Virus record (IMG/VR): IMGVR_UViG_2595698222_000001 | Span: 1-64,000 of that record | Source of the DNA: a virus | Taxonomy: Duplodnaviria; Caudoviricetes | DNA length: 64,000 nt | Strand: one strand, 5' to 3' | Program-made: the position numbers and the translations under genes | The notes under the pieces: generated by a model | What the model saw: the letters and a program-made list of their open reading frames with translations, nothing else | Database searches by the model: none | What the model was told of the DNA's origin: nothing | In this document: positions 1 through 64,000 of the stretch, one piece after another | Layout: the number at the start of each line of letters is the position of its first letter | Numbering within the stretch: the first letter of the stretch is position 1

Positions 1-1263
1 CTATAAAATCTTCTCTATTTCAGTTCTAAACCATTCAATATCCATGTGGGTATAAACTCTATCTGTTAAATCTTTTATGGAATGTCCCATGAATTTTTTC
101 CTGGCGTATTCATCGACTCCATATTCTTTTGCAAATGTTGAAAAAGTATGTCTGCCATCATGTAGAACATGACCTAAAATGCCAAGTTCGGATTCTTTCT
201 TCAACAGAGAGTTTCTGAATGAATTTTCAATATATCTATACGAACCGTGAAATTTTTGAGTTCTTCCAAATAACATAGGCCTACCAATATCAATGGCTTC
301 ATGGTAATACTTATGAATTATTGGTAACACCTTAGGATGAATGGGAACTGTTCTATTAATACCATTGATAGTTTTTACTCCACCTGTATATGTCCTGTTT
401 TCTAGATCAATGTTATTTACTGCAAGAGTAATGACCTCGCCTGGACGCCAGCCAGAGTAACATTGAACAATAGTCATGTCAATGAAAATGTCGCCGCTAT
501 TGTCCCAGAGAATTGCTAACTCATCTTTAGTGTATGGCCGGCCCTCTCTGGATTTTTGAACGTTCCCTTTGTTTGTGTTTATTGTAAACGTCCGAGCATA
601 GTTTTCGGTTACAATTCGTCGGAAGACAGCATAATCAAAAAGAAGATTATATAAAGCTTTAATATTGCCTTTTATTATATATGTGGCAGCAATCTTTCTA
701 CCAGCCTCGCTCCCTCTTTCGCCAATCTTGTACGCATTCTTAATATGTTCTTCGATAATAGGTGGTAAAAAGTCGACAACTTTGATGTTGTAAGCTGGTC
801 CGCAATACTTAAAAGCGGCATCATACGATTTACGCCTATTATCATCCAAGTTATTATCTGATATGTACTTTGGTAACCATGCATCATATAATTCTTTGAC
901 AGTTAAATCGTTTTTTAAATCATACGGATTCTCTTTATATCTCATGATTGCTTTATATGCATCTATTTTTTCGGAAAAAGATCCAAGGAAATCATAAATG
1001 TAATAGCTTTTCCCTGTATCCTCATTAAGCGTTAATTTAGGATTAACCATTGCAGCGAAAGGCTGGCGCCGATTTCCGGTGAGTGTTTTAATGGTACCAT
1101 ATCCATTTGGTAAACGCATTAATGATTGCTTATCTGATTTTTTAGGCCGGCCCCGTTTGCTTGTAGATTGTTTATGCGGTAAAAGAGGGTATCCGCAATG
1201 TGGACAAGCTGTTGCCTGTGTACTAATTTGCCCTTTGCATTCAGGACATTTCTTTAAAGACAT
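1..1263 (-). CDS. int: Phage tyrosine integrase with N-terminal zinc ribbon and AT-hook-like motif
   Basis: Catalytic motifs SGWRPGE, VK, HDGRHT, MGH and Y. N-terminus has CPEC...CPHC and KRGRPKK. Lies at the prophage edge. Confidence 0.95.
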   Translation of the reverse strand: MSLKKCPECKGQISTQATACPHCGYPLLPHKQSTSKRGRPKKSDKQSLMRLPNGYGTIKTLTGNRRQPFAAMVNPKLTLNEDTGKSYYIYDFLGSFSEKIDAYKAIMRYKENPYDLKNDLTVKELYDAWLPKYISDNNLDDNRRKSYDAAFKYCGPAYNIKVVDFLPPIIEEHIKNAYKIGERGSEAGRKIAATYIIKGNIKALYNLLFDYAVFRRIVTENYARTFTINTNKGNVQKSREGRPYTKDELAILWDNSGDIFIDMTIVQCYSGWRPGEVITLAVNNIDLENRTYTGGVKTINGINRTVPIHPKVLPIIHKYYHEAIDIGRPMLFGRTQKFHGSYRYIENSFRNSLLKKESELGILGHVLHDGRHTFSTFAKEYGVDEYARKKFMGHSIKDLTDRVYTHMDIEWFRTEIEKIL

Positions 1264-1707
1264 AATATCATCCTTTCTAAAAAAGAGTATAAAAATAGCA
1301 CTATACCGGTTTACAGTTTAGTGCCGGGATGGTACAATGTCTTTGTAAGAGAAGTGTATCGGCACAGCCGGTATAATCTTTGTGAAGCCGTTCGGTGTTG
1401 GTAGCGCCGGGCGGTTTTTTAAATTTTTTGTTCCCAGACTTTTCCGCATTTATTACACATGAATTTTTGCTTTCCAGCTGGTTTGTGATTAACAAGAGTA
1501 AAAGGTTTAAGTGGATTTAAATTCAAAGTAGTCTTTGTCTTCCCTCCAATCAATTGAACATCGGTGCTTCCACACCCCCATGCCGGGTGTGCCATTGAAG
1601 AACCTCCTTTTTATATACTCTTATAAAAGCCATAGGCTTTGATAAACATAGTATAAATCAGGTAAAGCTCCTTCACGGTAAACTGTCAATTATTGCTTAA
1701 TATATAC

Positions 1708-2361
1708 TTAGAAATTATGACCATGCAAATGATAATACTCAGCATGTTCAAAAACATATCCTTCACCCATAAGAAAAAGATGAGTACTAAAAAATTCGGA
1801 ATCATCTTTATTGTTCTCAGATTCCTGCTCTGTGTGCATGGGAATATAAGAATTTTTTTTCGGGAAAAACCATTCACATATACTTTTATGTAAATTTCTT
1901 TGCGTCCAATAACAAAATGATTGATAATCCTTTGCTATTCGATTAGCAGCCATGCATGATACATAAAATGTATTATAGATATCTTTTACTGACTCACAAT
2001 GTAAATATTGCATGATCGCCCTGGGAGCTAAGATATTGCTGGAGAAGAAGTCAGCTTCTTTTTCATTTTCTACGCATTCTCCAACATGATTAAGAACGAT
2101 ATGGGCAACTTCATGCATTAAAGTAAAACGTTGACGTTCTTTATGAGGAAACATATCATTATAAAATATTATACCTTGGAGTGTAAAAGCATCATTACTA
2201 ACTAATAGACATTTTTTAACTTTAGACTCGGGGAGCTCCGAATATTTATATACAGGAATCCCTAAACCTTTGATTACCTTAAAGCAATCAATAGGAAATT
2301 TTTTTATATCACATCTCTTATATACTTCTAATGTTTTTTCAATAATTCTATATTGCTCCAA
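1708..2361 (-). CDS. ImmA/IrrE-family metallopeptidase (antirepressor)
   Basis: RQRFTLMHEVAH (HExxH) and EKEADFF; directly downstream of the repressor gene. Confidence 0.88.
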   Translation of the reverse strand: MEQYRIIEKTLEVYKRCDIKKFPIDCFKVIKGLGIPVYKYSELPESKVKKCLLVSNDAFTLQGIIFYNDMFPHKERQRFTLMHEVAHIVLNHVGECVENEKEADFFSSNILAPRAIMQYLHCESVKDIYNTFYVSCMAANRIAKDYQSFCYWTQRNLHKSICEWFFPKKNSYIPMHTEQESENNKDDSEFFSTHLFLMGEGYVFEHAEYYHLHGHNF

Positions 2362-2372
2362 AAAATCACCCT

Positions 2373-2687
2373 TTACTCATCGGACAGAAGAGCCTTGATT
2401 ATGTCCTGTTTTTGTTCGAGCGTGAGTTTCTTTCCGTTTCTAGCTATGAGACTTTGAATATCATCATAAGTAGGTTCATATGTAGTTTTCAGGCTGCTAT
2501 CATCAAAATCATCCAAAGATAAGCCTAAAACACGAGCGATGGCTTTTAAGGTCTCAAGTTTAGGATCTCTTGTTACACCGCTTAATATTTTATTCAATGT
2601 TCCGATTGGAACGCCAGATCTTTCTGATAATTCTTCTGTGGTCAACCCTAATTTTTTTTTGTACTCATTAATCTTTTCTAATCCCAT
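2373..2687 (-). CDS. Xre-family phage repressor (CI/ImmR-like)
   Basis: HTH_3 pattern LTTEELSERSGVPIGTLNKILSG; divergent from cro. Confidence 0.9.
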   Translation of the reverse strand: MGLEKINEYKKKLGLTTEELSERSGVPIGTLNKILSGVTRDPKLETLKAIARVLGLSLDDFDDSSLKTTYEPTYDDIQSLIARNGKKLTLEQKQDIIKALLSDE

Positions 2688-2747
2688 TATCTTATCCTCC
2701 CGTTCGGTAATATTTTACCGCTAAACAGTGAAAATGTCAATAACAAT

Positions 2748-2836
2748 TTTCCATTAACGGTAAAAATTTCTAAAAAAACTGTTGACTTTTACCGTTGATG
2801 GATATATACTTGCATCATAAATAACCGTTAACGGTA
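2748..2836 (+). promoter_or_regulatory. Lysis/lysogeny switch: rightward promoter with three operator copies
   Basis: TTGACT (2782-2787), 17 bp, TATACT (2805-2810). Palindrome ACCGTTAACGGT at 2824-2835, with variants TCCATTAACGGT (2750-2761) and ACCGTTGATGGA (2791-2802). Confidence 0.8.
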
Positions 2837-2855
2837 AAACAAAGGAGGCGATTAA

Positions 2856-3065
2856 ATGTATTATCGACTGAGAAATGAAATTGACAGAAGAGGATATACA
2901 ATAGAAAAATTTGCAGCTTTAGCAAACATGTCTGAAAAAAGTCTCAGAAACAAGCTAAATGGTATAACAGATTTTTCTTGGTCGGAAGTTCTTCTGATTC
3001 GCAAATTACTTGATTCAAATTTATCTTTGGAAGAACTCTTTAAAAGGGAAGATAAAATAGCCTAA
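2856..3065 (+). CDS. Cro-like HTH regulator
   Basis: Short HTH protein, strong RBS, divergent from the repressor. Confidence 0.85.
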   Translation: MYYRLRNEIDRRGYTIEKFAALANMSEKSLRNKLNGITDFSWSEVLLIRKLLDSNLSLEELFKREDKIA

Positions 3066-3070
3066 CATAA

Positions 3071-3082
3071 GAACACACGTTC
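3071..3082. promoter_or_regulatory. SOS (LexA/Cheo) box
   Basis: GAACACACGTTC matches the Firmicute consensus GAAC-N4-GTTC. Confidence 0.65.
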
Positions 3083-3169
3083 GAATGGTTATAATATACC
3101 ACTTTCGTATGGACGTGTCAATGCAAAAGAGGAGATAAGTAATTTCAAATAAAGTGGAGGTGAGATACA

Positions 3170-3388
3170 TTGAAAAAGAATCGTGTTAAAACTGCCACGG
3201 CAGCTAAGATAGTCGGTGTAGATCGGGGCTTTTTCATTGAGAAGGTTCGTATTGGGAAGTATCCGGGTATCTATGAAAAAAATGGAAAGAGAGCGAATGT
3301 AGTGGTTCTTGCCACTGATTTAGCTCAATTCCTTGGGAGAAGTATGGAAGAAATAGATGCAGCAATTGTAGAAATAGAAGGGAGGTGA
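3170..3388 (+). CDS. Excisionase-like small HTH DNA-binding protein
   Basis: Basic 72-aa protein, TATAAKIVGVDR pattern, position after cro. Confidence 0.55.
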   Translation: MKKNRVKTATAAKIVGVDRGFFIEKVRIGKYPGIYEKNGKRANVVVLATDLAQFLGRSMEEIDAAIVEIEGR

Positions 3389-3662
3389 AACTTGTATGAA
3401 CAAATTTTTAGATGAAGAGCAGAGAGATAAAAATTCCGTATCAATTTCAGAACTAGACAAACAGATTATGTTAGGGAATTGGAGCCCGGTATGTATTAAT
3501 GATGGGCGAATTGTTGGAACTGAAGAAGAGGCTTGAAAGGAGGCATTCCTATGGAGGGCAAGCGAAAAGCAGAAACCCCGGGAGCTGCAACTCCCAGGGA
3601 TTCAAGGTAACTGAAAAAATATTTGTACCTCTATTATACAGAGGAGAACGGAGAAAATCAAG

Positions 3663-3938
3663 ATGGAAGAATTATTAAAAGCAATTTTATTATCTGCCGT
3701 GGCAGATAAGGCAAAGAAAGATATGGAACAACCCGTAATTCTGGCTTTTGAAAAAGGGCAAGGGGTGGTTGGTAAAGCCACAATTAAAATCAAGGGACCA
3801 AGTTCATGTGTAATGGCTGGTTGTACCACTTTACTTACAAGTGCAATAAACACAATACACCCTGAATGTAAGACAATGCAGAAGGAAACCCTAGCAATGA
3901 TTTACACACAGGTTGCAGAAAATTTGGAACTTAAATAG
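3663..3938 (+). CDS. Hypothetical phage protein
   Basis: ORF with RBS in the early operon. Confidence 0.5.
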   Translation: MEELLKAILLSAVADKAKKDMEQPVILAFEKGQGVVGKATIKIKGPSSCVMAGCTTLLTSAINTIHPECKTMQKETLAMIYTQVAENLELK

Positions 3939-3952
3939 GAGGATAAGGAGTT

Positions 3953-4582
3953 ATGAATACATTACAGAACAATTCAGTTACATTAATCGGGGAAGTAGAT
4001 TCTGGCTTTACTTTTAGCCATGAAGTAAGGGGCGAAGCATTTTACTTGGTAAATCTGGCTGTTAAGCGACTTAGTGAACAGGCGGACATTATTCCGCTGA
4101 CGATTTCGGAGAGATTGATTGATGTGACTGCTGATTGCATGGGGAGAACCTTAGAAGTTGCTGGTCAGTTTCGTTCTTTCAATCAGCAGGGGGAGAATAA
4201 AAAAAGATTGATACTTTCGGTCTTTGTAAGGGATGTTTTCTTTCTGGAAGAGGATTTTACAGATTGTACAAAGTCTAATTCCATTACCTTAAAGGGCTAT
4301 CTGTGTAAGTCTCCGGTTTACCGGAAAACTCCTTTAGGAAGAGAGATTGCGGATCTTCTTCTTGCAGTTAATCGTTCCTATAATAAATCAGATTATATTC
4401 CTTGCATTGCATGGGGGAGAAACGCAAAATATGCCTCAGGGCTTTTTGTCGGCACTAAGATGGAAATTTCTGGAAGAATTCAAAGCCGGGAATATACCAA
4501 GAAGCTCAGTGAAACGGACATTGTAACACACACTGCTTATGAAGTTTCAGTCTCGAATTTAGAGGTGTTTGAAAATGATTAA
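3953..4582 (+). CDS. Clostridial double-OB-fold ssDNA-binding protein
   Basis: RKTPLGREIADLLLAVNR...SDYIPCIAWGRNA...GRIQSREY. Confidence 0.85.
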   Translation: MNTLQNNSVTLIGEVDSGFTFSHEVRGEAFYLVNLAVKRLSEQADIIPLTISERLIDVTADCMGRTLEVAGQFRSFNQQGENKKRLILSVFVRDVFFLEEDFTDCTKSNSITLKGYLCKSPVYRKTPLGREIADLLLAVNRSYNKSDYIPCIAWGRNAKYASGLFVGTKMEISGRIQSREYTKKLSETDIVTHTAYEVSVSNLEVFEND

Positions 4583-5081
4583 GGAGAGGGCGAAAGAAGT
4601 ATTAATTAAAATGGGAATGCCAGCTTCGGTCAACGGTCTTGAATATATAGCTGAAGCTATGGGACTATTTGAATCAGGATCCCATGATATTAAAATCATG
4701 GCTTTATATGAAGAAATCGGAAAAAAACATAACACAGCTAATACCGGAGTTGAGAGAGCCATACGTCATGCGTTCGGAATAGTTATGACAAAGGGAAATC
4801 AATCTATGGTAAAGAAATACTTGTCATTCGACAATACTACCAATTCAAACATGTTAAAACTTCTGTATTACCGGTTGAAGCAGGAGGAACGTGAGACAGC
4901 CAATTCTAAACCTCTGGGAGCAGAAGAAGTTATCAATTCAGATCCGTATCAGGTATTGGAAGATGATATGGTCCTGGCAATTCAGAAGTTTGTGAAAAAT
5001 TTAAAGGAGGCAAATTCAAATGTATATTGTAAAACTGATCAGTGCACATTGCGAGAACTTCAAGGGCTTCAAGAGCTTTGA
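4569..5081 (+). CDS. Spo0A C-terminal (effector) domain protein lacking the receiver domain
   Basis: GMPASVNGLEYI...LYEEIGKKHNTANTGVERAIRHA...TNS resembles the Spo0A DNA-binding domain. Confidence 0.85.
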   Translation: MKMIKERAKEVLIKMGMPASVNGLEYIAEAMGLFESGSHDIKIMALYEEIGKKHNTANTGVERAIRHAFGIVMTKGNQSMVKKYLSFDNTTNSNMLKLLYYRLKQEERETANSKPLGAEEVINSDPYQVLEDDMVLAIQKFVKNLKEANSNVYCKTDQCTLRELQGLQEL

Positions 5082-7023
5082 TATGCAGTTCGGAGACAAG
5101 GTAACACATTTAAAAGGAGCTAATGGATTAGGTAAGTCAACTGTAGCCGAGCTCCTTATGTGGACGCTTCATGGAATAGGAAATGATCTGACTAATAATC
5201 CTAAGGTACGAAGAGAAGTCGATGGTATTCCAGTGGTAGACGTTCCGGTGGTCGGTGAAATCACCATGGAAGTAAACGGTAAAGAGGTGATAGCAAGGAA
5301 GGTACAGAAGCGAACCACCAAAAAAGACGGAAGCTATTCTGATGATAATACATATTCCATTAACGGCGTGGAGAAGAATCTGAAAGATTTCATTGGATAC
5401 TTTGACTTTAATTTCGATGATCTGCTCATGTGTATGAATATCGGAGCATTCCTAGCAAAGAAACCAAAGGAAATGAGAGAATTTCTTTTTAAGCTGCCGC
5501 AGGATATTTCGATTAAGGATATTGTGATTAAGTATCCGGAGTTTGCAGAGTTGGTTCCATTGTTGGAGAAGTACGATATTGACGAGATTTCTTCTATGAA
5601 TAAAGCCAGCATTACCAAACTGAACAAGGAAATTGCTGGCTATCCCGGTCGTATAGATGAAGTAAATCGCCAGATCGTAGAGGATATTGATACTGCAGAA
5701 CTGGAATTGCAGAAGAATGAATTGCAGCGACAAATTGCAGATATTGAGAAGCAGGAGGAAGATTCTCTTGCTCAGGCTAAACTGCATGATTCCAGGTCCA
5801 AGGATATCATGGATTTACAGTTCAAACGTTCGGAAATAGAACGGGTTGCCAATGGAAAATTAGTGGAGCAGAAGAAAGAGATCCAGAAGCGCATTGATGA
5901 TGCAGAATTACAGTTCCGTCAGGCTATGAATGATTCTTCTATGGCGGAGTTAGACGAACAAAGAATTAATGACGCTATTGAAAGGAAAAAAGAACAGAAA
6001 GCCAGCTTACTAAAAGAATACAATAAAATCTCTGAAAGCACATTTCCTCCTTATATAGCATTGCCAGAGTTGGGATCAGATGTTTTAATTTGCCCGACCT
6101 GTGGACAGGATTTGCCAGAATCAGTTAAGGCACAGAAAAGAGAACAATATGAGGAAAATAGCCGGGAGCACCTTCAGCAGTATGAAAGCAATAAGAAAAA
6201 ATGGGAGCTACATAATGCAGAACATCTAGCTTCTATTTCAGAAAAAGGCAGATTGTTAAAAGCAGAGATTGAGAATCTGGAAAGTGTAGAACTTTTAGAG
6301 GTTGCTAAACGTCTTAAATCAGCTAATGAGCAGAAGGTTGTTGCCAATAGTGTAAAAAACAAAGCTATGGAAGAATTGAATTCACTTCCCGTCAAGGTGG
6401 ATTTAACAGACAATCAGGAATATGAAGCAATCTGCATGGAGATTTTCAAAAAGGAAGAAGCTTTAAAGTATGTGAATACCGGTGCCGATTATCGGGCTAC
6501 ACTGCGTAATCAGAAAGCAGAGATTCAGGTTGAACTGGATTCCGTGAAAGAGAAGATTTCCAGATCAGCTAAAAATGTGAAACTGGAAGAACGGTTGTCT
6601 TTTCTGCGGAATGAGCAGCTGCAAAAAGAACAGTCTAAGGCTGACTGTGAAAAAATCCTTGAATTGCTGGACCAGCTTGACCAGAAAAAGAACGAACTTC
6701 TGGTTGATTCAATCAACAGCTACTTCGGCGGCAGGGTGACATGGGATTTATTTGCCTTTGCTAAGAACGGTGGCTATAAAAAGGATTACTGTGTGCCAAG
6801 GATTGATGGATATGAAATCCATGATAATACAGCAAATCATGGTAGGAAGATAGAAGCCATGATGATTATCGCCCTGACCATTCAGAAAATCGTGGGTATT
6901 CAGTGTCCGGTCATACTTGATGATGGCGAAAGTCTTGACCCGTGGCGGCTTCCGATATGTGATAGTCAGTTAATTGTCATGAGCCGGGCAGATAACAGAG
7001 ATTTAACGGTTGAGGTTGCGTAA
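5020..7023 (+). CDS. SMC/Rad50-like AAA ATPase with coiled coil and CxxC hook
   Basis: ENFKG, Walker A GANGLGKST, CPTC in the coiled coil, Walker B VILDDGESLD. Confidence 0.88.
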   Translation: MYIVKLISAHCENFKGFKSFDMQFGDKVTHLKGANGLGKSTVAELLMWTLHGIGNDLTNNPKVRREVDGIPVVDVPVVGEITMEVNGKEVIARKVQKRTTKKDGSYSDDNTYSINGVEKNLKDFIGYFDFNFDDLLMCMNIGAFLAKKPKEMREFLFKLPQDISIKDIVIKYPEFAELVPLLEKYDIDEISSMNKASITKLNKEIAGYPGRIDEVNRQIVEDIDTAELELQKNELQRQIADIEKQEEDSLAQAKLHDSRSKDIMDLQFKRSEIERVANGKLVEQKKEIQKRIDDAELQFRQAMNDSSMAELDEQRINDAIERKKEQKASLLKEYNKISESTFPPYIALPELGSDVLICPTCGQDLPESVKAQKREQYEENSREHLQQYESNKKKWELHNAEHLASISEKGRLLKAEIENLESVELLEVAKRLKSANEQKVVANSVKNKAMEELNSLPVKVDLTDNQEYEAICMEIFKKEEALKYVNTGADYRATLRNQKAEIQVELDSVKEKISRSAKNVKLEERLSFLRNEQLQKEQSKADCEKILELLDQLDQKKNELLVDSINSYFGGRVTWDLFAFAKNGGYKKDYCVPRIDGYEIHDNTANHGRKIEAMMIIALTIQKIVGIQCPVILDDGESLDPWRLPICDSQLIVMSRADNRDLTVEVA

Positions 7024-7166
7024 TGGACGCTGAGAGCTTGATTCGCATAACAGAGTTTCTGCATGCATTAAAGATATTGCTTGCGGCAACCAAACGTCTG
7101 AAAGTTAAAGATTGGGAGCATCTAAAAAAGATAGCTGAACTATTGGAAAAATGGGGGAAGATCTAA

Positions 7167-7622
7167 ATGCAGATTATAAAAGTGCAGTTTTTAAAGGGAG
7201 AAATCCCCAACGGCAAAGCTTATACATATTTTTCAGAGGAAACGGTTTCTACCGGAGATTTGGTACAGATTAATTCTTCTGCGAAGGGCATTGTTACCGA
7301 AGTTGATGTACCAGAAAGTGAGATTGAAGCGTTCCGGGATAAGGTGAAAACAATTGTTGGGAAAATTGTTGCAGAATCAAAGGAAGAACCCAGTGAGCAT
7401 TTCAATGTTTCTAATTCCATGGTGGCACAGGAACGCTATTGTGAAGAAAAGAGCTATCCTCATTTCGCTCCTAAAAGTGGTATCTGTTGGAAATGCAATC
7501 AGCAGATTTACGCTGAAGGTAAAAATCGTATGGGGAACCTGTCCAAGGGAATATCGGTAGAAGAGGCTGGGAGCGAGTTAATTACTGCTTGTCCCCATTG
7601 TAACTGGTCATATTGCGAATGA
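7167..7622 (+). CDS. Hypothetical protein with C-terminal zinc-finger cysteines
   Basis: CWKC...CPHC. Confidence 0.55.
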   Translation: MQIIKVQFLKGEIPNGKAYTYFSEETVSTGDLVQINSSAKGIVTEVDVPESEIEAFRDKVKTIVGKIVAESKEEPSEHFNVSNSMVAQERYCEEKSYPHFAPKSGICWKCNQQIYAEGKNRMGNLSKGISVEEAGSELITACPHCNWSYCE

Positions 7623-7640
7623 TGGTCATAAGGAGGACAT

Positions 7641-7961
7641 ATGAAACAGAATCCTTGTAGATATTGTTCATCGGCAATGGAGTATAAAGGTAAGCATTTT
7701 CCTACCCATAAAATGGAATGTCACGACTGTGAGTATATTAAGTCTCACAGAGAATACTTGAAATCCCAAAGGAAGTTTGAAATAGGTCAATATATATCGG
7801 ATTTCAACGAGCTTATGGCACAGGAATATGTGTTTGTCGGTATGGCAGAGACTCCAAAGCATATTGAGGTTATCAAAAGTTGGCAAGTAAGAAGTGTATT
7901 AGGAATTTTGGATAATAAACATTTCTATAAAGCCATCAGGAAAGAAAACGAGGACAAATAA
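7641..7961 (+). CDS. Hypothetical protein (CxxC pairs)
   Basis: RBS AGGAGG; lies within the operon. Confidence 0.55.
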   Translation: MKQNPCRYCSSAMEYKGKHFPTHKMECHDCEYIKSHREYLKSQRKFEIGQYISDFNELMAQEYVFVGMAETPKHIEVIKSWQVRSVLGILDNKHFYKAIRKENEDK

Positions 7962-7963
7962 AA

Positions 7964-8152
7964 ATGGCAGGAGCATTAAAACATAAACAGAGAAGTCGCC
8001 GGAGTTTTTATCAGAATCGCAAGGTTCTGGGAAGTGTGGCTACTGCAGCAGCGTATCGTAGTAATTCATTGAACATGGCCCGACAAGCAGCAGGGGTGAA
8101 CTGGTTGGAAAGATTCAAGCAGATGTTCAGAAAACAGAAAGGGGATAAATAA
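7964..8152 (+). CDS. Small basic hypothetical protein
   Basis: Tightly packed between its neighbours. Confidence 0.5.
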   Translation: MAGALKHKQRSRRSFYQNRKVLGSVATAAAYRSNSLNMARQAAGVNWLERFKQMFRKQKGDK

Positions 8153-8154
8153 TC

Positions 8155-9078
8155 ATGGCAAAACAGGAAGTAGTGGCAACCGGAACACAGCAAGCGGCCT
8201 TGGTAGTAAATAATGCTTTCATTGATGGCTTAAATGCGCAGTTGAAACAGAAGCAGGAATATGGGCTCACATTTCCGGCAGATTATAATCCCACGAATGC
8301 TTTAATGGGAGCATATCTCATATTAAAAGAAACCAAGGACAGGAACGGAAAATATGTTTTGGAAACCTGTTCACAGGCCAGTATCGCCAATTCGCTTATG
8401 GACATGGTGACGATGGGTCTGTCAATGCAGAAGCGGCAGTGTTATCCAATAGCCTACGGCGGTAAGCTGCAGTGTCAGGTATCCTATCATGGACATAAAG
8501 CAATGGCACATAGATACGGAGCAAAGGATATTAATGCAGAGGTTATTTATGAAGGGGATATATTCAAATATCATATTGAAAATGGTCGGAAGATACTTGA
8601 TGAACATACACAGGATTTTGAGAACATCGACTTGACCAAAATCAAAGGAGCCTATTGCATAGTTATCCTCTCAGATGGCAGTACATACATGGAAGTGATG
8701 AATATTCATCAGATTAAAACCGCCTGGAAGAAAGGCTATGGCTATAAAGAGAATAGCGGCACTCATGCGGAATTTACTGACATGATGGCAAAAAAGACAG
8801 TGACATCCAGAGCCTGCAAGCAGATTGTTCAGCAGTATGGTGATGTGTATGCTATCGAAGCAGTCGACAAGGCAGAAGATATTGATTCGGTAGATGTTGT
8901 TGCAGAGGACGTAGCCTACGATGTTCAGAGTTATGCCAATGCACAGGAATTTCCAATGCCAAAGGAATCTGAACCGGTTGAACAGGATGAAGTACCTGCA
9001 GGTGAAGTGGAGGTTCAAGAACAACAGGCTGAATCCGAACCGTCATCACCACAGCCGCAGAAACCTGATTGGGCATAA
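8155..9078 (+). CDS. recT: RecT-family single-strand annealing recombinase
   Basis: QCYPIAYG, AEVIYEGDIF, IKGAYC, MMAKKTV motifs; acidic tail. Confidence 0.9.
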   Translation: MAKQEVVATGTQQAALVVNNAFIDGLNAQLKQKQEYGLTFPADYNPTNALMGAYLILKETKDRNGKYVLETCSQASIANSLMDMVTMGLSMQKRQCYPIAYGGKLQCQVSYHGHKAMAHRYGAKDINAEVIYEGDIFKYHIENGRKILDEHTQDFENIDLTKIKGAYCIVILSDGSTYMEVMNIHQIKTAWKKGYGYKENSGTHAEFTDMMAKKTVTSRACKQIVQQYGDVYAIEAVDKAEDIDSVDVVAEDVAYDVQSYANAQEFPMPKESEPVEQDEVPAGEVEVQEQQAESEPSSPQPQKPDWA

Positions 9079-9097
9079 AGGAGCTTGAGACGCTTGC

Positions 9098-9829
9098 ATG
9101 AAATTAAAAGTTATAGGCAGTTCCAGCAAAGGAAATGGATATGCCCTCATAGCAGAAAATGAAATCTTACTACTTGAATGTGGCTGCCCATTTAAAGAAG
9201 TCAAAAAAGCCATCGATTGGCAAATTCTAAAGATAAAAGGTTGCTTGGTTTCCCATGGACACCAGGACCATCTAAAATACGTCAGGAGTTTTCTAACAGC
9301 CGGAATCCCGGTGTACACCAATGAAGAGACAAAACAAGCTATTGAGCTTATCGCAGGTTCACAATTCTATAGCATGACAGAATTTAAAGTGGTTCAGATA
9401 GGAGGCTTCAAGGTTATTCCTTTCTATGTCCCACATAATGAAACGCCGAACTTTGGGTATCTAATTGAGCATGATGAAATGGGAAGATTGCTGTTCGTTA
9501 CCGACTACGAGTACATACCATACAATTTCCAAAAGCAACAGATTCAGCATTTCCTGATTGAAGCAAATTACCAGGAGCAGTTCATCGACAAGGACCTCCC
9601 GAACTATGAGCATAAGCTCCTTGGCCATGCCTCTCTGGAAACTTGTATCGGGGCCATTAAGGCAAACGATACACCTAACCTTAGGAACGTCGTAATGTGC
9701 CATCTTGGGGGCGGTTCAAGCTTGGAAGAGTATTTTATCAGTGAAATGCAGAAAGTGACGGGAAAGAGCGTTAATGTAGCCTGCGCGCTACCGGGGCTTG
9801 TTCTTGAATTGAACAGCGAGCCTTTTTAA
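9098..9829 (+). CDS. Metallo-beta-lactamase-fold nuclease (RecT partner)
   Basis: GSSSKGN, SHGHQDH, VPH, TD, IEANY, HL motifs. Confidence 0.9.
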   Translation: MKLKVIGSSSKGNGYALIAENEILLLECGCPFKEVKKAIDWQILKIKGCLVSHGHQDHLKYVRSFLTAGIPVYTNEETKQAIELIAGSQFYSMTEFKVVQIGGFKVIPFYVPHNETPNFGYLIEHDEMGRLLFVTDYEYIPYNFQKQQIQHFLIEANYQEQFIDKDLPNYEHKLLGHASLETCIGAIKANDTPNLRNVVMCHLGGGSSLEEYFISEMQKVTGKSVNVACALPGLVLELNSEPF

Positions 9830-9837
9830 CAAAGGAG

Positions 9838-10464
9838 TTGATTGATACGATTTGCATTGAAAATAATGGCATTCCAGTGTTTAAAGAAAATGAAAATGAT
9901 ATTGAAGTACTCCGTTCTATGAATCCGAATGAGCGGAGAGAAAGCTTAATCACAAACAATATAAGGTTGGCCATTTCAGTGGCACAGAAGTTTAGTTACG
10001 AAGAAGACTATGAATCTGTGGCCATGATTGGCTTAGTAAAGGCAGCTGATACTTTTGACTTAGGTAAGGAAATAAAATTTGCCACCTATGCCACCAGAGT
10101 GATAAGTAATGAAATTCTAATGTACATAAGAAAAAGCAAAAAGGATTTATATACCATATCTTTTGAAACAATTATTCCAGGAACTGATGAGAGACCATTG
10201 ACCATTGGTAATACGTTGAGCTACGAAGATAAAGAACTAGATAAATTTGAAAAAGCAGAAGGAATTATAGAGCTTCATGAGGCTATCCATTCTCTTCCGG
10301 ATAGAGAATGTAGAATAATCTGCTTGCTTTATGGGATTGGCGAGTGTCGATCATATAAACAAAAGGAAGTTGCAGAAAAAATTGGGCTTTCGCAATCCTA
10401 TATCAGTCGTTTAGAGAAAAGTATACTTAAAAAGATGAAAATAAAAATGAAAAATTACAGATAG
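9838..10464 (+). CDS. Sporulation-type (SigE/SigK-like) sigma-70 factor
   Basis: IGLVKAADTFD...KFATYATRVISNEILMYIRK and KQKEVAEKIGLSQSYISRLEK. Confidence 0.9.
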   Translation: MIDTICIENNGIPVFKENENDIEVLRSMNPNERRESLITNNIRLAISVAQKFSYEEDYESVAMIGLVKAADTFDLGKEIKFATYATRVISNEILMYIRKSKKDLYTISFETIIPGTDERPLTIGNTLSYEDKELDKFEKAEGIIELHEAIHSLPDRECRIICLLYGIGECRSYKQKEVAEKIGLSQSYISRLEKSILKKMKIKMKNYR

Positions 10465-10555
10465 ATAGGACCGAAAAGTCCCTAAACTATAAGACTTTTT
10501 AACCCGGGTTGAAATAGATATAACACATTAATCATGCCTTTGGAGGAAAAATATC

Positions 10556-10990
10556 ATGGCAAAAGTGAATTTGGAAGAGTTTGCGGGCGGTGCCCTACAG
10601 GAGAAGTTTGATATGGCTATGGGAAAGGTTCTGGAAAATATGCAGGATCCTAATACCCCATGGAAAAATAAGCGATCTATCACTGTGAAGATAACATTCC
10701 AGCAAAATGAGGACCGGGACGATGCGCAGGTTGATGTATCTGTGGAACCAAAGACAGCTCCGGTTGCGCCTATCGCTACCAGAATGGCAATTGGTAAGGA
10801 TCTTAAGACCGGAGAAACATTCGCACAGGAATACGGTAAACAGCTTCGAGGTCAAATGTCCCTGGAAAATTATCAAACTCCACAAGGTGATTTCAAAGTT
10901 GATGGCAAAACTGTTGATCCAGAGACAGGAGAAATCAAAGAAGAATCAGATGGTAAAGTTGTAGATTTAAGAGTAGCCAAACAGGCATAA
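10556..10990 (+). CDS. Conserved phage early protein
   Basis: GALQEKFD...DPNT motif, RBS; typically paired with the next gene. Confidence 0.6.
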   Translation: MAKVNLEEFAGGALQEKFDMAMGKVLENMQDPNTPWKNKRSITVKITFQQNEDRDDAQVDVSVEPKTAPVAPIATRMAIGKDLKTGETFAQEYGKQLRGQMSLENYQTPQGDFKVDGKTVDPETGEIKEESDGKVVDLRVAKQA

Positions 10991-11004
10991 GGAGGATTTT
11001 AATT

Positions 11005-11727
11005 ATGGATATGACAAGGGAAGCATTACAGTATGTGGTTGGATTAAGTGAAGCAAATATCCTGGAAATCAACGGAGATACATATACCGATAAGCAGGTC
11101 CACAGAATTGATAATAGTCTGCATGCAGCAGCAATTGAGATGAACACGCTATCAAGTCTGGTGGACTATGCCAAGGCATTTGCTGATGAGATGTCAGATC
11201 AGATGTTGGTGCAGGTAGTTTCTCCAACGGAAGTCAAACTGATTTCATGCCTTGATGCGGATCGGAAACGTGAATGTCTGGTAAATGTATCGGCTATGAT
11301 TCCAGATTTTAACTATGGTAGGTACATGGACCATGAAAGTTTCATCATTGCTTTACAGTCAAAATTCATTGACAACAAAGACCGGGAGTTACTGTTAAGA
11401 TTCGCTGGCACCGTGAAAGATGAGTCTATTGCTCAGTACGGTGATGATGGCGTGACTCAGAAAGCTACCATAAAGACTGGGATTACTTCCGTTGGTGAGG
11501 CAATCGTTCCAAATCCGGTTCACCTGTGCCCATTCCGAACATTCGTTGAAGTGGAGCAGCCAGAAAGTGCTTTTGTATTCCGTATGAAGCAGAGTGAAGG
11601 GCGCGGCGTAGAATGTGCCATCTTTGAAGCTGATGGTGGGGCCTGGAAGAATGCAGCTATGAGAAATATTAAGGGATACCTTCAGTCTGAGTTATCTGAG
11701 TTGCCACAGTTTACAGTGATTTCTTAA
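11005..11727 (+). CDS. Conserved phage early protein
   Basis: DDGVTQ, PFRTFVEVEQPES, EADGGAW motifs; strong RBS. Confidence 0.6.
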   Translation: MDMTREALQYVVGLSEANILEINGDTYTDKQVHRIDNSLHAAAIEMNTLSSLVDYAKAFADEMSDQMLVQVVSPTEVKLISCLDADRKRECLVNVSAMIPDFNYGRYMDHESFIIALQSKFIDNKDRELLLRFAGTVKDESIAQYGDDGVTQKATIKTGITSVGEAIVPNPVHLCPFRTFVEVEQPESAFVFRMKQSEGRGVECAIFEADGGAWKNAAMRNIKGYLQSELSELPQFTVIS

Positions 11728-11780
11728 CAACGTTATCGCCGGCTCAGTCAATGGGCCGGCGAAGAAAGAAGGACTAGAGC

Positions 11781-12224
11781 ATGAATCGTGTAATTTTAAT
11801 GGGACGCCTGACCCGTGATCCAGAAGTGAGATATTCCCAAGGAGAGCGTACTATGGCAGTGGCAAAGTATACTCTTGCAGTAGACCGCAGAGGAAGACGA
11901 CAAGAAGGCCAGCAGTCAGCAGATTTTATTAATTGTGTAGCGTTCGATAAGGCGGGAGAATTCGCAGAAAAATATTTCCGACAGGGTATGAGAATATTGG
12001 TATCCGGAAGAATTCAGACCGGTAGTTATACAAATAAAGATGGTATTAAGGTCTACACCACCGATATCATGGTTGAAGATCAGGAATTTGCAGATAGCAA
12101 GAATGCTTCTTCCGGTGGAGGAAGCCAACCTACGAACACACCGGGAATTTCTGGTTCAATAGTAGGCGATGGTTTTATGAATATTCCAGATGGCGTAGAA
12201 GATGAAGGCCTTCCCTTTAACTAA
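11781..12224 (+). CDS. ssb: Single-stranded DNA-binding protein
   Basis: MNRVILMGRLTRDPEVRY...ADFINCVAF; C-terminal LPFN. Confidence 0.95.
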   Translation: MNRVILMGRLTRDPEVRYSQGERTMAVAKYTLAVDRRGRRQEGQQSADFINCVAFDKAGEFAEKYFRQGMRILVSGRIQTGSYTNKDGIKVYTTDIMVEDQEFADSKNASSGGGSQPTNTPGISGSIVGDGFMNIPDGVEDEGLPFN

Positions 12225-12230
12225 TGGGAG

Positions 12231-12629
12231 GTGCTGCATGTGAATAAGAAAAATCAACCAAAGCCTTCCGAGGTTATAAAAAATTTTCTTGATTATCTGG
12301 TAAATAGCCAGAAGGAATATCAGGCGGCCTGCACAGAAATGTTTGCTGAAGATAAAAAGGTTCAGGATTTTCTCCATGCTATTGAGTTTGAAAAAGATAG
12401 TAAGGTCCGTAGTAAAATAAGCACTAAATTTCATATTAGCAGAAATTTCCGGAGAGCTGCAAAGGACAGATCACTTCAACTTGAGCGAGTTGCAAAATTC
12501 TATTCAGATAAGGCTAATAAGCCATTTATTGATAAATTGCGCAGCATGGTTCAGGATCAGAAGAAAGAAGAGGAGTGGCTTGAAAGTGAGCGTGTTTATT
12601 ATCCCAGAGGAGGTGATCCCGATTGCTGA
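12231..12629 (+). CDS. Hypothetical phage protein
   Basis: ORF coupled within the operon. Confidence 0.55.
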   Translation: MLHVNKKNQPKPSEVIKNFLDYLVNSQKEYQAACTEMFAEDKKVQDFLHAIEFEKDSKVRSKISTKFHISRNFRRAAKDRSLQLERVAKFYSDKANKPFIDKLRSMVQDQKKEEEWLESERVYYPRGGDPDC

Positions 12630-13369
12630 TTTTGGAGGATACCAGACAGCAAGAGAAAAAACATGATGTTAAGCATGAGTATTTCCGGCGTGTTGGAGTT
12701 CATTATAATCGAACTGCATTATATTGTGGGGATTATACTCTCCCTGCGAATCAGAGTGTTTGTATAGATACAAAAAAAGATATTCATGAGCTTATCGGCG
12801 ATATTCAAGTTAAGCAAATGCCTAAAAAAGAAGTAAAAGATAAAGTTTACGAAATCTGTAAAAATGAGCGAATTTCATTTGATCTTGCTGATGAAATATA
12901 TCATGCGATATGTGATGATGATGCAGATCGGTTTGCAGAAAAAGATATTAATGAAGTTTGCTATAAATATGCTTTATCTGAAAGCGTAATAGCCTCGTTT
13001 CAGGCACTTTATGTTAAAAGACACGGGTTCTTCCATCGAGGACTTAAAAGGGCGCAGAATAGCAAAATAGGGCTATTTATATTGATTGAGAATGAGGACG
13101 GGGTAACTTCTATAGATGATTTGTTCTATTGGCATAATCCTCGGCTTGATATACTGGTTAATAGTAATCAAATGATTGGTTTCTGCAAAAGTGGTAAGCC
13201 CAGATATAAGAAGGTAAGGAAATATCCTTATGCGGCTACTGGGGAATGGCTGGCAAAGGCCTGCCTAACTATGGAATTAAAGTATAGCTGTAAGTTTCTT
13301 TTTTGCAGCCCGGGGGAATCCGGATCAAAGATTTTAGAACTTTTGGGAATTTCCCAGATTAATTATTGA
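12623..13369 (+). CDS. ERCC4-domain nuclease (putative resolvase)
   Basis: EDTRQQ, L-x-x-GDY, IDTKK, LFILIE. Confidence 0.7.
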   Translation: MLILEDTRQQEKKHDVKHEYFRRVGVHYNRTALYCGDYTLPANQSVCIDTKKDIHELIGDIQVKQMPKKEVKDKVYEICKNERISFDLADEIYHAICDDDADRFAEKDINEVCYKYALSESVIASFQALYVKRHGFFHRGLKRAQNSKIGLFILIENEDGVTSIDDLFYWHNPRLDILVNSNQMIGFCKSGKPRYKKVRKYPYAATGEWLAKACLTMELKYSCKFLFCSPGESGSKILELLGISQINY

Positions 13370-13430
13370 ATTGACTGACCGGAGCTTTTGGTTCCGGTCA
13401 GAGAGCTAAATTGACGGGTGGTGTTTTAAT

Positions 13431-13868
13431 ATGGGATGTCCTATTATTCCAACGATACAATGCCAGCTAAATTGTCCGTATCGTGAATGCAAGAAGCAAA
13501 TTACAGCTGATGAAATGCGGTTGTCAGAGCGGATTGATATTGAAATAAAGCTTGATCCTCTTCCCGATGACTATAGATCTAGGTGGGCCAGGAATAACTC
13601 AGAACGAAATAAGGCTAATAAGCGTAGGCATTACATAGAAAATTATGATTCTTATAAGGCAAGAAGAATGGCCTATTATCAAGGCCATAAAGAAGAGATA
13701 TTGTCGAAGCAGCATGAATATTACCAGAGGAATAAGGAGCTTATAAATGCACGAGATCGTGACAGAAAGCGTGACAGATGGGCTGAAAATCCGGAGTACT
13801 ACAGGCAAAAGCAGAGAGAATATCGAGCGAAAAGGAAAGCAGAGAAATCATTGTCATTGAATACATAA
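13431..13868 (+). CDS. Basic helical-repeat hypothetical protein
   Basis: Repeated YY-x-x-N/H-KE motifs. Confidence 0.5.
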   Translation: MGCPIIPTIQCQLNCPYRECKKQITADEMRLSERIDIEIKLDPLPDDYRSRWARNNSERNKANKRRHYIENYDSYKARRMAYYQGHKEEILSKQHEYYQRNKELINARDRDRKRDRWAENPEYYRQKQREYRAKRKAEKSLSLNT

Positions 13869-13981
13869 GGCAATCTTCAGTAAAAAGAGGAAATTGGATT
13901 ATAAGATATTTAAGGTGAATAAAAAATTCATTTAACTAAAAAGCTGAAAACTTTTGAAATTGATTATGGGAGGTTGCGTTA

Positions 13982-14827
13982 ATGACACATAGTTTTGATT
14001 CCGAGATAGCAGAGAAATATGGAATACTGGAAGCTATACTTCTAAATAATATTTATTATTGGATTGAAAAAAATCGAGCAAATGAGCTAAACTTTTTTGA
14101 TGGAACTTATTGGACATATAACAGCGCAAAGGCATTTAGTCAATTGTTTTCATACGCCTCTGAAAGACAGATTAATTATGCCTTGAAACATCTGCGTGAA
14201 GAAGAAATTCTTCTTGTTGGAAATTATAACGAGAAAACATATGATAGAACTTTATGGTATTCCATAAGTGAGTGTGGTCTAGCCATTATAGAGAAAAGAG
14301 AAATCAAAAATACGGAAATGTCAAATGGAGATAGCAAAAATGTAGAATCCATTTTACAAAATTGTCAAATGGAAATAACAAATTTGTCAGATGGATTTGA
14401 CACTAATGTAGAACCTATACCAGATATAAAACCAGATAATAAACCAAATATAAAACCAAATGATAATACAGTATCTAACGATACTGTTCGCAGCACTGAC
14501 GTGCAACGTGTCATTGATGCCTGGAATTCTTTGCCTGGATTAAGCCGCATTACAAAAATTGTTTCCGGTACTCAACGTTACGATTGGTTAAAAGTACGGA
14601 TTAGGGATTATGGTATTGAAGAAGTGTTAAGAGCAATTGAAAATGTTCGGAGTAGTCCATTTCTTCTCGGGAGAAGTAAAAGCGGTTGGACCATTGATTT
14701 TGATTGGTTTGTAAGGCCGAATAATTTCCCCAAAGTACTTGATGGTAATTATCTAGATGATAAATCAGCAAGCCAAGAGCCCAATAATCCAGAGTCTCAT
14801 AATGATGGTGGAGAAACATGGCAGTAG
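13982..14827 (+). CDS. Phage replication initiator / replisome organiser
   Basis: N-terminal wHTH (WTYNS...DRTLWY) and C-terminal FDWFVRPNNFPKVLDGNY. Confidence 0.82.
   Translation: MTHSFDSEIAEKYGILEAILLNNIYYWIEKNRANELNFFDGTYWTYNSAKAFSQLFSYASERQINYALKHLREEEILLVGNYNEKTYDRTLWYSISECGLAIIEKREIKNTEMSNGDSKNVESILQNCQMEITNLSDGFDTNVEPIPDIKPDNKPNIKPNDNTVSNDTVRSTDVQRVIDAWNSLPGLSRITKIVSGTQRYDWLKVRIRDYGIEEVLRAIENVRSSPFLLGRSKSGWTIDFDWFVRPNNFPKVLDGNYLDDKSASQEPNNPESHNDGGETWQ
14319..14487. repeat. Putative replication origin iterons inside the initiator gene
   Basis: TGTCA(A/G)ATGGA at 14319, 14363 and 14385. Four 12-bp ACCA(G/A)AT.. repeats at about 14419-14466. Dyad ACAGTATC-TAAC-GATACTGT at 14468-14487. 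Confidence 0.6.
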
Positions 14828-16857
14828 GACAGAAGTTGTTTGACCCTGATGAAATCCGAAAAACAATCAATACGATAAAACCTGATGGAGAATTGTTTGA
14901 GGTACGGTGTCTTGAAGCAAATGGGCGAAAAGTTTACAGCGGATATTTTAAATCACCTGAAACCTTAATTGACCAGCTTTGTAGGCTTAATTCTACAGAC
15001 AGTAATATTTACATAACTCTGGGGTGTGTGAAAGAAGACTGTTATTCACGGGAGCAACGGGAAAAGTTCGTCATGAACGCAAAGAATACGACTAATGACA
15101 ATGATATTGTGGGGTATAAATGGCTTTTCATAGATGTGGATCCGCAACGGCCGGCCGGAGTTTCCAGTTCTGAAGAACAGTTGCGGAAAGCAAAGGAACG
15201 TGGCAATCAGATTTATGTATTCATGAAGAATCTTGGATTTAATGATCCGGTAACGGCTTTGAGTGGTAACGGGATTCATCTGCTATATCGGATTCAGATC
15301 GCCAATAACGAGGATAACAAGGCACTGATCAAAAAGTCTCTAGCGGCACTGGATATGTTCTTCAGTGATGACGAACTGAAAATAGATACAACTAACTTTA
15401 ATCCCTCCCGTATTTGTAAACTGTATGGGACCATGGCCAGAAAAGGCAGCAATACAAAGGAGAACCCTCACAGGCTTAGTCATCTGCTTTCTGAGGGGAA
15501 CCCAGTGCCAACAGATAAGATTTATCTGGAAAAGCTAACGGCCATGATTCCGGATAAGCAGGAAAAGCCACAGAGGTATAACAATTATAATCCCAAAGAT
15601 TTTGATTTAGAAGAGTGGCTACAACGGTATAATATCCAATATAAAAAGGCTGGCTACAGTGATGGAACTAAATTCATTCTGGACGAATGTCCGTTTGATA
15701 GCAACCATAAAGGTAAAGATGCTTGTATCTTTCAGTCTCGGTCCGGCGGTATTGGATTCCATTGCTTTCACAATTCATGTTCGGATAAGACCTGGCAGGA
15801 TGTGAGAAAGCTTTTTGAGCCAGACGCTTATGAAAAGCGGCAGCAGGAATATGAGCGCAAGATTTATTCACGGTTACCGGTACAGCAACGCCCAGTACAG
15901 AGCATTGTGCCGGTCCAAGGGAATCCGGTGTTTTTCACGGCAAGAAATATTTTAGACCTGCAGGTACCGGAAGAAAGATTCGTGAAAAGTGGAATAGTTG
16001 ATATTGACAAGAAACTGAGAGGATTAAAAAAAGGATATGTAACTGTTATGTCTGGCTTAAGAGCCTCTGGAAAATCCAGTGTCATATCTGAAATGGTTTT
16101 GGACGCAGTGGAAACTGGAAATAATGCTGCGGTATTCTCTGGGGAGTTAGCACCAAAGAATTTCATGAGGTGGATGGACCTGCAGGCTGCCGGAAGAGGA
16201 TATACGGAGCCTACGCAATTTGAAGGATATTACAATGTTCCCAGAAAGTATAAGGAGCAGATTGCAGAATGGTTGGGTCAGCATTTCTTCTTGTACAACA
16301 ACGATTACGGTAATGATTACCGGGCGGTGGCAGAACAGTTTGAAAAGGCCATTGAGGAAAAGAAGCTGGATTTGCTGATTCTGGATAACCTGATGGCTTT
16401 CAATATCCTTTGCCTATCAGATAACAAATTCGAAGCGCAGACAGCATTTATTCTTGATATGCAGCGGATTGCAAAGAAACACAATGTCCATGTGCTATTT
16501 GTAGCACACCCGAGAAAGGCAATGGGATTCCTCCGGCTTGATGATATATCCGGTACTGCGGACCTGGGAAATGCAGTTGACAATGCCCTGATAGTGCACA
16601 GGGTTAATAATGACTTTAAAAGGCTTGGTAAGCAGATGTTTGGCTGGAATGACAATAACCCGATATTTGAATCCACCAATGTGATTGAAATTGCAAAAGA
16701 TCGAGACGGCGGCACAATGGATTATTTCGTTCCGCTACACTACGAAATAGAAACTAAGCGATTGAAAAATTCGCCTGCTGAAAACAAAATCTATGGCTGG
16801 AATAAATCTGATGATGGATTCCTGAATGTGGAGCAGGGCGAGATACCTTTTGATTGA
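14818..16857 (+). CDS. Primase-helicase (AEP primase, Zn finger, DnaB/Twinkle-like helicase)
   Basis: FIDVD, SGNGIH, RICKLYGT; CPF...CFHNSC; SGLRASGKSS, LILDNL, VAHPRK, IAKDR. Confidence 0.88.
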   Translation: MAVGQKLFDPDEIRKTINTIKPDGELFEVRCLEANGRKVYSGYFKSPETLIDQLCRLNSTDSNIYITLGCVKEDCYSREQREKFVMNAKNTTNDNDIVGYKWLFIDVDPQRPAGVSSSEEQLRKAKERGNQIYVFMKNLGFNDPVTALSGNGIHLLYRIQIANNEDNKALIKKSLAALDMFFSDDELKIDTTNFNPSRICKLYGTMARKGSNTKENPHRLSHLLSEGNPVPTDKIYLEKLTAMIPDKQEKPQRYNNYNPKDFDLEEWLQRYNIQYKKAGYSDGTKFILDECPFDSNHKGKDACIFQSRSGGIGFHCFHNSCSDKTWQDVRKLFEPDAYEKRQQEYERKIYSRLPVQQRPVQSIVPVQGNPVFFTARNILDLQVPEERFVKSGIVDIDKKLRGLKKGYVTVMSGLRASGKSSVISEMVLDAVETGNNAAVFSGELAPKNFMRWMDLQAAGRGYTEPTQFEGYYNVPRKYKEQIAEWLGQHFFLYNNDYGNDYRAVAEQFEKAIEEKKLDLLILDNLMAFNILCLSDNKFEAQTAFILDMQRIAKKHNVHVLFVAHPRKAMGFLRLDDISGTADLGNAVDNALIVHRVNNDFKRLGKQMFGWNDNNPIFESTNVIEIAKDRDGGTMDYFVPLHYEIETKRLKNSPAENKIYGWNKSDDGFLNVEQGEIPFD

Positions 16858-16873
16858 GAGGAGGTAATGTATC

Positions 16874-17194
16874 GTGACATTAAGCACTCAAAAGCCAACA
16901 CGGGAAGAACGTGCGGCTATGACCAAAGATGAATTGCTTAGAGCAGTGTGGCTTCTTGATGATGTACTTGAATCTTTAAGGTGGATTCCGATTAAGGAAA
17001 GGCAGCCTAAATATGACGGGGAGTATGAAACAACTGTAAGGACATTACCTGGATTTAAGGGTGTTTCGCCTGGTGTTGTACAGAATGTCCGAATGGTTTA
17101 TGTGTCCGGGAAATGGAAAAGCCAATGGTTTCAGGAAATTCCCTACTATGAGGTATTGGCGTGGCGTGAAGTTGCAGAGCCGTTTAAAGGTTGA
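16874..17194 (+). CDS. Hypothetical phage protein (DUF551-like tail)
   Basis: WIPIKERQP...VLAWREVAEPF. Confidence 0.55.
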   Translation: MTLSTQKPTREERAAMTKDELLRAVWLLDDVLESLRWIPIKERQPKYDGEYETTVRTLPGFKGVSPGVVQNVRMVYVSGKWKSQWFQEIPYYEVLAWREVAEPFKG

Positions 17195-17224
17195 TACATA
17201 ACCTGCTTAGGCAGAAAGGACAAT

Positions 17225-17650
17225 ATGAATACATATGTGATTACTTTATCAGGATATGATAGGCAGGCAACTGCTTACGGTGAAACGTCGGGAAAGGCTA
17301 AGTATAATTCCTACTTAGAAATGGGAGATTTATTTGATAGCTTTGCTGAATTTTTGCGATTTGTAAAAAGCATAAAGCTGATCCATAAATTCAGACCGTG
17401 TGATTTGTTTGGTGATATTGAACAGTTCGAGCGAATGAAAGAATGTCGTAATATCCCATTCGCTTTTATGGGAATGAAGGTGATTTTAAAATCCAGAAGC
17501 AGAGGAAATATTAAAGGAGCCATTGTCGGTTCAAATGACAGCATGAACTTGGATATCTGCTTTGATGGAACCTGCCATAAAGAGAATTGTCACCCACATT
17601 ATGAATTGATCTATCTGGATAATAGTGGGAACATCGTAGCCGAATTTTAA
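17225..17650 (+). CDS. Hypothetical phage protein
   Basis: ORF with RBS. Confidence 0.55.
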   Translation: MNTYVITLSGYDRQATAYGETSGKAKYNSYLEMGDLFDSFAEFLRFVKSIKLIHKFRPCDLFGDIEQFERMKECRNIPFAFMGMKVILKSRSRGNIKGAIVGSNDSMNLDICFDGTCHKENCHPHYELIYLDNSGNIVAEF

Positions 17651-17986
17651 TTGGGATTTAAAGAAATCAGGACAGAGAGGAGAAAAGGCATGACAGAATA
17701 TTTAGCAGAAAGTACCCTTGCAAACATGAGATTTGGTTTGTCCATAACAAGACCGGGAATAAATGCAGTAAACGAAAAAATGGCTCTTGAAATAGCTATA
17801 AGTGCATTGGAAAAACAAATTCCAGTTAAGCCCATAGAAGATGGTTCATTTGGGAAATGCCCGGCTTGTGGATATGAATTTAATTCGGAGCTTCTGAGTG
17901 AGTACAATTTGAAATACTGCTTAAATTGTGGGAAGAAGATTCAACTCGCTAAGCAAGGTTTGGAGGTAGACAATGAAAATCATTAA
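17651..17986 (+). CDS. Zinc-ribbon phage protein (true start probably ATG 17689-17691 region)
   Basis: ALEKQIPVKP...CPAC...YCLNCG. Confidence 0.6.
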   Translation: MGFKEIRTERRKGMTEYLAESTLANMRFGLSITRPGINAVNEKMALEIAISALEKQIPVKPIEDGSFGKCPACGYEFNSELLSEYNLKYCLNCGKKIQLAKQGLEVDNENH

Positions 17987-18185
17987 GCAAGACGGCAATG
18001 TAGTTAAGGGGCACAGTATTGAAATGCAAGGTTGTGTTATCTACTGTACTCCAGATGATCAGCCAGGTAAATGTGTAGAGTGTGGTAGGTATAGAGATAT
18101 GCTGCGGACAACAGAAGTGTTTTCAGAAATGACCATTGCAGGTTGGAGCTTTAAAAATCCCGAATATGCTATGCCACAAAATTAG
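17973..18185 (+). CDS. Hypothetical phage protein
   Basis: RBS GGAGG; overlaps the upstream stop. Confidence 0.5.
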   Translation: MKIIKQDGNVVKGHSIEMQGCVIYCTPDDQPGKCVECGRYRDMLRTTEVFSEMTIAGWSFKNPEYAMPQN

Positions 18186-18213
18186 AATTTAATGAATTAA
18201 CGTACATTGAAAA

Positions 18214-18900
18214 CTTAATATTGATAGTTAGTAAGGGTAGTGGTATTCTATTCATGAAGATTATTTATATAATAGGAGGGTGAAGCGATTGGAGCAAATT
18301 AAATTACAACTTCCTAAAACATACCATAAAGAAGCCGCAGAAGATTATAAGAATGAATTCTTCAAATATAATGAATACGTTATTAACGGAAGTGCATTAT
18401 TTGACCAAATGAAATATGACCAATGGCTTGTTAACACCACAAATAACAGCAAAGAAAGTACAGTAAGGGCAGATTGGGTGGTAGCAAGTACATTTTTTGC
18501 AGTCAGACAGTGCGATAATAAAATTATTGGAATGATAGATATACGCCATACTTTAAATAACGATTTTTTAATGCAATATGGTGGCCATATAGGTTATTCA
18601 GTGAGACCAAGTGAAAGAAAAAAGGGCTATGCAACAGCAATGGTTCGGCTGGGGCTTAATTATGCAAAAACACTTGGCCTTAATAAAGTGATGTTGGGGT
18701 GTTATGCAGATAACGTTCCCTCAATACAAACCATTAAAAAGTGTGGCGGTATATTGACTGAAATAAAACCATATTTGGATGGAAAAACAATTCATATATA
18801 TTGGATTTATTTACAGTAATTCTACTAAATGATTACAATATGATTGAATTAAATATGTTAAGAAAACTACTAACTATCAGTATTAAGCTGGTAGTTTTTT
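18214..18900 (+). mobile_element. Framed moron cassette 1 (promoter plus inverted repeat, gene, inverted repeat plus terminator)
   Basis: CTTAATATTGATAGTTAGTA (18214-18233) against TACTAACTATCAGTATTAAG (18868-18887), 19/20 inverted match. TTGATA-17-TATTCT promoter. Hairpin plus T-tract at 18872-18900. Confidence 0.75.
18280..18819 (+). CDS. GNAT-family acetyltransferase (moron)
   Basis: GGHIGYSVRPSERKKGYAT...DNVPSIQTIKKCGG. Confidence 0.92.
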   Translation: MKRLEQIKLQLPKTYHKEAAEDYKNEFFKYNEYVINGSALFDQMKYDQWLVNTTNNSKESTVRADWVVASTFFAVRQCDNKIIGMIDIRHTLNNDFLMQYGGHIGYSVRPSERKKGYATAMVRLGLNYAKTLGLNKVMLGCYADNVPSIQTIKKCGGILTEIKPYLDGKTIHIYWIYLQ

Positions 18901-18945
18901 AGTGCAGAAATTTAATTAAGCAAACTGAAATTTAATGGAGGCTAT

Positions 18946-19464
18946 ATGTTAGATAACAGGTTAAAAGTTTTTGTTGCAGTGTGCGAAACCCGCGGATATC
19001 AAAAGGCTGCTGATAAATTATTTATCTCACAGCCTGCGGTATCACATCACATACGAAACTTAGAGCAGGAAATGGGAACAAAACTCATTGTATTTAGAAA
19101 AGGGCAGCTTAAGTTAATGCAACTCACGAAACACGGAGAAATATTATTTAAGTATTGCAAGCAGGTAGTTAAACAAGATAAGCAATTACAAGAGGAATTA
19201 GCTCAGAACAAGAATTATGTTCCCCCATTTGAGCCATATAAAATTATGACAAAATTATATGAGGATCCTGACTACATAATGGGGAAAAGGCTAAGTGAGT
19301 TGGTATCATCTATTGCCGAAACTAGATCCGAAAGGGATCGTCTATATAATGCTTTACGTGATGATCCAGATGTAAGGAAGAAAGTATTTGATAGCGGTCA
19401 GCGTAGATTTTATTATTATCACACAGACGATGTTAAAAAGTATATTGAAGATATGCGAATCTGA
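18946..19464 (+). CDS. LysR-type HTH fused to a non-LysR C-terminus
   Basis: AADKLFISQPAVSHHIRNLEQEMG; no substrate-binding domain. Confidence 0.8.
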   Translation: MLDNRLKVFVAVCETRGYQKAADKLFISQPAVSHHIRNLEQEMGTKLIVFRKGQLKLMQLTKHGEILFKYCKQVVKQDKQLQEELAQNKNYVPPFEPYKIMTKLYEDPDYIMGKRLSELVSSIAETRSERDRLYNALRDDPDVRKKVFDSGQRRFYYYHTDDVKKYIEDMRI

Positions 19465-19487
19465 TATTTTGCATAGTTGAAAATCAT

Positions 19488-19540
19488 TGAAAGGAGACCG
19501 GAGCGGTGGCCACCGTGACAGGATATCCTGGCTTCTTTCA
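19488..19540 (+). promoter_or_regulatory. SD-sequestering leader motif, copy A
   Basis: TGAAAGGAG...CGGTGGCCACCG...CAGGATATCCTG-G-CTTCTTTCA, then ATG at 19547. Confidence 0.65.
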
Positions 19541-19546
19541 CAAATA

Positions 19547-22054
19547 ATGGATTATTTAGAGTTTTTGAAAACAAAGATTGAAATTGCAACGGATACAGGA
19601 TTCGCAGTAGAACGGAGCACTATCAATAAGGCATTGAAATTTCATCAGGGTGACGCTGTCGCATGGGCTTTGAAAGGTGGTTGCCGAGCGTTATTTGAAA
19701 GCTTTGGCCTTGGAAAGACAGTTCAGGAAATAGAATTCTGCTATCAGGTAATTAGGAAGTTTGGAGGAAAAGCTCTCATAGTTTGTCCATTGGGTGTTAA
19801 ACAGGAATTCATAAGGGACGCGCAGAGTATTCTCGGTTATGAAAAGCCCATATATGTTAGAAACATGGAAGAGGTTAAGGCTGCAGAAGCTGGTATCCTC
19901 ATTACCAACTACGAACGAGTACGTGATGGAGATATAGACCCCAGTTATTTCACGGCAACTTCTCTTGATGAAGCCAGTGTTCTTAGGAGTTTTGGAAGCA
20001 AGACTTATCAAACCTTCCTGGATAAATTCAAAGAGGTTCCTTACAAACTTGTGGCTACAGCCACGCCAAGTCCGAACAAATATAAAGAGCTGATTCACTA
20101 CGCCGGATATTTGGGAGTTATGGATACCGGCCAGGCATTGACGAGATTCTTTCAGCGAGATTCTACAAAAGCCAATAATTTAACTTTATATTCGAACATG
20201 GAAGATGAGTTCTGGCTTTGGGTAAGCAGCTGGGCGCTATTCATTACAAAGCCTTCAGATATAAACCTGGATTATTCAGATGATGGATATATTCTTCCGC
20301 CTTTAGATGTAAGGTGGCATGAACTTCCGGTAAATTACGGCGATACTGCAGATAGAGATGGCCAGTTTCAGTTATTTAATGAAGCAGCTGACGGCCTGAA
20401 AGAAGCAGCACAGGTGAAACGAGAAAGTATTGACCTAAGAACAGCAAAGATGAAAGAGATCCTTGAGTCTGACCCGGAGGATCATTTTATTATATGGCAT
20501 GACCTGGAAGCAGAGAGACTGGCAATTAAGAAAGCAGTGCCGGGTGTCGTGGATATTTACGGTTCCCAGGATTATGAAATTCGGGAACAAAGGGTTATTG
20601 ACTTTTCAGAGGGTTGTTGTCAGTATTTTGCAACAAAAAAAGAGTTATCAGGATCTGGCTGCAATTTTCAAAAGCATTGTCATAGGGAAATATTCCTGGG
20701 GATTGATTACGAATTTAATGATTTTATTCAGGCCATACATAGGTGCTATCGCTTCCTGCAAAAGGAGCCAGTTATCATTGATATTATCTACATGGAAAAT
20801 GAGAGAGAAATCAAAGATGTGTTACTGGAAAAGTGGAAGAATCATAATCACATGGTAGAAAAAATGATTGAGATTGTTAGAAAGTACGGATTGTCGGCGG
20901 CTGGGAAAGAAAAACGCTTAGAGCGGAAGATGGGAGTTGAAACAGTGAAGGTCAAGGGAAGTAAGTATACAGCAGTTAATGATGATTGCGTAGAAGAAAC
21001 AAGGCGTATGGAAAGTGATAGCGTTGGCCTGATTCATACATCAATACCTTTTGGAAACCATTATGAATATTCGGCCAATTATAATGACTTTGGGCATAAT
21101 CAGGATACGGAAAGATTCTTTGAGCAGATGGACTTCCTTACACCTGAACTTCTTAGGATCCTGCAGCCGGGAAGAGTGGCGGCAATACATGTTAAGGATC
21201 GTATCCTTTTCGGAAACGCTACAGGAACAGGAATGCCCACGGTAGAACCTTTTCATTCAGATTGTATTAGTCATTATATTAAACATGGATTTCAGTATTT
21301 TGGCATGATTACTATTGTTACTGATGTGGTAAGGGAAAATAATCAGACCTATCGGCTGGGCTGGACGGAGCAATGCAAAGATGGAAGCAAAATGGGAGTG
21401 GGTTGTCCAGAATATATTTTACTCTTTAGAAAACTACCTACTGACAGATCAACGGCTTATGCAGACGTACCTGTGAAAAAGACCAAAGAAGATTATACCA
21501 GGGCTCAATGGCAGATAGACGCTCACGGATTCTGGAGATCTTCGGGTAATCGCCTTATTAGAAAAGAAGAGTTAGAAAATGTTTCGGTAAAGAATCTTCA
21601 GGCTGTTTACCGGAAATATAGCAGGGATCATGTTTATGACTATAAAGAGCATGTAGAGCTGGCCAAGAAACTTGATACGGAAGATAAGCTCCCAGCTACA
21701 TTTATGGTGGTTGCGCCGGGAAGCTGGACATGGGAAGTATGGGACGATATCAACCGCATGAGAACTTTGAATACCAGTCAGAGCCGGAGAAGAGCGCAAC
21801 TCCATGTATGTCCTTTACAGCTGGATATAGTGGAACGAATTATCAACAGATATTCCAACGAAGGTGACCTTGTAGCAGATCCATTTGCCGGGCTTATGAC
21901 GATCCCTATGACAGCCGTTAAGATGGGTAGGCTCGGATATGGAATAGAATTGAATCCGGATTATTTCAGAGATGGCGTTGGGTACCTGCAGGCGGCAGAA
22001 GAAGATGTGGATTCCCCGACACTATTTGATTTTATGCCAGAGATAATAGCATAA
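19547..22054 (+). CDS. SNF2-like helicase fused to an N4/N6 DNA methyltransferase
   Basis: GLGKT, LDEAS, TATP; TSIPF and ADPFAG motifs. Confidence 0.88.
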   Translation: MDYLEFLKTKIEIATDTGFAVERSTINKALKFHQGDAVAWALKGGCRALFESFGLGKTVQEIEFCYQVIRKFGGKALIVCPLGVKQEFIRDAQSILGYEKPIYVRNMEEVKAAEAGILITNYERVRDGDIDPSYFTATSLDEASVLRSFGSKTYQTFLDKFKEVPYKLVATATPSPNKYKELIHYAGYLGVMDTGQALTRFFQRDSTKANNLTLYSNMEDEFWLWVSSWALFITKPSDINLDYSDDGYILPPLDVRWHELPVNYGDTADRDGQFQLFNEAADGLKEAAQVKRESIDLRTAKMKEILESDPEDHFIIWHDLEAERLAIKKAVPGVVDIYGSQDYEIREQRVIDFSEGCCQYFATKKELSGSGCNFQKHCHREIFLGIDYEFNDFIQAIHRCYRFLQKEPVIIDIIYMENEREIKDVLLEKWKNHNHMVEKMIEIVRKYGLSAAGKEKRLERKMGVETVKVKGSKYTAVNDDCVEETRRMESDSVGLIHTSIPFGNHYEYSANYNDFGHNQDTERFFEQMDFLTPELLRILQPGRVAAIHVKDRILFGNATGTGMPTVEPFHSDCISHYIKHGFQYFGMITIVTDVVRENNQTYRLGWTEQCKDGSKMGVGCPEYILLFRKLPTDRSTAYADVPVKKTKEDYTRAQWQIDAHGFWRSSGNRLIRKEELENVSVKNLQAVYRKYSRDHVYDYKEHVELAKKLDTEDKLPATFMVVAPGSWTWEVWDDINRMRTLNTSQSRRRAQLHVCPLQLDIVERIINRYSNEGDLVADPFAGLMTIPMTAVKMGRLGYGIELNPDYFRDGVGYLQAAEEDVDSPTLFDFMPEIIA

Positions 22055-22370
22055 GGCAAAGCAAGAGAAGAAAGGAGATAAAAATTTGAAGAATTGGGTT
22101 AAATGGGTGAGTGTAGCCGTGGTCGTATTGTTCGGAATTGGTTTTACAGAATCTCCAATGTGTTTGTGGGCGTTTTTCATTCCGTTTTTAAGTGATTGCT
22201 TTTCATAGACAGGAACGGAGGCAAAGTCTTGAAATATGAATTACATATGCTTTTACGAAAGATAATAATGAGGTGATACGGAAAAGATTGCAATTCGTGT
22301 AAGCATTATGATGGAAGCTTTGGTGACGAGAGCTGCTTTCCCTGTGAACGAAGCATAAAGGCGGTGGGAT

Positions 22371-22745
22371 ATGAACGAAAGTAGAAAATATACGATTTAC
22401 GCCGTAGATTTTGACGGCACACTTGTAGAAAGCGTCTGGCCGGGAATCGGTGAGCCGAATCAGGCATTGATTAATCATTTGATTAAAAGACGTAGAGGGG
22501 GAAACAAAGTAATTCTTTGGACATGCCGCTGTGGCAGCCGCTTGGAAGAAGCTGTTTCATGGTGCAGGAATTATGACCTGGAATTTGACGCTGTGAACGA
22601 GAACTTATCTGAAATGGTAAAGTTGTTCGGAAACGATTCACGAAAGATATTCGCTGATGTTTACATAGACGATAAGGCCAAGGTTAAGGCCAAGTATCGC
22701 ATTCCTTATCAAGGTGGTGAAGATGATGGAAGAACGCGATCTTAG
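22371..22745 (+). CDS. HAD-superfamily hydrolase
   Basis: AVDFDGTL, LWTCR, K...YIDDK. Confidence 0.85.
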   Translation: MNESRKYTIYAVDFDGTLVESVWPGIGEPNQALINHLIKRRRGGNKVILWTCRCGSRLEEAVSWCRNYDLEFDAVNENLSEMVKLFGNDSRKIFADVYIDDKAKVKAKYRIPYQGGEDDGRTRS

Positions 22746-23133
22746 AAAGTACTGGTCCGCCTATACGGACGCATGGAAACTAATGAAAAATCGTCAGATG
22801 GTCAAGCAGGAGCATGTGGCACAGATGATAAAGAAGCATGGGAATCCTGTCATGAGCCGGCTGTTTTGCCTGGTTGTCTGGCAGGAGATTAAGCGGATTA
22901 ATTCCGGGGGGGCTCCTCTTCAGGACAAGCAGTATGAAGAATGTCTTACCGGAGCATGGAAGCTGTTTAAGCAGTACAGCGATCCGAATGATACAGAAGA
23001 ATACTGGAATGGCCTGGTTGATATGATAGGAGCCATGTCCAAAGAATATGGTAATTGCAGCTTTATAAGTAATGTCCTGATCCATGTAACGCTAGAAGAA
23101 CTTGAGCGGATTTGGAGATCTAAAAAGCAATAA
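22714..23133 (+). CDS. Hypothetical protein with an internal duplication
   Basis: TDAWKLMK and TGAWKLFK repeats. Confidence 0.55.
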   Translation: MVKMMEERDLRKYWSAYTDAWKLMKNRQMVKQEHVAQMIKKHGNPVMSRLFCLVVWQEIKRINSGGAPLQDKQYEECLTGAWKLFKQYSDPNDTEEYWNGLVDMIGAMSKEYGNCSFISNVLIHVTLEELERIWRSKKQ

Positions 23134-23137
23134 AAAG

Positions 23138-23186
23138 TGAAAGGAGCCGACCTCCTGCAGGGGTAACGCTATAGCGGGTCCTTTTG
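23138..23186 (+). promoter_or_regulatory. SD-sequestering leader motif, copy B
   Basis: TGAAAGGAGCC...CCTGCAGG...CGCTATAGCG-GGTCCTTTTG, then ATG at 23192. Confidence 0.6.
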
Positions 23187-23191
23187 AGAAT

Positions 23192-24934
23192 ATGAGAGAT
23201 TTATTAATAGATTGCTTTGCCGGAGGCGGTGGGGCAAGCGTTGGGATGGAAATGGCTTTGGGCCGTCCGGTTGATATTGCTATCAATCATAATCCACAAG
23301 CTATCAGGATGCACAGAACGAATCACCCTGATACGCTTCATTTGACAGAGGATATCTTCAAGGTAGACCTGCAGAAATATGTAAAAGGCCGTCATGTAGC
23401 TTTAATGTGGGCCAGCCCAGACTGTACCAGTCATAGCAAGGCAAAAGGCGGTAAGCCGCGAGAGAAAGGGCTTAGAATTCTTCCATGGGCAGTATATAAA
23501 CATGCGAAAGCAATTCTGCCTGATGTGATCCTGATGGAGAATGTTGAAGAGATCCAGCAGTGGGGACCCTTGGATAATGAGGGTTATCCAATAAAGGAGC
23601 GTAAGGGAGAGGATTATCAAAGGTTTATTACAGCCATGAAGTCACTGGGTTACATATTTGATAGTCGGGAACTGATAGCAGCCGATTACGGAGCTCCCAC
23701 CACAAGAAAAAGATGGTATGCAGTATTTCGGAGAGATGGAAAGCCGATTGTCTGGCCGGAACCGACTCATAACAAAAATGGTACTGATGGGTTAAAGAGA
23801 TGGGAACCTATATGGAAATATCTTGAATTAACGGATTTAGGAAAATCTATATTTGGCAGAAAGAAGCCACTGGCAGATAAGACGATGAACCGGATCGCCA
23901 GGGGATTGGATAAATTTGTTTTTAATTGCCCGGAACCGTTTATTGTTCAGGTGAATCATGGGGGAGATAACTTCCGGGGACAGAGCATACATGAGCCTAT
24001 GCCTACCATAACGCAGAAGCATGGCTTTGGAACTGTGACACCGTACATTATGCAGATAGGGCAGACTGGATTTTGTACAGAACGCAATCGTTCAGTTGAA
24101 GATCCATTGAGTACAGTAGTTACAAACAACGAACATTGCCTGATATCGCCAGTTATCACACCCTTCATAGAGAAGTCTTATGGAGGTAATTACAAAGGAG
24201 CGGGCAGTGGCATGGATGAGCCAGTACATACTATCACTACGGTTGATCATAACCATGTTGTTGCACCACTTTTGATTCAGTATCATTCCGAAACATCAAA
24301 ATCTGATGTGAGAGGGCAGTCAGTTGACGTACCGATAATGACACTGGATACCAGTAACCGTTATGGCTTGGTGGCGGCTTTCCTTACAAAATTCTATAAA
24401 ACGGGAATAGGTCAGCCTTTATGGGAACCGATACATACAATCACAACCAGTCCTGGGCATTTTGGACAAGTCAGTATTCTTGCAATCAGCAAGGAAGAAC
24501 TGTTGAAGAATGGTGTTGATGAAGAAACAGCACAGAAATGCACTTGGGTAAGCCAGTTTATCATTAAGTACTACGGTGGTGATGTGTCTGGTGTAAGTTT
24601 GGAAGAACCACTTCATACTATTGTGACAAAAGACAGATTTGCTTTGGTTACGGTCCTTGGTAGTGAATATGTGATTCTGGATATCTTTCTACGTATGTTG
24701 AAGGCCGAACCAGAATTGAAATTGGGACAGGGATTCCCAGAGGATTATATTATTGACCATGATTACGAAGGGAAAAAGTACCCAGTATCTGAACAGGTGG
24801 CCCGTATTGGAAACAGCGTTGTTCCCATCGTGGCTAAAGCGTTGGTTGTGGCGAATTGCTCATATCTGAAAATCGGAGAGCGAATGCCAAACATGAGGAT
24901 TGATGATAGCCAGGAGCAGCTTAGATTTGCCTGA
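23192..24934 (+). CDS. C5-cytosine DNA methyltransferase with a long repeated variable region
   Basis: FAGGGG, SPDC, ENV, R-R, GNSV; repeated EP(M/V/I/L)HTITT units. Confidence 0.92.
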   Translation: MRDLLIDCFAGGGGASVGMEMALGRPVDIAINHNPQAIRMHRTNHPDTLHLTEDIFKVDLQKYVKGRHVALMWASPDCTSHSKAKGGKPREKGLRILPWAVYKHAKAILPDVILMENVEEIQQWGPLDNEGYPIKERKGEDYQRFITAMKSLGYIFDSRELIAADYGAPTTRKRWYAVFRRDGKPIVWPEPTHNKNGTDGLKRWEPIWKYLELTDLGKSIFGRKKPLADKTMNRIARGLDKFVFNCPEPFIVQVNHGGDNFRGQSIHEPMPTITQKHGFGTVTPYIMQIGQTGFCTERNRSVEDPLSTVVTNNEHCLISPVITPFIEKSYGGNYKGAGSGMDEPVHTITTVDHNHVVAPLLIQYHSETSKSDVRGQSVDVPIMTLDTSNRYGLVAAFLTKFYKTGIGQPLWEPIHTITTSPGHFGQVSILAISKEELLKNGVDEETAQKCTWVSQFIIKYYGGDVSGVSLEEPLHTIVTKDRFALVTVLGSEYVILDIFLRMLKAEPELKLGQGFPEDYIIDHDYEGKKYPVSEQVARIGNSVVPIVAKALVVANCSYLKIGERMPNMRIDDSQEQLRFA

Positions 24935-24971
24935 TATAACGTAGAATTAAAGATTTATTGTTCCTTGATAA

Positions 24972-25574
24972 TTGAATATTGATAGTTGGAATGGTATAAT
25001 TCCTTTATCACTAAAGATGGGGGGAGTATTATGGATTGGAATATATTTTGGGCGGCATTTGGTGCAATAGGGACTACTTTAGGTTCTTTGATAACAGCAA
25101 GTGCTGTAGTTATTGCAGTTAAACAGTATAAGCAACCTTTGATGAAGATTGTAAAAGTAGTGGTGACTTCGGCTGCTATAGTTGATAATTCAGGAAATTA
25201 TTTAATGTTTTATTGTATAAGCATAAAGAATAGAGGTATAAGAACAGTACAAATTAACTCTATAAATATCAAGGGGAATAAGAAAGTGTTGTGGTTAAAT
25301 AGTACTCAATTTGAATCAGATACTAAAATAAATCTTCCGGTAAAAATCGAGCCAGAAGAAATCATAGACTTTTTGATTGAAGTGGAAAAATTTAGATTGG
25401 AGATAAAAAAAGCTGTTACAAATAAGGTAATCAGGAAGAGGGGTAAATTAGTGGTTTTTGTAACAGATTCTCTTGGCGATAAGTATTATTGTAAAACAAA
25501 TATTAAAATTGCAAGCTTAATAAATTCTCTTTAATGTTTGTAACCAACTATCAATATTCGGTAGTTGGTTTTTT
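24972..25574 (+). mobile_element. Framed moron cassette 2
   Basis: GAATATTGATAGTTGG (24974-24989) against CCAACTATCAATATTC (25544-25559), perfect inverted match. TTGAAT-17-TATAAT promoter. Terminator at 25542-25574. Confidence 0.78.
25031..25534 (+). CDS. Membrane-anchored hypothetical protein (moron)
   Basis: N-terminal hydrophobic helix, low GC, own promoter and terminator. Confidence 0.7.
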   Translation: MDWNIFWAAFGAIGTTLGSLITASAVVIAVKQYKQPLMKIVKVVVTSAAIVDNSGNYLMFYCISIKNRGIRTVQINSINIKGNKKVLWLNSTQFESDTKINLPVKIEPEEIIDFLIEVEKFRLEIKKAVTNKVIRKRGKLVVFVTDSLGDKYYCKTNIKIASLINSL

Positions 25575-25585
25575 GTTGCAAAAAA

Positions 25586-25635
25586 TGAAAGGAGGCTGGA
25601 GCTCCTGCAGGGCAAAGTCATGACGGCTCCTTTCA
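25586..25635 (+). promoter_or_regulatory. SD-sequestering leader motif, copy C
   Basis: TGAAAGGAG...CCTGCAGG...GTCATGAC-GG-CTCCTTTCA, then ATG at 25639. Confidence 0.65.
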
Positions 25636-25638
25636 AAA

Positions 25639-26692
25639 ATGTTTATAAAAGAAGATGATTTGAAACTTAATGAGTGGCAATTTTCACAGCGAAAATATTT
25701 GCCATGGGAAACAAAATTGCAACTGACGAAGACCAGAATACAGGAGTGGTATGATAACTGGGGTGGTCAAGTATATCTCAGTTATTCCGGTGGATTGGAT
25801 AGTACTGTATTGCTTCATCTGATCCGCAAGACTATAGGTGATGATATGCCGGCAGTGTTCTCAAATACAGGCTTGGAGTTCCCCGAAATTGTTCGATTTG
25901 CAAGGAAGGCACCTGGAACTTTTAAGGAGATAGAACCACGTAATAAAGATGGTAAACGCATCACATACAGGGACGTTATTTTGAGCGAAGGATATCCTCT
26001 TGTAAGCAAAGAAACTGCTATGAAAATCAGGAAGTTACGGCACGGGAATTTATCAGATAGATACCGGAATTACTTGCTGAATGGTGATGAAAGGGGCTCT
26101 TTTGGAGTTCTTCCGAAAAAATGGAGATGCCTCCTGAACGCACCTTTTGATACCTCTGAAAAATGTTGTGATGTGATGAAAAAGAAACCATTCATTAAGT
26201 ATACAAAAGAAACTGGCCGGGTTCCGTTCATTGGAACAACGCAAGACGAGGGATTTGTGAGAGCGCGTCTTTATTCACATACAGGTTGTAATGTGTATGA
26301 TGGTAAGACAATCAAACCAGCCTATGGGGTTTTGGACAAAGCAAGACGTATTACGGTATGTCGTTGAGAATGATTTGGAAATATGCTCCGTATACGGTGA
26401 CATTAAGCAATCTCCCCGTGGCAAATATTATCTCACTGGGGAGCAACGGACTGGCTGCATGTTCTGCGCATTTGGAGCCCATTTAGAACCAGAACCTAAC
26501 CGCTTTCAGCGAATGTCAATTACGCACCCAGGATATTATCGTTTATGTTTTAAGCCATTGGAGAGCGGCGGACTAGGAATGAGCGTACCGTTGGACTACC
26601 TTGGAATCCCGTATGAAACCTGGGAATCAGTGGGACAGATGAATTTGGCTGACTACCTGAATGAAGAAAGGAATGGACTATGTGGAAAATAA
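25639..26692 (+). pseudogene. PAPS-reductase-family protein, frameshifted near 26316
   Basis: SYSGGLDS and KCC in ORF 25639-26367. PMGFWTKQD and RTGCMFC continue in another frame (26291-26692). Confidence 0.82.
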
Positions 26693-26892
26693 AAATTGTT
26701 TACAGTGATAAAAGTAAATGCACGTTAACAGGGAAACACAAGGAAATTCCATTAGAACTGGCACGCCATTACTATAACCAGTATGCGGCAGGGAAGAAGT
26801 GTAAAGTTACATACCAGCAATATCCTAAAAAGGATTTTGCAGAAACGGACTTGTATGAGAAGATTGTGGAACTGGAATCCAGTGAGGAATAG
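26680..26892 (+). CDS. Hypothetical phage protein
   Basis: ORF coupled to the upstream gene. Confidence 0.5.
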   Translation: MWKIKIVYSDKSKCTLTGKHKEIPLELARHYYNQYAAGKKCKVTYQQYPKKDFAETDLYEKIVELESSEE

Positions 26893-27236
26893 CTGAAAGT
26901 GCTTGGGGGGACCGGCAAGGTTTCCCCTGCCGGTATGAGTATGAAAAAGCTATGCATCTAAAAATCCAACATTCTTAGGAGCACGTTTGTATTATAGCAG
27001 ATATGAATCAGTTTAGCAGATGTAAAATTTTACCATTTTCAATTAAAGACAAGAAATAGCCGGGGCATAGACCCCGGTAAAAAAACAACTCTAAAAGAAC
27101 ATACATTCGAATGGTGGATAATAAACAAGCGGCAGAGTCACCGACCAAAGTTTTTCTACCGCTTCACGCTTAAGGATATTATAAATCAAACTGTCTCCTT
27201 AAGCAACTAATTTTTTAGTAAAGGAGATTACATATT

Positions 27237-28274
27237 GTGAATGGACAAACTGTTAAAGCACAGGTTATTAATAATATCATTGTTGCCATGGCAGGGCATG
27301 TGGCGAAAGAAGTTTTAGACATTCTTCATCAGGTGGTCATAAAGGAATTTGTTAATGTCAATATGGAGGAGATTACAACTCTTCCGGTAGAATATCAGAA
27401 TGATATGGATCAAAAAAACAAATACATTATTCAGCTTTTCATTGTTAAGAAGAAAATCAAAGATAATACAAAGGAAGCTTACCTTGGTGCGGTAAAACGA
27501 CTAATTACCCTGATTGATAAGCCATTGGATAAAATTGAGGAATCAGATATCAGTTTTTATCTTTCCTGGTATGAGAAGCGAAATGTTAATGTAGGCGGGA
27601 AAAAGAATCAAGCAGTGACAGTGAATAATGAAAGACGGTTCTTATCTGCTTTCTTCACTTGGATGCGGAAGGAAAAGTTAATAGGTGAAAACCCGGTGGA
27701 AGCTACTGATCCGCTGAAAACGGTTCGGAAACCGATTGATTATTTCAAGCCAGAAGAGATGGCGAAGATGAGAGATGCTTGTAAGAAACCAAGGGAGCGC
27801 GCCTTAATAGAAGTGCTACGGAGCACCGGTGCCAGAGTCGGAGAGCTGGTCGAAATTACTATTGATCAGATAGATTGGAGGACTGGAGATATTGTAATTC
27901 TGGGAGAGAAGAATGACAAGTATCAGCCCATCTTCTTAGATGACGAAGCTCGATATTATTACCGGCAGTATCTTGACTCCAGGAGTGATGATAGTCCGTT
28001 TATGTTTCCTCACTGTAGGGAACCTTATGAAAAGCTGTCAACTTCCGGTATCCGGAGCATCTTAAAAACCATTGGTAACCGGGCCAAATTGAAATGCCGG
28101 GTATACCCTCATAAAATGCGTAAGACACTGGGAATGAGTCTTAAAAATAAGGGTGTGGACATTGGTACTATTCAGGAGATTTTGAGGCATTCCAGTCCGT
28201 CGGTGACAGCTATTTATTATGCTCAGTCAACACCGGATACATTAAGAAACGTGAGGGAGAGATGTTCAGCATGA
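27237..28274 (+). CDS. Second tyrosine recombinase (XerC/D-like)
   Basis: STGARVGEL, GEK, YPHKMRKT, LRH, TAIYY. Confidence 0.93.
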   Translation: MNGQTVKAQVINNIIVAMAGHVAKEVLDILHQVVIKEFVNVNMEEITTLPVEYQNDMDQKNKYIIQLFIVKKKIKDNTKEAYLGAVKRLITLIDKPLDKIEESDISFYLSWYEKRNVNVGGKKNQAVTVNNERRFLSAFFTWMRKEKLIGENPVEATDPLKTVRKPIDYFKPEEMAKMRDACKKPRERALIEVLRSTGARVGELVEITIDQIDWRTGDIVILGEKNDKYQPIFLDDEARYYYRQYLDSRSDDSPFMFPHCREPYEKLSTSGIRSILKTIGNRAKLKCRVYPHKMRKTLGMSLKNKGVDIGTIQEILRHSSPSVTAIYYAQSTPDTLRNVRERCSA

Positions 28275-28633
28275 TGAAAAAAACGGTCAAGGAACAATTA
28301 AAGAGTTTGGTAGCGCTTAATGCTGCAATCTCTGAGGCTGGAGAAGAAATACAAGCTATTCAAAAGGAAATTAATACATATGGGTATGATGAAAAATATT
28401 CCTCTGCTTTAAATGATCTGAAGCAGAAAACCATCTACCACCGATATCTAAAAGTAAAAAATTATATAAATTTATATGATAAAATAGAAGCTCTGGAAGA
28501 CGAGCAGGAAAAACGCTTGTTGAGATACCGGTATTTACGAGGCTGGCGTTGGGAGGCTATTGCTGATAAAATGGGATATTCACTTAGGCAAACTTTTAAT
28601 ATACATAAGAAAGCTCTCCAAAACATTGAATAG
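28262..28633 (+). CDS. ArpU/RinA-like transcriptional activator
   Basis: LLRYRYLRGWRWEAIADKMGYSLRQTFNIHKKAL. Followed by GTGCA-N5-GTGCA and TG-n-TATGCT at 28639-28673. Confidence 0.8.
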   Translation: MFSMMKKTVKEQLKSLVALNAAISEAGEEIQAIQKEINTYGYDEKYSSALNDLKQKTIYHRYLKVKNYINLYDKIEALEDEQEKRLLRYRYLRGWRWEAIADKMGYSLRQTFNIHKKALQNIE

Positions 28634-28691
28634 TATTTGTGCATAGAAGTGCAGTTATAATTTATGATATGCTGACCTTAGAAATTAAAAG

Positions 28692-28737
28692 GAAAGGAGG
28701 CGAAGTTTTCCGGATAAAAGCTGCAGCGACTTCTTTC
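28692..28737 (+). promoter_or_regulatory. SD-sequestering leader motif, copy D
   Basis: GAAAGGAG...TCCGGA...GCTGCAGC-GA-CTTCTTTC, then ATG at 28742. Confidence 0.62.
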
Positions 28738-28741
28738 TACA

Positions 28742-29764
28742 ATGAGTTTAACTTTTTTGGACTTTTTTGCGGGCATTGGAGGATTTCGTAGAGGTATGGA
28801 ATTGGCAGGTCATAAATGTATTGGTTTCTGTGAATGGGATAAGTTCGCAGTCATGAGCTACACTTCAATGCATTTGATTACAGAAGATCAAAGGCAGCTC
28901 CTTCTTCAACTTCCAATAAAACATAGGCAAAAAGAAATTTTAAAGGAGGAATATCGGAATGGAGAATGGTATGCAAATGACATCAGAACAGTTAATGTCA
29001 GAGACCTGCCAAAAGCAGATGTATGGTGTTTTGGATTTCCCTGCCAAGACATATCTATCGCCGGGAAAAGACTCGGATTCGCTGGAAAGCGTTCAAGTCT
29101 GTTTTTCACAGTTACAGGACTTATTAAAGACCTTGAAGAAAAAGATAAACCCTCAATGTTATTTATTGAGAACGTTAAAAACTTACTTAGTGTTAATCGA
29201 GGACTTGACTTTGCCAAACTTCTCATTGAGTTGGATGAAATCGGCTACGATGTCGAATGGCAAGTTCTCAATACAAAAGACTTCGGAATTCCACAAAGCC
29301 GAGAAAGAGTGTTCATTATTGGATTTCTTAGAGGAAGAAGCAGAAGAGAAGTATTACCTGTCAGAGGATCAGGTTGCAAAAATAATTTTCCATTATTAAA
29401 GCCTAAGAAGTATGGGGACGGCATATTAATACGGGATGTAAATAAAAAAGGTTATTCTTTAGCCGAAGTGGGAGATAGTATAAGTCTTGCTTTTCTTAAC
29501 AGTAAAACAAAGCGTGGCAGGGTAGGAAAGGGAAAGGTCCATACATTAACAACTGCATGTAATCAGGCAGTTGTATGTGAAAAGGATAGGACCCCAAAGA
29601 TTCGAAAACTAACCCCTCGTGAATGTTTTCGCCTACAAGGTTGGACAGATTATTATTTCGATAAAGCAGCGATAGTTAATAGTGATAACCAACTGTACAA
29701 ACAGGCTGGTAATGGAGTGACAGTGAAGGTAATACAGAACATAGCTACTAAATTTCATCATTAA
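28742..29764 (+). CDS. C5-cytosine DNA methyltransferase (alpha-type polypeptide)
   Basis: FAGIGG, GFPCQDIS, ENV, QSRERVF, RKLTPRECFRLQG, GNGV. Confidence 0.93.
   Translation: MSLTFLDFFAGIGGFRRGMELAGHKCIGFCEWDKFAVMSYTSMHLITEDQRQLLLQLPIKHRQKEILKEEYRNGEWYANDIRTVNVRDLPKADVWCFGFPCQDISIAGKRLGFAGKRSSLFFTVTGLIKDLEEKDKPSMLFIENVKNLLSVNRGLDFAKLLIELDEIGYDVEWQVLNTKDFGIPQSRERVFIIGFLRGRSRREVLPVRGSGCKNNFPLLKPKKYGDGILIRDVNKKGYSLAEVGDSISLAFLNSKTKRGRVGKGKVHTLTTACNQAVVCEKDRTPKIRKLTPRECFRLQGWTDYYFDKAAIVNSDNQLYKQAGNGVTVKVIQNIATKFHH
28959..29399 (+). CDS. Nested +1-frame ORF, probable M.EcoHK31I-beta-like methyltransferase subunit
   Basis: 146 open codons inside the methyltransferase gene, ending WMKSATMSNGKF...ECSLLDFLEEEAEEKYYLSEDQV. 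Confidence 0.6.
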   Translation: MENGMQMTSEQLMSETCQKQMYGVLDFPAKTYLSPGKDSDSLESVQVCFSQLQDLLKTLKKKINPQCYLLRTLKTYLVLIEDLTLPNFSLSWMKSATMSNGKFSIQKTSEFHKAEKECSLLDFLEEEAEEKYYLSEDQVAKIIFHY

Positions 29765-29815
29765 TAGTATTTCTAAAAATTGTTCTATTGAGATTCTCCA
29801 AAACAAGAGGAGGTT

Positions 29816-30577
29816 TTGTATATGAATAGTTTTATTAGCTGGATAGGTGGAAAAAAGTTATTAAGAAAGCAGATTTTAGAGCAGTTTCCGGATCAGACTT
29901 CCTATGGACGTTATATTGAAGTTTTTGGAGGAGCTGGTTGGGTATTATTTTCAAGAGATAAACATGCTCCGTTGGAAGTCTTCAACGATTTGAACGGAGA
30001 ATTGATCAATTTATACCGGGTGGTAAAATATCACCCGGAACCGCTGCAGAAGGAATTGGAATGGCTGCTTATGTCCCGGGAACAGTTCTTTGATGAGTTG
30101 AACCGTAATATCAGAGGTATGACCGACATACAACGAGCCGCCCGGTTCTTCTGCCTGATCAGGGAGAGTTTTGGTACAGATTGTAAATCTTTTAGAGTAA
30201 GTCCGAGAGATATGCAGAAAGCAGTTGATTATCTAAAGGAAGTTTCTGGACGATTAAATCGAGTGGTAATTGAGAACCAGGACTTTGAACGGCTGATTAA
30301 AACGTATGATAGGCCAGACGCATTATTCTATCTGGACCCTCCATATTACGAAGCAGAGAAGTATTATCCGGACCGGTTCAATCCGGAGGATCATGAAAGG
30401 CTGTGTAAATGCCTGAGCAATTTAAAGGGAAGATTCGTTTTATCTTATAACGATTGCCAGCAGATACGTGATTTGTATGAGGGATATACAAGCATTGAAG
30501 TTGACAGAATGGACAATTTAGCGAACAAGGATAGGAGTAGGAGATACAAGGAGTTAATCATAAAGAATTTCGAATAA
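29816..30577 (+). CDS. Dam-family (D12 class) DNA adenine methyltransferase
   Basis: WIGGKK, EVFGGAG, NDLN, YLDPPY, SYND. Confidence 0.93.
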   Translation: MYMNSFISWIGGKKLLRKQILEQFPDQTSYGRYIEVFGGAGWVLFSRDKHAPLEVFNDLNGELINLYRVVKYHPEPLQKELEWLLMSREQFFDELNRNIRGMTDIQRAARFFCLIRESFGTDCKSFRVSPRDMQKAVDYLKEVSGRLNRVVIENQDFERLIKTYDRPDALFYLDPPYYEAEKYYPDRFNPEDHERLCKCLSNLKGRFVLSYNDCQQIRDLYEGYTSIEVDRMDNLANKDRSRRYKELIIKNFE

Positions 30578-31651
30578 GGTAAATGATTTTGATCCCCCCG
30601 GGTATGCAGAAGTAAATCTGGTATTTTGAAAATGGAATTCGTAAAATTATTGCTGAAAATCCGAATCAGATTTGAGAGAGATTCCAACTTAGGAGGCCCA
30701 GGTGTTTGAAAAACAATCCCCCCGGGTGGGCGTATTGTAATCTAAGAAATCCGTTTTGAGATTGTGAAATTTTCTATTGAAAGTTCACCTTAAGGTTGTA
30801 AAGATTTCCGTTTGAAATCCGCTTCAGATAATTGCTTTATTTTTAAAGATTTCAGATTAACCCTGTAAGCGTTTACTGCATGACTTAATCCCAAGCCAAG
30901 GCTATATATTTCCACCGTAGACGGCATTAAAGCAACACATAGCCAACTAACCGCATTGAGAGGGGCAAGCCCATATAAAGGCTATTTGTTGCCATGATAG
31001 CATATGCCGGCAGAGACTTCAATGGAAAAATCAGAAAGCCGCCAGAACCACCAGAGCGGCGGCCCGCGTTGCGTAGCTCTATCTAACATAAGCTTGTACC
31101 TCCTCACTTTGATTTTTGCATACCTCAAGCCGCGCCCGTCCACGTCCTGCCCCGTGGCTTTGTAGGGCGTAGCCTGATCATATGCGGGGTGCTATCGTGC
31201 AACCGTTTAAACGCCGGATTACGTCACCGAGGCGGTGGGTGGTTAATGAGTTACCGGCTTGCGGCAGACTGTAAGCAGGTACATGTCTTTAGCAAGTGCT
31301 TTGCGGCCTGATTTCGGGTGGCCGGTCCGTTGCCCTGTCATTGTAATATGTCCAGGCTTGACACAGCGCAAGCACAATTATAACGGCATTGCTTGTCTTG
31401 AGCCGGGGGCGCTTCGTTGCCACCTGAAACTCTTTTTGTCCCGTTTGCTGCAGCTGGGCACGGCTTAAATGTAACAGCAACCCGATAATGGATTTTGGAC
31501 GGATCCTGCGAACCGGTAAAGCACTTGCAAGGCCTTATACATGGGTGGAAGCCTTGAAAGGTTTTAATCCCATATATGGGAAGATTCCGCTTGTAGGTCG
31601 TAAGCCTGCCGCCGATCAGAGCCGGGAAGCGGAAAGGAAGTTTAACATTGT

Positions 31652-32002
31652 CTATGCTATATGGTCTAAATAATATTTTTCACATTCTTCAAAAGTGATT
31701 TCATGGCGAATACGCTTTAAAAACATATCAAGTGGCAGGGAATCAAGTACTGTCTCCATCTTAGCGGTGGAGTTTCTTTTTTGCCAATCTTCGATAAAAT
31801 TTGCTCGCATTGTATCAGATTCATGTTCAATTCTTAAAAGGGCTTGTCCTGGTATGCTCTCTGGCTTAACATACCATGTAATATTGCCGCCGTTGGAAAT
31901 GTGTGCTATATGTTTATTGTCTCCATTGACCTCCTTTGCGCTGTTCGCTACTGTCAGGCCATTTCCAAGGTATCCCATCCATAAAGTGAAATTACTCTTC
32001 AA
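31652..32002 (-). CDS. Hypothetical protein
   Basis: ORF in the leftward accessory operon. Confidence 0.55.
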   Translation of the reverse strand: MKSNFTLWMGYLGNGLTVANSAKEVNGDNKHIAHISNGGNITWYVKPESIPGQALLRIEHESDTMRANFIEDWQKRNSTAKMETVLDSLPLDMFLKRIRHEITFEECEKYYLDHIA

Positions 32003-32109
32003 TTTGTTGCCTTTCTCTCCTTGTCCCTGGAGGTAGGGAAATAAAAGAACGGCGGCGGACTGAACCGCCCACGGCTAAACCGTAACCGCCTGAATTGGAT
32101 TTACTGGAA

Positions 32110-32544
32110 TCACTGAACCATGCTTTTAATAAAATCATCTATGCTGTGGATCGTGGTGAAATAATTTGCTGGGAAGTGCTGATCTACTAACTTTTTCAGT
32201 GCTGATATTGCGCCTTTCAAGGTCTTGTATGGTTTGTATAAAGTCCAATAGTCTTGATAATCATTTAATACCTCGGAAAAGTAAAAATCCTTTTGCATTA
32301 TCACATATTGTCCGTCTTGGGATTTTACCATGTAACTATTCTTTATTTCCTCTTCTCTTTCTTTAAGCATAGTCCGATCGCTTTCCTCTTCAACAATTTC
32401 AACAGAATTGCATCTCTGGAGGTTGTCAGACACAACTCCGATGTTAAAGATCTCCCCTACATAGTAGGCGGTGGCTTCCTGAATGGTCCCGTTAAAGCGT
32501 GTTGTTATGCTGTCCCCGTTTTCATAATTTACTTTTACTGTCAT
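32110..32544 (-). CDS. Hypothetical protein
   Basis: RBS AGGAGG, leftward operon. Confidence 0.6.
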   Translation of the reverse strand: MTVKVNYENGDSITTRFNGTIQEATAYYVGEIFNIGVVSDNLQRCNSVEIVEEESDRTMLKEREEEIKNSYMVKSQDGQYVIMQKDFYFSEVLNDYQDYWTLYKPYKTLKGAISALKKLVDQHFPANYFTTIHSIDDFIKSMVQ

Positions 32545-32615
32545 GATGTTATCCTCCTAAAACTTGATAATCCGGCGGTTGCTTTGACGCTACGGCTTGA
32601 CCGCCGCCGGCTTAA

Positions 32616-32822
32616 TTAGATAATCGCAATTCGCCTGTCTCCGTTGTCAAGTACTTTCTGAAGCTTGTCAGACGTGCTGGTTAAGTTCTCCGCTTTGAGA
32701 TTTAAGAGCTCCTTTTCAAAGGCGCTTGCTTCAGGTGACGCTGCAGCATTTGCATTGATTGCCGCATTTCTATCAAGCTCTCCAATGATCCATGCAATTT
32801 CCGTTGTAGTTAATTTAATCAT
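32616..32822 (-). CDS. Hypothetical protein (start MIKLTT)
   Basis: RBS GGAGGT upstream of the ATG at 32822, directly after the twister ribozyme. Confidence 0.55.
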   Translation of the reverse strand: MIKLTTTEIAWIIGELDRNAAINANAAASPEASAFEKELLNLKAENLTSTSDKLQKVLDNGDRRIAII

Positions 32823-32848
32823 TTTGTTACCTCCATTTTGGCAATTTT

Positions 32849-32908
32849 CCTCCACTCTGCATTTACCAGGGCTTGTGACCTGCGGAACTTGTCCGGCTGC
32901 ATTAGAGG
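32849..32908 (-). ncRNA. Twister self-cleaving ribozyme (type P1)
   Basis: Minus strand reads CCUC UAA UGCA GC CGGA-caagu-UCCG CAGG UCACAAGC CCUG guaaa UGCA GA GUG GAGG. All of P1-P4 pair, and both pseudoknots (CAC/GUG and GC/GC) are present. Confidence 0.9.
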
Positions 32909-33115
32909 GGCGGCGGTGGCCGCCTAATAAGCGAATTTAGAATTAAAGATGATTGACATGTAATGAGATTTTGAAACTCTTACCAGACGAAAGTTCAGGC
33001 AACCCACTTGCTGACCTATATAGTAGTGATTGCATTTTGAGATTTTGCAGATCCAGATTTTATTTTGATTCCAGTTGTCTACCCTGTGTTCTGTTTTCAT
33101 GTGGAGCTCCTTTCC

Positions 33116-33451
33116 TTAAGCGAATATGAAATTGTAAATCTGACATTTCATGGTAGCTGGCATTAAAAAGGCGTAACTGGTGTGAACTCTCCATCGACAA
33201 ACTGCACGAGTAGCAATGTAGAGTCGTTTCCGTTGCTCACTATCAAGTTGTAAGACCTCCATAATCGCCTGAACTGCGCTTTGTGCTCTATCGTGTGACT
33301 GATTGGCATATGACAGGTGCTCCTTGCGTATTTTCAAACCATCAAAATTTCCGTTGTAAAGTGTCTTCCCAGAATAGCAATAATCGTTGTAACTGCTGTT
33401 TTCTTCCTCGACTAAATCAATCAGTCTTTCAATGTCAATATTCATTTTCAT
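33116..33451 (-). CDS. Hypothetical protein
   Basis: ORF in the leftward operon. Confidence 0.55.
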   Translation of the reverse strand: MKMNIDIERLIDLVEEENSSYNDYCYSGKTLYNGNFDGLKIRKEHLSYANQSHDRAQSAVQAIMEVLQLDSEQRKRLYIATRAVCRWRVHTSYAFLMPATMKCQIYNFIFA

Positions 33452-33491
33452 AATTTCTACCGCCTTTATATTTGTTTTGTAATTGTTTTAT

Positions 33492-33773
33492 TTATTTCCA
33501 TTTGATACCATTGCTTGAATATTCCAATGTGTGCAATTCTCCACTTACGAGAAAAGTGATTTCGGAGAGATTTCTATCTATCTTGTAAATGCCGCCTGTT
33601 TTCGTTCTGTCGCACCAATTGCAGTATGGAATGCCATTGACTAATACTTTGTTAATTCTCTGTGTTTCTTCCATATCTAAGATATTTATAAGTTCCTGAA
33701 TGTCAGTTAACTTTACATTCTCCTTCAGTTCAATAAATGTTGTAACTCTCTCGTGACCTTTGATTTTTTTCAT
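33492..33773 (-). CDS. Hypothetical protein, first gene of the leftward operon
   Basis: RBS AAGGAGG; divergent from the HTH gene. Confidence 0.55.
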   Translation of the reverse strand: MKKIKGHERVTTFIELKENVKLTDIQELINILDMEETQRINKVLVNGIPYCNWCDRTKTGGIYKIDRNLSEITFLVSGELHTLEYSSNGIKWK

Positions 33774-33912
33774 GTTGTTCGTTCCTCCTTATGTGTCAAT
33801 AATATCACTAAAAATAGTGAAAGTCAATACATAAATCACTAATAATAGAGAATTATTTTTTGTTGACATTCTACCTAGATTTGATATAGTGTAAATAGAA
33901 TACTATATTGAG

Positions 33913-34170
33913 GTGATGCCAATGCTGGAATATAAGATAGATGTAATTCAAAAACTGAAAGAAGTCGGTATTAATACCACAAAAGCTAAAGAAAGTGGTG
34001 TTTTTGGTCAGGCCACAATGAAGAAATTTAAAGATAAAGATACAAGTATCTCACTCGACAACCTTAATCGTCTTTGTTGCATTCTGGAAATGCAACCAAG
34101 AGACATTATAAAATACGTAGAAACGGAAGAAGATAAAGAAAAAATAATCTCTAAAATCAGGGATAAATAA
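33913..34170 (+). CDS. Cro/C1-type HTH regulator
   Basis: ISLDNLNRLCCILEMQPRDII. Nearby TCACTA-N-TAGTGA-like operators at about 33805, 33836 and 34180. TTGACA-17-TATAGT promoter. Confidence 0.8.
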   Translation: MMPMLEYKIDVIQKLKEVGINTTKAKESGVFGQATMKKFKDKDTSISLDNLNRLCCILEMQPRDIIKYVETEEDKEKIISKIRDK

Positions 34171-34229
34171 GTTGACTATTCACTAATATATGTGATAAAA
34201 TAAGGTATCGAACGAAAGGAGATACCGGA

Positions 34230-34469
34230 ATGCAGATAGAGTACAGTAGGCCGGCCGTAAAGTACATTAATTCACAAGATAAGCCGACAAAGAAACGATT
34301 AAAAGAAGCTATTGAAAAAATACCCCAGGGCGATATAAAGAAACTCAAAGGATTAGAAAATGAATATCGCTTAAGGGTTGGTGATTTAAGGGTTTTGTTT
34401 ACCATTGAAGGAAACATGATAATTATCTATGATATCTTACCCAGAGGGCAGGCATATAAGAGAATATAG
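34230..34469 (+). CDS. RelE/ParE-family toxin
   Basis: GDIKKLKG...YRLRVGDLRVLF...ILPRGQAYK. Confidence 0.9.
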   Translation: MQIEYSRPAVKYINSQDKPTKKRLKEAIEKIPQGDIKKLKGLENEYRLRVGDLRVLFTIEGNMIIIYDILPRGQAYKRI

Positions 34470-34480
34470 GAGGTGCCAGA

Positions 34481-34672
34481 ATGAGCAGAGAAGCATTAAA
34501 GAATCTCATTGAATTAGTACCGGAACAGGATATAGAAACCCTTTTCCGTGTGATTGTAAAATTTGTTCCTGGGGATATAGCAGATCAGGACGAGATAGAA
34601 GCAATAGTTGCGGCGAAAAGAGATATTGAAGAAAATGGGACAGTTTCACATAAAGACATTAACTGGGATTGA
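34481..34672 (+). CDS. Putative cognate antitoxin (downstream of the toxin)
   Basis: Small acidic protein with DEIEAI...DIEENGTVSH. Confidence 0.7.
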   Translation: MSREALKNLIELVPEQDIETLFRVIVKFVPGDIADQDEIEAIVAAKRDIEENGTVSHKDINWD

Positions 34673-35128
34673 TTTAAGGGCCGGCGGTTGCTGGCTCTTT
34701 TTTGTGTTCCATGTACGGAGATAAAGAAAAGCCCTGCATTATCTGCAGGGCTGGACCTCTCCGGCAACCGATTGGGGCAGCCTGCCGGTGGCTGTTATAA
34801 TACAAATAGCACAAAGAAAAATTCCTGTCAAGGGTTGATTTCAAAATTCTTTTGTGCTAATCTGAAAAAGCCGAGGGGGCTCTACAAGAAATACTCAAGG
34901 GCATATCTTCCGGACATTGAGAATTTATCATGATGATTTTATCAGGCAGGCCAAAGAGTTGAAAACACTTTGAAGCCTGCTTTTTGTATGCGAAAATCCG
35001 TATATTTTGGCCCAATATATTATAAAATACATATAGACATAAATGTTTATTTATTATATACTCTTAGGCTTTCTGTATCCCCTGAGGTATGTAACTGTAT
35101 GGGATATATATAGATAAAATAAAGGTTA

Positions 35129-35304
35129 TTGACAGATATTTTATATTGTGGTATTATCTGGAAAACGATATAAATAAAGCGTGCATGTGCTAGCCTGGTT
35201 GGCCTTGACCATATGCAATGTCCCCGTAATAGGCGGGAAAGAACCAATGACTTTGAGTCCTTGTGTTGTACGGTATTCACTCCGTATGGCGCGAGGACTT
35301 TTTT
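35129..35304 (+). ncRNA. Candidate stand-alone sRNA of about 140 nt, with its promoter
   Basis: TTGACA (35129), 17 bp, TATTAT (35152) with extended TG. No ORF in the transcript. Internal stems, then a long hairpin 35256-35299 and a T-tract. Confidence 0.55.
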
Positions 35305-35411
35305 ATTTGGTCCATAAATCGATTTAAAAAGTGCAGGCAAGAAAACCTCCACGGAACATAGCGGAAACGCTTTAAAGGGTATTAACGAACGTAAAAACGG
35401 CATTTAATTCC

Positions 35412-35624
35412 ATGGGTTATAGAACAAATATAACTTTGTTAAAGAAATTAGGATTGCGAAGTGATCAGATGCAGGGAATTAGTGATAAATGCAACCGGGA
35501 TAGTTGCAGGCTCTGTAAGGATGAAAAATGTACGGATCAGGAGCAGCGGAACGAATGTCTAGATCTGTTGAGCCAAATCATACCAAGTCCAGGTGATCTG
35601 GTAGCATTTGCCCTGTCAGATTAG
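35412..35624 (+). CDS. Small Cys-rich hypothetical protein
   Basis: ORF only. Confidence 0.35.
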   Translation: MGYRTNITLLKKLGLRSDQMQGISDKCNRDSCRLCKDEKCTDQEQRNECLDLLSQIIPSPGDLVAFALSD

Positions 35625-35762
35625 GATTCCAAAGTTATGTTATATTAGCTTCTGGGGCTTCAAGAGTATTTACCCAGGCATTAAATATATAAAGCTCTTA
35701 TATGTGTCTGTATGATGATTATATGATACCTGTATAAGAGACAGAAAGGAGATATGTAAGTT

Positions 35763-36389
35763 ATGGCTAAGACAGATGATTATACAGTAGATGGCTTTGA
35801 TATAGAGCTTAATACAGATGATAGAGATACAGATGATAGAGATTATATTAATAATATTACAGCTATCATTATGGAGATATCTAATGAGTTTATAAAGAGA
35901 CATAGTAATATTAATCTATGTTCTTCTCAGGGATTATCTGAGTTATTAAAAGATATAGGACGTAAGTATAAAGCAGATATTAATAATATAAAAGAATTAG
36001 ATATACTATGGGATATCTATACAGTTATCTGTTGTACTTGCAGGATTAAGCCTACATTACTTAGATTCGGTATGATGATAAGTGTAAACAAAGATACGTT
36101 TAATAGCTGGTTAAAAGGGGAATATGATGGTCGGGTCGCTTCTGGTCACTCCGTAACGGCACAAAAATGGAAATCAGAATGCGAATCAAGCTTGTATGAT
36201 GAGGTAATCCAGACCGGCAACATCGGCTGCATGTTCGCCCTAAAAGCCAACTATGGGTACCGTGATAACGTCCAGATCATAGCTTACGATGACAAGGCAG
36301 GGAAGCCTGAATATAGCCGGGCAGAGATAGAAGAGCGTGCCAAGACGGTGAACCTGCTGCCTGAATCAACTGACGAACTACCAGATTAA
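35763..36389 (+). CDS. Putative terminase small subunit
   Basis: KPTLLRF...DTFNSW...GCMFALKANYGYRD pattern; lies upstream of TerL. Confidence 0.7.
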   Translation: MAKTDDYTVDGFDIELNTDDRDTDDRDYINNITAIIMEISNEFIKRHSNINLCSSQGLSELLKDIGRKYKADINNIKELDILWDIYTVICCTCRIKPTLLRFGMMISVNKDTFNSWLKGEYDGRVASGHSVTAQKWKSECESSLYDEVIQTGNIGCMFALKANYGYRDNVQIIAYDDKAGKPEYSRAEIEERAKTVNLLPESTDELPD

Positions 36390-36837
36390 CACTTCAAATA
36401 TTCTGACAACATCTAAAACCTTCCACACAAAAGATAAAATTCAATAGCATCCATGCAATGTGCACAGTGTTTCTAGGCGATTTTGTGCAGTATTCATGCC
36501 CAACAATACGTTAAACAGTTATTTAACGAATAGTTGAAAGGGCAATAGCAAAGAAAAAGACCTAACTTGTGCAATGTGCTTTAAAACATGAAAATAATTT
36601 GTGCAATAATACAAGTGATATGGACAAGCAGAGATTTGCAAGAGATAAGAGGGGCCGGAGGGGGTCTATGGAGAAGCAGTTTAGGGGCCAGTTAGCCGTC
36701 CAAGTTCCGATAAAAAACAAAAAGGCTTTCACCCACTTAAAGCAAAGTGTTTCGGAGATTTGAGAAAAGGAAATATATTCGCCTGATTCTCAAAAATTTT
36801 AAAAAATATAAAAAGGCTTTTCCAGGAGGATATATAA

Positions 36838-37287
36838 ATGTTCAATTGTAAATTACTGTTTGCCAAAAGATATAGAGGAACTTTCATGTTTGCCTTTGTA
36901 AATTTCAAGACCCAGGAATGCTATGAATGGTTTTTTCAATTCTCGTTAAAGGATCCATGGTGGATTCCTAAATATGATTCGTATTACCTGAATGATGGTA
37001 AGTGGCCGTTAGCCGGCTGGTTGTTTTTCTATTTTGGCAGACACACTAGAGGGGCAGTAATCCCATGTGAGCAAAGTGAAATCAGTGAGGGCAAAAAGCC
37101 ATTGGTTGATAAAGCCGGGAATCTGTATGTGATTTATAACCTGCCTGAAGAAGAACTGGCCAGGAAATTCCGGCGGACAATTCTCCGATATAACTGTGAA
37201 GTTGGGATTGAGAAAGATGGCGATAACGTGACAATAATTAATACAGTCCGGTCCAAAAGATGGATTTCAATTTTTCTCAAAAAATAA
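36838..37287 (+). CDS. Hypothetical protein
   Basis: Strong RBS. Confidence 0.55.
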   Translation: MFNCKLLFAKRYRGTFMFAFVNFKTQECYEWFFQFSLKDPWWIPKYDSYYLNDGKWPLAGWLFFYFGRHTRGAVIPCEQSEISEGKKPLVDKAGNLYVIYNLPEEELARKFRRTILRYNCEVGIEKDGDNVTIINTVRSKRWISIFLKK

Positions 37288-37303
37288 AAAGGCGTTATTT
37301 GCT

Positions 37304-37498
37304 GTGAAGAAAAAGTTATATATGGCGGTTGAAACAGATAAATATGAGTTGCCGCTTTATGTGGCTGATACATCAAGGGAACTGGCCGACTGGTCCGGCT
37401 TCAGCATTAACTACGTGCTAAGTGCTATATCGCATGATTATGCTGGAAAGAAATCCGGAATGAAGTTTCTGCGGATTGAATTTGATCAGGAAGAATGA
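37304..37498 (+). CDS. Small conserved phage protein
   Basis: YMAVETDKYELPLYVADTSRELA. Confidence 0.6.
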   Translation: MKKKLYMAVETDKYELPLYVADTSRELADWSGFSINYVLSAISHDYAGKKSGMKFLRIEFDQEE

Positions 37499-37507
37499 TG
37501 CTTGGCT

Positions 37508-37807
37508 TTAAATAGCAATTTAACAAAGTATAACTTAGGGTATCACGCACGCAAAGTAATTGATGTTAGCACAATATTAAATAATGTTGCTGATTTAATG
37601 GAGGCTGGTTATTATGGTGGCGATCTGGTGTTACAAGGGTATGCGCCTCCTGACACCTACAATAGTAATTCCTGGGGACTTATACGGTGGGTAGCTGGAT
37701 CTTCTGGTATAGCTTATTTGCAATTTGTACAAGATCGCAGTGCTGCCATTATTACCAGGTCTATTAGTAGGACGGGTAATACGGATACAGGCTGGATATT
37801 ACATTAA
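37508..37807 (+). CDS. Alternative fibre C-terminus 1A (LNSNLTKYNLG...TDTGWILH), no clear RBS
   Basis: Starts with the LNSNL junction also found in the fibre gene; beta-rich with terminal W. Confidence 0.8.
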   Translation, partial: LNSNLTKYNLGYHARKVIDVSTILNNVADLMEAGYYGGDLVLQGYAPPDTYNSNSWGLIRWVAGSSGIAYLQFVQDRSAAIITRSISRTGNTDTGWILH

Positions 37808-37816
37808 AATGATCAT

Positions 37817-38122
37817 TTAATCCAGTAGCACGAATCGAACATAGTAACCAGCATAAATTGCGGCACTTGATTTAATTACGTTAACCTGTAAGGTATTGCA
37901 GTCTATCCTCGTTATTCCGTCCATGGTCCGCAGATCTGACCATGTGCCAGTAGATAACTGTATTTGTGCGGCCAATAGGTATGTATTACCAGATGAACTT
38001 CCACTGATGTTAAATAGTTGGTTGGTAGACGTATCATTAAATACCCCGGCGGCAGTGCGGATGCGACTTGTGTCAAATTTGTTGTTCAGATTATTACTTA
38101 CTCCCGCTAAATTGCTATTTAA
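37817..38122 (-). CDS. Alternative fibre C-terminus 1B (LNSNLAGVSNNLNNKFDTSR...YVRFVLLD), start-less and absent from the ORF track
   Basis: 101 open codons from the site to TAA at 37817. Confidence 0.8.
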   Translation of the reverse strand, partial: LNSNLAGVSNNLNNKFDTSRIRTAAGVFNDTSTNQLFNISGSSSGNTYLLAAQIQLSTGTWSDLRTMDGITRIDCNTLQVNVIKSSAAIYAGYYVRFVLLD

Positions 38123-38134
38123 GGAGATCCATAA

Positions 38135-38560
38135 ATGAAAGATTATAAGATTTTTATAAACATAACAAAAGAGGTTTTAGATTCCGTGAAACCAGGTGAT
38201 TTAGTAAAAGTCAACGATTGGAAAAAACCGTTGAAGGTAATTGCTGTCTCTGATAATTATTTTGTGATGGCAAGGAAATTGTTTGGAGAATGGGAGTATT
38301 CGGTTTGTGAAAAGAAACCTTGGGGTGGAATAAGATATAACGCAATGATTGGCGGCAAATTTCATATTGGTACAGATGGTTGGGTATTTGGTTCTCCGAC
38401 ATGGATTGATTTTGATTGCGAGGGATATGACTTTGATAATTTGGAAGCGTCCCAAGCTTACATAAACTCATTTGAGTTATCAGAGGATAACAGGGATCAT
38501 TCTTTTATTTCTCCACGCAATGCCGTGCCGATAGCCAGTATTTATATTAAGTCAAACTAA
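38135..38560 (+). CDS. Hypothetical protein
   Basis: RBS AAGGAG abuts the right end of unit 1. Confidence 0.6.
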   Translation: MKDYKIFINITKEVLDSVKPGDLVKVNDWKKPLKVIAVSDNYFVMARKLFGEWEYSVCEKKPWGGIRYNAMIGGKFHIGTDGWVFGSPTWIDFDCEGYDFDNLEASQAYINSFELSEDNRDHSFISPRNAVPIASIYIKSN

Positions 38561-38666
38561 ACCACGGGTTCCGGCGTGCATGGGAAGCCGGATTAAATGC
38601 GGTCAATCAGGTGGTGGCATCTGGGCGTAAAGCAGCCCGTAACTGAATTTGTGGAGGTAAGTAGAA

Positions 38667-38996
38667 ATGAAAAATTCTAAGGTCATAGCAGCCGATGAAG
38701 AAATAATGAAAACTGCTTCAGATACTTTTTTCAGACAGTTAGTTGAGTGGATGAACAGTGAAAGTATTGAAAACACTGATAGTCTCCAAGATGCTGCTGA
38801 GATTGTCCGGAAAGAATTTCTACAGAAAGGTGACTGGTACAATGCTCTGGTAGATTCCATTGCCCAGTATTTGAGAACCATTCCAGCCAATAAAGGGTTA
38901 TACAACGTTGCAGAGGAGCTTGCTGATCGTATTATCGGAATAGAAAATTTGGAAGGAGATATCCATGGACAAGAAAGAATTGGCAAGGCTCATTGA
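38667..38996 (+). CDS. Hypothetical protein
   Basis: RBS GGAGGT. Confidence 0.55.
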   Translation: MKNSKVIAADEEIMKTASDTFFRQLVEWMNSESIENTDSLQDAAEIVRKEFLQKGDWYNALVDSIAQYLRTIPANKGLYNVAEELADRIIGIENLEGDIHGQERIGKAH

Positions 38997-39357
38997 TGGC
39001 CGGGAATATGGCTATGAACCATTCCGGGACGTTCGGCAGGCAGCGAAAGAATCTGGTCTGGTTATCGTCAGTGGTGCGTCTGATGACTTGATGGAAATTG
39101 ACGGCGCTATTTATGATGAGCAGGGTTGTTTTGAAGGTGGCGTGATATATTTTGACCGTCAAGGTGCATTTGGTAGTGATGGTTATGCTACAAATAAGAT
39201 TGTAGCCCTCTGGTGCGATAGGTCCGCATTAGACGAAAACGGAAAAGTTATTACCTGGACGTATAAAACGGATATTCCCCATGAAACTTTTATGATTTAT
39301 GAGGACGTGGCGCCTTACTGCCGGGGTATAGTATTTAATTTGGCAGATGTGAAATAG
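38965..39357 (+). CDS. Conserved phage protein
   Basis: GLVIVSGASDDLME...WTYKTDIPHETF...YCRGIVF. Confidence 0.65.
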   Translation: MDKKELARLIDGREYGYEPFRDVRQAAKESGLVIVSGASDDLMEIDGAIYDEQGCFEGGVIYFDRQGAFGSDGYATNKIVALWCDRSALDENGKVITWTYKTDIPHETFMIYEDVAPYCRGIVFNLADVK

Positions 39358-39523
39358 AGGTGAGGGATTTGGTATTTCTGAAATGGATTATTACGGTTTG
39401 GCATATATCTATGGCACTATTTATTTGCTCGACTTCTAGAGGGTTGACTTGGGAAAGGAATAAAGCTGCCGTTATTGGGTTTAGTATTATGGCTATTATG
39501 TATGTTCTGGCATTGGTGCCGAT

Positions 39524-39844
39524 TTGGAGGTGATAGATATGATGTGTTTCACAGAGCAGCAGAAACAGGAAATTGTACATACAGGAATGCTTGTTGTTGA
39601 GTTCAAGAGGTCAGTTGTTAAGGCCAGCGAAGCCGTGAAAGAGGTATTTGAGTTTGTGAAGGATGTATTGCTGCAGCTGGCAGATAGAACCACTAAAAGG
39701 CTACAGGTAATTCATCGGGGATATCAGAAATTACCTCTAAAAGAAAAATATAAAGCGGTCCGCAGGCTAGACAAGTGCGGATTCACTGAAAAAGAAATTA
39801 ACCTGATGGTAGGGGGAACATACCACTGCCGGAATAATTGTTAG
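39524..39844 (+). CDS. Hypothetical protein
   Basis: RBS GGAGGTGA before MMCFTE. Confidence 0.5.
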   Translation: MEVIDMMCFTEQQKQEIVHTGMLVVEFKRSVVKASEAVKEVFEFVKDVLLQLADRTTKRLQVIHRGYQKLPLKEKYKAVRRLDKCGFTEKEINLMVGGTYHCRNNC

Positions 39845-39858
39845 GGAGGAGTTAGAAG

Positions 39859-40113
39859 ATGAAAAACGTAATTGCTATTGTGGTAGCTGGTATTAGCTTT
39901 TTATTGTGATTCTACGTTGGTGGCTGGCTCCTGTTTATACAGCCGATTATATCTGCCGGTCATGCTTTTGACGCCGGTACATTAACTGCAACGATTATTG
40001 GCTTGACCATTATCAAGTGTATGCTTGCAGCTGCTGTGGGTTCAATTATCATTTGGCTTGGATGTACAATAGCTGGGTTCATTCAGCTGATTGGAGGGCG
40101 TAAGAGAAAGTGA
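39859..40113 (+). pseudogene. Small membrane protein with an in-frame TGA at 39907
   Basis: MKNVIAIVVAGISFLL*FYVGGWLLF...; the hydrophobic frame continues to a stop at 40113. Confidence 0.6.
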
Positions 40114-40397
40114 TTTTTACATATTTCGGAATTGTCCTGTTCTTTATCACTGAATGGGCGCAATTCAAAAAGGAACGGCCGACATCAGCTTTCAAGGGCC
40201 ATGCGTTGTCCTTTGAGGCTGACAGGTCGAGGCACCCAGTATAGCTGGTGCTAAGCGAAAGATGTGTAACTATAAAATATCTTTGAAATTTTAAATCACT
40301 AAGTGCCAAACTTAAAAATTCTTTCGCAGGCCAATGGCAACGAAGCAATGATGGTAAGTTGCTGAAAAGTCCATCAGAGTGATCAAAATGTACTAAC

Positions 40398-40530
40398 TCC
40401 CCATAGCTGAATGCTTGTCAGGGGCCGTCACTGGCCCGTGGGGATTTGCCCGGAAACGGGCATTGACGTTTTACTATCCTTTCACCTCATAGCTGTTTGC
40501 TGTTAAGGCGGAGCAAATCCGCCGTGAGGT
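40398..40530 (+). ncRNA. Tandem tRNA-like mini-elements separated by a GAAA hairpin
   Basis: Two copies of 7-bp stem, AGCUG-nnu-GCU linker, 5-bp hairpin and closing strand, at 40398-40444 and 40484-40530. Confidence 0.5.
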
Positions 40531-40657
40531 TTTGGAACAGTAAGTCCATGCAGTATGCGTATTGATTCCCATTTTGGAGTGGTCGGTACGCAGCTGGCAG
40601 ACGTGTCACCTGCAAGGCAGTTCCTAAGTGAAGTCAAGGCATTTTGCACATTGGAAA

Positions 40658-41762
40658 TTGAATATTGCTGGTTGGTGAGTTATAATATATTCAACACGAA
40701 TGATTAGGGGGTTTTTATGGACAAGCGATATCAGATATTTATAAGTTCAACATTTACTGATTTGAAAGATGAAAGAAAGGCGATTATTGAAGGACTTTTA
40801 AATGCAAAGTACATACCTTCAGGCATGGAGATGTTTGCAGCTTCTAATGATGAACAATTTAAGTATATAAAGAAAATCATAGATACTTGTGATTATTACG
40901 TACTGATTGTAGGGGCAAGATATGGTTCGATTAATCCTTCCACAGGTAAAAGTTTTACTGAGCAAGAATATGATTATGCTGTTGAAAAGGGCATTCCTGT
41001 ATTAGCTTTTCTTCATGATGATCCATACAATCTTCCAGCTGAAAAACGAGAAGATGAAAAACGAGAATTATTAGACAAATTTAGAGCTAAAGTATCTAGT
41101 GGTCGCTTATGTAAGATGTGGCATACATCGTCAGAACTGATATCGTCAGTAATTATTAGTCTGGGTGAGGAGGTTGCCGACAACCCGCAAATTGGGTGGA
41201 CGAGAGGTAATGTTGAAGATAGTACTATACTATTGTCTCAACTTAATACTCTTAGGCTGGAGAAAGAGAAAGTTGATAAATCGTTTAAAGAACTAAGAAT
41301 AAAATATGATGAATTGACAAGAGATAGGGAAGATTTAGCTTCCGGAAGTGAACATTATGTTATTCTAGGAACAGAAACGATTTACGAATCAGGTGCATAC
41401 GGAAACCGGAGGAGTAGATCAATATCAAGAAGTAAATCCTTGTCATGGGATGAAATATTTTCAGCTGTTGGGCCACACTTATTAGCTCCAAAGACCTTAC
41501 ATGGTTTTAAGTCTGATTTAATGTCATCTATAAACGCTGCATATGATGCTGGGTTTTCGTTTTTGAATGATGACTGTGTTCAAACAATTAAGATACAGTT
41601 ATATGCCCTGGGGCTTATTACTGTTTATCAAGCAAAGCAAACTAGTGGGAGCGTTGTAGAGGGCATTGTTATAACTGAAAAGGGAAAGAAATATTTGACG
41701 GAATTAAAAACAATAAAAAAGTAGAAATTCACCAACCATCAATATTCGGTGGTTGGTTTTTT
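40658..41762 (+). mobile_element. Framed moron cassette 3
   Basis: GAATATTGCTGGTTGGTGA (40660-40678) against TCACCAACCATCAATATTC (41729-41747), 18/19 inverted match. TTGAAT-17-TATAAT promoter. Terminator at 41731-41762. Confidence 0.78.
40717..41724 (+). CDS. DUF4062-domain protein (TIR-like fold, candidate defence effector)
   Basis: YQIFISSTFTDLKDER...GME...CDYYVLIVGARYGS...SFTEQEYDYA. Confidence 0.88.
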   Translation: MDKRYQIFISSTFTDLKDERKAIIEGLLNAKYIPSGMEMFAASNDEQFKYIKKIIDTCDYYVLIVGARYGSINPSTGKSFTEQEYDYAVEKGIPVLAFLHDDPYNLPAEKREDEKRELLDKFRAKVSSGRLCKMWHTSSELISSVIISLGEEVADNPQIGWTRGNVEDSTILLSQLNTLRLEKEKVDKSFKELRIKYDELTRDREDLASGSEHYVILGTETIYESGAYGNRRSRSISRSKSLSWDEIFSAVGPHLLAPKTLHGFKSDLMSSINAAYDAGFSFLNDDCVQTIKIQLYALGLITVYQAKQTSGSVVEGIVITEKGKKYLTELKTIKK

Positions 41763-41995
41763 ATTGCGAAAATGAGGAGGTTGGAATGAATATGGAAAAG
41801 AGTCAACCAGTTGTAATATATCGTTGCCGCCAGTGTGGAATTGAATTTGAAAGAGAAGGGATCCATACCGGAAATTGCAGAGTAAATGGTGTTGATGTTC
41901 CGGTTGGGCCAGTTAATGTATATCACTGTTGTGGTGATGGCATATTTGGCCTGGGCGATTTGATCGGAGGATATGAGGTGAAAAATGAGCATTAG
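41753..41995 (+). CDS. Small Cys-containing protein (true start near 41786)
   Basis: YRCRQCG. Confidence 0.5.
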   Translation: MVFYCENEEVGMNMEKSQPVVIYRCRQCGIEFEREGIHTGNCRVNGVDVPVGPVNVYHCCGDGIFGLGDLIGGYEVKNEH

Positions 41996-42227
41996 CAGAG
42001 TAATTGAATCAATAGAGCGTGATGCATTCAGCCGCTCCATGAATCTTCCGGAAAATGGATTTGACGGACAGGCGGATGTAAAAGTGTTCCCAGATGGTAG
42101 TCGTTGGGCAACGTGCCCATGGTGTGATAAGAAAGCGATAAAAATACTACCAGAAACTAAAATTCATATGATGCCATATAAATGTAAGAATAGTAAATGC
42201 GAAAAAGAGTTTATAATTAATCTCTAA
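41985..42227 (+). CDS. Zinc-ribbon protein
   Basis: CPWC...CKNSKC. Confidence 0.6.
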   Translation: MSISRVIESIERDAFSRSMNLPENGFDGQADVKVFPDGSRWATCPWCDKKAIKILPETKIHMMPYKCKNSKCEKEFIINL

Positions 42228-42356
42228 TGAAATTATTGACAGAACGCATCTATTTATGATAGTCTGAAAGAAGAAAAAGTATAAAGTCTGATTTAAACCA
42301 GAGCCTAGTGAGCCTTCGGACCTTTGTTAATAAACAGAGGAAGGAGGCTCTTTTTA

Positions 42357-44024
42357 ATGGATTTTCATGAACACAAAGAAATAATCAAAAAGTTAAAGCG
42401 GCAGATTGAAACGCCGCCTTCTTACGACATTCTGAACATTCTGTTATCAGAACTCCAATATACAATGCAAGATAATCCGGATTTGCCAGTTGAGGACCGG
42501 GACTTTATCATGGCCTATTCCGGGTTTATCAAGAAATGGGCGGTTACAAGGTTTGTCCAGACCATGGAAATTCGCTGGGACGATTTGTACTGGAAAACAT
42601 TGCATTTTGAAGCTCCTTTTTTGTTTGAATCTTATCTGATTTACCTGGAGAAGAACCGGGAAGCAAAAGACCGCTTTTATTTACCGAAACGCAAGCAGCT
42701 GAATAAGCATGGCTTGATTCAGGCAATGCAGGATCTGGAAGATGATAGGTTAGATATCTTAAGTATATCTATGCCGCCAGGGACGCAGAAGACAACCTTG
42801 GAGAAGTTCTTTGCATCGTGGGTAATAGGAAAGCATCCTGATGATTTTAGTTTGTTTTATTCTCACAGTGGGGATATTACGAGAATGTTCTATGACGGCA
42901 TATATGATATCACTACAAATTCAGATGAATACACTTGGAGCGAGATATTCCCAGATGTGAAACTTGAAAGCACAAATGCCAAGACAGAGACAATTAATTT
43001 TAATAAATATAAGCCTTTCCCCAATATTCAGTGTACCTCCATTGGTTCAAAAAATGCCGGTAAGGTTAGGTGTAACCGGTACTTGTATTGTGATGATCTT
43101 ATTGGCGGCATTGAAGAGGCTCTGAATAAGATCAGATTAGACAAACTCTGGTCTTTGTATAGTGTTGATGGTAAACAGAGAAAGATGGACGGCTGTAAAG
43201 AAATTCATATTGCTACAAGATGGTCCGTCCATGATGTGATTGGAAGAATAAAGAATTTATATCACAATAGTGACCGGGTGAGATTCATTAAAGTTCCCGA
43301 TATCGATCCGATTACTGAAGAATCAAACTTTGACTATGAATATAATGGTTTTTCAGTTGCTTTCTTCAATGATCAGGCACTGGCCATGGATGATATTTCT
43401 TATAAGTGTCTATATAAAAGCCAGCCAATTGAACGTGAAGGCTTGCTATATCATGAAGATGAATTAAGGCGATACTTTAAACTTCCAGAAAGAGAGCCTG
43501 ATGCTCTTCTTGGTATTTGTGATACGAAGGACAAGGGGGCAGATTATATGTTCCTACCTTGCGTGGCCCAGTATGGAAGCGATTATTACTGCTTAGATTG
43601 CGTTTGTGATGATAATTCCGACTATGGTGTTCAGTATGAAAGGTGTTCTCAGATAATAGTGAATAATAAGCTGCAGCAGTGCCAGTTTGAAAGCAATAAT
43701 GGCGGTAGCCGTGTTGGGTACGAAGTAAATAAACTGGTAGAGCAGAAAAACGGCCGTTGCAATATTACCACTAAATTCACTGATAGCAACAAGGAAACGA
43801 AGATTATCGTAAATGCGGACTGGGTGAAAAAGCATGTTTTGTTTAAAGATTCTTCACTCTATAAAGCCAAAAGCGATTATGGTATAATGATGAGTTTTCT
43901 GCTTAGCTATTCTGTAAAAGGCAAAAATCCGCATGATGATGTACCTGATGGTTGGGCGCAGTTTGCATTGTTCACACAGAATATGGGTGGCGCTAAAGTC
44001 ACAGCTTTTCGAAGACCGTGTTAA
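42357..44024 (+). CDS. terL: Terminase large subunit
   Basis: ISMPPGTQKT Walker A, YCDD Walker B, TRWSVHDVIG, FESNNGG, HDDVPD. Confidence 0.92.
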   Translation: MDFHEHKEIIKKLKRQIETPPSYDILNILLSELQYTMQDNPDLPVEDRDFIMAYSGFIKKWAVTRFVQTMEIRWDDLYWKTLHFEAPFLFESYLIYLEKNREAKDRFYLPKRKQLNKHGLIQAMQDLEDDRLDILSISMPPGTQKTTLEKFFASWVIGKHPDDFSLFYSHSGDITRMFYDGIYDITTNSDEYTWSEIFPDVKLESTNAKTETINFNKYKPFPNIQCTSIGSKNAGKVRCNRYLYCDDLIGGIEEALNKIRLDKLWSLYSVDGKQRKMDGCKEIHIATRWSVHDVIGRIKNLYHNSDRVRFIKVPDIDPITEESNFDYEYNGFSVAFFNDQALAMDDISYKCLYKSQPIEREGLLYHEDELRRYFKLPEREPDALLGICDTKDKGADYMFLPCVAQYGSDYYCLDCVCDDNSDYGVQYERCSQIIVNNKLQQCQFESNNGGSRVGYEVNKLVEQKNGRCNITTKFTDSNKETKIIVNADWVKKHVLFKDSSLYKAKSDYGIMMSFLLSYSVKGKNPHDDVPDGWAQFALFTQNMGGAKVTAFRRPC

Positions 44025-44030
44025 GGAGGA

Positions 44031-44474
44031 TTGATTATGAAATTGACGAGGGAATATTTAGCGACTTATACATATCTAGAATCCGAAATTAAGCGTCTCA
44101 GGCGCAGGATAAAATACTATGAGAGTAATCCGTTGACTTCTGAATATGGGATTGTGAAAGGATCCCTGCAGCAATTTCCATATACGGAATGCCATTTCGT
44201 AGTTTCAGGGGCAAATGTGAAATCAAATGAGGAAAGAGAAAAGGCGGTACGTCAGCTCCTAATTGATTTGAAAGGCAATGAACAACTTTTTGAAGATATG
44301 AAACTGGAGATAGAGTGTTTTCTTGAAAAGCTGGGACCGGAACAGCTGGAGATGAAGCAAATTCTGTATTTTCGATATGTTGAACGATGGTCTTATGATG
44401 AGATTGCAAGAGAATTAAATTACGATAGAACTACTGTTCAAAAGAAAATTGATAGGTTATTAGACTTAATGTAA
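44031..44474 (+). CDS. RinA/ArpU-like late transcription activator
   Basis: ILYFRYVERWSYDEIARELNYDRTTVQKKIDR. Confidence 0.75.
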   Translation: MIMKLTREYLATYTYLESEIKRLRRRIKYYESNPLTSEYGIVKGSLQQFPYTECHFVVSGANVKSNEEREKAVRQLLIDLKGNEQLFEDMKLEIECFLEKLGPEQLEMKQILYFRYVERWSYDEIARELNYDRTTVQKKIDRLLDLM

Positions 44475-44590
44475 TATTATAATTGCATACACATAGTTAC
44501 CTGAAATGTATTCTATGTATTTTAATATTATTGGTATTTTATTTATTGGTAATTTGTGATAAAATTAAGCATTATGGGGGGTGCGAACTA

Positions 44591-46051
44591 ATGAAATTAA
44601 TGGATTATGAATTTGGTTTCGCTGATGCGACAAAGGAGTATATAAGGAAACCAGAAATATTTGAAAATGCTTTTTGTGATACAAGAAACATCGTAGAAAA
44701 ATTGATTGATGGATATGAATTTTTATTGATTGGAAGGAAAGGAGTTGGGAAGTCTGCGTATAGTAGCAAGATTCAATCAATAGCTAAACTTTCCAATACT
44801 GAATTAATAGCAAAATTAATGAATTTAAATGACTTTGAATTTAGCACATTCGCGAAGACGGGAATTGACAACGATGTTTCAGGAACCCAAAAATATAAGA
44901 GTTCATGGGATTTTATATTATTGTTTGCAATATATAAAGTATTATTTAATGATTTACAAATGACAGAATCTAGTGCCATAAATGATGTAGTGTTTATGCT
45001 TGATCAAGCTGGATTCTCTTTGGATAATGAATATAAAACTGATATAGTTCGATTAACAAAAATAAAAATGGGTGTTGGAGTAGTTAATTTTGATGCGGAA
45101 TTCGAAAAGAAATATAACTCATCTCCAAGTAATTATTTAGAAAGAATTTCAGTTATAACAGAAAAAATGCTGTATGGAATTTCAGATGCATACTTAAATG
45201 AAAGAAAAGTTGTAATTATTATAGATGGCTTAGATGATGTTTTAAGATATAAAAAAAATAAAGCTGAAATAATATCTAGCCTGATTAGAAGTGTAGACTT
45301 TTTAAATGACAAGTGTGCTCAATTTCATAAAAAAATAAAAATAGTATTACTTATTAGAGAAGATATTATTGCCATGTTAAATGATCCTGATCTAAATAAA
45401 ATAATACAAGATGGTGCTATTATTTTAAATTGGAGCAATCGATTAGAGGAATTAAAGAAAATTGTAGACTTACGATTTCAATTATCAGGTATGTCAGAAT
45501 CGAATGCTCTGAAGTGTTGGGATAAGATTTTTCCTCCAAAGATTAGGGGCAAAAGCACATGGTTACATGTCCTAGATCATACACTATATAAACCAAGAGA
45601 TATTTTGCAATTTCTAAAATATTGCCAAATGGAATATCCAAATAATGAAACATTATCACTTTCGGATACACAAAATTCTCTCAAGGTATATTCAAATAAA
45701 TATTTTATCGAGGAAATGAAAAATGAATTGTCGGGATTTATTGATGAAGAATTGATATATCTAATACCTACTGTATTTAGAAGATTGGGCGGAAGAGCAT
45801 TTGATTTAAAAGAGATAGTACGTTTATTTGACGAACAATGCAATAAATGTGTTACCGAAGATTCAATTAAAACTTTGTTGCTATATTTATTTGATGCTGG
45901 TTACATTGGACAGCTTGTATCAAATGGAAATAAGAATGGGACAAAGAGATCAGTGATTTTCAAATATCGTAATCCAACGGCAAGAATTGACTATTATCAA
46001 AAATTTATAACACATCAAGGTTTGCATAGTGGTTTAGGTGTAAGATTGTAA
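44591..46051 (+). CDS. P-loop ATPase moron (candidate anti-phage)
   Basis: GRKGVGKS, IIIDGLDD, LLIREDI, KPRDILQF. Very low GC. Hairpin at about 46053-46088. Confidence 0.8.
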   Translation: MKLMDYEFGFADATKEYIRKPEIFENAFCDTRNIVEKLIDGYEFLLIGRKGVGKSAYSSKIQSIAKLSNTELIAKLMNLNDFEFSTFAKTGIDNDVSGTQKYKSSWDFILLFAIYKVLFNDLQMTESSAINDVVFMLDQAGFSLDNEYKTDIVRLTKIKMGVGVVNFDAEFEKKYNSSPSNYLERISVITEKMLYGISDAYLNERKVVIIIDGLDDVLRYKKNKAEIISSLIRSVDFLNDKCAQFHKKIKIVLLIREDIIAMLNDPDLNKIIQDGAIILNWSNRLEELKKIVDLRFQLSGMSESNALKCWDKIFPPKIRGKSTWLHVLDHTLYKPRDILQFLKYCQMEYPNNETLSLSDTQNSLKVYSNKYFIEEMKNELSGFIDEELIYLIPTVFRRLGGRAFDLKEIVRLFDEQCNKCVTEDSIKTLLLYLFDAGYIGQLVSNGNKNGTKRSVIFKYRNPTARIDYYQKFITHQGLHSGLGVRL

Positions 46052-46194
46052 AAAGGGATTCCCCGGACATGCCGGACGGGAATCCCTAAAAGTAGCTACT
46101 CTTTCATAGTATATCTTGAATATATATGATTTATTCAAAGATTGCAAGTCCTTTTTTTAAAAAGTGATATTTTTTGATTTAGAATTGGTGAAAC

Positions 46195-46234
46195 ATTCCC
46201 ACAATTCCCATTTCTAATATGATAAAATGATATC
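46195..46234 (+). promoter_or_regulatory. Late promoter copy 1 (tail tip-lysis operon)
   Basis: ATTCCCACAATTCCCATTTCTAATATGATAAAATGATATC; 35/40 identical to 62033-62072. Confidence 0.72.
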
Positions 46235-46269
46235 GTGGTATATAATAAAAAGAAAGCGTTGTCGCAGAG

Positions 46270-46701
46270 ATGACGCTTTTTGTTATGTCTGGAGGTGGGA
46301 ATTTGACGTTTGAAGGCTGGCTGCTTAAGATAAACGAAAAAGTGTTTCCAAATGAATTGATAGCTCTGGAATCATATAAGTGCACGCCGGACCAGATAAT
46401 GGACCTGGATCCCTACCGAGATGGAAGTGGAGAACTACATCGAAACGTATTACCGCATACAGCTACGTCCATCGAATTTTCCACCACACATCTACGATTG
46501 AGAGATGCTGACAAGTTGAACGGGTTTGTTCCTCATGGCGTCCGTGTTAAATGTGAAATTGAATATTGGAATCCCAATACGTCCTCGTATAAAGCGGGGG
46601 CGTTTTATATTTCCGATATTCCGTATGAGATTGTAAATGTTGATGAGAAAAGAAAGGATATACTCTACAAACCGATTAAGATAACTTTAACCGAATATTA
46701 A
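46270..46701 (+). CDS. Distal tail-type protein (start probably TTG near 46302)
   Basis: RDGSGELHRNV...EYWNP...FY...ITLTEY; precedes the large tail protein. Confidence 0.6.
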   Translation: MTLFVMSGGGNLTFEGWLLKINEKVFPNELIALESYKCTPDQIMDLDPYRDGSGELHRNVLPHTATSIEFSTTHLRLRDADKLNGFVPHGVRVKCEIEYWNPNTSSYKAGAFYISDIPYEIVNVDEKRKDILYKPIKITLTEY

Positions 46702-46714
46702 GGAGGTCGGTTCT

Positions 46715-48706
46715 TTGCTGAATATTCCAGAAGAAATTAAAGCCTTGTACCGAGCAGATAATTTAAGTACTGCCACACAAAGGCATCTGAAGCTTCGGTT
46801 CTATGATGGGAAGATTAATCTCCCGGAAGATGTTCTTTTTCATAAAGAATCATTACCGGTTGACCAGGAGCCAATATATGTTATTGATAATAGCCAGATA
46901 ATATCCGAATCCCTTACGATAGAAGAAAATTTATGTGCAAGCCCGGACTTGAAATTTGGAGAATGTAATTCAACACAGTTTGATATAGTGGTGGCTGATG
47001 TACTACTAGATCTGACCGGGAAAGAATTTATACTTACGGTTGAGGTTGGTGGCTATGAAATGGCTATGGGGGTTTACAAAGTAGATAGCTTTGTTCGGGA
47101 ACAAGCTGATAGGCGGCGTAAGAAAATTGTTGCCTATGATCGAATGTTGAAATTTGACGTTGACGTGGCGGAATGGTATCAAGGTCTGTCCTTTCCCATG
47201 ACCTTGAAACAGTTCCGGGATTCACTGTGCGCGTATGTCGGCGTTACTCAGATCTCCGTGATATTGCCTCTTGACGATATGCAGATTACAAAAACCATTG
47301 ATCCGGAGCAGTTGGATGGCCGTAAGGTTTTAATTGCCATCTGTGAAATAAATGGTTGCTTCGGAAACTTTGATAAGATCGGCCGGCTTACATATAAATT
47401 TCTGGGTTTTTCAGGTTTGTTTCCGTCAGAGACTTTATATCCGTCTGATGATTTGTTTCCATCAGAAATGACCAACGCAGAAAATTTGTCACGGTACAAA
47501 CAGTCTGAAACCTATTATGAGGATTTTGTAACAAGACCATTTAACAAAGTGCAGATTCGGCAGGAGGAAGGTGATGTAGGGGTTTCTTACGGGTCGGGAA
47601 AAAACTGCTATATTATTCAGGGGAATTATTTGGTTTATGGTAAGTCAGCAGAAGAACTTCCATCAATTGCGGCAACGGTATATGAGCAGATATCCAGGAG
47701 GATATATAAACCAAGTCATATTGTAGGCCCGGCACTGCCATGGGTGGAGGTTGGCGATGGCATTATTTGCTATACCACCGATGATGTTATTGAAACTTAC
47801 TGTCTTAAGCGTACTATGAAAGGTATTCAGGGCATGATGGATACCTATGAATCTCAAGGAAGTAGTGAGCGGGAACAGAGTTTCGGACTTGGTGACCAAA
47901 TTATTCAACTTGAGGGTAAGGCGGCTGTTATTAAAAAGTCTGTGGAAGAAGTATCCGTAAGGGTAACTGACCTGAAAGCAGAAACCGAAGCAAAGTTCGC
48001 TATTACCGCTGAACAGATCCTTGCAGAAGTCACCAGGGCAAAGCAGGCAGAGGCTTCTTTGAGCATCAGGGCGGATCAGATTGCTTTATCCGTGACAAAC
48101 CTTACCAATGATACTAATTCACGGTTTATGCAGACAGCCGAACAGATCGCCCTTAAGGTGAGCAAAGGGCAGGTATCTTCACAACTTTCAGTAGAGAGTG
48201 ATAAGGTTACGATATCCAGCAACCGGCTCATTGTAAACAGTACAAATTTTCAACTTGATGGCAATGGAAACGCCACATTTAGCGGAAAGGTTCAAGGTGC
48301 GCAGGTTGTAGGTTCTTCAATAAGCGGTGGTTCAATCAATATAGGTGGCGGTACTTTCTGGGTGGATTCCGGAGGAAATGCAGCTATTAACGCAGGACAA
48401 ATAAATCTTGGAAGTGTAAATATAAATCCTAATTATTCTGATCTGGGGGCGTTTAGGGTTACTAGTCAAAGGTATGGAGCAATCTATAGTGCGAACGGTG
48501 AAATAGAACTCGTGACAAGTCAAAATGACGGAACCGGTCCGGCATTAATATTGAAAAGAGGTGGAAATGTATCAACCAGGGTTGGATATGGAAGTATAGT
48601 AACTGGAGATATTTGGTTAACTAATCGAAGTGATTTTTGGGGAGGTTGGACAATAACTGATGAAATAATATTATTACATAATAGGGTTTTTGGAACGAGT
48701 TATTAA
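46715..48706 (+). CDS. Baseplate hub / tail spike protein
   Basis: Hub-like N-terminus, coiled-coil (TAEQI repeats), Gly-rich beta-helix C-terminus. Confidence 0.75.
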   Translation: MLNIPEEIKALYRADNLSTATQRHLKLRFYDGKINLPEDVLFHKESLPVDQEPIYVIDNSQIISESLTIEENLCASPDLKFGECNSTQFDIVVADVLLDLTGKEFILTVEVGGYEMAMGVYKVDSFVREQADRRRKKIVAYDRMLKFDVDVAEWYQGLSFPMTLKQFRDSLCAYVGVTQISVILPLDDMQITKTIDPEQLDGRKVLIAICEINGCFGNFDKIGRLTYKFLGFSGLFPSETLYPSDDLFPSEMTNAENLSRYKQSETYYEDFVTRPFNKVQIRQEEGDVGVSYGSGKNCYIIQGNYLVYGKSAEELPSIAATVYEQISRRIYKPSHIVGPALPWVEVGDGIICYTTDDVIETYCLKRTMKGIQGMMDTYESQGSSEREQSFGLGDQIIQLEGKAAVIKKSVEEVSVRVTDLKAETEAKFAITAEQILAEVTRAKQAEASLSIRADQIALSVTNLTNDTNSRFMQTAEQIALKVSKGQVSSQLSVESDKVTISSNRLIVNSTNFQLDGNGNATFSGKVQGAQVVGSSISGGSINIGGGTFWVDSGGNAAINAGQINLGSVNINPNYSDLGAFRVTSQRYGAIYSANGEIELVTSQNDGTGPALILKRGGNVSTRVGYGSIVTGDIWLTNRSDFWGGWTITDEIILLHNRVFGTSY

Positions 48707-48769
48707 AATTTGAAGAGAGGTTGAAATTAAAAGAAAAACTGGATATAATAAGGTTAAGGAGGGGTTAAA

Positions 48770-49327
48770 ATGAAAAATATCATTAGGCTACCACTAATAA
48801 CAATATTATTAATAACAATATTTTCTTTTAATGCATTCGCCATGAATAATGAATACATTGCACCTGAACGGCAAACACCATTAAACGAAAAAAGGAATGA
48901 AGATCGTTCACTTGATTTTAGATGGACCTGGATAAGTGATGATTCATGTGTTCGATTTAGAACAAATGAAAACGTAAATAAAGCTAGAATTGATAAAATG
49001 TATGAATTAGGAGCATTGCCACAGTGGGCAGAAGACGGAAAAGATGGTTATGGAGTTGTTAAAAAACGATATACCTATTCTGGAAAGTGGGTACAAGCTG
49101 CAGATGGTATCTGGTCTTTTTTGTTTGATGATTACACAATTCCAGTAGGTGTAACACTAATTGATGGCGTACTGTATGCATTTAACACCTATGGAGAACT
49201 GAAAGCTGATTATGAGTACTATGATGGTTTAAAAACTAAGGCAGACGGCTTGGTAAAAGCGGACAGTGCAGAATTTACCCAATGGCTCACAACTCAGTAT
49301 CTTCCAGAATGTACAAGCCACGAATAA
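48770..49327 (+). CDS. Exported protein with cell-wall-binding-like repeat (moron)
   Basis: Signal peptide ending AFA; GKWVQ...WSF...IDGVLYAFNTYGEL. Own promoter-like region and terminator at about 49340-49370. Confidence 0.7.
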   Translation: MKNIIRLPLITILLITIFSFNAFAMNNEYIAPERQTPLNEKRNEDRSLDFRWTWISDDSCVRFRTNENVNKARIDKMYELGALPQWAEDGKDGYGVVKKRYTYSGKWVQAADGIWSFLFDDYTIPVGVTLIDGVLYAFNTYGELKADYEYYDGLKTKADGLVKADSAEFTQWLTTQYLPECTSHE

Positions 49328-50151
49328 GAGGTTGCAAGCAAGGAGCAGTAGATTTTCCCCTGCTCCTTTCCTATGTCAAGAAATGAACAGTGGTTTTTAG
49401 AGTGAGAGGATTATAATTTGATTAAGTCCTCGCCTATTCATTATTTGCCATAAATTTAGGGAGATTGATTGAACTGGTTATGAAATCAGAAGGAGCATGT
49501 TAATTGCTACGGTCCTAAAACCTGTTTTTCAACAGACCAGATACAGGATTGTTTTATTAAGGTTCCTATTTACGAACAGTTAACTATGTTCAGTGAAATC
49601 ATTACAAGATATTAAGGAGGACATACATAAGTATGAATACATATGTAAAGCTGGAAGTGAAGCAACTATTGACACATCTGTGTTTTGCAAGGACTTTAAA
49701 GAAAAAAACATGAAAATATTTCTGTGGCCCCGAATTGTATCTGTATGCGTTCCATATATCCCAGCGGCTTTATTTTGGAAGTGAAAGAGCATGCAGAAAG
49801 GGTTATTATAAGGACTAACCGTGAGTTGATTGATAACGATAATGGGGGCTTTTTGTGTTTCTGAAGAGTGATTCAGATAAAAATACAAATGGAGAGCGAG
49901 GATTGATTCCTCGCTCCTTTTGTATGCCTTTTGTATTGCAAAACGTCAAAATACTATTAAATTTAAATTTCAAAAGGCCTTTTGAGTAAAAACTATTTGA
50001 AAAACGTATGTTCTTATAGTATGGTCATATTGTAAGAATAAATGAAAAAGCTACATTCTAAGTGGCAAGTGGGGTTTGTTAGCGATACTAAATAAACTCA
50101 AAAAGCTTTTACACTTACAGAAAATAAAAACGCAAAGGAGAAGATATTACA

Positions 50152-50364
50152 ATGATTGATAATGTGAAAAACGTGGAAGAGGCTGTTAAACTGGCAAAAC
50201 GGACAACTTGCAATGATCTTTTATTTGTTGCAGGCATGGCAAGGTTTTATAATTGCAAGCCATTGAATATGGAGAGGGACGATTTTCTTCTCTTTTTAAG
50301 TACACTTTACCATTATGGAAAGATTCAGGGAATACGACAGGAACGAGCAAAGAGAAGAAATTGA
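50152..50364 (+). CDS. Small hypothetical protein, possibly SOS-regulated
   Basis: YHYGKIQGIRQERA. AAACGTATGTTC at 50002-50013 lies between TTGAAA and TATAGT. Confidence 0.55.
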   Translation: MIDNVKNVEEAVKLAKRTTCNDLLFVAGMARFYNCKPLNMERDDFLLFLSTLYHYGKIQGIRQERAKRRN

Positions 50365-50702
50365 ATGACAACATTTTAGTGGTTGTCGATTATTTAGCAA
50401 AATTAGCTGACAACAATTTTGTGGTGTGTGGTTATTCCTTTGACTGACCAGAAAACTCTAAGGAATAGTGAAGTGAAGGACATTTTCCCGTCACCGTATT
50501 TACTGAAGCGAAAATTCGCCTTAGTAAGCTCACATCAAAAAGATAGTGGTTAATAATGATAAATATACGGATTTTTAACGATGGACAAATGTCCGTGGTT
50601 GATTATTTTAATGGTGAAAGCTAAAGAGTACTGGCTTGGAAATGGGTTATGAGGTCAAAAAGATATTTGATGCCAATTACGGTGAGGTAAATACATATCA
50701 TC

Positions 50703-51074
50703 GTGAAGTTTGGGAAGCGGTTTATCCCGAATATGAAATTTAATAAAGTAATGAGTTTAGAAAGAGCGTCCTTAACCGGACGTTCTTTTTCTACGCCGAA
50801 AGGAGGAAATAACTTGAAAAGGGTAATCACATTTACTGAGGAACAGGTAATGCAGATACAGTACATGTTAAATGCCGTCACCGTAACCGGTATCCAGAAT
50901 GCCAAGCAGGTGGCAGCCATTGCGCAAATGTTGGAGTTGGGAATGCCGGAGGAAATTAATGAGTCCGCAGAGAGCGAAAAATTTAAAGACGTGTATTCGC
51001 CGGTCGATTGGGAAAACCCGCCTGAAAGAAAGACCACAATCAGTAACGAAAAAAAGAAAGAGGGTGCCAGTTAA
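50703..51074 (+). CDS. Small tail-associated protein (start probably TTG near 50814)
   Basis: RBS AGGAGG; coupled to the next gene. Confidence 0.5.
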
Positions 51075-52003
51075 TGGCTTATGGACCATATTACTACATA
51101 ACTGACTGGAAAAATGAACCTTCGCAGGAAACACCCATAAACCGTACAAATCTCCTTAAAATTGAGAATGGCATTAAAGAGGCAGATAACCGGATTGTTC
51201 AGCTTGATGCCAAGAAGGCAGAGCAGGCCCTTGTAAACACCCTTGTAAAAGAAATTACCCTGGATACGGATACAGGTATCCTGACCGTGACCCAACAGAA
51301 TGGAACAGTAACTACTTATGACCTGGCCATTGAAAAGGTTGTAGCAAACTTTGACATTAATGATGATAATGAGCTGGTTCTCACCTTGGCAGACGGCACA
51401 CAGAAGGTAATTGACCTTACCCGGTTTGTCTATTCCGTGGACAGTACATCTACGATTGCAATGAAAATCCTTAACCGGACTATTACCGCAGAGATCGTTG
51501 ACGGTTCTGTGACCATGGCTAAATTGGACGCTTCCATACAGATGGAACTTAGGCAGTACATGCTTGATGCTCAGGCAGCCAGGGATATGTCCCTCCAATA
51601 TCAGAATAATGCCAAGATCTTCCGGGATCAGACGGAGGTAATTGCAAACGAGGCCGTAACAGACATAGCTGCAGCCGGGGGCCGTGTAGATGAAACCTTG
51701 ACAGAGTTTAATTCCCTGCTTATGAACGGGTATTTCAATGGACCGATGGGGCCGCAGGGGCTACAAGGAAATCAGGGGGCCACGGGGGCCACAGGAGGAC
51801 AGGGGCCACAGGGGATTCAGGGGATCCAAGGTCCTCGTGGGCCACAAGGGGAACGAGGATCTGATGCTGTAGTGACGCAGACTAATGGTAATTATATTTT
51901 CCAGATACGAGATGGACACTTATATGTGATTTACCCAGACTCTTCTTCTGAGCCGCCGCCAGTGCATATTAATGAAGCAGGACATTTTATAGTGACTTTT
52001 TAA
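51074..52003 (+). CDS. Tail fibre/baseplate protein with collagen-like repeat
   Basis: [21 protein letters not shown]; G-x-y repeats. Confidence 0.8.
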
Positions 52004-52015
52004 AGGAGGTCAGAT

Positions 52016-53068
<1,053 letters not shown>

Positions 53069-53072
53069 TCAC

Positions 53073-53330
53073 TTATACGATTGTGGTTGTTCCTGTACTG
53101 ACGTCATTAAACGATCCGTCCGGATTGACCGTAAATGTGAAATTGCTCAAATATAGGTGGTTATCCCTTATGCCAAGTCTTGTAGCGGTACCTGTGGCAA
53201 AATTACGTGATGTAATATATGTTCCGGTAGCATCGTTATAGATAGTCGATCTTAATGTATTTTCGCTATTAATTAAACTCATAGACTTCTGTACACCACT
53301 ACCAAACAGTCCAACTAAATTGCTATTTAG
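53073..53330 (-). CDS. Alternative fibre C-terminus 2B (LNSNLVGLFGSG...GTTTIV)
   Basis: Would be in frame with the fibre N-terminus if unit 2 inverts. Confidence 0.85.
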   Translation of the reverse strand, partial: LNSNLVGLFGSGVQKSMSLINSENTLRSTIYNDATGTYITSRNFATGTATRLGIRDNHLYLSNFTFTVNPDGSFNDVSTGTTTIV

Positions 53331-53406
53331 TAGAAAAGAGAAACTTAAAAACTGGTCCCTCATAGGGGCTTATTTTATTGCCTGAATACGGGCGGAAAGG
53401 AATCTT

Positions 53407-53835
53407 ATGAGTATTGAAAAAATCAAATTCGGTGATCAGGTATTCGACCTGGTGCCCGCAGGTGTAGATCTTGTAGATGGTGGAGGAACCATCAAATTTC
53501 TGATGGGAGAAAAGCGCTTTGAGGAGATCGAAACCATCCTGCAGGCCAATAGTACCATCAAGCAGATTGCCCGATCAGGCGATACAGACTGGTCGCGATC
53601 TGATCTGGTTTATGGTGATTTTGTATCAAGAGATGCCAACTATGTAATAGGTACGGCGGATGATGGTGTAACCGTCATTACGGCCGCTGTAATGATTGCC
53701 ACGTTCCGTACACCAGATTTACGCGAAAGGGTAACAGCACTGGAAAAAGAAAATGAGAATATCAAAAAGGAAAATGCAGCAATGAAAGAAAGTTTAGGAA
53801 CTCTGATTTTAAATAACTTAGAGGAGGTTAAATAA
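53407..53835 (+). CDS. Tail fibre-associated protein (chaperone-like position)
   Basis: C-terminal coiled coil; lies between the fibre and the XkdX-like gene. Confidence 0.55.
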   Translation: MSIEKIKFGDQVFDLVPAGVDLVDGGGTIKFLMGEKRFEEIETILQANSTIKQIARSGDTDWSRSDLVYGDFVSRDANYVIGTADDGVTVITAAVMIATFRTPDLRERVTALEKENENIKKENAAMKESLGTLILNNLEEVK

Positions 53836-53972
53836 TGTTTGATATGCTGAAGTGGTTATACGATGGTGGAAAAGGAAAGTTGACTATCAATGGCCTGGTA
53901 AATGCTGTCATAAAGGGCTGGATTACCGAAGCACAGAAACAGGAGATCATTGGAACAATAGACAGCCAGTAA
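53835..53972 (+). CDS. XkdX-like small protein
   Basis: MFDMLKWLY...AVIKGWITEAQKQEIIG; RBS GGAGGT. Confidence 0.7.
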   Translation: MFDMLKWLYDGGKGKLTINGLVNAVIKGWITEAQKQEIIGTIDSQ

Positions 53973-53988
53973 AACAGGGAGGGGAGAT

Positions 53989-54654
53989 ATGATACTTGAC
54001 TTCCAAGTCAACAAGCAAAATTTAATTAGAGCAGACACCGAACAGCCGGCGGCCCAGAGTATGCAGTATCTTATGTGTCGGTTTACCTTCCAGTCTGATG
54101 ATTGGGACAGCATGGAAAAGCACGCTGTCTTTCGGAAATATCTAAGTGATAGCATTGATGCCTATACGCTCCCGTTGAATAGCGAAGGAGTCGCTATGGT
54201 TCCGTCAGAAGTTATCACAGCTAGAGGCTTTGAGGCATCTGTATACGGTTATAATGATGGGCAGCGGATTACCACGAACAAGATATACATTTCGATTCAG
54301 GAAACTGGATATGAGCAGGGAAAAGTACCAAGCGTCCCTGCTCATGATTTATATGAGCAACTCCTTGATGCCATGAAAAAGCAGGTAAATGGTTTGTCTT
54401 ATGAATCAGGATACATGCAACTCATGGCAGGGGGGATGTCAATAGGCGAAAGGGTCCGTGTATCAGGAACAAATGAAACCCGGGAAATAGAATTTACTAA
54501 TGATGGGACCTATATAAAGTGGCGGTATACAGATAGCAATGATTGGCAGCAACTGGTAAGCCTTCAGGCAATTACCGGTCCGCAGGGTCCACCGGGGGCA
54601 ACGCCAGAATTTGAAGTGAGATCGGGGCGCCTAATCGCAAAGTATAATGAATAA
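53989..54654 (+). CDS. BppU-like baseplate/fibre adaptor
   Basis: F-FQSDDW...K-AVF...VPSEV...TTN; short collagen tail. Confidence 0.65.
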   Translation: MILDFQVNKQNLIRADTEQPAAQSMQYLMCRFTFQSDDWDSMEKHAVFRKYLSDSIDAYTLPLNSEGVAMVPSEVITARGFEASVYGYNDGQRITTNKIYISIQETGYEQGKVPSVPAHDLYEQLLDAMKKQVNGLSYESGYMQLMAGGMSIGERVRVSGTNETREIEFTNDGTYIKWRYTDSNDWQQLVSLQAITGPQGPPGATPEFEVRSGRLIAKYNE

Positions 54655-55294
54655 GGAAGTGAAAGAAATGGCGGTAAGAGAAGAAGATTTAGGAAGTGTC
54701 ATCGGCCCTCAGGGCCCTCAAGGAATACAGGGGGAAGTCGGCCCGACTGGTGCAAAAGGTGATAAGGGCGAAGATGGAGCAAAATGGCTCACAGGTACCT
54801 CTGCTCCATCAACTCAAGGTACGAACGGGGATTATTATTTAAATACCAGCAACTGGGATGTATATCAGAAAGCATCGGGCACTTGGTCTAAAACAGGAAA
54901 TATCAAAGGTGCTACAGGTGCCAAGGGTGATAAAGGCGATCCGGGTGCGACCGGAGCCCAAGGACCAAAGGGGGATCCTTTTGCTATTGCCAAGACCTAT
55001 ACAAGCGTAGCTGCAATGAATTCAGGATATTCCACGGACGGTGTTGGTGTTGGACAGTTCGTAGTGATTGATACCGGAAATGTTGAAGATGTTGACAATG
55101 CGAAGTTGTATTTAAAAGGGGTTACTGCCTATACCTACATTACGGATATGTCCGGGTCGACCGGCTTAACAGGTCCTCAGGGGCCAAAGGGCGCAACGGG
55201 TGCGACAGGCCCTAAAGGCGATAAGGGTGATCAAGGGGTATCTCCCATGTTTGAACTTAGAAGCGGGCATTTATTTGCTATCTATCCGGAATAG
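54647..55294 (+). CDS. Collagen-like fibre protein
   Basis: DLGSVIGPQGP start shared with the 52016 gene; G-x-y repeats. Confidence 0.75.
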   Translation: MNKEVKEMAVREEDLGSVIGPQGPQGIQGEVGPTGAKGDKGEDGAKWLTGTSAPSTQGTNGDYYLNTSNWDVYQKASGTWSKTGNIKGATGAKGDKGDPGATGAQGPKGDPFAIAKTYTSVAAMNSGYSTDGVGVGQFVVIDTGNVEDVDNAKLYLKGVTAYTYITDMSGSTGLTGPQGPKGATGATGPKGDKGDQGVSPMFELRSGHLFAIYPE

Positions 55295-55334
55295 CAGAGG
55301 TTGTGACAATTTATAGAAAGCATGAGGTAATTAT

Positions 55335-55556
55335 ATGCCTACAGAAATAATGGTGGCACTTATTAGTTTGGCCGGCAGTGGGGTGGGGGCTTTTATAGGA
55401 ATCCTGGCATCTGCAAAGCTTACTAATTATCGCCTAGAGCAGTTGGAAAAGAAGGTTGACAAACATAATACTGTAATTGAACGCACTTTTAGGCTTGAGG
55501 AACAAATGAAAGTTGCAAATCACCGCATAGCGGATTTAGAGGAAAAAGGAGATTGA
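55335..55556 (+). CDS. Small membrane protein (holin-associated)
   Basis: One TM helix followed by YRLEQLEKKVDKHN coiled coil. Confidence 0.7.
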   Translation: MPTEIMVALISLAGSGVGAFIGILASAKLTNYRLEQLEKKVDKHNTVIERTFRLEEQMKVANHRIADLEEKGD

Positions 55557-55560
55557 TTAT

Positions 55561-55854
55561 ATGGAACAGATCATGAATTACGTAAAACCGGAACTTATTA
55601 TTGTAGCGGTGGTGCTGTACTTTCTGGGAATGGGCCTTAAGCAGAGCCAGACGGTCAAGGACAAGTACATTCCGCTGGTAAATGGTGCTGTAGGAATCGT
55701 TCTGTGCGGCGTATATGTCTTAGCTACCAGTGCCTGCCAGACTGGGCAGGAAATTGCTATGGCGATATTTACGGCCATTACGCAGGGTGTTCTGGTTGCA
55801 GGATTGAGTACATATGTAGATCAGATTATTAAGCAGTCTAGAAAAACTGAATAA
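55561..55854 (+). CDS. Phage holin
   Basis: Three hydrophobic segments, KDKYIPL, AITQGVLVAG; precedes the endolysin. Confidence 0.88.
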   Translation: MEQIMNYVKPELIIVAVVLYFLGMGLKQSQTVKDKYIPLVNGAVGIVLCGVYVLATSACQTGQEIAMAIFTAITQGVLVAGLSTYVDQIIKQSRKTE

Positions 55855-55926
55855 TTGTTGTGATATCACAACTTTTGGGCCTGGGATTATCCTGGGCCTT
55901 TTCTATTTGAAAGGAAGGGTAGATTT

Positions 55927-56829
55927 ATGAAAATCTGTTTAGATGCTGGTCATTATGGAAAATACAATAAAAGCCCTGCTGATGGGCGATATTACGAATC
56001 AGACATGGTATGGAAACTTCACTTGATGCTTAAAAGATATTTAGAGGAGTACGGCATGCAGGTAATTACTACCCGTGTAGATCAGGCAACAGATCGGGCA
56101 CTCTATGATAGAGGGACAGCATCAGCCGGGTGTAATCTATTCATTTCTTTGCACAGTAATGCCACAGGCTCCGGATTGAATAATAACGTTGACTATCCGG
56201 TATCTTATTGTGCTATCAACGGCAGAGCGGACGATATTGGCCTTGCTTTGGCAAAAGCGGTACAAGTTACCATGCAGACCAAACAGGCCGCCAGAATCGA
56301 ACACAGGGCGGGTAACAACGGGGATTACTATGGGGTTCTGCGTGGTGCTTCCGCAGTAGGCACTCCTGCACTTATCCTGGAGCATTCCTTTCACACAAAC
56401 GCTTCGGTAACTGCCTGGCTCTTAAATAACGAAAACCTTGTACGCTTAGCAAAAGCAGAAGCAGACGTTATAGCAGCGCATTTTGGCATTCAGAAGGAAA
56501 AGAAATCCGGGTGGAAACAGGAGGACGGCGGTTGGCGTTTCTACAATGGCGATAACGGGGAATACGTGCGGAATAACTGGCACCATGATATAGAAAAGGA
56601 CCTTTGGTACTGGTTTGATGGCGCTGGTATGATGGTCACAAACACATGGTATCAGTATAAAGGCGGCTGGTATTATCTCAACGCAGATGGTGTTATGCTA
56701 AAAGGTACTCTGATCGCAGAATCCGAAAAGGTTTATTGCCTGGATAGCGAGGGCAAAATGGTTGTGGAACCGGTCATGCTCACGCCGGGACAGGATGGGG
56801 CGCTGCAGTACCCGGGGTTGGCAGAGTAA
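55927..56829 (+). CDS. Endolysin (Amidase_3 plus cell-wall-binding repeats)
   Basis: LDAGH, E, ISLHSNA, ILEHSFHTN; WYWFD and WYYLN repeats. Confidence 0.93.
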   Translation: MKICLDAGHYGKYNKSPADGRYYESDMVWKLHLMLKRYLEEYGMQVITTRVDQATDRALYDRGTASAGCNLFISLHSNATGSGLNNNVDYPVSYCAINGRADDIGLALAKAVQVTMQTKQAARIEHRAGNNGDYYGVLRGASAVGTPALILEHSFHTNASVTAWLLNNENLVRLAKAEADVIAAHFGIQKEKKSGWKQEDGGWRFYNGDNGEYVRNNWHHDIEKDLWYWFDGAGMMVTNTWYQYKGGWYYLNADGVMLKGTLIAESEKVYCLDSEGKMVVEPVMLTPGQDGALQYPGLAE

Positions 56830-57121
56830 ATAAAAAGAGCAAAAGCCTACTGGGATAGACTTTTGCTCTAAGATGCAGAGGCCGCTGCACCTATGTACGA
56901 TGTGTACACATCTAATAATATGGCTTTATTAATAATAATATGCTAGGACCAATTAAAAAATTGCTACATATAATATATTGTACGAAGACATTGTACGATC
57001 ATTTATATAAATCTCCTTTATTTGTAGACTTCTGTAAGGCGGGTATCCGGAAATTCCGAGCCCGCCTATAAAAGATACTTTGCAATCTGCCAATAACACA
57101 GGTGTTTTAATCCTTCAAGCA

Positions 57122-58423
57122 TTAAAAGGACAACTTCTGGATGTAATATTGAGTATTAATAATAAACCACATTTGGGTATCAAATCTCATAATAGTCCAG
57201 AGAGATAAACCTTGAAGATCATATTCTGCTACCAGCCCGGCTCTTGCCTCAAAACTTCTCGCATCATTAAACCACACTAAGTGAAGAATCCCGTCACTAT
57301 CCATATAATAGAAAAAAGGTGACTGTGCTGCTTCGTTAAATTGTATTGGTATATTGTTATCTGCTGCAATCTGTATTGCATTATTGTTTGCTATAGCAGT
57401 TGCTTCTGTTGCACCCGGAACATAGGGTAGTGTCCAATCATAACCGAGTGTAGTGATTCCTAAGAATAATAATTCGAGTGGAATAATACTGGTTACGTAG
57501 TCTAATAGTTCTCTTAAAACATTAACCGGAAAAATTGAACTTGGGTAACTATAAAATCTAGCCCAATCATAAGAAGCAAATAGAATCCCATCTACATATC
57601 CAGATAATCGTGAATAATCCAACTTTTCAAAGCTGACAATAGGCCCCTGAATATTCATAATTGGCGTTGTGGTTATTAGTACTCTATAACCTTCAGAACG
57701 AAATATAGCTGAAGCCTTTTTAATGTATTCTACAATACTGTTTATGTTATCCGGTGTAATATCTTCGATATACATATTCACTCCATAATAACCCTTTGTT
57801 TTTACCATTTGAAGAATATTATCAATAAGACGATCTTGCACAGAAGAGTTATTTAAAATATTCTGAGTTACTTCACGAATAATAGTTCCTTCTTCCGTAA
57901 TCGTAGAAACAAACATCATGGGCGCAACACCATAAGTTTTAGCCAACTGAATTACATCAGAATCGTCAGCAATAGTAATAATTTCTCCTTCACTTGTAGC
58001 CCTATAATTGAATATAGTCAAATATGTTAAAAAAGGGAGCGTTTTTATTAAAACAGATTTATCTATATATGAAAAAGTATAACCACTAGTGGCAATTGTT
58101 CTTGTTTTGTTAGTTTGATAGCTTAAGACTATCGTTTCACCGGCATACAAAAATTCTCTGTCAGAAAGATAGGGATTATTTCTTAATAAAGCCATTGGCG
58201 TAGTACCATGCTGCTCTGCAATACTCTCCAAAGTATCGCCGGGTTGGACAACATAGAGTGTTTCTGGCTGTACAATCACGATAGTTTGACCAATTGCTAA
58301 ATTGCCAGGGTTTGTAATTCCGTTTTCCAATATTAAACTGTCAACTGGGATTTTATAATAATCTGATATTGATTTTATGGTTTCACCGGGTTGGACAACA
58401 TGTATGATCATGGAATCCCTCAA
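57122..58423 (-). CDS. LysM-LysM-GH18 spore germination protein (YaaH/SleL/YdhD-like); start probably ATG 58411
   Basis: Two LysM domains, GH18-like barrel, YDW, AQSPFFYY, LQGLSLW. Sporulation-type -10 CATATAAT upstream. Confidence 0.88.
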   Translation of the reverse strand: MRDSMIIHVVQPGETIKSISDYYKIPVDSLILENGITNPGNLAIGQTIVIVQPETLYVVQPGDTLESIAEQHGTTPMALLRNNPYLSDREFLYAGETIVLSYQTNKTRTIATSGYTFSYIDKSVLIKTLPFLTYLTIFNYRATSEGEIITIADDSDVIQLAKTYGVAPMMFVSTITEEGTIIREVTQNILNNSSVQDRLIDNILQMVKTKGYYGVNMYIEDITPDNINSIVEYIKKASAIFRSEGYRVLITTTPIMNIQGPIVSFEKLDYSRLSGYVDGILFASYDWARFYSYPSSIFPVNVLRELLDYVTSIIPLELLFLGITTLGYDWTLPYVPGATEATAIANNNAIQIAADNNIPIQFNEAAQSPFFYYMDSDGILHLVWFNDARSFEARAGLVAEYDLQGLSLWTIMRFDTQMWFIINTQYYIQKLSF

Positions 58424-58584
58424 ATGATCTTATTAATACTATTATATGCTAATCTTACATGTTCATAACATCATAATGTAGATATAATACTAGCGGCCTG
58501 GGCGGGCAGCCAGGAGCATACCAAGCCATCCACTATTGATTTTTCGAACGTTCGTGCCGATTCCAAATACTCCCATATGTTTTC

Positions 58585-59415
58585 CTATCTATTGTAATAC
58601 TGCTCAAACCATCGTGGTTTTCTCATATATTCAGCTTTTTCTTTCGTTTCCTTACCAGACTCCCTAAAAAATCCGCAGCTTGTATGATCGGCTCCGCAAC
58701 CTTCTTTATCTCTAATGTAATGGGGGCAATGGTTAATGTCCTCCGCGAGCCCACAATTTCCTAACATGCTAACACCTCGATTGTCTGTTCTGTTAATGGT
58801 GGAAATAAAAGGAGGGAAGCACTGTGGCTTCCCAATTCTTGTTAATGAATGCCTACTCTGAATAATCCAATTGTCCATTGAATCGTTTTCTGGTTGCAGG
58901 CGGTAATGACTCTTTTCTTTAAAAAACCGTTTTACTGTAGCCGAGTCATCGACCAGTGCATCAACAATATCCCCATTATGCGCAGTTGCTCGGTATTCTA
59001 CGATAATCTGATCGCCTTCAAGAATACCTGCGTTGACCATACTGTTTCCTTTAACTTTTAATATAAAGGTCTCTGCATTTGGAAGTAATTCAGCTGATAT
59101 GGGATAATAGTTCTCAATGTTTTCCTCTGCATAAAGAGGCAGTCCGGCCGCTACGGTTCCGAGGAGCGGAACGTTCACAACCTCCCGGCGTGTCAGCTGG
59201 AAACAATCGTCTATGATTTCAATGGATCTTGGCTTAGTTGGGTCTCTTCTTATGTATCCCTTTTCCTCGAGAATCGACAAATGAGAATGGACGGAAGAAG
59301 TTGATTTTAAATTAACTGCTTCACATATTTCTCGGACCGATGGGGGATAGCCATTCTTTAAGATTGATTTTTTTATATACTCTAAAATTTCCTTTTGGCG
59401 TTCTGAAATGTCCAC
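58585..59415 (-). CDS. lexA: LexA homologue with its normal C-terminus replaced and read through into a small Cys-rich ORF
   Basis: GYPPSVREIC, VAAG, GNSM, ATVKR, LQPEND, then divergent sequence. Internal RBS and ATG at 58767. Confidence 0.85.
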   Translation of the reverse strand: MDISERQKEILEYIKKSILKNGYPPSVREICEAVNLKSTSSVHSHLSILEEKGYIRRDPTKPRSIEIIDDCFQLTRREVVNVPLLGTVAAGLPLYAEENIENYYPISAELLPNAETFILKVKGNSMVNAGILEGDQIIVEYRATAHNGDIVDALVDDSATVKRFFKEKSHYRLQPENDSMDNWIIQSRHSLTRIGKPQCFPPFISTINRTDNRGVSMLGNCGLAEDINHCPHYIRDKEGCGADHTSCGFFRESGKETKEKAEYMRKPRWFEQYYNR

Positions 59416-59472
59416 ATTTAACCCGTCCTTTATTTTGTTTTACTGATAATAGCATACTTAGATGCAAAAAGC

Positions 59473-59484
59473 AAACGTTTGTTC
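59473..59484. promoter_or_regulatory. SOS box between lexA and the divergent ORF
   Basis: AAACGTTTGTTC (reverse complement GAAC-AAAC-GTTT). Confidence 0.65.
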
Positions 59485-59536
59485 GAAAAAGACTATACAC
59501 GTAAAGTAATTTGTAGTATCATTATAGAAAAGGTAG

Positions 59537-59854
59537 GTGATTAAGATGATGGATACTATATCCAAGGATTTATATAGTAAAGTTATGAAGGCCCAATATC
59601 AGATGATTGAAGCTTTTTTAGATTATGTGAACTATGAAGATGAAATAGCAGACGGTTTGACAGGAATGTCATATATATTATTTTGTGAAAACATTCCATT
59701 TTCTTTTGATGGGCAATGCATAGCGGTACCTGATTTTGGATTAAAAATATCTTCTGGAGAAAAAGAGAAATTATATGTTGAATTTGAAAATGTAAAGAAA
59801 TCCGAATGTTATCCTGCAGAGGTCTATAATAAATATTTAGAAAAGAGAAAATAG
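59537..59854 (+). CDS. Hypothetical protein; its stop codon lies inside the left end of unit 3
   Basis: RBS AGGTAGGTG; TAG at 59852-59854 falls within AAATAGCAATTT. Confidence 0.6.
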   Translation: MIKMMDTISKDLYSKVMKAQYQMIEAFLDYVNYEDEIADGLTGMSYILFCENIPFSFDGQCIAVPDFGLKISSGEKEKLYVEFENVKKSECYPAEVYNKYLEKRK

Positions 59855-60011
59855 CAATTTGAATAATACGAAATCGGCCCTAACAACTACTCAGGCAAAC
59901 ATCGATACCCGTATTCCGTCTCGAATCGCTTTCCGATGGAATGATGGAGGAGCCCTACAGCTCTACATAGATGGTGTCTATTATGCATCGATAGAATTTA
60001 TTGATAAATGA
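59850..60011 (+). CDS. Alternative fibre C-terminus 3A (NSNLNNTKSAL...GALQLYIDGVYYASIEFIDK), start-less
   Basis: 53 open codons from the site to the TGA in the central palindrome. Confidence 0.75.
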   Translation, partial: NSNLNNTKSALTTTQANIDTRIPSRIAFRWNDGGALQLYIDGVYYASIEFIDK

Positions 60012-60015
60012 TCAT

Positions 60016-60333
60016 TTACTGTAGTGTAATAGGTGATCTGAGTATGCACCAGAATACTTTTAAACTTTCGGAGGCGAAACTTGGGCTTGTGTTATAGGCC
60101 ATCAATCTAAATCCAGCTGGGGTTAAAGAGACGGCACTTATCTCTACGTCTGCCCACCCAGCCCCCATACCCCCTTTACTTAAAAGTATGGCGTAATTAT
60201 CATCTGATAGGGGCGTGCCAAACGGGATGTCATAAATTGCGCTGCCAAGTGGTTGTAATGCGCTTACAGTGTAAGACCAGTGCTGTGCATTTTTTGCCAA
60301 ATTATTACTTAGGTTATTTAAATTGCTATTTAA
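60016..60333 (-). CDS. Alternative fibre C-terminus 3B (LNSNLNNLSNNLAKNAQ...KVFWCILRSPITLQ)
   Basis: ORF 60016-60300 extends in frame to LNSNL at the site; beta-sandwich-like pattern. Confidence 0.82.
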   Translation of the reverse strand, partial: LNSNLNNLSNNLAKNAQHWSYTVSALQPLGSAIYDIPFGTPLSDDNYAILLSKGGMGAGWADVEISAVSLTPAGFRLMAYNTSPSFASESLKVFWCILRSPITLQ

Positions 60334-60400
60334 TTAATTATGAAGGTAGTAGACAAAATAAAAAAAGACCACTTATAAGCAGTCTTTCTTATCACTTGGT

Positions 60401-60601
60401 TTATGCAATTTGAACATTAACAGCCTGTAATCCACGATTACCTTCTGTTACATCAAATGTTACAGACTGACCATCGTCTAAAGACTTATAGCCGTCCATA
60501 GCAAGACCTGAGAAATGAACGAAAATTTCGTTACCCTGCTCGTCAGCGATAAAACCAAATCCCTTTTGTGCATTAAACCATTTTACTGTACCTTTATTCA
60601 T
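60401..60601 (-). CDS. cspA: Cold-shock protein
   Basis: [18 protein letters not shown]...IFVHFS; RBS AAGGAGG. Confidence 0.95.
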
Positions 60602-61105
60602 GAAAGATACCTCCTTAAATATTAATATTGTATTTTTGCTAAAACTAAAAATCGCATATATATGTAAATCATCAATAGAATAATGACTTACGTATATATG
60701 CGAAATCAAGACCTTATTTAAATACCTATCTATCTTAACACAATGGTTTAAATAAGTCAAGAAAAACTTGCAAAGAAGGCCACATTGAAAAAATCATCAA
60801 AAAAAGCACAACGCAAAGCGGGAAAGGTGTTCCAGGCTTAGAATATTGGGAGATTAGTTTATAAGGTAATCAAGTGATTAGTTAAGTCTCGACTAACCAC
60901 CAGATACCTTGGGAGATCCACCTTACTGGTGATTATTTCTATTTTTTATATTTTACTATAAATTCACGTTGGCTTTGCATTAAAACAGATCTTATCTGTG
61001 GGGAAAATAATGATGGAAATATTGGTTAATATAGTTGAAATGGTTTTGACATGCTGATAAGGGATGATAATGAATTGCATTTGATAAATGTAAAATGGTT
61101 TAGGA

Positions 61106-61600
61106 TCATTGTTCATAGATAAATGGGATAACTTCTTCACGCTTAATGTTCAATACATAAGCGAACTCCTCACAAAGTGTTTTTTCAGCATCTTTGAGAA
61201 AGCATTCGTCAGAATCCTGTAGTTTCTTGTCTTTATTTGTGCTTTTTAGCTCTTGTTTACGACTACGCAAAGTTTTTATCATTTCTATAAGTTCGGAACG
61301 GTTACCATCTGCAAGAACCTGGCCGTATAATTCTTTGCGCTTTCGATTATCCTTTATCCAATTGTGGTCTTTACTCGACAATTTCTTGACTAGAAAGAAA
61401 ATTTCATCGGCAGAAAGAATGTGGCGAATTTCAGTTTTTCTTCTGTCACTTATAGCTGAGACGTATAATGTCGAGGCAGTATGGTAAACAGGCTTGAGCA
61501 CGTAATATGGGCGGATTTTTTCATCCATGCACATATCCTGTAATCCGGTAACCCTACAAACACCATGACTTCCGTATATGATGACATCACCTATGTTCAT
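61106..61600 (-). CDS. CarD-family transcriptional regulator
   Basis: IGDVIIYGSHGVCRVTG...YYVLKP...AEKTLCEEFAYVL. Confidence 0.88.
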   Translation of the reverse strand: MNIGDVIIYGSHGVCRVTGLQDMCMDEKIRPYYVLKPVYHTASTLYVSAISDRRKTEIRHILSADEIFFLVKKLSSKDHNWIKDNRKRKELYGQVLADGNRSELIEMIKTLRSRKQELKSTNKDKKLQDSDECFLKDAEKTLCEEFAYVLNIKREEVIPFIYEQ

Positions 61601-61805
61601 AATATTTCACCTCTTTCTAATAAAATAAAAAGTGCGGTTCACTAAAACTGGACTTACGTCCCTGTAAAGCAAACCACACGTTCGATATTTATATTATAGC
61701 ACAATTGTAGATGAAATGTATACGGTAATTTACTCCAAAGTTCACGACTATATCATGGGCTTATCTATTTAGTATTTTCCGGAGTGCCGGGAGAAAGGTG
61801 GAATT

Positions 61806-62006
61806 ATGAAAGTGTGGAATAGAAAATATGATAATGATCACAAAGAACTAGAAGAGAAGATAATGGTAAAAGACCAATATAACAGAATGATGATGATAAG
61901 AGTTGCGAAGAAATACAATCTGGACGATCAGATCAATACAAGAATTGAATTAGAATATCACAGTAGTAAAAATTATGAAGTTTCTATATCGGATCTACTA
62001 AATTAA
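61806..62006 (+). CDS. Small hypothetical protein; its stop lies inside an orphan recombination site
   Basis: RBS AAGGTGG; TAA at 62004-62006. Confidence 0.5.
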   Translation: MKVWNRKYDNDHKELEEKIMVKDQYNRMMMIRVAKKYNLDDQINTRIELEYHSSKNYEVSISDLLN

Positions 62007-62018
62007 ATTGCTATTTTA
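62003..62018 (-). repeat. Orphan copy of the LNSNL site
   Basis: TTAAATTGCTATTTTA, followed on the minus strand by an immediate stop (NSNLI*). Confidence 0.65.
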
Positions 62019-62032
62019 GAATAGACCTCAAG

Positions 62033-62072
62033 ATTCCCACATTTCCCATTCATAATATGATAATATGGTATC
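62033..62072 (+). promoter_or_regulatory. Late promoter copy 2 (portal-head operon)
   Basis: ATTCCCACATTTCCCATTCATAATATGATAATATGGTATC. Confidence 0.72.
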
Positions 62073-62261
62073 AGTGAAAAGTATATCAACATGCGCTTGG
62101 CTTCGGCTAGGCGCATTTTTCGTGGGTGAAATTATGGAAAAAAGATTTGAAAAGCCAAAGCAAAATAAAAAAGAATCTATCTGGAGAGATAAAAGTGCCA
62201 AACACCCAGAAGGCAAATCTTCCAGTGGGATGACTTTTAGGGTTAAGAAGGTGATAAGTGG

Positions 62262-63713
62262 ATGAACAAACTCAGTTACATTGATATTTGCAAAGGTGCA
62301 TTCGGGCGCAAGGTAGCATATACCAGTGTTTCGACCATTACTTCCGAAAATATTTTGAAAGTAGTTGGTAGGGCGGTTAGTATCCTGAATTATAATAGGC
62401 CGTTCATTCGTTATCTTCATGATTACTATATGGGGGATCAGCCAATTTTGTACAGGGAAAAGGCAGTGCGCCCAGAAATTAATAATAAGACAGTGGAAAA
62501 TCATGCTTTGGAAATAGTGCGTTTTAAGGCAGGTCAGACATACGGTGAGCCTATCCAATACGTGAGCCGAAAAAAAGATGAGAACATTAATAAAGCTGTT
62601 GATGCACTTAATGATTACATGAGGGACGCTCATAAGCAGGCAAGAGATATTGAACTTGGAACATGGCAAAGTTCGGTAGGTACTGCATATAAGGCCACCT
62701 TAAAAGCAGGCAAAAACAATCCGGTTCCCTTCTGGATACACATTCCCACGCCGTTAAATACAATTGTTGTATATTCGCAGGTAGATGGCCGGGATATGCT
62801 TTCAATTCAGCAGTTAAAAGACGAAAACGAGCAACAGTACTATCTTTGTTTTTCCGAAGATAAATACTTCATTATTAAGAATGGCCGGATTACCGATAAC
62901 AATATTAATGGATTTGGAGGAATTCCTATAATAGAATATCCTAATAATCCGGATCGGTTATCTGACATTGAAATCGTAATTACAGCTTTGGATCAGATGA
63001 ACAAAATGCAGTCTGATCGAATGAATGGCATTGAGCAGTTTGTTCAGGCATTTATGCTTTTTAAAAACTGTGAGATTTCAAAAGATGAATTTATAGAAAT
63101 GAGCCAGTTGGGTGCAATACAGGTTAAAGATTCGGGCCAAGCCAATAAGTCAGATGTGAAGCTTATGACTGCTGAACTTAATCAAGAGCAAACTCAGGTA
63201 TCCAAAGACGATGTATATCGTCAAGTGCTTGTGGTTGAGGGAATGCCAGATCGTCAGCAAAATACCGGCGGTGATACCGGCCAAGCGGTTTATCTTAGAA
63301 ATGGTTGGGATTTTGCAGAACAGAGGGCAAAACTCGATGAACCATTCATTATTGAGGCAGAAAAGAAACATTGTCAAATCGTGCTTAATATCATCAAGCA
63401 GACAACCAATGATGTTCCTTTGACAGTAAGAGATTTTGATGTTAAAATCACTCGAAACTCAACTGACAATATGCTTGTTAAGGCACAGGCATTGGATTAT
63501 TTATTGAAAAACAAAGTTAACCCATTAATTGCTTTAACCACTTGCGGTCTGTTTGGAGACCCTGAAAAGGTATGGTTAATGAGTAAACCCTATATGGATA
63601 CAATATTTAAAACGCAAGAACAATTAGATGTTGAAGTAGAAAAAGGAAGAGCATATGAATTGCTAAAGAATCAATCGAATAATGCAGTAGCTAAAACAGG
63701 AGAAGCCGAATAG
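62262..63713 (+). CDS. Portal protein (SPP1 gp6-like)
   Basis: YYMGDQPIL, NNKTVENHA, YGEPIQY, GGIPIIEYPNN, SDRMNGIEQF. Confidence 0.92.
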   Translation: MNKLSYIDICKGAFGRKVAYTSVSTITSENILKVVGRAVSILNYNRPFIRYLHDYYMGDQPILYREKAVRPEINNKTVENHALEIVRFKAGQTYGEPIQYVSRKKDENINKAVDALNDYMRDAHKQARDIELGTWQSSVGTAYKATLKAGKNNPVPFWIHIPTPLNTIVVYSQVDGRDMLSIQQLKDENEQQYYLCFSEDKYFIIKNGRITDNNINGFGGIPIIEYPNNPDRLSDIEIVITALDQMNKMQSDRMNGIEQFVQAFMLFKNCEISKDEFIEMSQLGAIQVKDSGQANKSDVKLMTAELNQEQTQVSKDDVYRQVLVVEGMPDRQQNTGGDTGQAVYLRNGWDFAEQRAKLDEPFIIEAEKKHCQIVLNIIKQTTNDVPLTVRDFDVKITRNSTDNMLVKAQALDYLLKNKVNPLIALTTCGLFGDPEKVWLMSKPYMDTIFKTQEQLDVEVEKGRAYELLKNQSNNAVAKTGEAE

Positions 63714-63808
63714 CTTTTCTTTTTTATTTTGGAGCTATCCGTCAAATAGCACAATCCGGCAGGTGCGACCTGCGTTACCAAAAGCGTGGATAGAAGGAGG
63801 AAATTATT

Positions 63809-64000
63809 ATGACCAGAGAACAGGCTAAGAAGAATTTGATAGCATTAGGCGTTGCTGAACCGACCGATGAGCAGATTACGGGTTATCTTAATCAGCACAA
63901 TGGGGAAGTAAAAAAGGTTCAGGAAGACGCTGATAAATGGAAGAAAGAGGCTGAAAAGGCCGAAGAGTTACAGGCAAAACTTGACGGGATTGAACAGCAG
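63809..64000 (+). CDS. Head scaffolding protein (partial, runs off the window)
   Basis: RBS AAGGAGG; MTREQAKKNLIALGVAEPTDEQIT followed by coiled coil. Confidence 0.75.
   Translation, partial: MTREQAKKNLIALGVAEPTDEQITGYLNQHNGEVKKVQEDADKWKKEAEKAEELQAKLDGIEQQ

Follow-up and report, generated by a model that had tools for sequence, protein, structure and literature searches.

Background

Why should three unrelated genes of one prophage lie in closely similar sequence frames, and why should the promoter region of each be complementary to its own terminator? The question is raised by a 64,000-nucleotide stretch of viral DNA (Duplodnaviria; Caudoviricetes; positions 1 to 64,000 of IMG/VR record IMGVR_UViG_2595698222_000001), here called the window, which encodes a GNAT acetyltransferase, a membrane protein and a DUF4062 protein in such frames. 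Morons, as described in temperate phages including the lambdoid ones, are extra genes lying between genes that are adjacent in relatives; they have a promoter and an intrinsic terminator of their own and are often useful to the lysogen (PMC3594210, PMC2839356). In T4-like phages, promoter-early stem-loops (PeSLs) have been described as mobile regulatory cassettes (PMC2839356, PMC4122927). Here we report that the three genes probably belong to the cargo of a single family of self-contained expression cassettes that hold one gene each, that is, morons in a standard frame, and we weigh several explanations for the complementarity of the cassette ends.

Results and discussion

Three cassettes with paired ends

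The initial annotation described, at each of the three genes, a promoter region complementary to the terminator downstream, and all three sites were recovered (C1, GNAT; C2, membrane protein; C3, DUF4062; Table 1). Read as its reverse complement, the upstream repeat (IR-L) matches the 5' arm and loop (IR-R) of the cassette's own terminator at 19/20, 16/16 and 18/19 positions in C1, C2 and C3, respectively. Promoter-like sites were located over the IR-Ls by consensus scan (TTGATA-17-TATTCT at 18221-18249; TTGAAT-17-TATAAT at 24972-25000 and 40658-40686), and in all three cassettes IR-L occupies the -35 and spacer region of the site. Promoter-like matches as a class were about as frequent in the cassette regions as in shuffled sequence (30 vs 28; 62 vs 49), so the consensus sites are to be read as positions and not as proof of function. 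In C1 the left frame includes a 5' UTR that extends to the GNAT start codon; about 95 nt of this frame are shared at 83-86% with 10 other genomes of the genus.

Table 1. Features of the three cassettes and of a RecT-like gene in the window
Feature	Position	Strand	Remarks
C1 25-nt motif	18207-18231	+	sequence
C1 left frame (type I)	18176..18279	+	18176 limit set by 99% identical G447 copy
C1 outer core AAAATTAGAATTT	18178-18190	+	within left frame
C1 IR-L	18214-18233	+	pairs with C1 IR-R
C1 -35-like TTGATA	18221-18226	+	consensus scan
C1 -10-like TATTCT	18244-18249	+	consensus scan
C1 cargo, GNAT acetyltransferase, 179 aa	18280..18819	+	Pfam Acetyltransf_3, E 5e-14
C1 right frame	18847..18933	+	IR-R, hairpin, T-run, linker, core
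C1 IR-R (5' arm and loop)	18868-18887	+	19/20 to IR-L
C1 terminator-like hairpin; T-run	18872-18896; 18897-18902	+	dG -13.4 kcal/mol
C1 right core AAACTGAAATTT	18922-18933	+	after linker
C2 25-nt motif	24965-24989	+	sequence
C2 left frame (type II)	24940..25024	+	L053 homology stops at ~25024
C2 IR-L	24974-24989	+	pairs with C2 IR-R
C2 -35-like TTGAAT	24972-24977	+	consensus scan
C2 TG-extended -10-like TATAAT	24995-25000	+	consensus scan
C2 cargo, membrane protein, 167 aa	25031..25534	+	without Pfam family
C2 right frame	25544..25639	+	IR-R, hairpin, T-run, linker, ribosome-binding site of next gene
C2 IR-R	25544-25559	+	16/16 to IR-L
C2 terminator-like hairpin and T-run	25542-25570	+	consensus scan
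C3 25-nt motif	40651-40675	+	sequence
C3 left frame (type II)	40651..40716	+	motif and promoter-like site
C3 IR-L	40660-40678	+	pairs with C3 IR-R
C3 -35-like TTGAAT; -10-like TATAAT	40658-40663; 40681-40686	+	consensus scan
C3 cargo, DUF4062 protein, 335 aa	40717..41724	+	Pfam DUF4062, E 8e-30
C3 right frame	41729..41786	+	IR-R to next ribosome-binding site; next gene from ~41787
C3 IR-R	41729-41747	+	18/19 to IR-L
C3 terminator-like hairpin; T-run	41731-41757; 41758-41762	+	consensus scan
RecT-like single-strand annealing protein, same prophage	8155..9078	+	PHROG 148, E 3e-58

End pairing is specific to the cassette family. The 15-mer AATATTGMTRGTTRG matches the window eight times with up to two mismatches, against 1.82 matches expected; none of 100 shuffles gave eight, and six of the eight matches are the three cassette pairs. 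Across the whole genome, an upstream reverse complement (up to two mismatches, at 60-1500 nt) accompanies 4 of 8 family terminators vs 2 of 406 other terminator-like hairpins. A family terminator forms a near-perfect palindrome around AATATT; the centre and one half of this palindrome make up IR-L. A search of Rfam at E ≤1 gave no match on any frame in 17800-42200, the sole match being to twister-P1 elsewhere.

The two ends also covary, as had been noted for these cassettes: C1 has TTAG and CTAA where C2 and C3 have TTGG and CCAA, and a second position pairs GATAG with CTATC vs G.TGG with CCATC. A variant in another genus (L035) is altered at two places on both sides and still matches at 19/22. 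The observation that ends of one cassette match each other better than they match ends taken from other cassettes extends to a set of 79, in which own duplexes averaged -26.0, cross-cassette duplexes -22.0 and shuffled ones -8.9; none of 5000 permutations reached the observed own-duplex mean.

Distribution of the frame and diversity of its cargo

The frame occurs genome-wide and family-wide, beyond the three cassettes originally described. A profile search of the genome returned 15 left frames and about 9 right frames; because the profile was made from copies in the same genome, the count of 15 is a census and not a test. When one genome per genus was searched, the 25-nt motif was found in 17 of 401 Lachnospiraceae genomes and a control pattern in 2. 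At least 113 stretches with the frame were found in IMG/VR and at least 120 in genome records, nearly all of the latter named Lachnospiraceae. Among the matches listed, 118 of 155 IR-L matches are followed downstream by a reverse complement of at least 15/22, and 87 of 122 genome matches have both the inverted repeat and a T-run. When matches were anchored on the terminator instead (n = 111), an exact IR-L lay upstream of 82, a variant of 20 and none of 6, with contig ends accounting for the other 3.

In the common anatomy, the left frame (45-105 nt) contains a predicted promoter of the sigma-A type, with IR-L made up of its -35 and spacer; a single ORF (42-350 aa) follows as cargo; and the right frame runs from IR-R through the 3' arm and the T-run to a conserved linker, which extends to the next ribosome-binding site. 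Of the 103 unique left frames with a -10-like hexamer, 96 have IR-L upstream of this predicted -10. Of 47 unique type I cassettes, only 14 are flanked by the type I cores on both sides.

The claim that one conserved frame surrounds unrelated genes holds well beyond the window, 118 cassettes falling into 79 cargo clusters, with 78 of 79 cargo ORFs co-oriented with the promoter. As annotated by Pfam, the cargo includes defence-like genes as well as GNAT, BacA and Arr genes, the matches being to DUF4062, DUF2971, AbiJ_NTD4, Mrr_cat, Pycsar-type TIR, NYN and HicB, and further to GNAT, Arr-ms, BacA, PMSR, HD_3 and Cupin_2. A second DUF4062 cargo (L129) lies in the same kind of frame as C3, and the N-terminus of the C2 cargo is resembled by the cargo of two other loci (L072 and L120).

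Exchange of cargo and sites without cassettes

Comparison of related loci shows that the frames persist while cargo and flanks change. Cargo variation at homologous loci, which the initial annotation had expected, was found: 11 cargo clusters have one upstream-flank cluster (cluster 0) in common, and at the loci defined by one 23-mer anchor, cassettes of at least eight lengths are present at 24 of 40. At the C2 site, L053 has an 83-aa gene between the same frames; the C2 right frame is 98% identical to L053 3418-3512, and the cargo is different. The breakpoints of this swap map to ~25024 and 25544 in the window: on the left, 35 nt past IR-L and 24 nt after the -10; on the right, at the first base of IR-R. 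An Arr-ms cassette occupies the downstream junction of C1 in G443. In G447, 18176-18933 of the window recurs (99% identity); the left flanks match there at 93%, and the right flank is unrelated. Of 97 pairs that share cargo but not upstream flanks, 86 lose similarity less than 10 nt upstream of the motif. Complete, sharply bounded cassettes are found in unrelated surroundings.

All four homologues of the gene upstream of C1 lack a cassette and end in AAAATTAGGATTT; the next ribosome-binding site comes just a few bases after the stop codon in two and beyond a short hairpin in the other two. The gene after C3 has a family terminator in the preceding 150 nt in none of five relatives, and in three it abuts the previous ORF. 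The empty sites place the insertions within tightly packed operons.

These observations suggest a cassette whose predicted promoter and terminator would insulate the cargo and allow its expression from the prophage. The breakpoints point to exchange of cargo by recombination within the frames, as proposed for PeSLs, and a candidate enzyme for exchange at such short homologies is the RecT-like protein that the prophage encodes. The type I subfamily may in addition insert at AAWTTARNATTT-like cores.

The inverted repeat as a possible terminator switch

The most likely single reading of the inverted repeat, albeit a tentative one, is that it acts as a terminator switch sensitive to the start of the transcript, permitting insertion without polarity. 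RNA begun at the cassette promoter would lack IR-L and would terminate. RNA entering from upstream would carry IR-L, which would pair across the cargo gene with the 5' arm and loop of the terminator; the terminator hairpin would then not form and downstream genes would be spared polarity. Such a switch had been suggested from the window itself, and the geometry and equilibrium folding fit it, whereas the G.U bias and the dependence on upstream orientation were not seen.

Thermodynamically the switch is predicted to be strongly favoured, the IR-L:IR-R duplexes being calculated at -26.1, -26.6 and -32.4 vs -13.4, -13.4 and -14.6 kcal/mol for the hairpins. In the equilibrium ensemble computed for read-through RNA, IR-R pairs with IR-L with a probability of 0.91-0.95 and the terminator forms with one of at most 0.02; in the computed ensemble of the cassette's own transcript, a mean of 0.49-0.61 of IR-R positions pair 3'-ward, as in the hairpin. 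The two pairings share the 5' arm of the terminator and are mutually exclusive in silico. The tight operon junctions of relatives without C1, or without a cassette at the C3 junction, likewise fit a switch. So do the better fit of own than of foreign ends across the 79 cassettes and the seven cargo-less loci of the anchored site, which retain IR-L within a local hairpin calculated at -18 to -20 kcal/mol and have no T-run.

Several observations count against this reading. By crude ORF calls, only 39 of 64 viral cassettes and 42 of 80 from genomes have co-directional neighbours on both sides; IR-L and IR-R are separated by 250-1450 nt that include a translated ORF; and IR-L is only partly accessible in nascent RNA (mean probability of being unpaired 0.25-0.45). 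Covariation of the kind expected from RNA pairing was not found among 103 unique IR pairs: 92 G.U-type vs 39 A.C-type mismatches give 70% G.U, close to the share of about 72% that composition would give were IR-R the only end to drift, and hence no signal peculiar to RNA. Neither the presence of the inverted repeat (Fisher OR 0.95, p 1.0) nor its quality (scores 33.6 vs 32.4, p 0.12) depends on the orientation of the upstream gene. Furthermore, the frames seem to be young and to have spread horizontally; conservation by itself is therefore no sign of selection, and joint inheritance of the two ends as a unit could account for their covariation.

Alternative explanations for the inverted repeat

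The repeat may instead act on DNA, as a recognition or pairing element in recombination, for example as a palindrome bound by a recombinase or as an aid to exchange; we consider this unlikely. The cassettes are clearly mobile or exchangeable, the terminator palindrome is represented in IR-L by its centre and one half, the swap breakpoints lie at the first base of IR-R and 35 nt past IR-L, and the absence of an RNA-specific G.U bias is as expected for an element acting on DNA. Cargo-less loci also have IR-L back-to-back with an inverted partner. However, the transferred C1 unit extends about 38 nt beyond IR-L and about 46 nt beyond IR-R, so the repeats are not the ends of the element. The hybrid empty site predicted from a crossover at the AATATT centre had no match in IMG/VR, and inverted copies were not seen. 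The genome has 12 tyrosine and 5 serine recombinase matches and most cassettes have none within 10 kb, the tyrosine-recombinase matches being absent within that distance of the cassettes at 875, 928-936 and 1268-1270 kb and likewise of those at 1380, 1421 and 1821 kb; homologues of a second integrase occur in 9 of 233 cassette loci.

That the repeat is a functionless by-product of history, both ends having been inherited together with the frame, also seems rather doubtful. The promoter might, for example, derive from an inverted copy of the terminator whose complement happens to read TTGATA or TTGAAT. Frames nearly identical across many cargos suggest recent spread, the types of mismatch fit neutral drift, the integrity of the repeat is independent of context, and degenerate copies exist, such as that of a cupin cassette (14/22). 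Against a by-product stand the better fit of own ends than of ends from other cassettes and the fact that lineages with a changed arm changed both ends (L035; the TTAG and TTGG types). The terminator loop, normally variable, is moreover conserved like the stems (0.7-0.99 in 37 unique type II frames), a point that is partly circular because this set was picked by its IR match.

It is improbable that IR-L and IR-R are operators of one DNA-binding regulator controlling the cassette, the promoter offering it a half-site and the 3' end the complete palindrome. The palindromic architecture would suit operators, IR-L covers the -35 and spacer, a usual binding place of repressors, and TTGAnnn-like heptads, as read from the sequence, recur across the left frame. 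Yet cassettes of one genome differ in the repeat while matching their own partner, which one regulator would not explain, and no conserved regulator gene accompanies the cassettes, which are single-gene units.

The initial annotation had offered an integron-like or invertible gene-capture cassette as its second reading. Discrete cassettes, insertion-site-like cores, rare arrays and empty sites bear this out in part; the repeats are not the ends of a mobile unit, inverted copies number 0/24 at the anchored locus, and a recombinase is not consistently nearby. Among particular elements of this kind we rejected a terminal-inverted-repeat transposon or MITE, as the unit (18176-18933) has its repeats inside (18214-18233 and 18868-18887); a transposon-type target duplication, as what flanks the unit is a conserved core and such a duplication would vary; an inverton, with 0/24 inverted at the anchored locus and 78/79 cargo ORFs co-oriented with the promoter; and an integron cassette, as an integrase and attI are not linked and the units have promoter-like sites.

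Implications

A short sequence signature is now enough to locate hundreds of accessory-gene cassettes in the phages and chromosomes of gut Lachnospiraceae. Among their cargo are many candidate anti-phage genes (DUF4062, DUF2971, AbiJ-like, TIR, Mrr and NYN) and many genes of drug-modifying or tolerance type (GNAT, Arr and BacA), so that the signature offers a direct handle for cataloguing such genes and tracking their movement in the gut. Should the switch reading be true, it would represent a new and very simple regulatory principle that answers how morons with strong terminators fit inside essential operons: genes of defence or resistance type could be inserted between any two genes of a phage operon without cutting off essential genes downstream, and no phage antiterminator protein would be needed. 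A switch would also explain the spread of one frame with at least 79 kinds of cargo through Lachnospiraceae phages and chromosomes, and would provide a ready-made insulated part for engineering.

Comparison with known systems

Integron cassettes are single-gene units with a 3' palindromic element, carry diverse cargo including resistance-type genes and form arrays; their start co-varies with their own 3' element, and they insert beside a short core. The framed cassettes resemble them in being single-gene units with a 3' palindrome that co-varies with the cassette start, diverse cargo, some arrays and probable core-adjacent insertion, but differ in having their own promoter and a true terminator (both predicted), in the lack of a linked integrase and in the rarity of arrays. 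Their cores, AAWTTARNATTT and AAACTGAWATTT, and their palindrome are unrelated to GTTRRRY and attC of integrons, which, to our knowledge, are essentially absent from the host phylum.

Lambda nut and HK022 put sites act on RNA polymerase, without pairing to the terminator. The antiterminator strand of known attenuators is part of the leader and is separated from the terminator by tens to about 200 nt. The proposed switch resembles both in that an upstream RNA segment would decide the fate of a downstream intrinsic terminator, only its carriers reading through. Unlike attenuators, for which the terminator/antiterminator arrangement of the B. subtilis infC leader, as outlined in PMC1865079, served as comparison, it would have its partner across a whole translated gene, and the promoter of origin would be the only signal.

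With morons, the framed cassettes share an extra gene between neighbours that are adjacent in relatives (C1 and C3). A promoter and a terminator of their own are predicted from consensus matches at all three cassettes, with hairpins calculated at -13.4 to -14.6 kcal/mol. Unlike the morons of lambdoid and other temperate phages, they have one sequence-defined frame common to at least 79 cargo clusters.

The closest known kind are the PeSL promoter/terminator cassettes of T4-like phages. As PMC2839356 outlines them, the orphan genes of variable regions are bordered by short conserved promoter/terminator motifs, genes are gained, lost and exchanged there, and the motifs carry transcription signals and are proposed sites of homologous recombination; the framed cassettes are alike in each of these respects, with conserved motifs flanking variable genes and exchange breakpoints within the motifs. 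Mini-circles have been shown for PeSLs (PMC2839356, PMC4122927). A PeSL is a composite of a terminator followed by a promoter in lytic T4-like myoviruses of Gram-negative hosts (PMC2839356), whereas the framed cassettes have promoter and terminator at opposite ends of the gene and reside in temperate Lachnospiraceae phages and in chromosomes. The composite layout is seen among them only in rare arrays (10 of 298 unique IR-L sites with a family terminator within 170 nt upstream). The idea of regulatory motifs as vehicles of gene shuffling is extended from lytic T4-like phages to temperate phages infecting Gram-positive anaerobes and to the chromosomes of these hosts. Complementarity between promoter and stem is not described for PeSLs in the portion of PMC2839356 available to us; it is the defining feature of the framed cassettes and, relative to PeSL cassettes, a new one.

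The cassettes of the prophage

The gene content of the window is that of one large prophage, in which three single-gene units are co-directional with the surrounding operons: C1, C2 and C3, carrying a GNAT, a membrane protein and a DUF4062 gene, respectively (see table). The initial annotation described a motif in front of each gene and its reverse complement behind it. Both were recovered, with the two copies matching at 19/20 (C1), 16/16 (C2) and 18/19 (C3) positions, and at all three cassettes the downstream copy (IR-R) makes up the 5' arm and the loop in a hairpin that leads into a T-run, as had been proposed. Consensus scans placed promoter-like and terminator-like sites at the corresponding positions of all three. 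The motif occurs 8 times in the window where 1.8 occurrences are expected, a count reached in 0 of 100 shuffles. Over the whole genome, an upstream complement accompanies 4 of 8 terminators of this family and 2 of 406 other terminators, so it is no general trait of terminators in this genome.

Main features of the prophage window
Feature	Position (nt)	Strand	Basis or context
Integrase	1-1263	-	gene content
SSB, SbcC-like and RecT-like genes	in window		gene content
Replication initiator and DnaB-like helicase	14-17 kb		gene content
Several DNA methylases	in window		gene content
C1 cargo, GNAT	18280-18819	+	inside + strand operons
C2 cargo, 167-aa membrane protein	25031-25534	+	inside + strand operons
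Second tyrosine recombinase	27237
C3 cargo, DUF4062 protein	40717-41724	+	inside + strand operons
Terminase and portal genes	from 42.3 kb

A megablast search of a phage collection with positions 15000-30000 gave no match. One run search found two RNA runs containing 0.10-0.16 of the sampled words; four runs compared with the window gave only low-depth contigs, and the RNA contigs among them overlap 18274-18499 and scattered phage genes, with no readable starts, ends or levels.

Other elements of the prophage were recorded in passing. Three 44-nt direct repeats with an overlapping palindrome (14302-14413), lying within the end of the replication-initiator gene and immediately before the helicase gene, resemble an origin of the iteron type. 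Amid small minus-strand prophage genes, positions 32849-32908 (-) match the twister type-P1 ribozyme model with 64 bits (E 1.4e-12), just missing the Rfam gathering score of 67.2. At 52052-55236, inside late genes that probably encode tail fibres, the DNA shows GXY repeats of collagen-like type, 12 of them belonging to family D1.

The same genome was also searched for terminators that have an upstream complement but belong to another, unrelated family. This search returned only a small gene at about 2,920,376 (-) between two copies of one strong hairpin, 456 nt apart, of the type GTGGTCACGATGACCAC (-21.8 kcal/mol). This pair is a separate repeat family of other architecture.

Distribution of the cassette frame

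The conserved DNA on either side of the cargo gene, referred to here as the left and right frames, is a family and not a local oddity. In the genome carrying the prophage, about 15 left and about 9 clear right frames were located, at 0.15, 0.88, 0.93, 1.27, 1.32-1.34 (the window), 1.38, 1.42, 1.82 and 4.49 Mb. Two types were distinguished: type I (C1), in which a -35 hexamer TTGATA within the upstream repeat copy (IR-L) is combined with TATTCT or TATTAT as the -10, and type II (C2 and C3), with TTGAAT-17-TATAAT. A -35-like hexamer inside the motif is followed by a -10-like hexamer in 96 of 103 unique left frames, which places IR-L upstream of the predicted transcription start. Many type II left frames (e.g. 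L074 8985-9020) have their whole 5' UTR in common despite unrelated cargo. The shared part includes a small hairpin (CCGTA..TACGG) directly ahead of the ribosome-binding site, and it extends to the initial codons, ATGCCAATG.

A 25-mer was present in 17 of 401 genomes (one per genus of the family), compared with 2 for a control, and in at least 113 IMG/VR stretches and at least 120 stretches of genome records, nearly all of them named Lachnospiraceae; because the collection scans were anchored on a pattern, their counts are minimum values, and sequence variation is under-represented at the anchored end. The complement was found 250-1450 nt downstream in 118 of the 155 IR-L matches listed and in 87 of the 122 genome matches listed. 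Conversely, the 111 listed matches of a terminator-anchored search comprised 82 with an exact IR-L, 20 with a variant, 6 with none and 3 at contig ends.

Cargo genes

The 118 listed cassettes carry 79 cargo clusters, and 78 of 79 cargo ORFs are directed away from the promoter. Pfam was searched with a sample of 20 of the 79 listed cargo ORFs, together with nine from this genome and one from a second genome record, G443. One set comprises DUF4062, DUF2971 (four times), AbiJ_NTD4, Mrr_cat, a Pycsar-type TIR, NYN, HATPase_c, HicB and CHAP; another comprises GNATs, a methyltransferase, a hydrolase, Arr-ms and BacA. The cargo in the genome carrying the prophage includes four GNATs besides that of C1, an HTH membrane protein, HD_3, PMSR, BacA and Cupin_2. 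A type I cassette of G443 holds a rifampin ADP-ribosyltransferase, Arr-ms (L492 514-969 (-), E 4.5e-50), and this gene, with BacA and several GNATs as cargo in the genome carrying the prophage, indicates that resistance-type genes travel in the frame.

Exchange of cassettes and empty sites

As shown by comparison of loci, the cassette, consisting of predicted promoter, gene and predicted terminator, is a modular unit exchanged horizontally. One upstream flank is common to 11 cargo clusters in one group of gut phages, and of 97 pairs with the same cargo but different flanks, 86 lose their similarity less than 10 nt from the motif. Locus L053, whose second integrase is 98% identical, has an unrelated 83-aa gene between the frames of the C2 site, with breakpoints at about 25024 and 25544, and positions 18176-18933 recur at 99% identity in another context in the genome record G447. 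The Arr-ms cassette of G443 stands at a downstream junction matching that of C1. A 23-nt anchor retrieved 40 loci. Full cassettes, in at least 8 different lengths, account for 24 of them. Another 7 lack cargo, and in these IR-L folds locally with a complement close by into a hairpin that has no T-run. A plain related hairpin is present in 6, and 3 have other forms. A looser pattern for cargo-less hairpins was mostly unspecific and was abandoned; it gave only 12 instances with an extended left frame, in three forms, one of them unrelated.

The cargo variation and empty sites that the initial annotation suggested cataloguing both exist, the latter at the C1 and C3 sites. Four homologues of the gene upstream of C1 end in AAAATTAGGATTT; in two, only a few bases separate this end from the ribosome-binding site of the next gene, and a short hairpin intervenes in the other two. 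The filled site has the AAAATTAGGATTT core at the left and AAACTGAAATTT at the right, cassette arrays join a right core directly to the following left frame, and 14 of 47 unique type I cassettes have the two cores together. Before the gene downstream of C3, a family terminator is found in 0 of 5 relatives, and that gene abuts the previous ORF in 3 of 5. It follows that the cassettes interrupt operons in which the genes further downstream lack the space for separate promoters.

A cupin cassette (L450, 1,818,500-1,824,500 of the genome carrying the prophage) lies in a chromosomal hotspot adjoining a gene conserved in 49 of 49 genomes of the genus. What lies between the flanks varies from genome to genome, the cassette being present in 7 of 12 loci compared, and no clean empty site was obtained in this variable hotspot.

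Just upstream of the cassette site in L074, L069 and other IMG/VR loci, a 13-nt unit, AAAATAGCAGCTA, varies in copy number, being present twice in most loci and about five times in L069. A conserved linker, GGAGAAAGGAACGAATTATG, leads up to the start codon of the next gene beyond the cassette site, also in loci with a different gene at this place. The gene that follows the site may itself be swappable. Among four loci scanned, the linker occurs once in L115, L058 and L178 and zero times in L165.

Possible roles of the inverted repeat

All functions of the cassette are predictions. The initial annotation proposed an RNA switch, in which read-through RNA carrying IR-L would pair with IR-R and block the terminator, and we regard this as the most probable single reading, although still less likely than not. 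Its geometry and computed folding stood up: IR-R coincides exactly with the 5' arm and loop of the terminator, the predicted cassette promoter would leave IR-L untranscribed, the IR-L:IR-R duplex has about twice the stability of the hairpin, and the equilibrium ensembles flip completely. Moreover, ends within one cassette match better than ends of different cassettes, and downstream phage genes would require some bypass of the terminator. On the other hand, tests of mismatch type and of context added no support. Mismatch types equal the neutral expectation, with no G.U versus A.C bias beyond composition; an apparent 12:1 ratio at one position became 7 versus 5 once unique pairs were counted. 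Among the few IR-L variants of the terminator-anchored set, A-to-G changes opposite U arose in about 4-6 lineages as against about 8-10 disruptive changes, a hand count with numbers too small to decide. By crude ORF orientation calls, many cassettes lie outside co-directional contexts, and the repeat is equally kept where the upstream gene is not co-directional. IR-L would be only partly open in nascent RNA, and the switch would be superfluous if the phage had a general antiterminator.

That the repeat is instead a DNA-level site seems unlikely. The initial annotation's invertible cassette is disfavoured by the absence of inversion, both at the 23-nt anchor loci and in cargo ORF orientation, and by repeats that lie off the ends of the mobile unit. 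No recombinase is linked, proximity of recombinases to cassettes following no consistent pattern. A recombinase model with crossover in the AATATT centre predicts a hybrid empty site, TTGANAAYTKAATATTCGGTRGTTGG, which had 0 matches in IMG/VR. Likeness to hix and dif/Xer sites, to Fur boxes and to ECF promoters, judged by eye, was rejected on spacing and lack of palindromy. We would give an origin of the repeat as a by-product the same low probability as a DNA-level site, and a role as operator is improbable.

Proposed working and relation to known cassettes

We propose that the cargo would be expressed independently from the prophage and that the terminator would insulate it. The frames could supply the homology for exchange, and a RecT-like protein is encoded by the phage; type I units may additionally insert at core-like sites.

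The literature searched yielded papers on morons and on the promoter-early stem-loop (PeSL) cassettes of T4-like phages, and in the texts covered there was no description of this Lachnospiraceae frame or of promoter-terminator complementarity in morons. Two papers describe the logic proposed above for the PeSL elements (PMC2839356; PMC4122927). The frame reported here differs from PeSLs, as described there, in layout, host, phage type and the complementarity of promoter and terminator.

Follow-up and report, generated by a model that had tools for sequence, protein, structure and literature searches.

In the window (the whole stretch of 64,000 nucleotides that was analysed) four genes of a prophage's module for DNA modification are each preceded by a leader of ~50 bases, called here w1 to w4. 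As the initial annotation had named them, the genes encode an SNF2-helicase/N6_N4 DNA methylase of 835 aa (19547–22054), a C5 DNA methylase of 580 aa (23192–24934), a PAPS-reductase-like protein (PAPS_reduct; 25639–26692, split in the window into the ORFs 25639–26367 and 26291–26692) and a second C5 DNA methylase of 340 aa (28742–29764), all on the + strand. The D12 adenine methylase gene following the last of these (29816–30577) is without a leader of its own. Each of the four leaders is composed, in 5'→3' order, of the distal Shine-Dalgarno sequence (SD) GAAAGGAG, a second GGAG-like strand, palindrome 1, a purine-rich linker, palindrome 2 and a 3' strand ending with CTYCTTTC, followed by 4–7 nt and the ATG.

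In w1 (all leader elements are on the + strand) the distal SD (19489–19496), complementary to the 3' tail of the host 16S rRNA CCTCCTTTC, is followed by the second strand GGAGC (19500–19504), palindrome 1 CGGTGGCCACCG (19504–19515), palindrome 2 CAGGATATCCTG (19519–19530) and the shared 3' strand GCTTCTTTC (19531–19539). The latter contains the pyrimidine stretch CTTCTTTC (19532–19539) and can pair either with the SD (helix P1a) or with GGAGC, the 5' strand of helix P1b. The true start of the helicase-methylase is the ATG at 19547; the TTG of the listed ORF at 19487 falls within w1. Leader w2 is formed by the SD (23139–23146), GACC as a covarying variant of the P1b 5' strand (23149–23152), palindrome 1 CCTGCAGG (23154–23161), palindrome 2 CGCTATAGCG (23167–23176) and the 3' strand GGTCCTTTT (23177–23185), where GTCCTTTT ends at 23185, with the ATG at 23192. 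Leader w3 comprises the SD (25587–25594), GGAGC as the P1b 5' strand (25598–25602), palindrome 1 CCTGCAGG (25604–25611), palindrome 2 GTCATGAC (25617–25624) and the 3' strand GCTCCTTTC (25626–25634), which contains CTCCTTTC at 25627–25634. In w4 the SD (28692–28699) is followed by the covarying P1b variant GAAGT (28702–28706), palindrome 1 TCCGGA (28709–28714), palindrome 2 GCTGCAGC (28720–28727) and the 3' strand ACTTCTTTC (28729–28737) with CTTCTTTC at 28730–28737. A terminator-like hairpin with a T run (25542–25570, + strand) is located 16 nt upstream of w3, and such a hairpin also precedes the leader in L055.

All copies are situated between the distal SD and the start codon, and no SD adjoins the ATG in any of them. 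The initial annotation had described the same arrangement at all four places, with a pyrimidine-rich strand before the ATG and a distant SD-like sequence, and this is borne out; its distances are corrected from 3–6 to 4–7 nt for the gap before the ATG and from ~45–55 to 42–50 nt for the distance from the SD end to the ATG. The pattern GAAAGGAG-N25-50-CTYYTTT matches the window four times (once each at w1 and w4, and at w3 on both strands), while 100 shuffles give a mean of 0.04 and none reaches 4. Leader w2 has TCCTTTT in its 3' strand and is therefore missed by this pattern. A covariance model of 26 leaders applied to the 64 kb window finds only w1–w4, with E from 1e-12 to 1.5e-9. A short upstream ORF inside the leader was considered and rejected, as it is present only in w2 and w3, absent from w4 and in frame with the gene in w1. 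The promoter scan of the window was not above chance (32 sites vs 28.9 expected).

A fifth copy of the leader belongs to a second prophage of the same genome. In total, 157 instances (43 distinct) were collected from IMG/VR contigs, related genomes and the cultured Ruminococcus phage phiRM10; a near-identity search of 19000–29800 and a distant search with the w3 leader, both against deposited phages, gave no match. Most instances are followed by a gene for a C5 or N6/N4 methylase, a PAPS-reductase-like protein or a helicase. These classes account for 14 of the 19 scanned downstream-cluster representatives (four C5 methylases, four N6/N4 methylases, five PAPS-reductase-like proteins and one helicase), and homing-endonuclease genes are also found behind the leader. 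Its frequency depends on the family, amounting to 57/80 loci in one N6 methylase family, 18/79 for the PAPS-reductase and 5/80 in a C5 methylase family. The leader is conserved among phages of gut bacteria; the phage of the window carries four, others mostly one or two. The earlier proposal of a cis-acting leader tied to DNA-modification genes is supported. Orthologues without the element (e.g. L056 and L035) begin at the same Met and have a normal SD ~7 nt upstream, which means that the element is an insert of 30–38 nt in the SD–ATG spacer.

As the SD/anti-SD pairing suggested initially requires, the pyrimidine strand next to the start codon complements the distal SD. In this helix (P1a) 91.7% of 444 cells pair, 44 of them as G.U. 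The P1a state is the unconstrained folding optimum in 20/26 leaders and is more stable than the P1b state in 25/26, by 6.4 kcal/mol on average. Each of w1–w4 has its SD paired in the optimum fold, so that, as in an SD-sequestering repressor, the SD is hidden in the most stable predicted fold. Single-sequence folding z-scores are weak (-0.8 to -1.8). P1a shows no two-sided changes, its SD strand never varies, and 283 of 500 shuffles equal or exceed it; the case for P1a is one of complementarity and energy, because an invariant SD strand allows no two-sided change. The host 16S rRNA ends with CACCTCCTTTCT, and the cis strand CTCCTTTC is thus a copy of the rRNA tail. The TTTC part of this strand is absent from some variants, namely L243 and the leaders of GGAGA type in L290 and L137. 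Two features are strand-specific: where P1a or P1b changes on one side only, the result is a G.U and not an A.C pair, and the linker is 76% purine on the sense strand.

Helix P1b is formed by the second GGAG-like strand and the same 3' strand. In 56 distinct rows 98.1% of 268 cells pair and 4 of 5 pairs show two-sided changes (32 cells), counts in which P1b is favoured by the fitting of alignment A2 to a model containing this helix. Its covariation score is 0.384 vs 0.149 ± 0.015 in shuffles, none of 500 being as high, and slid controls are at most 77.7% paired. The compensatory variants are GGAGC/GCTCC, GAAGT/ACTTC, GAAGC/GCTTC, GACC/GGTC, GGAACC/GGTTCC, GAACC/GGTTC, GAATCC/GGATTC and AGCC/GGCT. 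Of the three-way junction envisaged in the initial annotation, the closing helix with compensatory changes stands, but the SD pairing is not part of the same fold: both helices use the same 3' strand and are therefore alternatives. A compact three-way junction is itself doubtful for the 8-nt palindromes, as these are not predicted to fold as RNA hairpins. In 70 distinct leaders the SD is 1–3 nt from P1b and P1b is 7–12 nt from the ATG. Measured through the helix, the SD–ATG spacing is thereby reduced from 42–50 nt to 9–15 nt (mode 13), which was judged to agree with the 5–13 nt restored by structure in split ribosome-binding sites.

We consider it slightly more probable than the contrary that the leader acts in cis, within the mRNA of phage DNA-modification genes, as a translational gate in which an SD-sequestering helix competes with a split ribosome-binding site; this is our best explanation. 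In the resting state the 3' strand (GCTCCTTTC-like, copying the 16S rRNA end), 4–7 nt before the ATG, would pair with the only SD, 42–50 nt upstream, in P1a. By hiding the SD, P1a may cause potentially harmful enzymes to be made sparingly or late. In the alternative state the same strand would pair with the second GGAG-like strand 2–3 nt past the SD, and the resulting P1b would close a compact element of 30–38 nt enclosing both palindromes. The SD would then be free and only 9–15 nt from the ATG through the helix. The exchange of P1a for P1b would be triggered by 30S binding to the SD or by some phage factor, and forming P1b would partly offset what it costs to open P1a. At 13 nt, the spacing through the helix lies at the long end of the working range, and this counts against the gate.

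The P1b state is similar to the split sites of T4, where structure shortens the SD-AUG distance of gene 25 from 27 to 11 nt and that of gene 38 from 22 to 5 nt (PMC3014915): in both systems the SD is far from the AUG and the intervening RNA structure restores a working distance. Unlike the T4 sites, the leader has a competing helix sequestering the SD with an rRNA-tail mimic, its insert is a two-element junction and not a single hairpin, and several unrelated genes of a single functional class carry it. Phage Mu provides another parallel, as the translation start signals of mom are masked by mRNA structure and opened by Com (PMC6483171). In both cases a phage DNA-modification gene has start signals masked by mRNA structure and exposed on demand (both predicted for the leader). 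The leader has no sequence or structure similarity to mom, and Mu has one such gene vs four in the phage of the window. No Com-like activator was identified among the small ORFs inspected by eye, where one Zn-ribbon ORF (17651–17986) was noticed.

If the gate operates as proposed, one 50-nt element unites two known tricks, SD sequestration by an rRNA-tail mimic and the split ribosome-binding site. Phage methylases and related enzymes decide survival of host restriction, and an excess of them is costly or toxic. A portable gate common to the whole class of modification genes would offer a new way into the timing of DNA modification by gut phages.

In the pairing of the SD by an anti-SD strand and its release by an alternative helix the leader resembles the expression platforms of riboswitches and RNA thermometers. 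It differs from them in having no aptamer-like conserved core, in an alternative partner that is itself SD-like and in the distal position of the SD. A riboswitch for SAM or SAH, as initially suggested, or for another small molecule would suit a leader of methylase genes with a possible three-way junction, but we regard it as extremely unlikely. It is chiefly the SD, the second GGAG strand and the 3' strand that hold the conserved bases; there is little conserved unpaired core, only five of the inner columns 22–52 exceeding 80% identity (40, 41, 43, 50 and 52). The linker may have anything from 1 to 8 nt, palindrome sequence is free, and the whole element has only 30–38 nt. Genes for PAPS-reductase-like proteins, helicases and homing endonucleases are served too. 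In the Rfam search that the initial annotation proposed, the leaders match no family: the whole window gives no match to Rfam 15 at gathering scores, and 19400–28800 at E <= 5 gives two chance matches, both outside the leaders and neither to a riboswitch model.

No description of the leader was found in the literature covered. The text of Weinberg 2017, in the part covered, has no methylase, PAPS or palindrome motif. The IMG/VR screen of PMC10690425 reports four candidate structured RNAs typically upstream of DNA N-6-adenine methyltransferase genes, plus many "palindromic" candidates; the leader may be among its unnamed candidates, for which the main text, in the sections covered, offers no structure, mechanism or palindrome analysis.

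The insert-like nature of the element raises another explanation, namely that it is chiefly a linker for recombination, or else a small mobile insert bounded by inverted ends, which marks the module boundaries of modification cassettes without regulating them itself. In related DNA, mosaic joints are found at or inside the leaders: one contig fuses the end of w1 to the ATG at 23192, and another has the first half of w3 with a different second palindrome before a C5 methylase gene. Different genes stand behind the same leader, and palindromes 1 and 2 occur in many combinations. We nevertheless find this explanation very improbable. The gene-linked copies are always sense-oriented, with constant spacing to SD and ATG, P1b is kept intact by compensatory changes, and the 3' strand mimics the rRNA tail. 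Unlike a miniature mobile element, the element with its inverted ends has no flanking direct repeats in alignment A2; recombination at short conserved gene starts is expected anyway.

The palindromes require separate consideration. Their centres are self-complementary in 23/26 stem-defined loops vs 6.9% in shuffles. Some centres differ by symmetric double swaps while their flanks are unchanged (TGGCCA/TGCGCA; CC-GGCC-GG/CC-TGCA-GG/CC-AGCT-GG; TCA-GC-TGA/TCA-TA-TGA; GT-CATG-AC/GT-GTAC-AC). A G/C-only centre (GGCC, CCGG or GCGC) is present in 21/25 distinct forms of palindrome 1 and in 2/24 of palindrome 2. Such strict symmetry is not needed by an RNA hairpin and has no role in the gate; judging by the sequences, it does call for a reader of duplex nucleic acid. 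The strict symmetry of the centres suggests an additional layer, which may be sensing at the DNA level or self-pairing of RNA.

In the first case, which corresponds to the methylation sensors offered as an alternative in the initial annotation, the palindromes would act as duplex DNA, being targets of sequence-specific enzymes of restriction-modification type, e.g. the phage's own methylases, so that the modification state feeds back on the modification genes and the RNA helices are alongside or secondary. This is unlikely on the whole, although the symmetry is needed by a duplex reader only, the swaps leave the flanks unchanged and the served genes are DNA-modification genes. Moreover, mom of phage Mu, a DNA-modification gene, is controlled by Dam-methylation sensing plus a translational block. 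In a more specific form of this proposal, which appears rather unlikely, the palindromes are modification sites, namely a cytosine-type site with a GGCC, CCGG or GCGC centre and a site with adenine, as would fit the G/C split between palindromes 1 and 2, and the phage reads the completeness of its own modification and gates the modification genes to match. The feedback would then be self-updating whenever methylase specificities change, and the centres would be expected to swap among restriction-site-like words while staying symmetric. Several observations speak against duplex-DNA sites. The leader hexamers are ordinary words (CTGCAG 27, TCCGGA 27 and GATATC 28 times in the window; observed/expected 0.8–1.1 in window and host); a sensor built on rare restriction sites was ruled out, since these hexamers are avoided in neither. 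N6 methylases at least 84% identical are preceded by at least 12 different palindrome pairs, i.e. the palindrome words do not track the downstream methylase, and the four window leaders would require about seven specificities. We know of no sequence-independent read-out of methylation. The core flanks covary like stems and outer positions tolerate G.U, neither of which is needed by a protein site (the MAFFT alignment sets the palindromes out of register, and hairpin covariation was counted by script). Inside the palindromes ~8 G.U vs 3 A.C events were counted by eye, an asymmetry too weak to separate RNA from DNA. The PDB matches of both C5 methylases cover the catalytic domain only, so that methylase specificity cannot be inferred from them.

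In the second case the palindromes would serve as RNA self-pairing sites, with mRNA leaders of the same species forming intermolecular duplexes at high concentration and translation dropping as the transcript dose rises. A self-complementary dimerisation loop is known in the HIV-1 DIS, where a palindromic hexamer in a 9-nt loop is able to kiss. As in the DIS, the leader has palindromic hairpin apices that vary between lineages yet are always palindromic; unlike in the DIS, the palindrome continues into the stem and the loop has at most 4 nt. ACGR loops like those of guanidine-II were not found, the leader centres being GGCC, CCGG, GCGC, ATAT, TGCA and others. Self-pairing would account for a symmetry that extends over the entire palindrome, for the freedom in its sequence and for the differing palindromes on leaders of one phage (the window, L010, L015 and L137). 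In silico, dimerisation gains 17 kcal/mol on average over two monomers, a purely computational benefit of the kind any inverted repeat shows on cofolding. Formation of self-complementary duplexes by RNA hairpins has been described for high concentrations (PMC6483171). Cellular mRNA concentrations are low. Furthermore, CCTGCAGG is common to w2 and w3 and its CTGCAG core is also present in w4, which argues against designed orthogonality, and the G/C vs A/T split between the palindromes is left without a reason. On the whole, self-pairing is quite improbable.

The leader also has a practical consequence for annotation, as gene callers miss the true start behind it; this is the case for gp48 of phiRM10.

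Direct reading of all four sites bears out the leader layout that the initial annotation had placed before four gene starts (leaders w1–w4, with ATGs at 19547, 23192, 25639 and 28742). From its 5' end the leader is composed of the SD GAAAGGAG, a spacer of 2–3 nt, a second GGAG-like strand (GGAGC, GACC or GAAGT), a perfect palindrome (palindrome 1), a linker of 3–5 nt that is rich in purines in w1–w4, a second perfect palindrome (palindrome 2), 0–1 nt, the 3' strand (GCTCCTTTC, GCTTCTTTC, GGTCCTTTT or ACTTCTTTC) and 4–7 nt preceding the ATG. The distance from the SD end to the ATG in w1–w4 is 42–50 nt, and no SD adjoins the start codon at any of the four gene starts read. A simple leader pattern gives 4 matches in the window versus 0.04 expected, and the leader covariance model matches there at exactly the places of w1–w4. 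The genes behind them encode an SNF2/N6_N4 methylase, a 580-aa C5 methylase, a PAPS-reductase-like protein and a 340-aa C5 methylase, respectively. The window is a prophage. Upstream it encodes an SbcC-like protein, RecT, a replication initiator and a DnaB-like helicase, and downstream the large terminase; thus the leaders mark a DNA-modification module between replication and packaging. Leaders w1 and w4 also have a common upstream word, ATTTTGCATAG / ATTTGTGCATAG (19465–19476 and 28633–28645), which could serve as a promoter or operator.

The 3' strand is complementary both to the SD (helix P1a) and to the second GGAG-like strand (helix P1b), and the two helices are mutually exclusive. Across the 56 distinct leaders of the alignment, 98.1% of the 268 P1b cells pair and two-sided changes occur at 4 of the 5 pairs, in 32 cells, in an alignment which leans towards P1b as it was fitted to a P1b-containing model. 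The covariation score of P1b is 0.384 versus 0.149 in shuffles (0 of 500 as high), and slid controls are at most 77.7% paired. The raw sequences show the variants directly: GGAGC/GCTCC, GAAGT/ACTTC, GAAGC/GCTTC, GACC/GGTC, GGAACC/GGTTCC, GAACC/GGTTC, GAATCC/GGATTC and AGCC/GGCT. For P1a, 91.7% of 444 cells pair, 44 of these as G.U; two-sided change is absent from this helix because the SD strand never varies, and shuffles score equally well. P1a is the computed unconstrained folding optimum in 20 of 26 leaders, and its state is favoured over the P1b state by a calculated mean of 6.4 kcal/mol. The host 16S rRNA ends with CACCTCCTTTCT, so the cis strand of the leader duplicates the rRNA tail. 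Once P1b has formed, 1–3 nt separate the SD from the helix and 7–12 nt separate the helix from the ATG, for an SD–ATG sum through P1b of 9–15 nt (mode 13), as compared with 11 nt in the split initiation region of T4 gene 25 (PMC3014915).

We infer the off and on states from this anatomy. In the resting state the SD would be hidden by P1a. In the active state the 30S subunit would hold the SD, or some factor would free it, the 3' strand would shift to the second GGAG-like strand, and the insert would fold up, bringing the ATG within reach. The cost of opening P1a would be partly repaid by P1b, so the proposed gate would not be closed but leaky and tunable. Its likely purpose is to keep the synthesis of DNA-modifying enzymes low or to time it. 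In this the leader would resemble Mu mom, whose start signals lie masked in structure until Com exposes them (PMC6483171). A 111-aa ORF upstream of the module (17651–17986) has a C-terminal CxxC...CxxC zinc ribbon and is a conceivable candidate for a Com-like factor.

The possibility that the leader is a described Rfam family fell away, as no family matches it, and no published description was found in the portions of the literature searched, Weinberg 2017 included. A 2023 IMG/VR screen (PMC10690425) reports many palindromic candidates as well as four, all unnamed, that lie upstream of N-6-adenine methylase genes; the leader may already be catalogued, without analysis, in the lists of that screen. 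It belongs with SD-sequestering and split-RBS leaders as a new variant. The part that could in principle prove new is the symmetric palindrome centres.

The symmetry of the palindromes is left unaccounted for by the gate model. Both inner elements are perfect palindromes of 6–12 nt, with 25 distinct forms of palindrome 1 and 24 of palindrome 2. When leaders were picked without a palindrome criterion and hairpins defined from their stems alone, the 4-nt “loop” was self-complementary in 23 of 26 distinct hairpins versus 6.9% in shuffles. Of the three that deviate, one is a spurious linker hairpin, one a different simple leader and one a decayed copy. Cores swap symmetrically within unchanged flanks: TGGCCA/TGCGCA; GGCC/TGCA/AGCT between CC and GG; GC/TA inside TCA..TGA; and CATG/GTAC inside GT..AC. 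Single hexamers occur in several covarying flank contexts (TCCGGA and GATATC in 6 each, TGGCCA in 5, CGGCCG and TGCGCA in 4 each), and G.U is tolerated at outer palindrome positions. The palindromes differ among leaders of one phage in the window and in L010, L015 and L137; even so, CTGCAG is common to three of the four window leaders.

An RNA hairpin does not require a symmetric loop, and the 8-nt palindromes are not predicted to fold as hairpins. Together with the symmetric loops, these sequence features point to the elements being read as a duplex by something. One candidate is duplex DNA read by R-M-type proteins: centres are G/C-only in 21 of the 25 forms of palindrome 1 versus 2 of the 24 forms of palindrome 2, a split that would fit one cytosine-type and one adenine-type site, but the palindrome words are common in phage and host and a dozen different palindrome pairs precede near-identical methylases. 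The other, purely computational candidate is an RNA self-duplex, for which dimers are predicted to be 17 kcal/mol more stable than two monomers.

Contigs of four DNA runs were compared with window positions 19400–29300 and have mosaic joints at the leaders. In one contig the end of w1 is fused directly to the ATG at 23192; in another, the first half of w3 is followed by a different second palindrome before a C5 methylase gene. Palindromes 1 and 2 are found in many combinations, so the leaders are module boundaries as well. We attribute this role to the short conserved sequence that gene starts share and do not regard it as the leader function; the orientation, spacing and compensatory change all point to the RNA.

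Several features of the module were observed besides. In the window, the PAPS-reductase-like gene (25639–26692) is broken into two overlapping ORFs of 242 and 133 aa. Two extra G follow 26315 in contigs of each of the four related DNA runs, and orthologues have 344–351 aa; the split is a frameshift or assembly error in the window's genome. Ahead of w3 stands a strong terminator-like hairpin that has a T run (25542–25570) and ends 16 nt before the leader, leaving no room for a promoter; locus L055 has the same arrangement. Expression of the PAPS-reductase gene may depend on read-through. The 182-aa ORF at 24986–25534 is without a family match; in a related contig of run X3 it is replaced by an unrelated 311-nt segment, bounded by the ORF start and the terminator before w3. 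A tyrosine recombinase (Phage_integrase with a SAM-like N-terminal domain, 27237–28274) sits midway through the modification module and not at a prophage end.

The same 5.27 Mb genome has a second prophage with a fifth leader, which precedes a PAPS-reductase homologue of 418 aa. A script finds 82 SD/anti-SD pairs of the leader kind genome-wide, among which, by inspection, only the leaders add two palindromes and a nearby ATG. The pattern scan of IMG/VR gives at least 105 stretches and gene-anchored retrieval of loci adds further copies; at least 157 instances were parsed in all, 43 of them distinct, counts which take in related sequences and overstate independence. Of 301 genomes that sample the host's family at one per genus, the window's own genome among them, 4 have the exact pattern. 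Five IMG/VR records searched whole have one or two leaders each, which places four in one phage at the high end.

At least 99 instances have a downstream ORF. With 7 ORFs below 60 aa and 12 running off the locus left out, 70 unique complete proteins form 20 clusters; the family scan of 19 representatives identifies 4 C5 methylases, 4 N6/N4 methylases, one DEAD/ResIII helicase, one HNH/NUMOD homing endonuclease and 5 PAPS-reductase-like proteins, a class enriched by design since 80 loci were retrieved by a PAPS reductase query (the pattern-scan loci are free of this bias), and finds no match for 4. Scored by gene family instead, the leader stands before 57 of the 80 loci of one N6 methylase family, or 41 of 57 when upstream regions are counted once each; the corresponding figures are 18 of 79 (13 of 52) for PAPS-reductase loci and 5 of 80 (5 of 61) for loci of the w4-type C5 methylase. 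Leaderless orthologues have the same methionine start with an ordinary SD ~7 nt upstream; hence the element containing both palindromes is an insert of 30–38 nt in the SD–ATG spacer.

The cultured Ruminococcus phage phiRM10 (MT980841.1) has the leader before its gp48 DNA methylase gene, in the region L366 3443–3540. The deposited gp48 CDS begins at a downstream ATG (L366 3537), and homologues begin at the ATG at 3498, immediately behind the leader; probably the lack of an adjacent SD makes gene callers overlook the true start. In locus L093 the HNH/NUMOD gene (611–1162, minus strand) is directly behind a leader that serves methylase genes elsewhere, which suggests a mobile gene inserted at a cassette boundary. 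In loci L296 and L300 (about 300–400), up to six tandem copies of a 15-nt repeat, each with an ATG, immediately follow the leader and precede the region matched by the N6 methylase query; they may reflect copy-number variation at the gene start. Finally, a one-hairpin variant precedes the same N6 methylase family in L313, L330, L346 and L356 (about 340–400). It consists of GAAAGGAA, a single palindrome TGTGCGCACA or GTCGCGAC within a GGTT...AACC stem, and GGTTTCCTTTT; one copy, in L346, has an asymmetric centre.

Follow-up and report, generated by a model that had tools for sequence, protein, structure and literature searches.

A dispersed set of tail-fibre tips in a clostridial prophage and their probable exchange at two short DNA sites

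How does a prophage with a single tail-fibre gene come to carry further fibre tips far from that gene, and can those tips reach it? Here, we analyse a prophage of ~76 kb in the 5.27-Mb genome of a Lacrimispora-type clostridium. The window, i.e., the 64,000-nucleotide stretch analysed, starts with the prophage, which extends to about 75.4 kb in window coordinates. We identify eight interchangeable tips for the one fibre gene, organized as four convergent pairs at four places, one at the fibre gene, one 15 kb upstream of it and two downstream, at 7 and 22 kb (Table 1). Two short DNA sites, a 12-mer end site and a centre site, delimit each of the tips. An earlier note on this DNA had counted three pairs and six tips; its three units stand, and the fourth pair, directly 3' of a tape-measure-sized ORF of 1455 aa, lies just outside the window. 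The layout is a scattered variant of known phage host-range switches, and we consider a tail-fibre tip exchange system its probable, though far from certain, function.

Two short sites delimit every tip

The 12-mer AAATAGCAATTT is overrepresented at every scale. All seven copies in the window are exact although one mismatch was allowed, compared with 1.52 ± 1.39 copies in the shuffled window, in which seven were reached in none of 100 shuffles. The whole genome has 11 exact copies versus two for the reversed control pattern, and nine of the 11 lie within 38 kb in this one prophage, as four inverted pairs and an orphan. Across the 49 genomes of the genus searched, 293 copies compare with 54 for the control. 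The earlier note had named background frequency as evidence against a switch; the 12-mer is above it both in the window (7 versus 1.5) and genome-wide (11 versus 2). In 578 kb of the phage and its relatives, 49 copies are exact and 15 have one mismatch (reversed control, 0 and 7) and, therefore, the site does not drift at third codon positions or in non-coding copies.

In its fuller form, (T)AAATAGCAATTT(A), the end site encodes NSNL, and each of the nine prophage copies opens an NSNL tip in frame. The six ORFs named previously all begin AAT AGC AAT TTx, as had been claimed, and their outer flanks are unrelated. A stop codon lies just upstream of the start in four of the eight cassette ORFs and at the orphan. 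The inverted repeat reported at the fibre gene was also confirmed (17 nt, ACTAAATAGCAATTTAG, at 52708-52724, with its inverted copy at 53315-53331).

Every prophage pair meets at a second conserved site with the consensus TAAATGATCATTTA. This centre site shares its outer bases with the end site, while its middle is different and palindromic (GATC versus AGCA between similar arms). The convergent inverted-pair geometry is present in 30 units, of which 26 contain the consensus, two more have near variants and two lack a centre site; within 23 units (13.9 kb) there are 14 copies of AATGATCATT, versus two in the other 564 kb. TGATCA marks the unit centres at 37810, 53066 and 60009. The claim that the tips stop at this shared motif is correct for 2A and 3A, which end at its TGA, while 1A, 1B, 2B and 3B end at a TAA 1-5 nt away. 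The end and centre sites are no less exact in the remote pairs than in the local one. The conserved part of either site is only 12-14 bp, which is short for a complete tyrosine-recombinase site and counts against the exchange reading.

Table 1. Features of the tip system in window coordinates
Feature	Position	Strand	Basis or remark
Copies of AAATAGCAATTT	37510(+), 38109(-), 52711(+), 53317(-), 59849(+), 60320(-), 62005(-)		window pattern search
Xer-like tyrosine recombinase, 345 aa	27237..28274	+	PF00589 (2.8e-29) and SAM-like N-terminal domains
Unit 1 (slot 1), silent pair	37510..38120		paired end sites and centre
Unit 1 end sites	37510-37521(+), 38109-38120(-)
Tip 1A, 98 aa	37511-37807	+
Unit 1 centre AAAATGATCATTTA	37806-37819
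Tip 1B, 100 aa	37817-38119	-
Expressed tail-fibre gene, 350 aa	52016..53068	+	collagen repeat, tail-fibre PHROGs
Unit 2 (slot 3), expression locus	52711..53328		paired end sites and centre site
Unit 2 end sites	52711-52722(+), 53317-53328(-)
Tip 2A, 118 aa	52712-53068		expressed
Unit 2 centre AGAATGATCACTTA	53061-53075		TGATCA 53066-53071
Tip 2B, 84 aa	53073-53327	-	silent
Unit 3, silent pair	59849..60331		paired end sites and centre
Unit 3 end sites	59849-59860(+), 60320-60331(-)
Tip 3A, 53 aa	59850-60011	+
Unit 3 centre TAAATGATCATTTA	60005-60018
Tip 3B, 104 aa	60016-60330	-
1.67-kb block	60332..62004		cold-shock protein and CarD-like genes (-), then 66-aa ORF
Orphan end site	62005..62016	-	portal-side end of pre-portal slot (slot 4)
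Fourth pair (4A/4B)	74822(+)/75305(-), window-equivalent		genome 1377698/1378181; just outside window

The expressed fibre consists of a collagen-like constant part that runs to LNSNL, followed by tip 2A. In 15 aligned fibre homologues, conservation extends to NSNL and the sequences beyond are unrelated. Likewise, five distinct contigs that carry the closing bases of the fibre before the site run into five different tips (IUPAC pattern with three degenerate positions; the preceding 20 nt are identical to the window in three of the five). The model of tip 2A (pLDDT 74) aligns with the heads of the receptor-binding proteins (RBPs) of the lactococcal phages p2 and TP901-1 (TM 0.60-0.64, probability 1.00); where modelled, i.e., for 2A, the predicted tip thus matches receptor-binding heads of this type. 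As stated earlier, the six tips first named are otherwise unrelated, with no significant pairwise similarity past the NSNL start (best E-value 0.05). Tip 3A is related to 4B of the fourth pair (E 3e-10), and 2A and 4B have their first 14 residues in common.

Tips have moved between slots in relatives

Several comparisons with related phages demonstrate, at the level of sequence, that tips change slots. First, remote tips are found at fibre C-termini, where the earlier note had proposed to look for them: 1B is the expressed C-terminus of the fibre homologue P0002 at 99/100 residues, and a 4A-like tip is the expressed fibre end in P0009. A 79/100-identical relative of 1B is expressed in a metagenome contig, and a cassette in the pre-portal slot of G202:C42 matches 1B at 92% DNA identity. 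Second, tip 4B occupies the post-tape-measure slot here and the slot after a sigma-like gene in G202:C42; 2A is expressed in the window phage and is the silent partner in G201:C7; and at the fibre gene of the IMG/VR provirus L119 the silent partner is a tip 79% identical to 3B. Third, pairings re-assort among tip clusters defined at ≥60% identity, 2A|2B, c1|2A, 2B|c1 and c8|2A all being seen. A search for an expressed or relocated homologue of 1A found none, and 3B had no homologue among longer proteins, both points against the exchange reading. The previous reading of one expression locus with remote silent reservoirs is borne out in that the remote units hold genuine fibre tips, 1B and 4A being expressed, and 3B located at the fibre locus, in relatives.

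The silent tips are under protein-level selection by their substitution patterns. In nine measurable tip pairs, including tips silent in both genomes, dN/dS is 0.06-0.37, and 3B compared with its L119 version gives 0.07. Purifying selection on doubly silent tips requires that their expression is frequent enough for selection to act on it.

The slots themselves are conserved, the same five positions being filled in different relatives; slot 1, for instance, is also filled in G201:C7. Slot 5 has no unit in G215:C16, the difference being a clean indel. Gain or loss of an entire unit in this way is not something that its own inverted sites could produce by recombination, which counts against the exchange reading. 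At the portal block, where the window has the orphan site alone, relatives carry an immediately adjoining cassette unit, and homology of G252 to the window begins at 62003, right at the orphan site. The 1.67-kb block next to it is flanked by end sites of the same orientation (60320-60331 and 62005-62016), and no homologue of it was found in the relatives examined. Assembly graphs also fork at the sites. In G261, a contig of 605 nt is exactly one unit, from site to site, and four different flank contigs each overlap it by 85 nt; two contigs of G201 have 127 nt of tip in common and diverge just past the 12-mer. The sequencing run X1 has a different sequence after the left end site of unit 1, and in run X4 the flanks of a 2A|2B unit are unlike those of the window's fibre locus, one of them resembling the post-tape-measure flank.

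Route of exchange, candidate recombinase and alternative explanations

Of the three routes suggested previously, cassette exchange agrees best with the data, since the end site and the centre site form the limits of shared tips: when two units have just one tip in common, homology runs from the 12-mer into the centre motif in five of six comparisons, and in the sixth (tip 4B) it stops 20 to 30 nt before the centre motif. By contrast, the suggested large inversions were seen in none of the five contiguous relatives; all are collinear with the window, and exchange is therefore favoured over standing large inversions. We suggest that the DNA coding for NSNL at the end of the constant part of the fibre acts as a recombination site. 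Recombination of end site with end site and, separately, of centre site with centre site would transfer tips, singly or as a pair, between stores and fibre gene. A local flip of the pair would swap 2A for 2B, whereas an inversion at end sites followed by one at centre sites would let a remote tip replace the expressed one and return the intervening genes to their orientation. The same double crossover could act between two co-resident phage genomes. Tip switching would then take place within a lineage and presumably change host range.

We infer that a site-specific recombinase acts on these sites, and the Xer-like tyrosine recombinase at 27237-28274 is the candidate for doing so in trans. It lies 24 kb upstream of the fibre site, lacks an arm-binding domain and is distinct from the prophage integrase (window 1-1263), which gives the only other PF00589 match near the prophage. 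XerA, XerD and XerC models match it below their cut-offs, and its best PDB sequence matches are XerC-like, XerA and XerD. A homologue (43-97% identity) shares a contig with a fibre unit in all six of the relatives' phage contigs that reach far enough, one of the six being matched as DNA only. On the other hand, phages with a homologue of only 43% identity use exactly this 12-mer too, which is odd for a cognate enzyme-site pair. In G202 no homologue was found at E ≤ 1e-30, and G205 and G206 have only matches of 28-30% identity; all three are MAGs or drafts and carry units. The absence of an adjacent invertase was correctly noted, as no recombinase adjoins any unit and the prophage has no PF00239 match. 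Among the landmarks given for the units, TerL (42324-44024) and the lysis genes (holin, amidase) were verified, while the ORF called TerS (36838-37287) has no Pfam or PHROG match.

The alternative that survives best, although we regard it as unlikely, is an evolutionary mosaic, in which related phages have, over long periods, recombined preferentially at the 12-mer and the centre motif, with the phage RecT (8155-9078) or host recombination as the agent, the remote pairs as parked products and no programmed switch. All evidence for movement does come from comparisons between genomes, the five contiguous relatives are collinear, no invertase adjoins a unit, and the phage encodes RecT. Moreover, contigs from the same strain have one arrangement only: in runs X2 and X3, which match the window without difference, contigs cross unit 2 in the reference arrangement, with no alternative junction. 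This absence is weak evidence because contigs drop rare variants. However, 12 identical bases are very short for homology-driven exchange, and exact sites in non-coding silent copies (49 versus 15) fit a protein recognition site better than a joint. The inverted-pair geometry kept in 30 units and the purifying selection on tips silent in both genomes also argue against a mosaic.

Still less likely is a local two-state switch, in which only the pair at the fibre gene inverts, 2A against 2B, and the remote pairs, left over from duplication, have no way of returning to that gene in this genome. No feature is more widespread than the +/- pair of 12-mers at the fibre gene (8 of 51 related loci), one complete provirus has this pair alone, and large inversions were not observed. 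Against this reading, 1B and 4A are expressed in close relatives, 3B appears at the fibre locus elsewhere, the remote slots are conserved, and the remote tips have intact frames with low dN/dS and sites as exact as the local ones. Finally, it is very improbable that the units are MITE-like, small non-autonomous elements whose cargo, the tips, lies between 14-bp terminal inverted repeats and whose movement depends on a transposase. In favour of this, units are cleanly present or absent at intergenic positions, as at slot 5, and one lies in a non-phage context adjoining a recombinase gene. Against it, the copy of the repeat within the fibre gene is in frame and functional, each half of a unit moves on its own with the centre as breakpoint, and units recur at five slots and not at many new positions; no consistent target duplication was seen by eye, and no transposase was noticed among the ORFs scanned.

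Comparison with known systems

The tip exchange system that we favour has a functional analogue in recombinase-mediated cassette exchange, an engineered lox/FRT method with heterospecific 34-bp sites. In both, a unit lies between two sites with like arms and different middles; the analogy is functional only, and the phage arrangement is natural and has only 14 conserved bp. In the R64 shufflon, the tyrosine recombinase Rci recognizes many short sites of which only one side is conserved, and start-less C-terminal cassettes of a contiguous array adjoining rci are exchanged onto one constant gene, the plasmid pilV adhesin. Many short sites, start-less C-terminal cassettes, one constant gene and, in the window phage as a candidate, a tyrosine recombinase are common to R64 and the window phage; however, pilV is not a phage fibre, the phage array is dispersed and it has two classes of site, while we know of no second class described for R64. 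In the Gin, Cin, Pin and Min systems, recombination at sites within the fibre gene exchanges the tail-fibre C-termini, the alternative tips are kept inverted and start-less, and a small serine invertase is encoded beside the contiguous segment. The window phage has similar start-less inverted tips and a site inside the fibre gene, but no serine recombinase, and its cassettes are dispersed.

These fibre inversion systems, Gin (Mu), Cin (P1), Pin (e14) and Min (p15B), are treated in section 8 of PMC6109161, the source that also describes the closest known system, the Rin shufflon of Bifidobacterium prophages (Mavrich et al. 2018), which is reported from Eggerthella lenta prophages as well (PMC8778435). 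As described there, Rin and the window phage both join a constant N-terminal RBP part to alternative C-terminal cassettes of about 95-100 residues, both have a short asymmetric repeat before each cassette that is rare elsewhere in the genome (11 bp in Rin, 12 bp here), and in both the variable parts are similar to the C-terminus of the TP901-1 RBP. The Rin enzyme is a XerD-like tyrosine recombinase that lacks an arm-binding domain and is not the integrase, as is our candidate. Rin differs in its site sequences and in forming one contiguous array beside rin, whereas the window phage and its relatives have convergent pairs in up to five slots over 38 kb, with the candidate recombinase 24 kb from the fibre site; the same source (PMC6109161) mentions a second inverted locus without an adjacent recombinase. 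Sequencing reads of prophage and virion DNA revealed inversions in Rin, while none was seen here, in contigs only. The window phage further differs from Rin in the centre site, the second conserved site at which the two tips of every pair meet and which would allow single tips to re-assort.

Cassette pairs, their two sites and their tips

Four convergent cassette pairs (units 1 to 4, with tips 1A/1B to 4A/4B) lie at 37.5, 52.7, 59.8 and 74.8 kb in window coordinates and form no single contiguous array. The earlier note had counted three pairs and six tips; its three pairs in the window stand, but its total does not, since the fourth pair, just past the window, brings it to four pairs and eight tips. 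The window and the 12 kb downstream of it form one prophage, and the host-type genes beyond unit 4 therefore place this unit at the right end of the prophage. The modules are arranged unusually: from 42324 to ~75.3 kb, portal, capsid, tail and tape measure follow TerL and the baseplate, fibre, lysis and accessory genes. All five contiguous relatives examined have this arrangement as well, and the cassette slots lie at module borders. The ORF at 36838-37287, previously called TerS, is without a family match. Among isolated phages, no close named phage was found; relatives of the tail protein at 46715-48706 are only 30-33% identical, the best being from Roseburia phage Jekyll.

Features of the prophage, copies of the end site and recurring slots (window coordinates unless stated; G numbers are relatives' genomes, with contig after the colon; X1 and X4 are public sequencing runs, X4 a metagenome)
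Feature	Position	Remarks
Integrase	1-1263	left end; M78-type repressor partner also there
Early region		SSB, RecT, DnaB-like helicase, several methylases
Second tyrosine recombinase	27237-28274	followed by sigma-like regulator
TerL	42324-44024	late region, which also holds a second sigma-like gene
Sll1717-family P-loop ATPase	44483-46051	NCBIfam 1.7e-80
Tail protein	46715-48706	accompanied by collagen-like fibre genes, holin, amidase
GH18/LysM, LexA-like, cold-shock and CarD-like genes		minus strand; after lysis genes
SPP1-type portal	62262-63713	followed by major capsid protein and 1455-aa tape-measure-sized ORF
Unit 4		after 1455-aa ORF; then host-type genes (bPH, MsrA, choline-binding proteins, nitroreductase)
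Inverted pair of AAATAGCAATTT	37510/38109
Inverted pair of AAATAGCAATTT	52711/53317
Inverted pair of AAATAGCAATTT	59849/60320
Fourth inverted pair of AAATAGCAATTT	genome 1377698/1378181 (window-equivalent 74822/75305)	just past the window
Orphan copy of AAATAGCAATTT	62005 (-)
Slot 1	after 37304-37498 ORF	filled in window, G201; run X1 has site, then different sequence
Slot 2	after sigma-like gene, 44.4 kb	filled in G201, G202; window carries ATPase gene there
Slot 3	fibre gene	filled in all
Slot 4	against portal block	filled in G202, G203, G252; window has orphan site, with unit 3 1.7 kb further out
Slot 5	after tape measure	filled in window, G202:C47, G252; in X4, one flank of the 2A/2B unit resembles slot-5 flank

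Tips begin at an end site, the 12-mer AAATAGCAATTT. A search of the window that tolerated one mismatch returned seven copies, every one of them exact, compared with 1.52 +/- 1.39 copies in shuffled windows; at least seven copies were reached in 0 of 100 shuffles. The 5.27-Mb genome contains 11 copies versus two of a reversed control pattern. Nine of these 11 copies are at cassettes or at the orphan slot end, and the other two, which equal the control background level, are lone copies without a tip-like frame. Each paired copy starts an ORF in the frame N-S-N-L, and the outer flanks are mutually unrelated. At unit 2, a 17-nt perfect inverted repeat (52708-52724 and 53315-53331) has an in-frame tip on either arm. 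The 12-mer is above background and conserved in frame. Across 578 kb of the window phage and its relatives, it occurs 49 times exactly and 15 times with one mismatch (0 and 7 for the reversed control), and in the 49 searched genomes of the genus there are 293 copies versus 54 for the control.

The paired ORFs converge on a centre site that reads (T/A)AAATGATCA(T/C)TTA. The stop codon of tips 2A, 3A and 4A is a TGA within this motif, that of tips 1A, 1B, 2B and 3B is a TAA 1-5 nt from it, and tip 4B ends 28 nt before it. The centre consensus TAAATGATCATTTA is present in 26 of 30 units, with near variants in two more, and is absent from two; AATGATCATT has 14 copies within 23 units versus two in the other 564 kb. 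The end site, (T)AAAT-AGCA-ATTT(A), and the centre site, TAAAT-GATC-ATTTA, have their outer bases in common and differ in the middle. These counts indicate that both sites are constrained at the nucleotide level. The prophage also encodes a D12-class (Dam-type) adenine methyltransferase at 29816-30577, and the centre site of every unit contains GATC. It is pure speculation that methylation by this product is linked to recombination at the centre site.

The eight tips are 53-118 residues each. The six of the earlier note, described there as unrelated in sequence, indeed have no significant similarity among themselves; tip 3A is related to 4B, and the first 14 residues are common to 2A and 4B. 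Among 8000 candidates scored, 552 fibre relatives were found at E <= 1e-20, of which 17 were fetched and 14 aligned with the window protein. The aligned homologues are conserved up to N233-x-N235-L236 and unrelated beyond. The suggestion that the remote ORFs are fibre C-termini was borne out in relatives, in which tip 1B forms the expressed end of the fibre homologue P0002 (99 of 100 residues identical) and a 4A-like tip that of homologue P0009. Moreover, a metagenome contig carries a tip identical to 1B at 79 of 100 residues after a near-identical end of the constant part, and in five distinct contigs the end of the constant part and the site are followed by five different tips. The whole fibre protein as a family-wide query was swamped by collagen repeats, and no close relative was obtained in this way. 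Tip 1A had no relative in viral_contigs, and a comparison of tip 3B with the longer proteins of a 5.8-billion set gave 0 of 301 candidates at E <= 1e-5, which is weak evidence.

The AlphaFold model of tip 2A (8-row alignment, pLDDT 74.1, pTM 0.64) consists of a helix followed by a beta-sandwich. Its best Foldseek matches are the RBP heads of the lactococcal phages p2 and TP901-1 (probability 1.00, TM 0.60-0.64), and its BFVD matches are minor tail and receptor-binding proteins. In this predicted structure, the variable part resembles the C-terminal head of the TP901-1 RBP. The 226-aa protein P0083 has the globular part of 2A (DLKYFSQ onward) at its end, after another N-terminal part and without an NSNL junction; therefore, the head domain also spreads by routes other than the 12-mer site. 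In the IMG/VR contig L125, the fibre site and its nearest inverted copy (420 and 5220) are 4.8 kb apart versus the usual ~600 bp, and the far copy opens the tip that is expressed in P0003.

Slots and tip movement in related prophages

Among 51 related loci (one-genome-per-species contigs), the exact 12-mer is present in 11; a +/- pair lies at the fibre gene in eight of the 51, and further pairs lie 6-8 kb off in three. Five relatives were followed over tens of kb, i.e., the contigs G201:C7, G202:C42, G203:C1 and G215:C16 and the complete genome G252. From recombinase to tape measure, each of the five is collinear with the window, and a large inversion is fixed in none of them. In G215:C16, slot 5 is empty, and the unit amounts to a clean indel behind a terminator. 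When an empty slot 1, the left flank of unit 3 and the 60332-62004 block were sought in relatives, the flanks were too diverged or absent. The slot-2 position (44483-46051) lies between the sigma-like gene and a phrog_1194 gene, and in run X1 it holds 3.4 kb of different DNA; it is a hot spot for variable cargo. The 60332-62004 block, which holds the cold-shock and CarD-like genes, lies between two end-site copies that point the same way (60320-60331 and 62005-62016); integration of a one-site circle at a site would be expected to leave this pattern. In relatives, a cassette unit directly adjoins the portal block, unlike in the window with its 60332-62004 block.

When tips were clustered at >=60% identity over >=70% of the shorter tip, nine clusters had two or more members, and 31 tips were singletons. 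Tip 2A is the expressed tip of the window and of two G202 prophages and a silent partner in G201. The tip of cluster c1 is expressed in the related locus L024; in G202:C42 it is a silent partner, and G202:C20 pairs it with 2B. Tips 1B, 4A and 4B change slot between genomes, and at the fibre gene of a complete IMG/VR provirus the silent partner is a 3B tip of 79% identity. In X4, contigs run from both ends of the 2A/2B unit into other flanks, one of which, by eye, resembles the flank after the tape measure. In units that share one tip and not its partner, homology extends from the 12-mer to inside the centre motif in five of six comparisons; in the sixth (the 4B pair), the similarity is weak and stops 20 to 30 nt before the centre motif. 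Tips move, and they do so as half-units. The dN/dS ratio is 0.06-0.37 in nine measurable tip pairs, and a tenth pair is without a synonymous difference; a separate comparison of 3B gave 0.07. These pairs include 2B, 4B, 1B and 3B, each silent in both genomes compared, which shows that silent tips are under selection at the protein level.

Two G201 contigs have their first 127 nt, a tip, in common and diverge just after the site. In the genome G261, a 605-nt contig is exactly one unit, site to site, and four different flank contigs overlap it by 85 nt each, three of which look like coding fibre ends and one of which is non-coding. The G261 forks could reflect two identical copies or a mixed population. 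Together, the forks in G201 and G261 are hints of current activity. Among the G261 loci (L100, L110-L113), two of the four flank contigs, C13 and C6, carry paralogous coding sequence on opposite sides of the unit, which looks as though two convergent fibre-type genes had one unit in common. In runs X2 and X3, which are identical to the window, unit 2 appears only in the reference arrangement among Logan contigs, which drop rare variants. Loose ends at 52711 and 52745 in these runs were considered as a new junction and rejected because they represent the paralogous beginning of tip 4B and the flank belonging to it. Contig gaps made two regions uninformative, i.e., 37400-39400, which has no cover in X2 and X3, and the inside of unit 2, which has almost no cover in X1 between pieces near-identical to the window (49435-52046 and 53315-55698).

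Candidate recombinase and proposed two-site exchange

Of the five PF00239 matches in the genome, none is within the prophage; the nearest lies ~150 kb off in a 588-aa frame, and the only small one (208-aa frame) lies 3.7 Mb off. Thus, in line with the statement in the earlier note that no invertase is adjacent, the prophage lacks a serine recombinase, and its only tyrosine recombinases are the integrase and the distinct product of 27237-28274. This product has a PF00589 catalytic domain and SAM-like core-binding domains; its matches in NCBIfam and PDB are of the Xer type, and an arm-binding domain was not detected. Its gene lies 9.2 kb from the nearest unit and 24.4 kb from the fibre site. A homologue is present on the fibre-unit contig in all six phage contigs of relatives that reach that far, ~20 kb from the fibre site in G293 and ~21 kb in G204:C17, compared with 24 kb upstream in the window. 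At the protein level, the homologues are 85-90% identical in G201, G203 and G215 and 43% identical in G204:C17 and G293; for G252, the match is at the DNA level only (81%), and G204 has a 97% copy on a separate contig. No homologue was found in the drafts G202, G205 and G206. The Xer-type domains and the homologues on fibre-unit contigs make the 27237-28274 product, on sequence grounds, the best candidate enzyme. Alternatively, it may be the product of a core gene with another role, and the fact that phages whose homologue is 43% identical use the identical 12-mer speaks against a simple cognate pairing of enzyme and site. L080 (G206:C23, 8385-10070) holds a cassette unit whose end and centre sites are those of the window, and another tyrosine recombinase gene lies 138 bp away from this unit. 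The product of that gene, a possible invertase, is 27-28% identical to the window's, and its context is host genes (two PBPs, an RHS-repeat protein) with no recognisable phage.

We suggest a scheme for the candidate recombinase in which each site class would recombine with its own kind, end with end and centre with centre. At the fibre gene, 2A and 2B would be swapped by a local flip. If the fibre end site recombined with the oppositely oriented end site of a remote unit, the resulting inversion would join the constant part to the remote tip and turn the intervening block. A second inversion, between centre sites, would restore the orientation of the block, the net result being the exchange of a single tip. 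Equal products would result if this double crossover took place between two phage genomes sharing a cell. Two inversions in succession would explain the collinearity, the re-assorted pairs and the breakpoints at both sites; whole-unit gain or loss at a slot is outside this explanation. It is possible, if rather doubtful, that the prophage carries a natural two-site cassette-exchange machine, in which one phage recombinase would act on two site classes with like arms and incompatible middles (AGCA at tip starts, GATC at tip ends). The fibre gene could then exchange single tips with stores tens of kb away, or two phages in one cell could exchange them with each other, with gene order kept. In this machine, the stores would bracket whole structural modules, and therefore the same sites may have produced the unusual fixed module order of the lineage; a Dam-type methylase might gate the GATC site. 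If exchange is enzymatic and current, a temperate gut phage would draw on a private library of host-recognition heads and would trade heads with relatives, gene order being kept. Inversion searches confined to recombinase neighbourhoods or short segments would then miss such systems, and the compact natural pair of heterospecific sites, together with its recombinase, would offer a ready means of exchanging the receptor-binding modules of laboratory phages.

Comparison with known tip-switching systems

To our knowledge, known phage tip-switching systems keep all spare tips in one block adjoining the invertase. In R64-type shufflons, the Rci recombinase and sfx sites lie beside the pilV gene of a conjugative plasmid; the context here, by contrast, is a prophage fibre gene. 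Gin, Cin and Min are serine invertases beside contiguous segments, as summarised in PMC6109161. By its anatomy, the system described here resembles Gin, Cin, Pin and Min in having a constant fibre part and alternative C-termini at inverted sites inside the gene; however, there is no small serine recombinase beside the segment or elsewhere in the prophage. In a survey of gene-altering inversions, tail fibre genes are reported among the enriched families (PMC9881135).

The closest described system is the Rin shufflon. It is a contiguous array beside its recombinase, with a constant and a variable RBP part, an 11-bp repeat before each cassette, TP901-1-like variable parts and an XerD-like invertase that has Xer-type catalytic and core-binding domains and is given without an arm-binding domain (PMC6109161). 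For Rin, inversions have been detected in sequencing reads from lysogens or virions, and here the contigs of runs X2 and X3 gave the reference arrangement only. A Rin-type shufflon is also described in Eggerthella prophages (PMC8778435). The two systems are alike in the phage-encoded XerD-like tyrosine recombinase, distinct from the integrase and here with no arm-binding domain detected, in the short asymmetric repeat before every cassette, rare elsewhere in the genome, and in the TP901-1-like variable part, here in the predicted structure of tip 2A. They differ in that the recombinase gene here does not flank the cassettes, the nearest unit being 9.2 kb off, and in that the cassettes form four dispersed pairs whereas those of Rin form one contiguous array. 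No account of dispersed fibre cassettes, or of a second class of sites, emerged from a literature search with most subscription journals outside its scope. Unlike in the known switches, one fibre gene here has its spare tips distributed across half of a 76-kb genome in conserved slots. Each tip lies between two different short sites, and relatives show the same tips in other slots and on other fibre genes.
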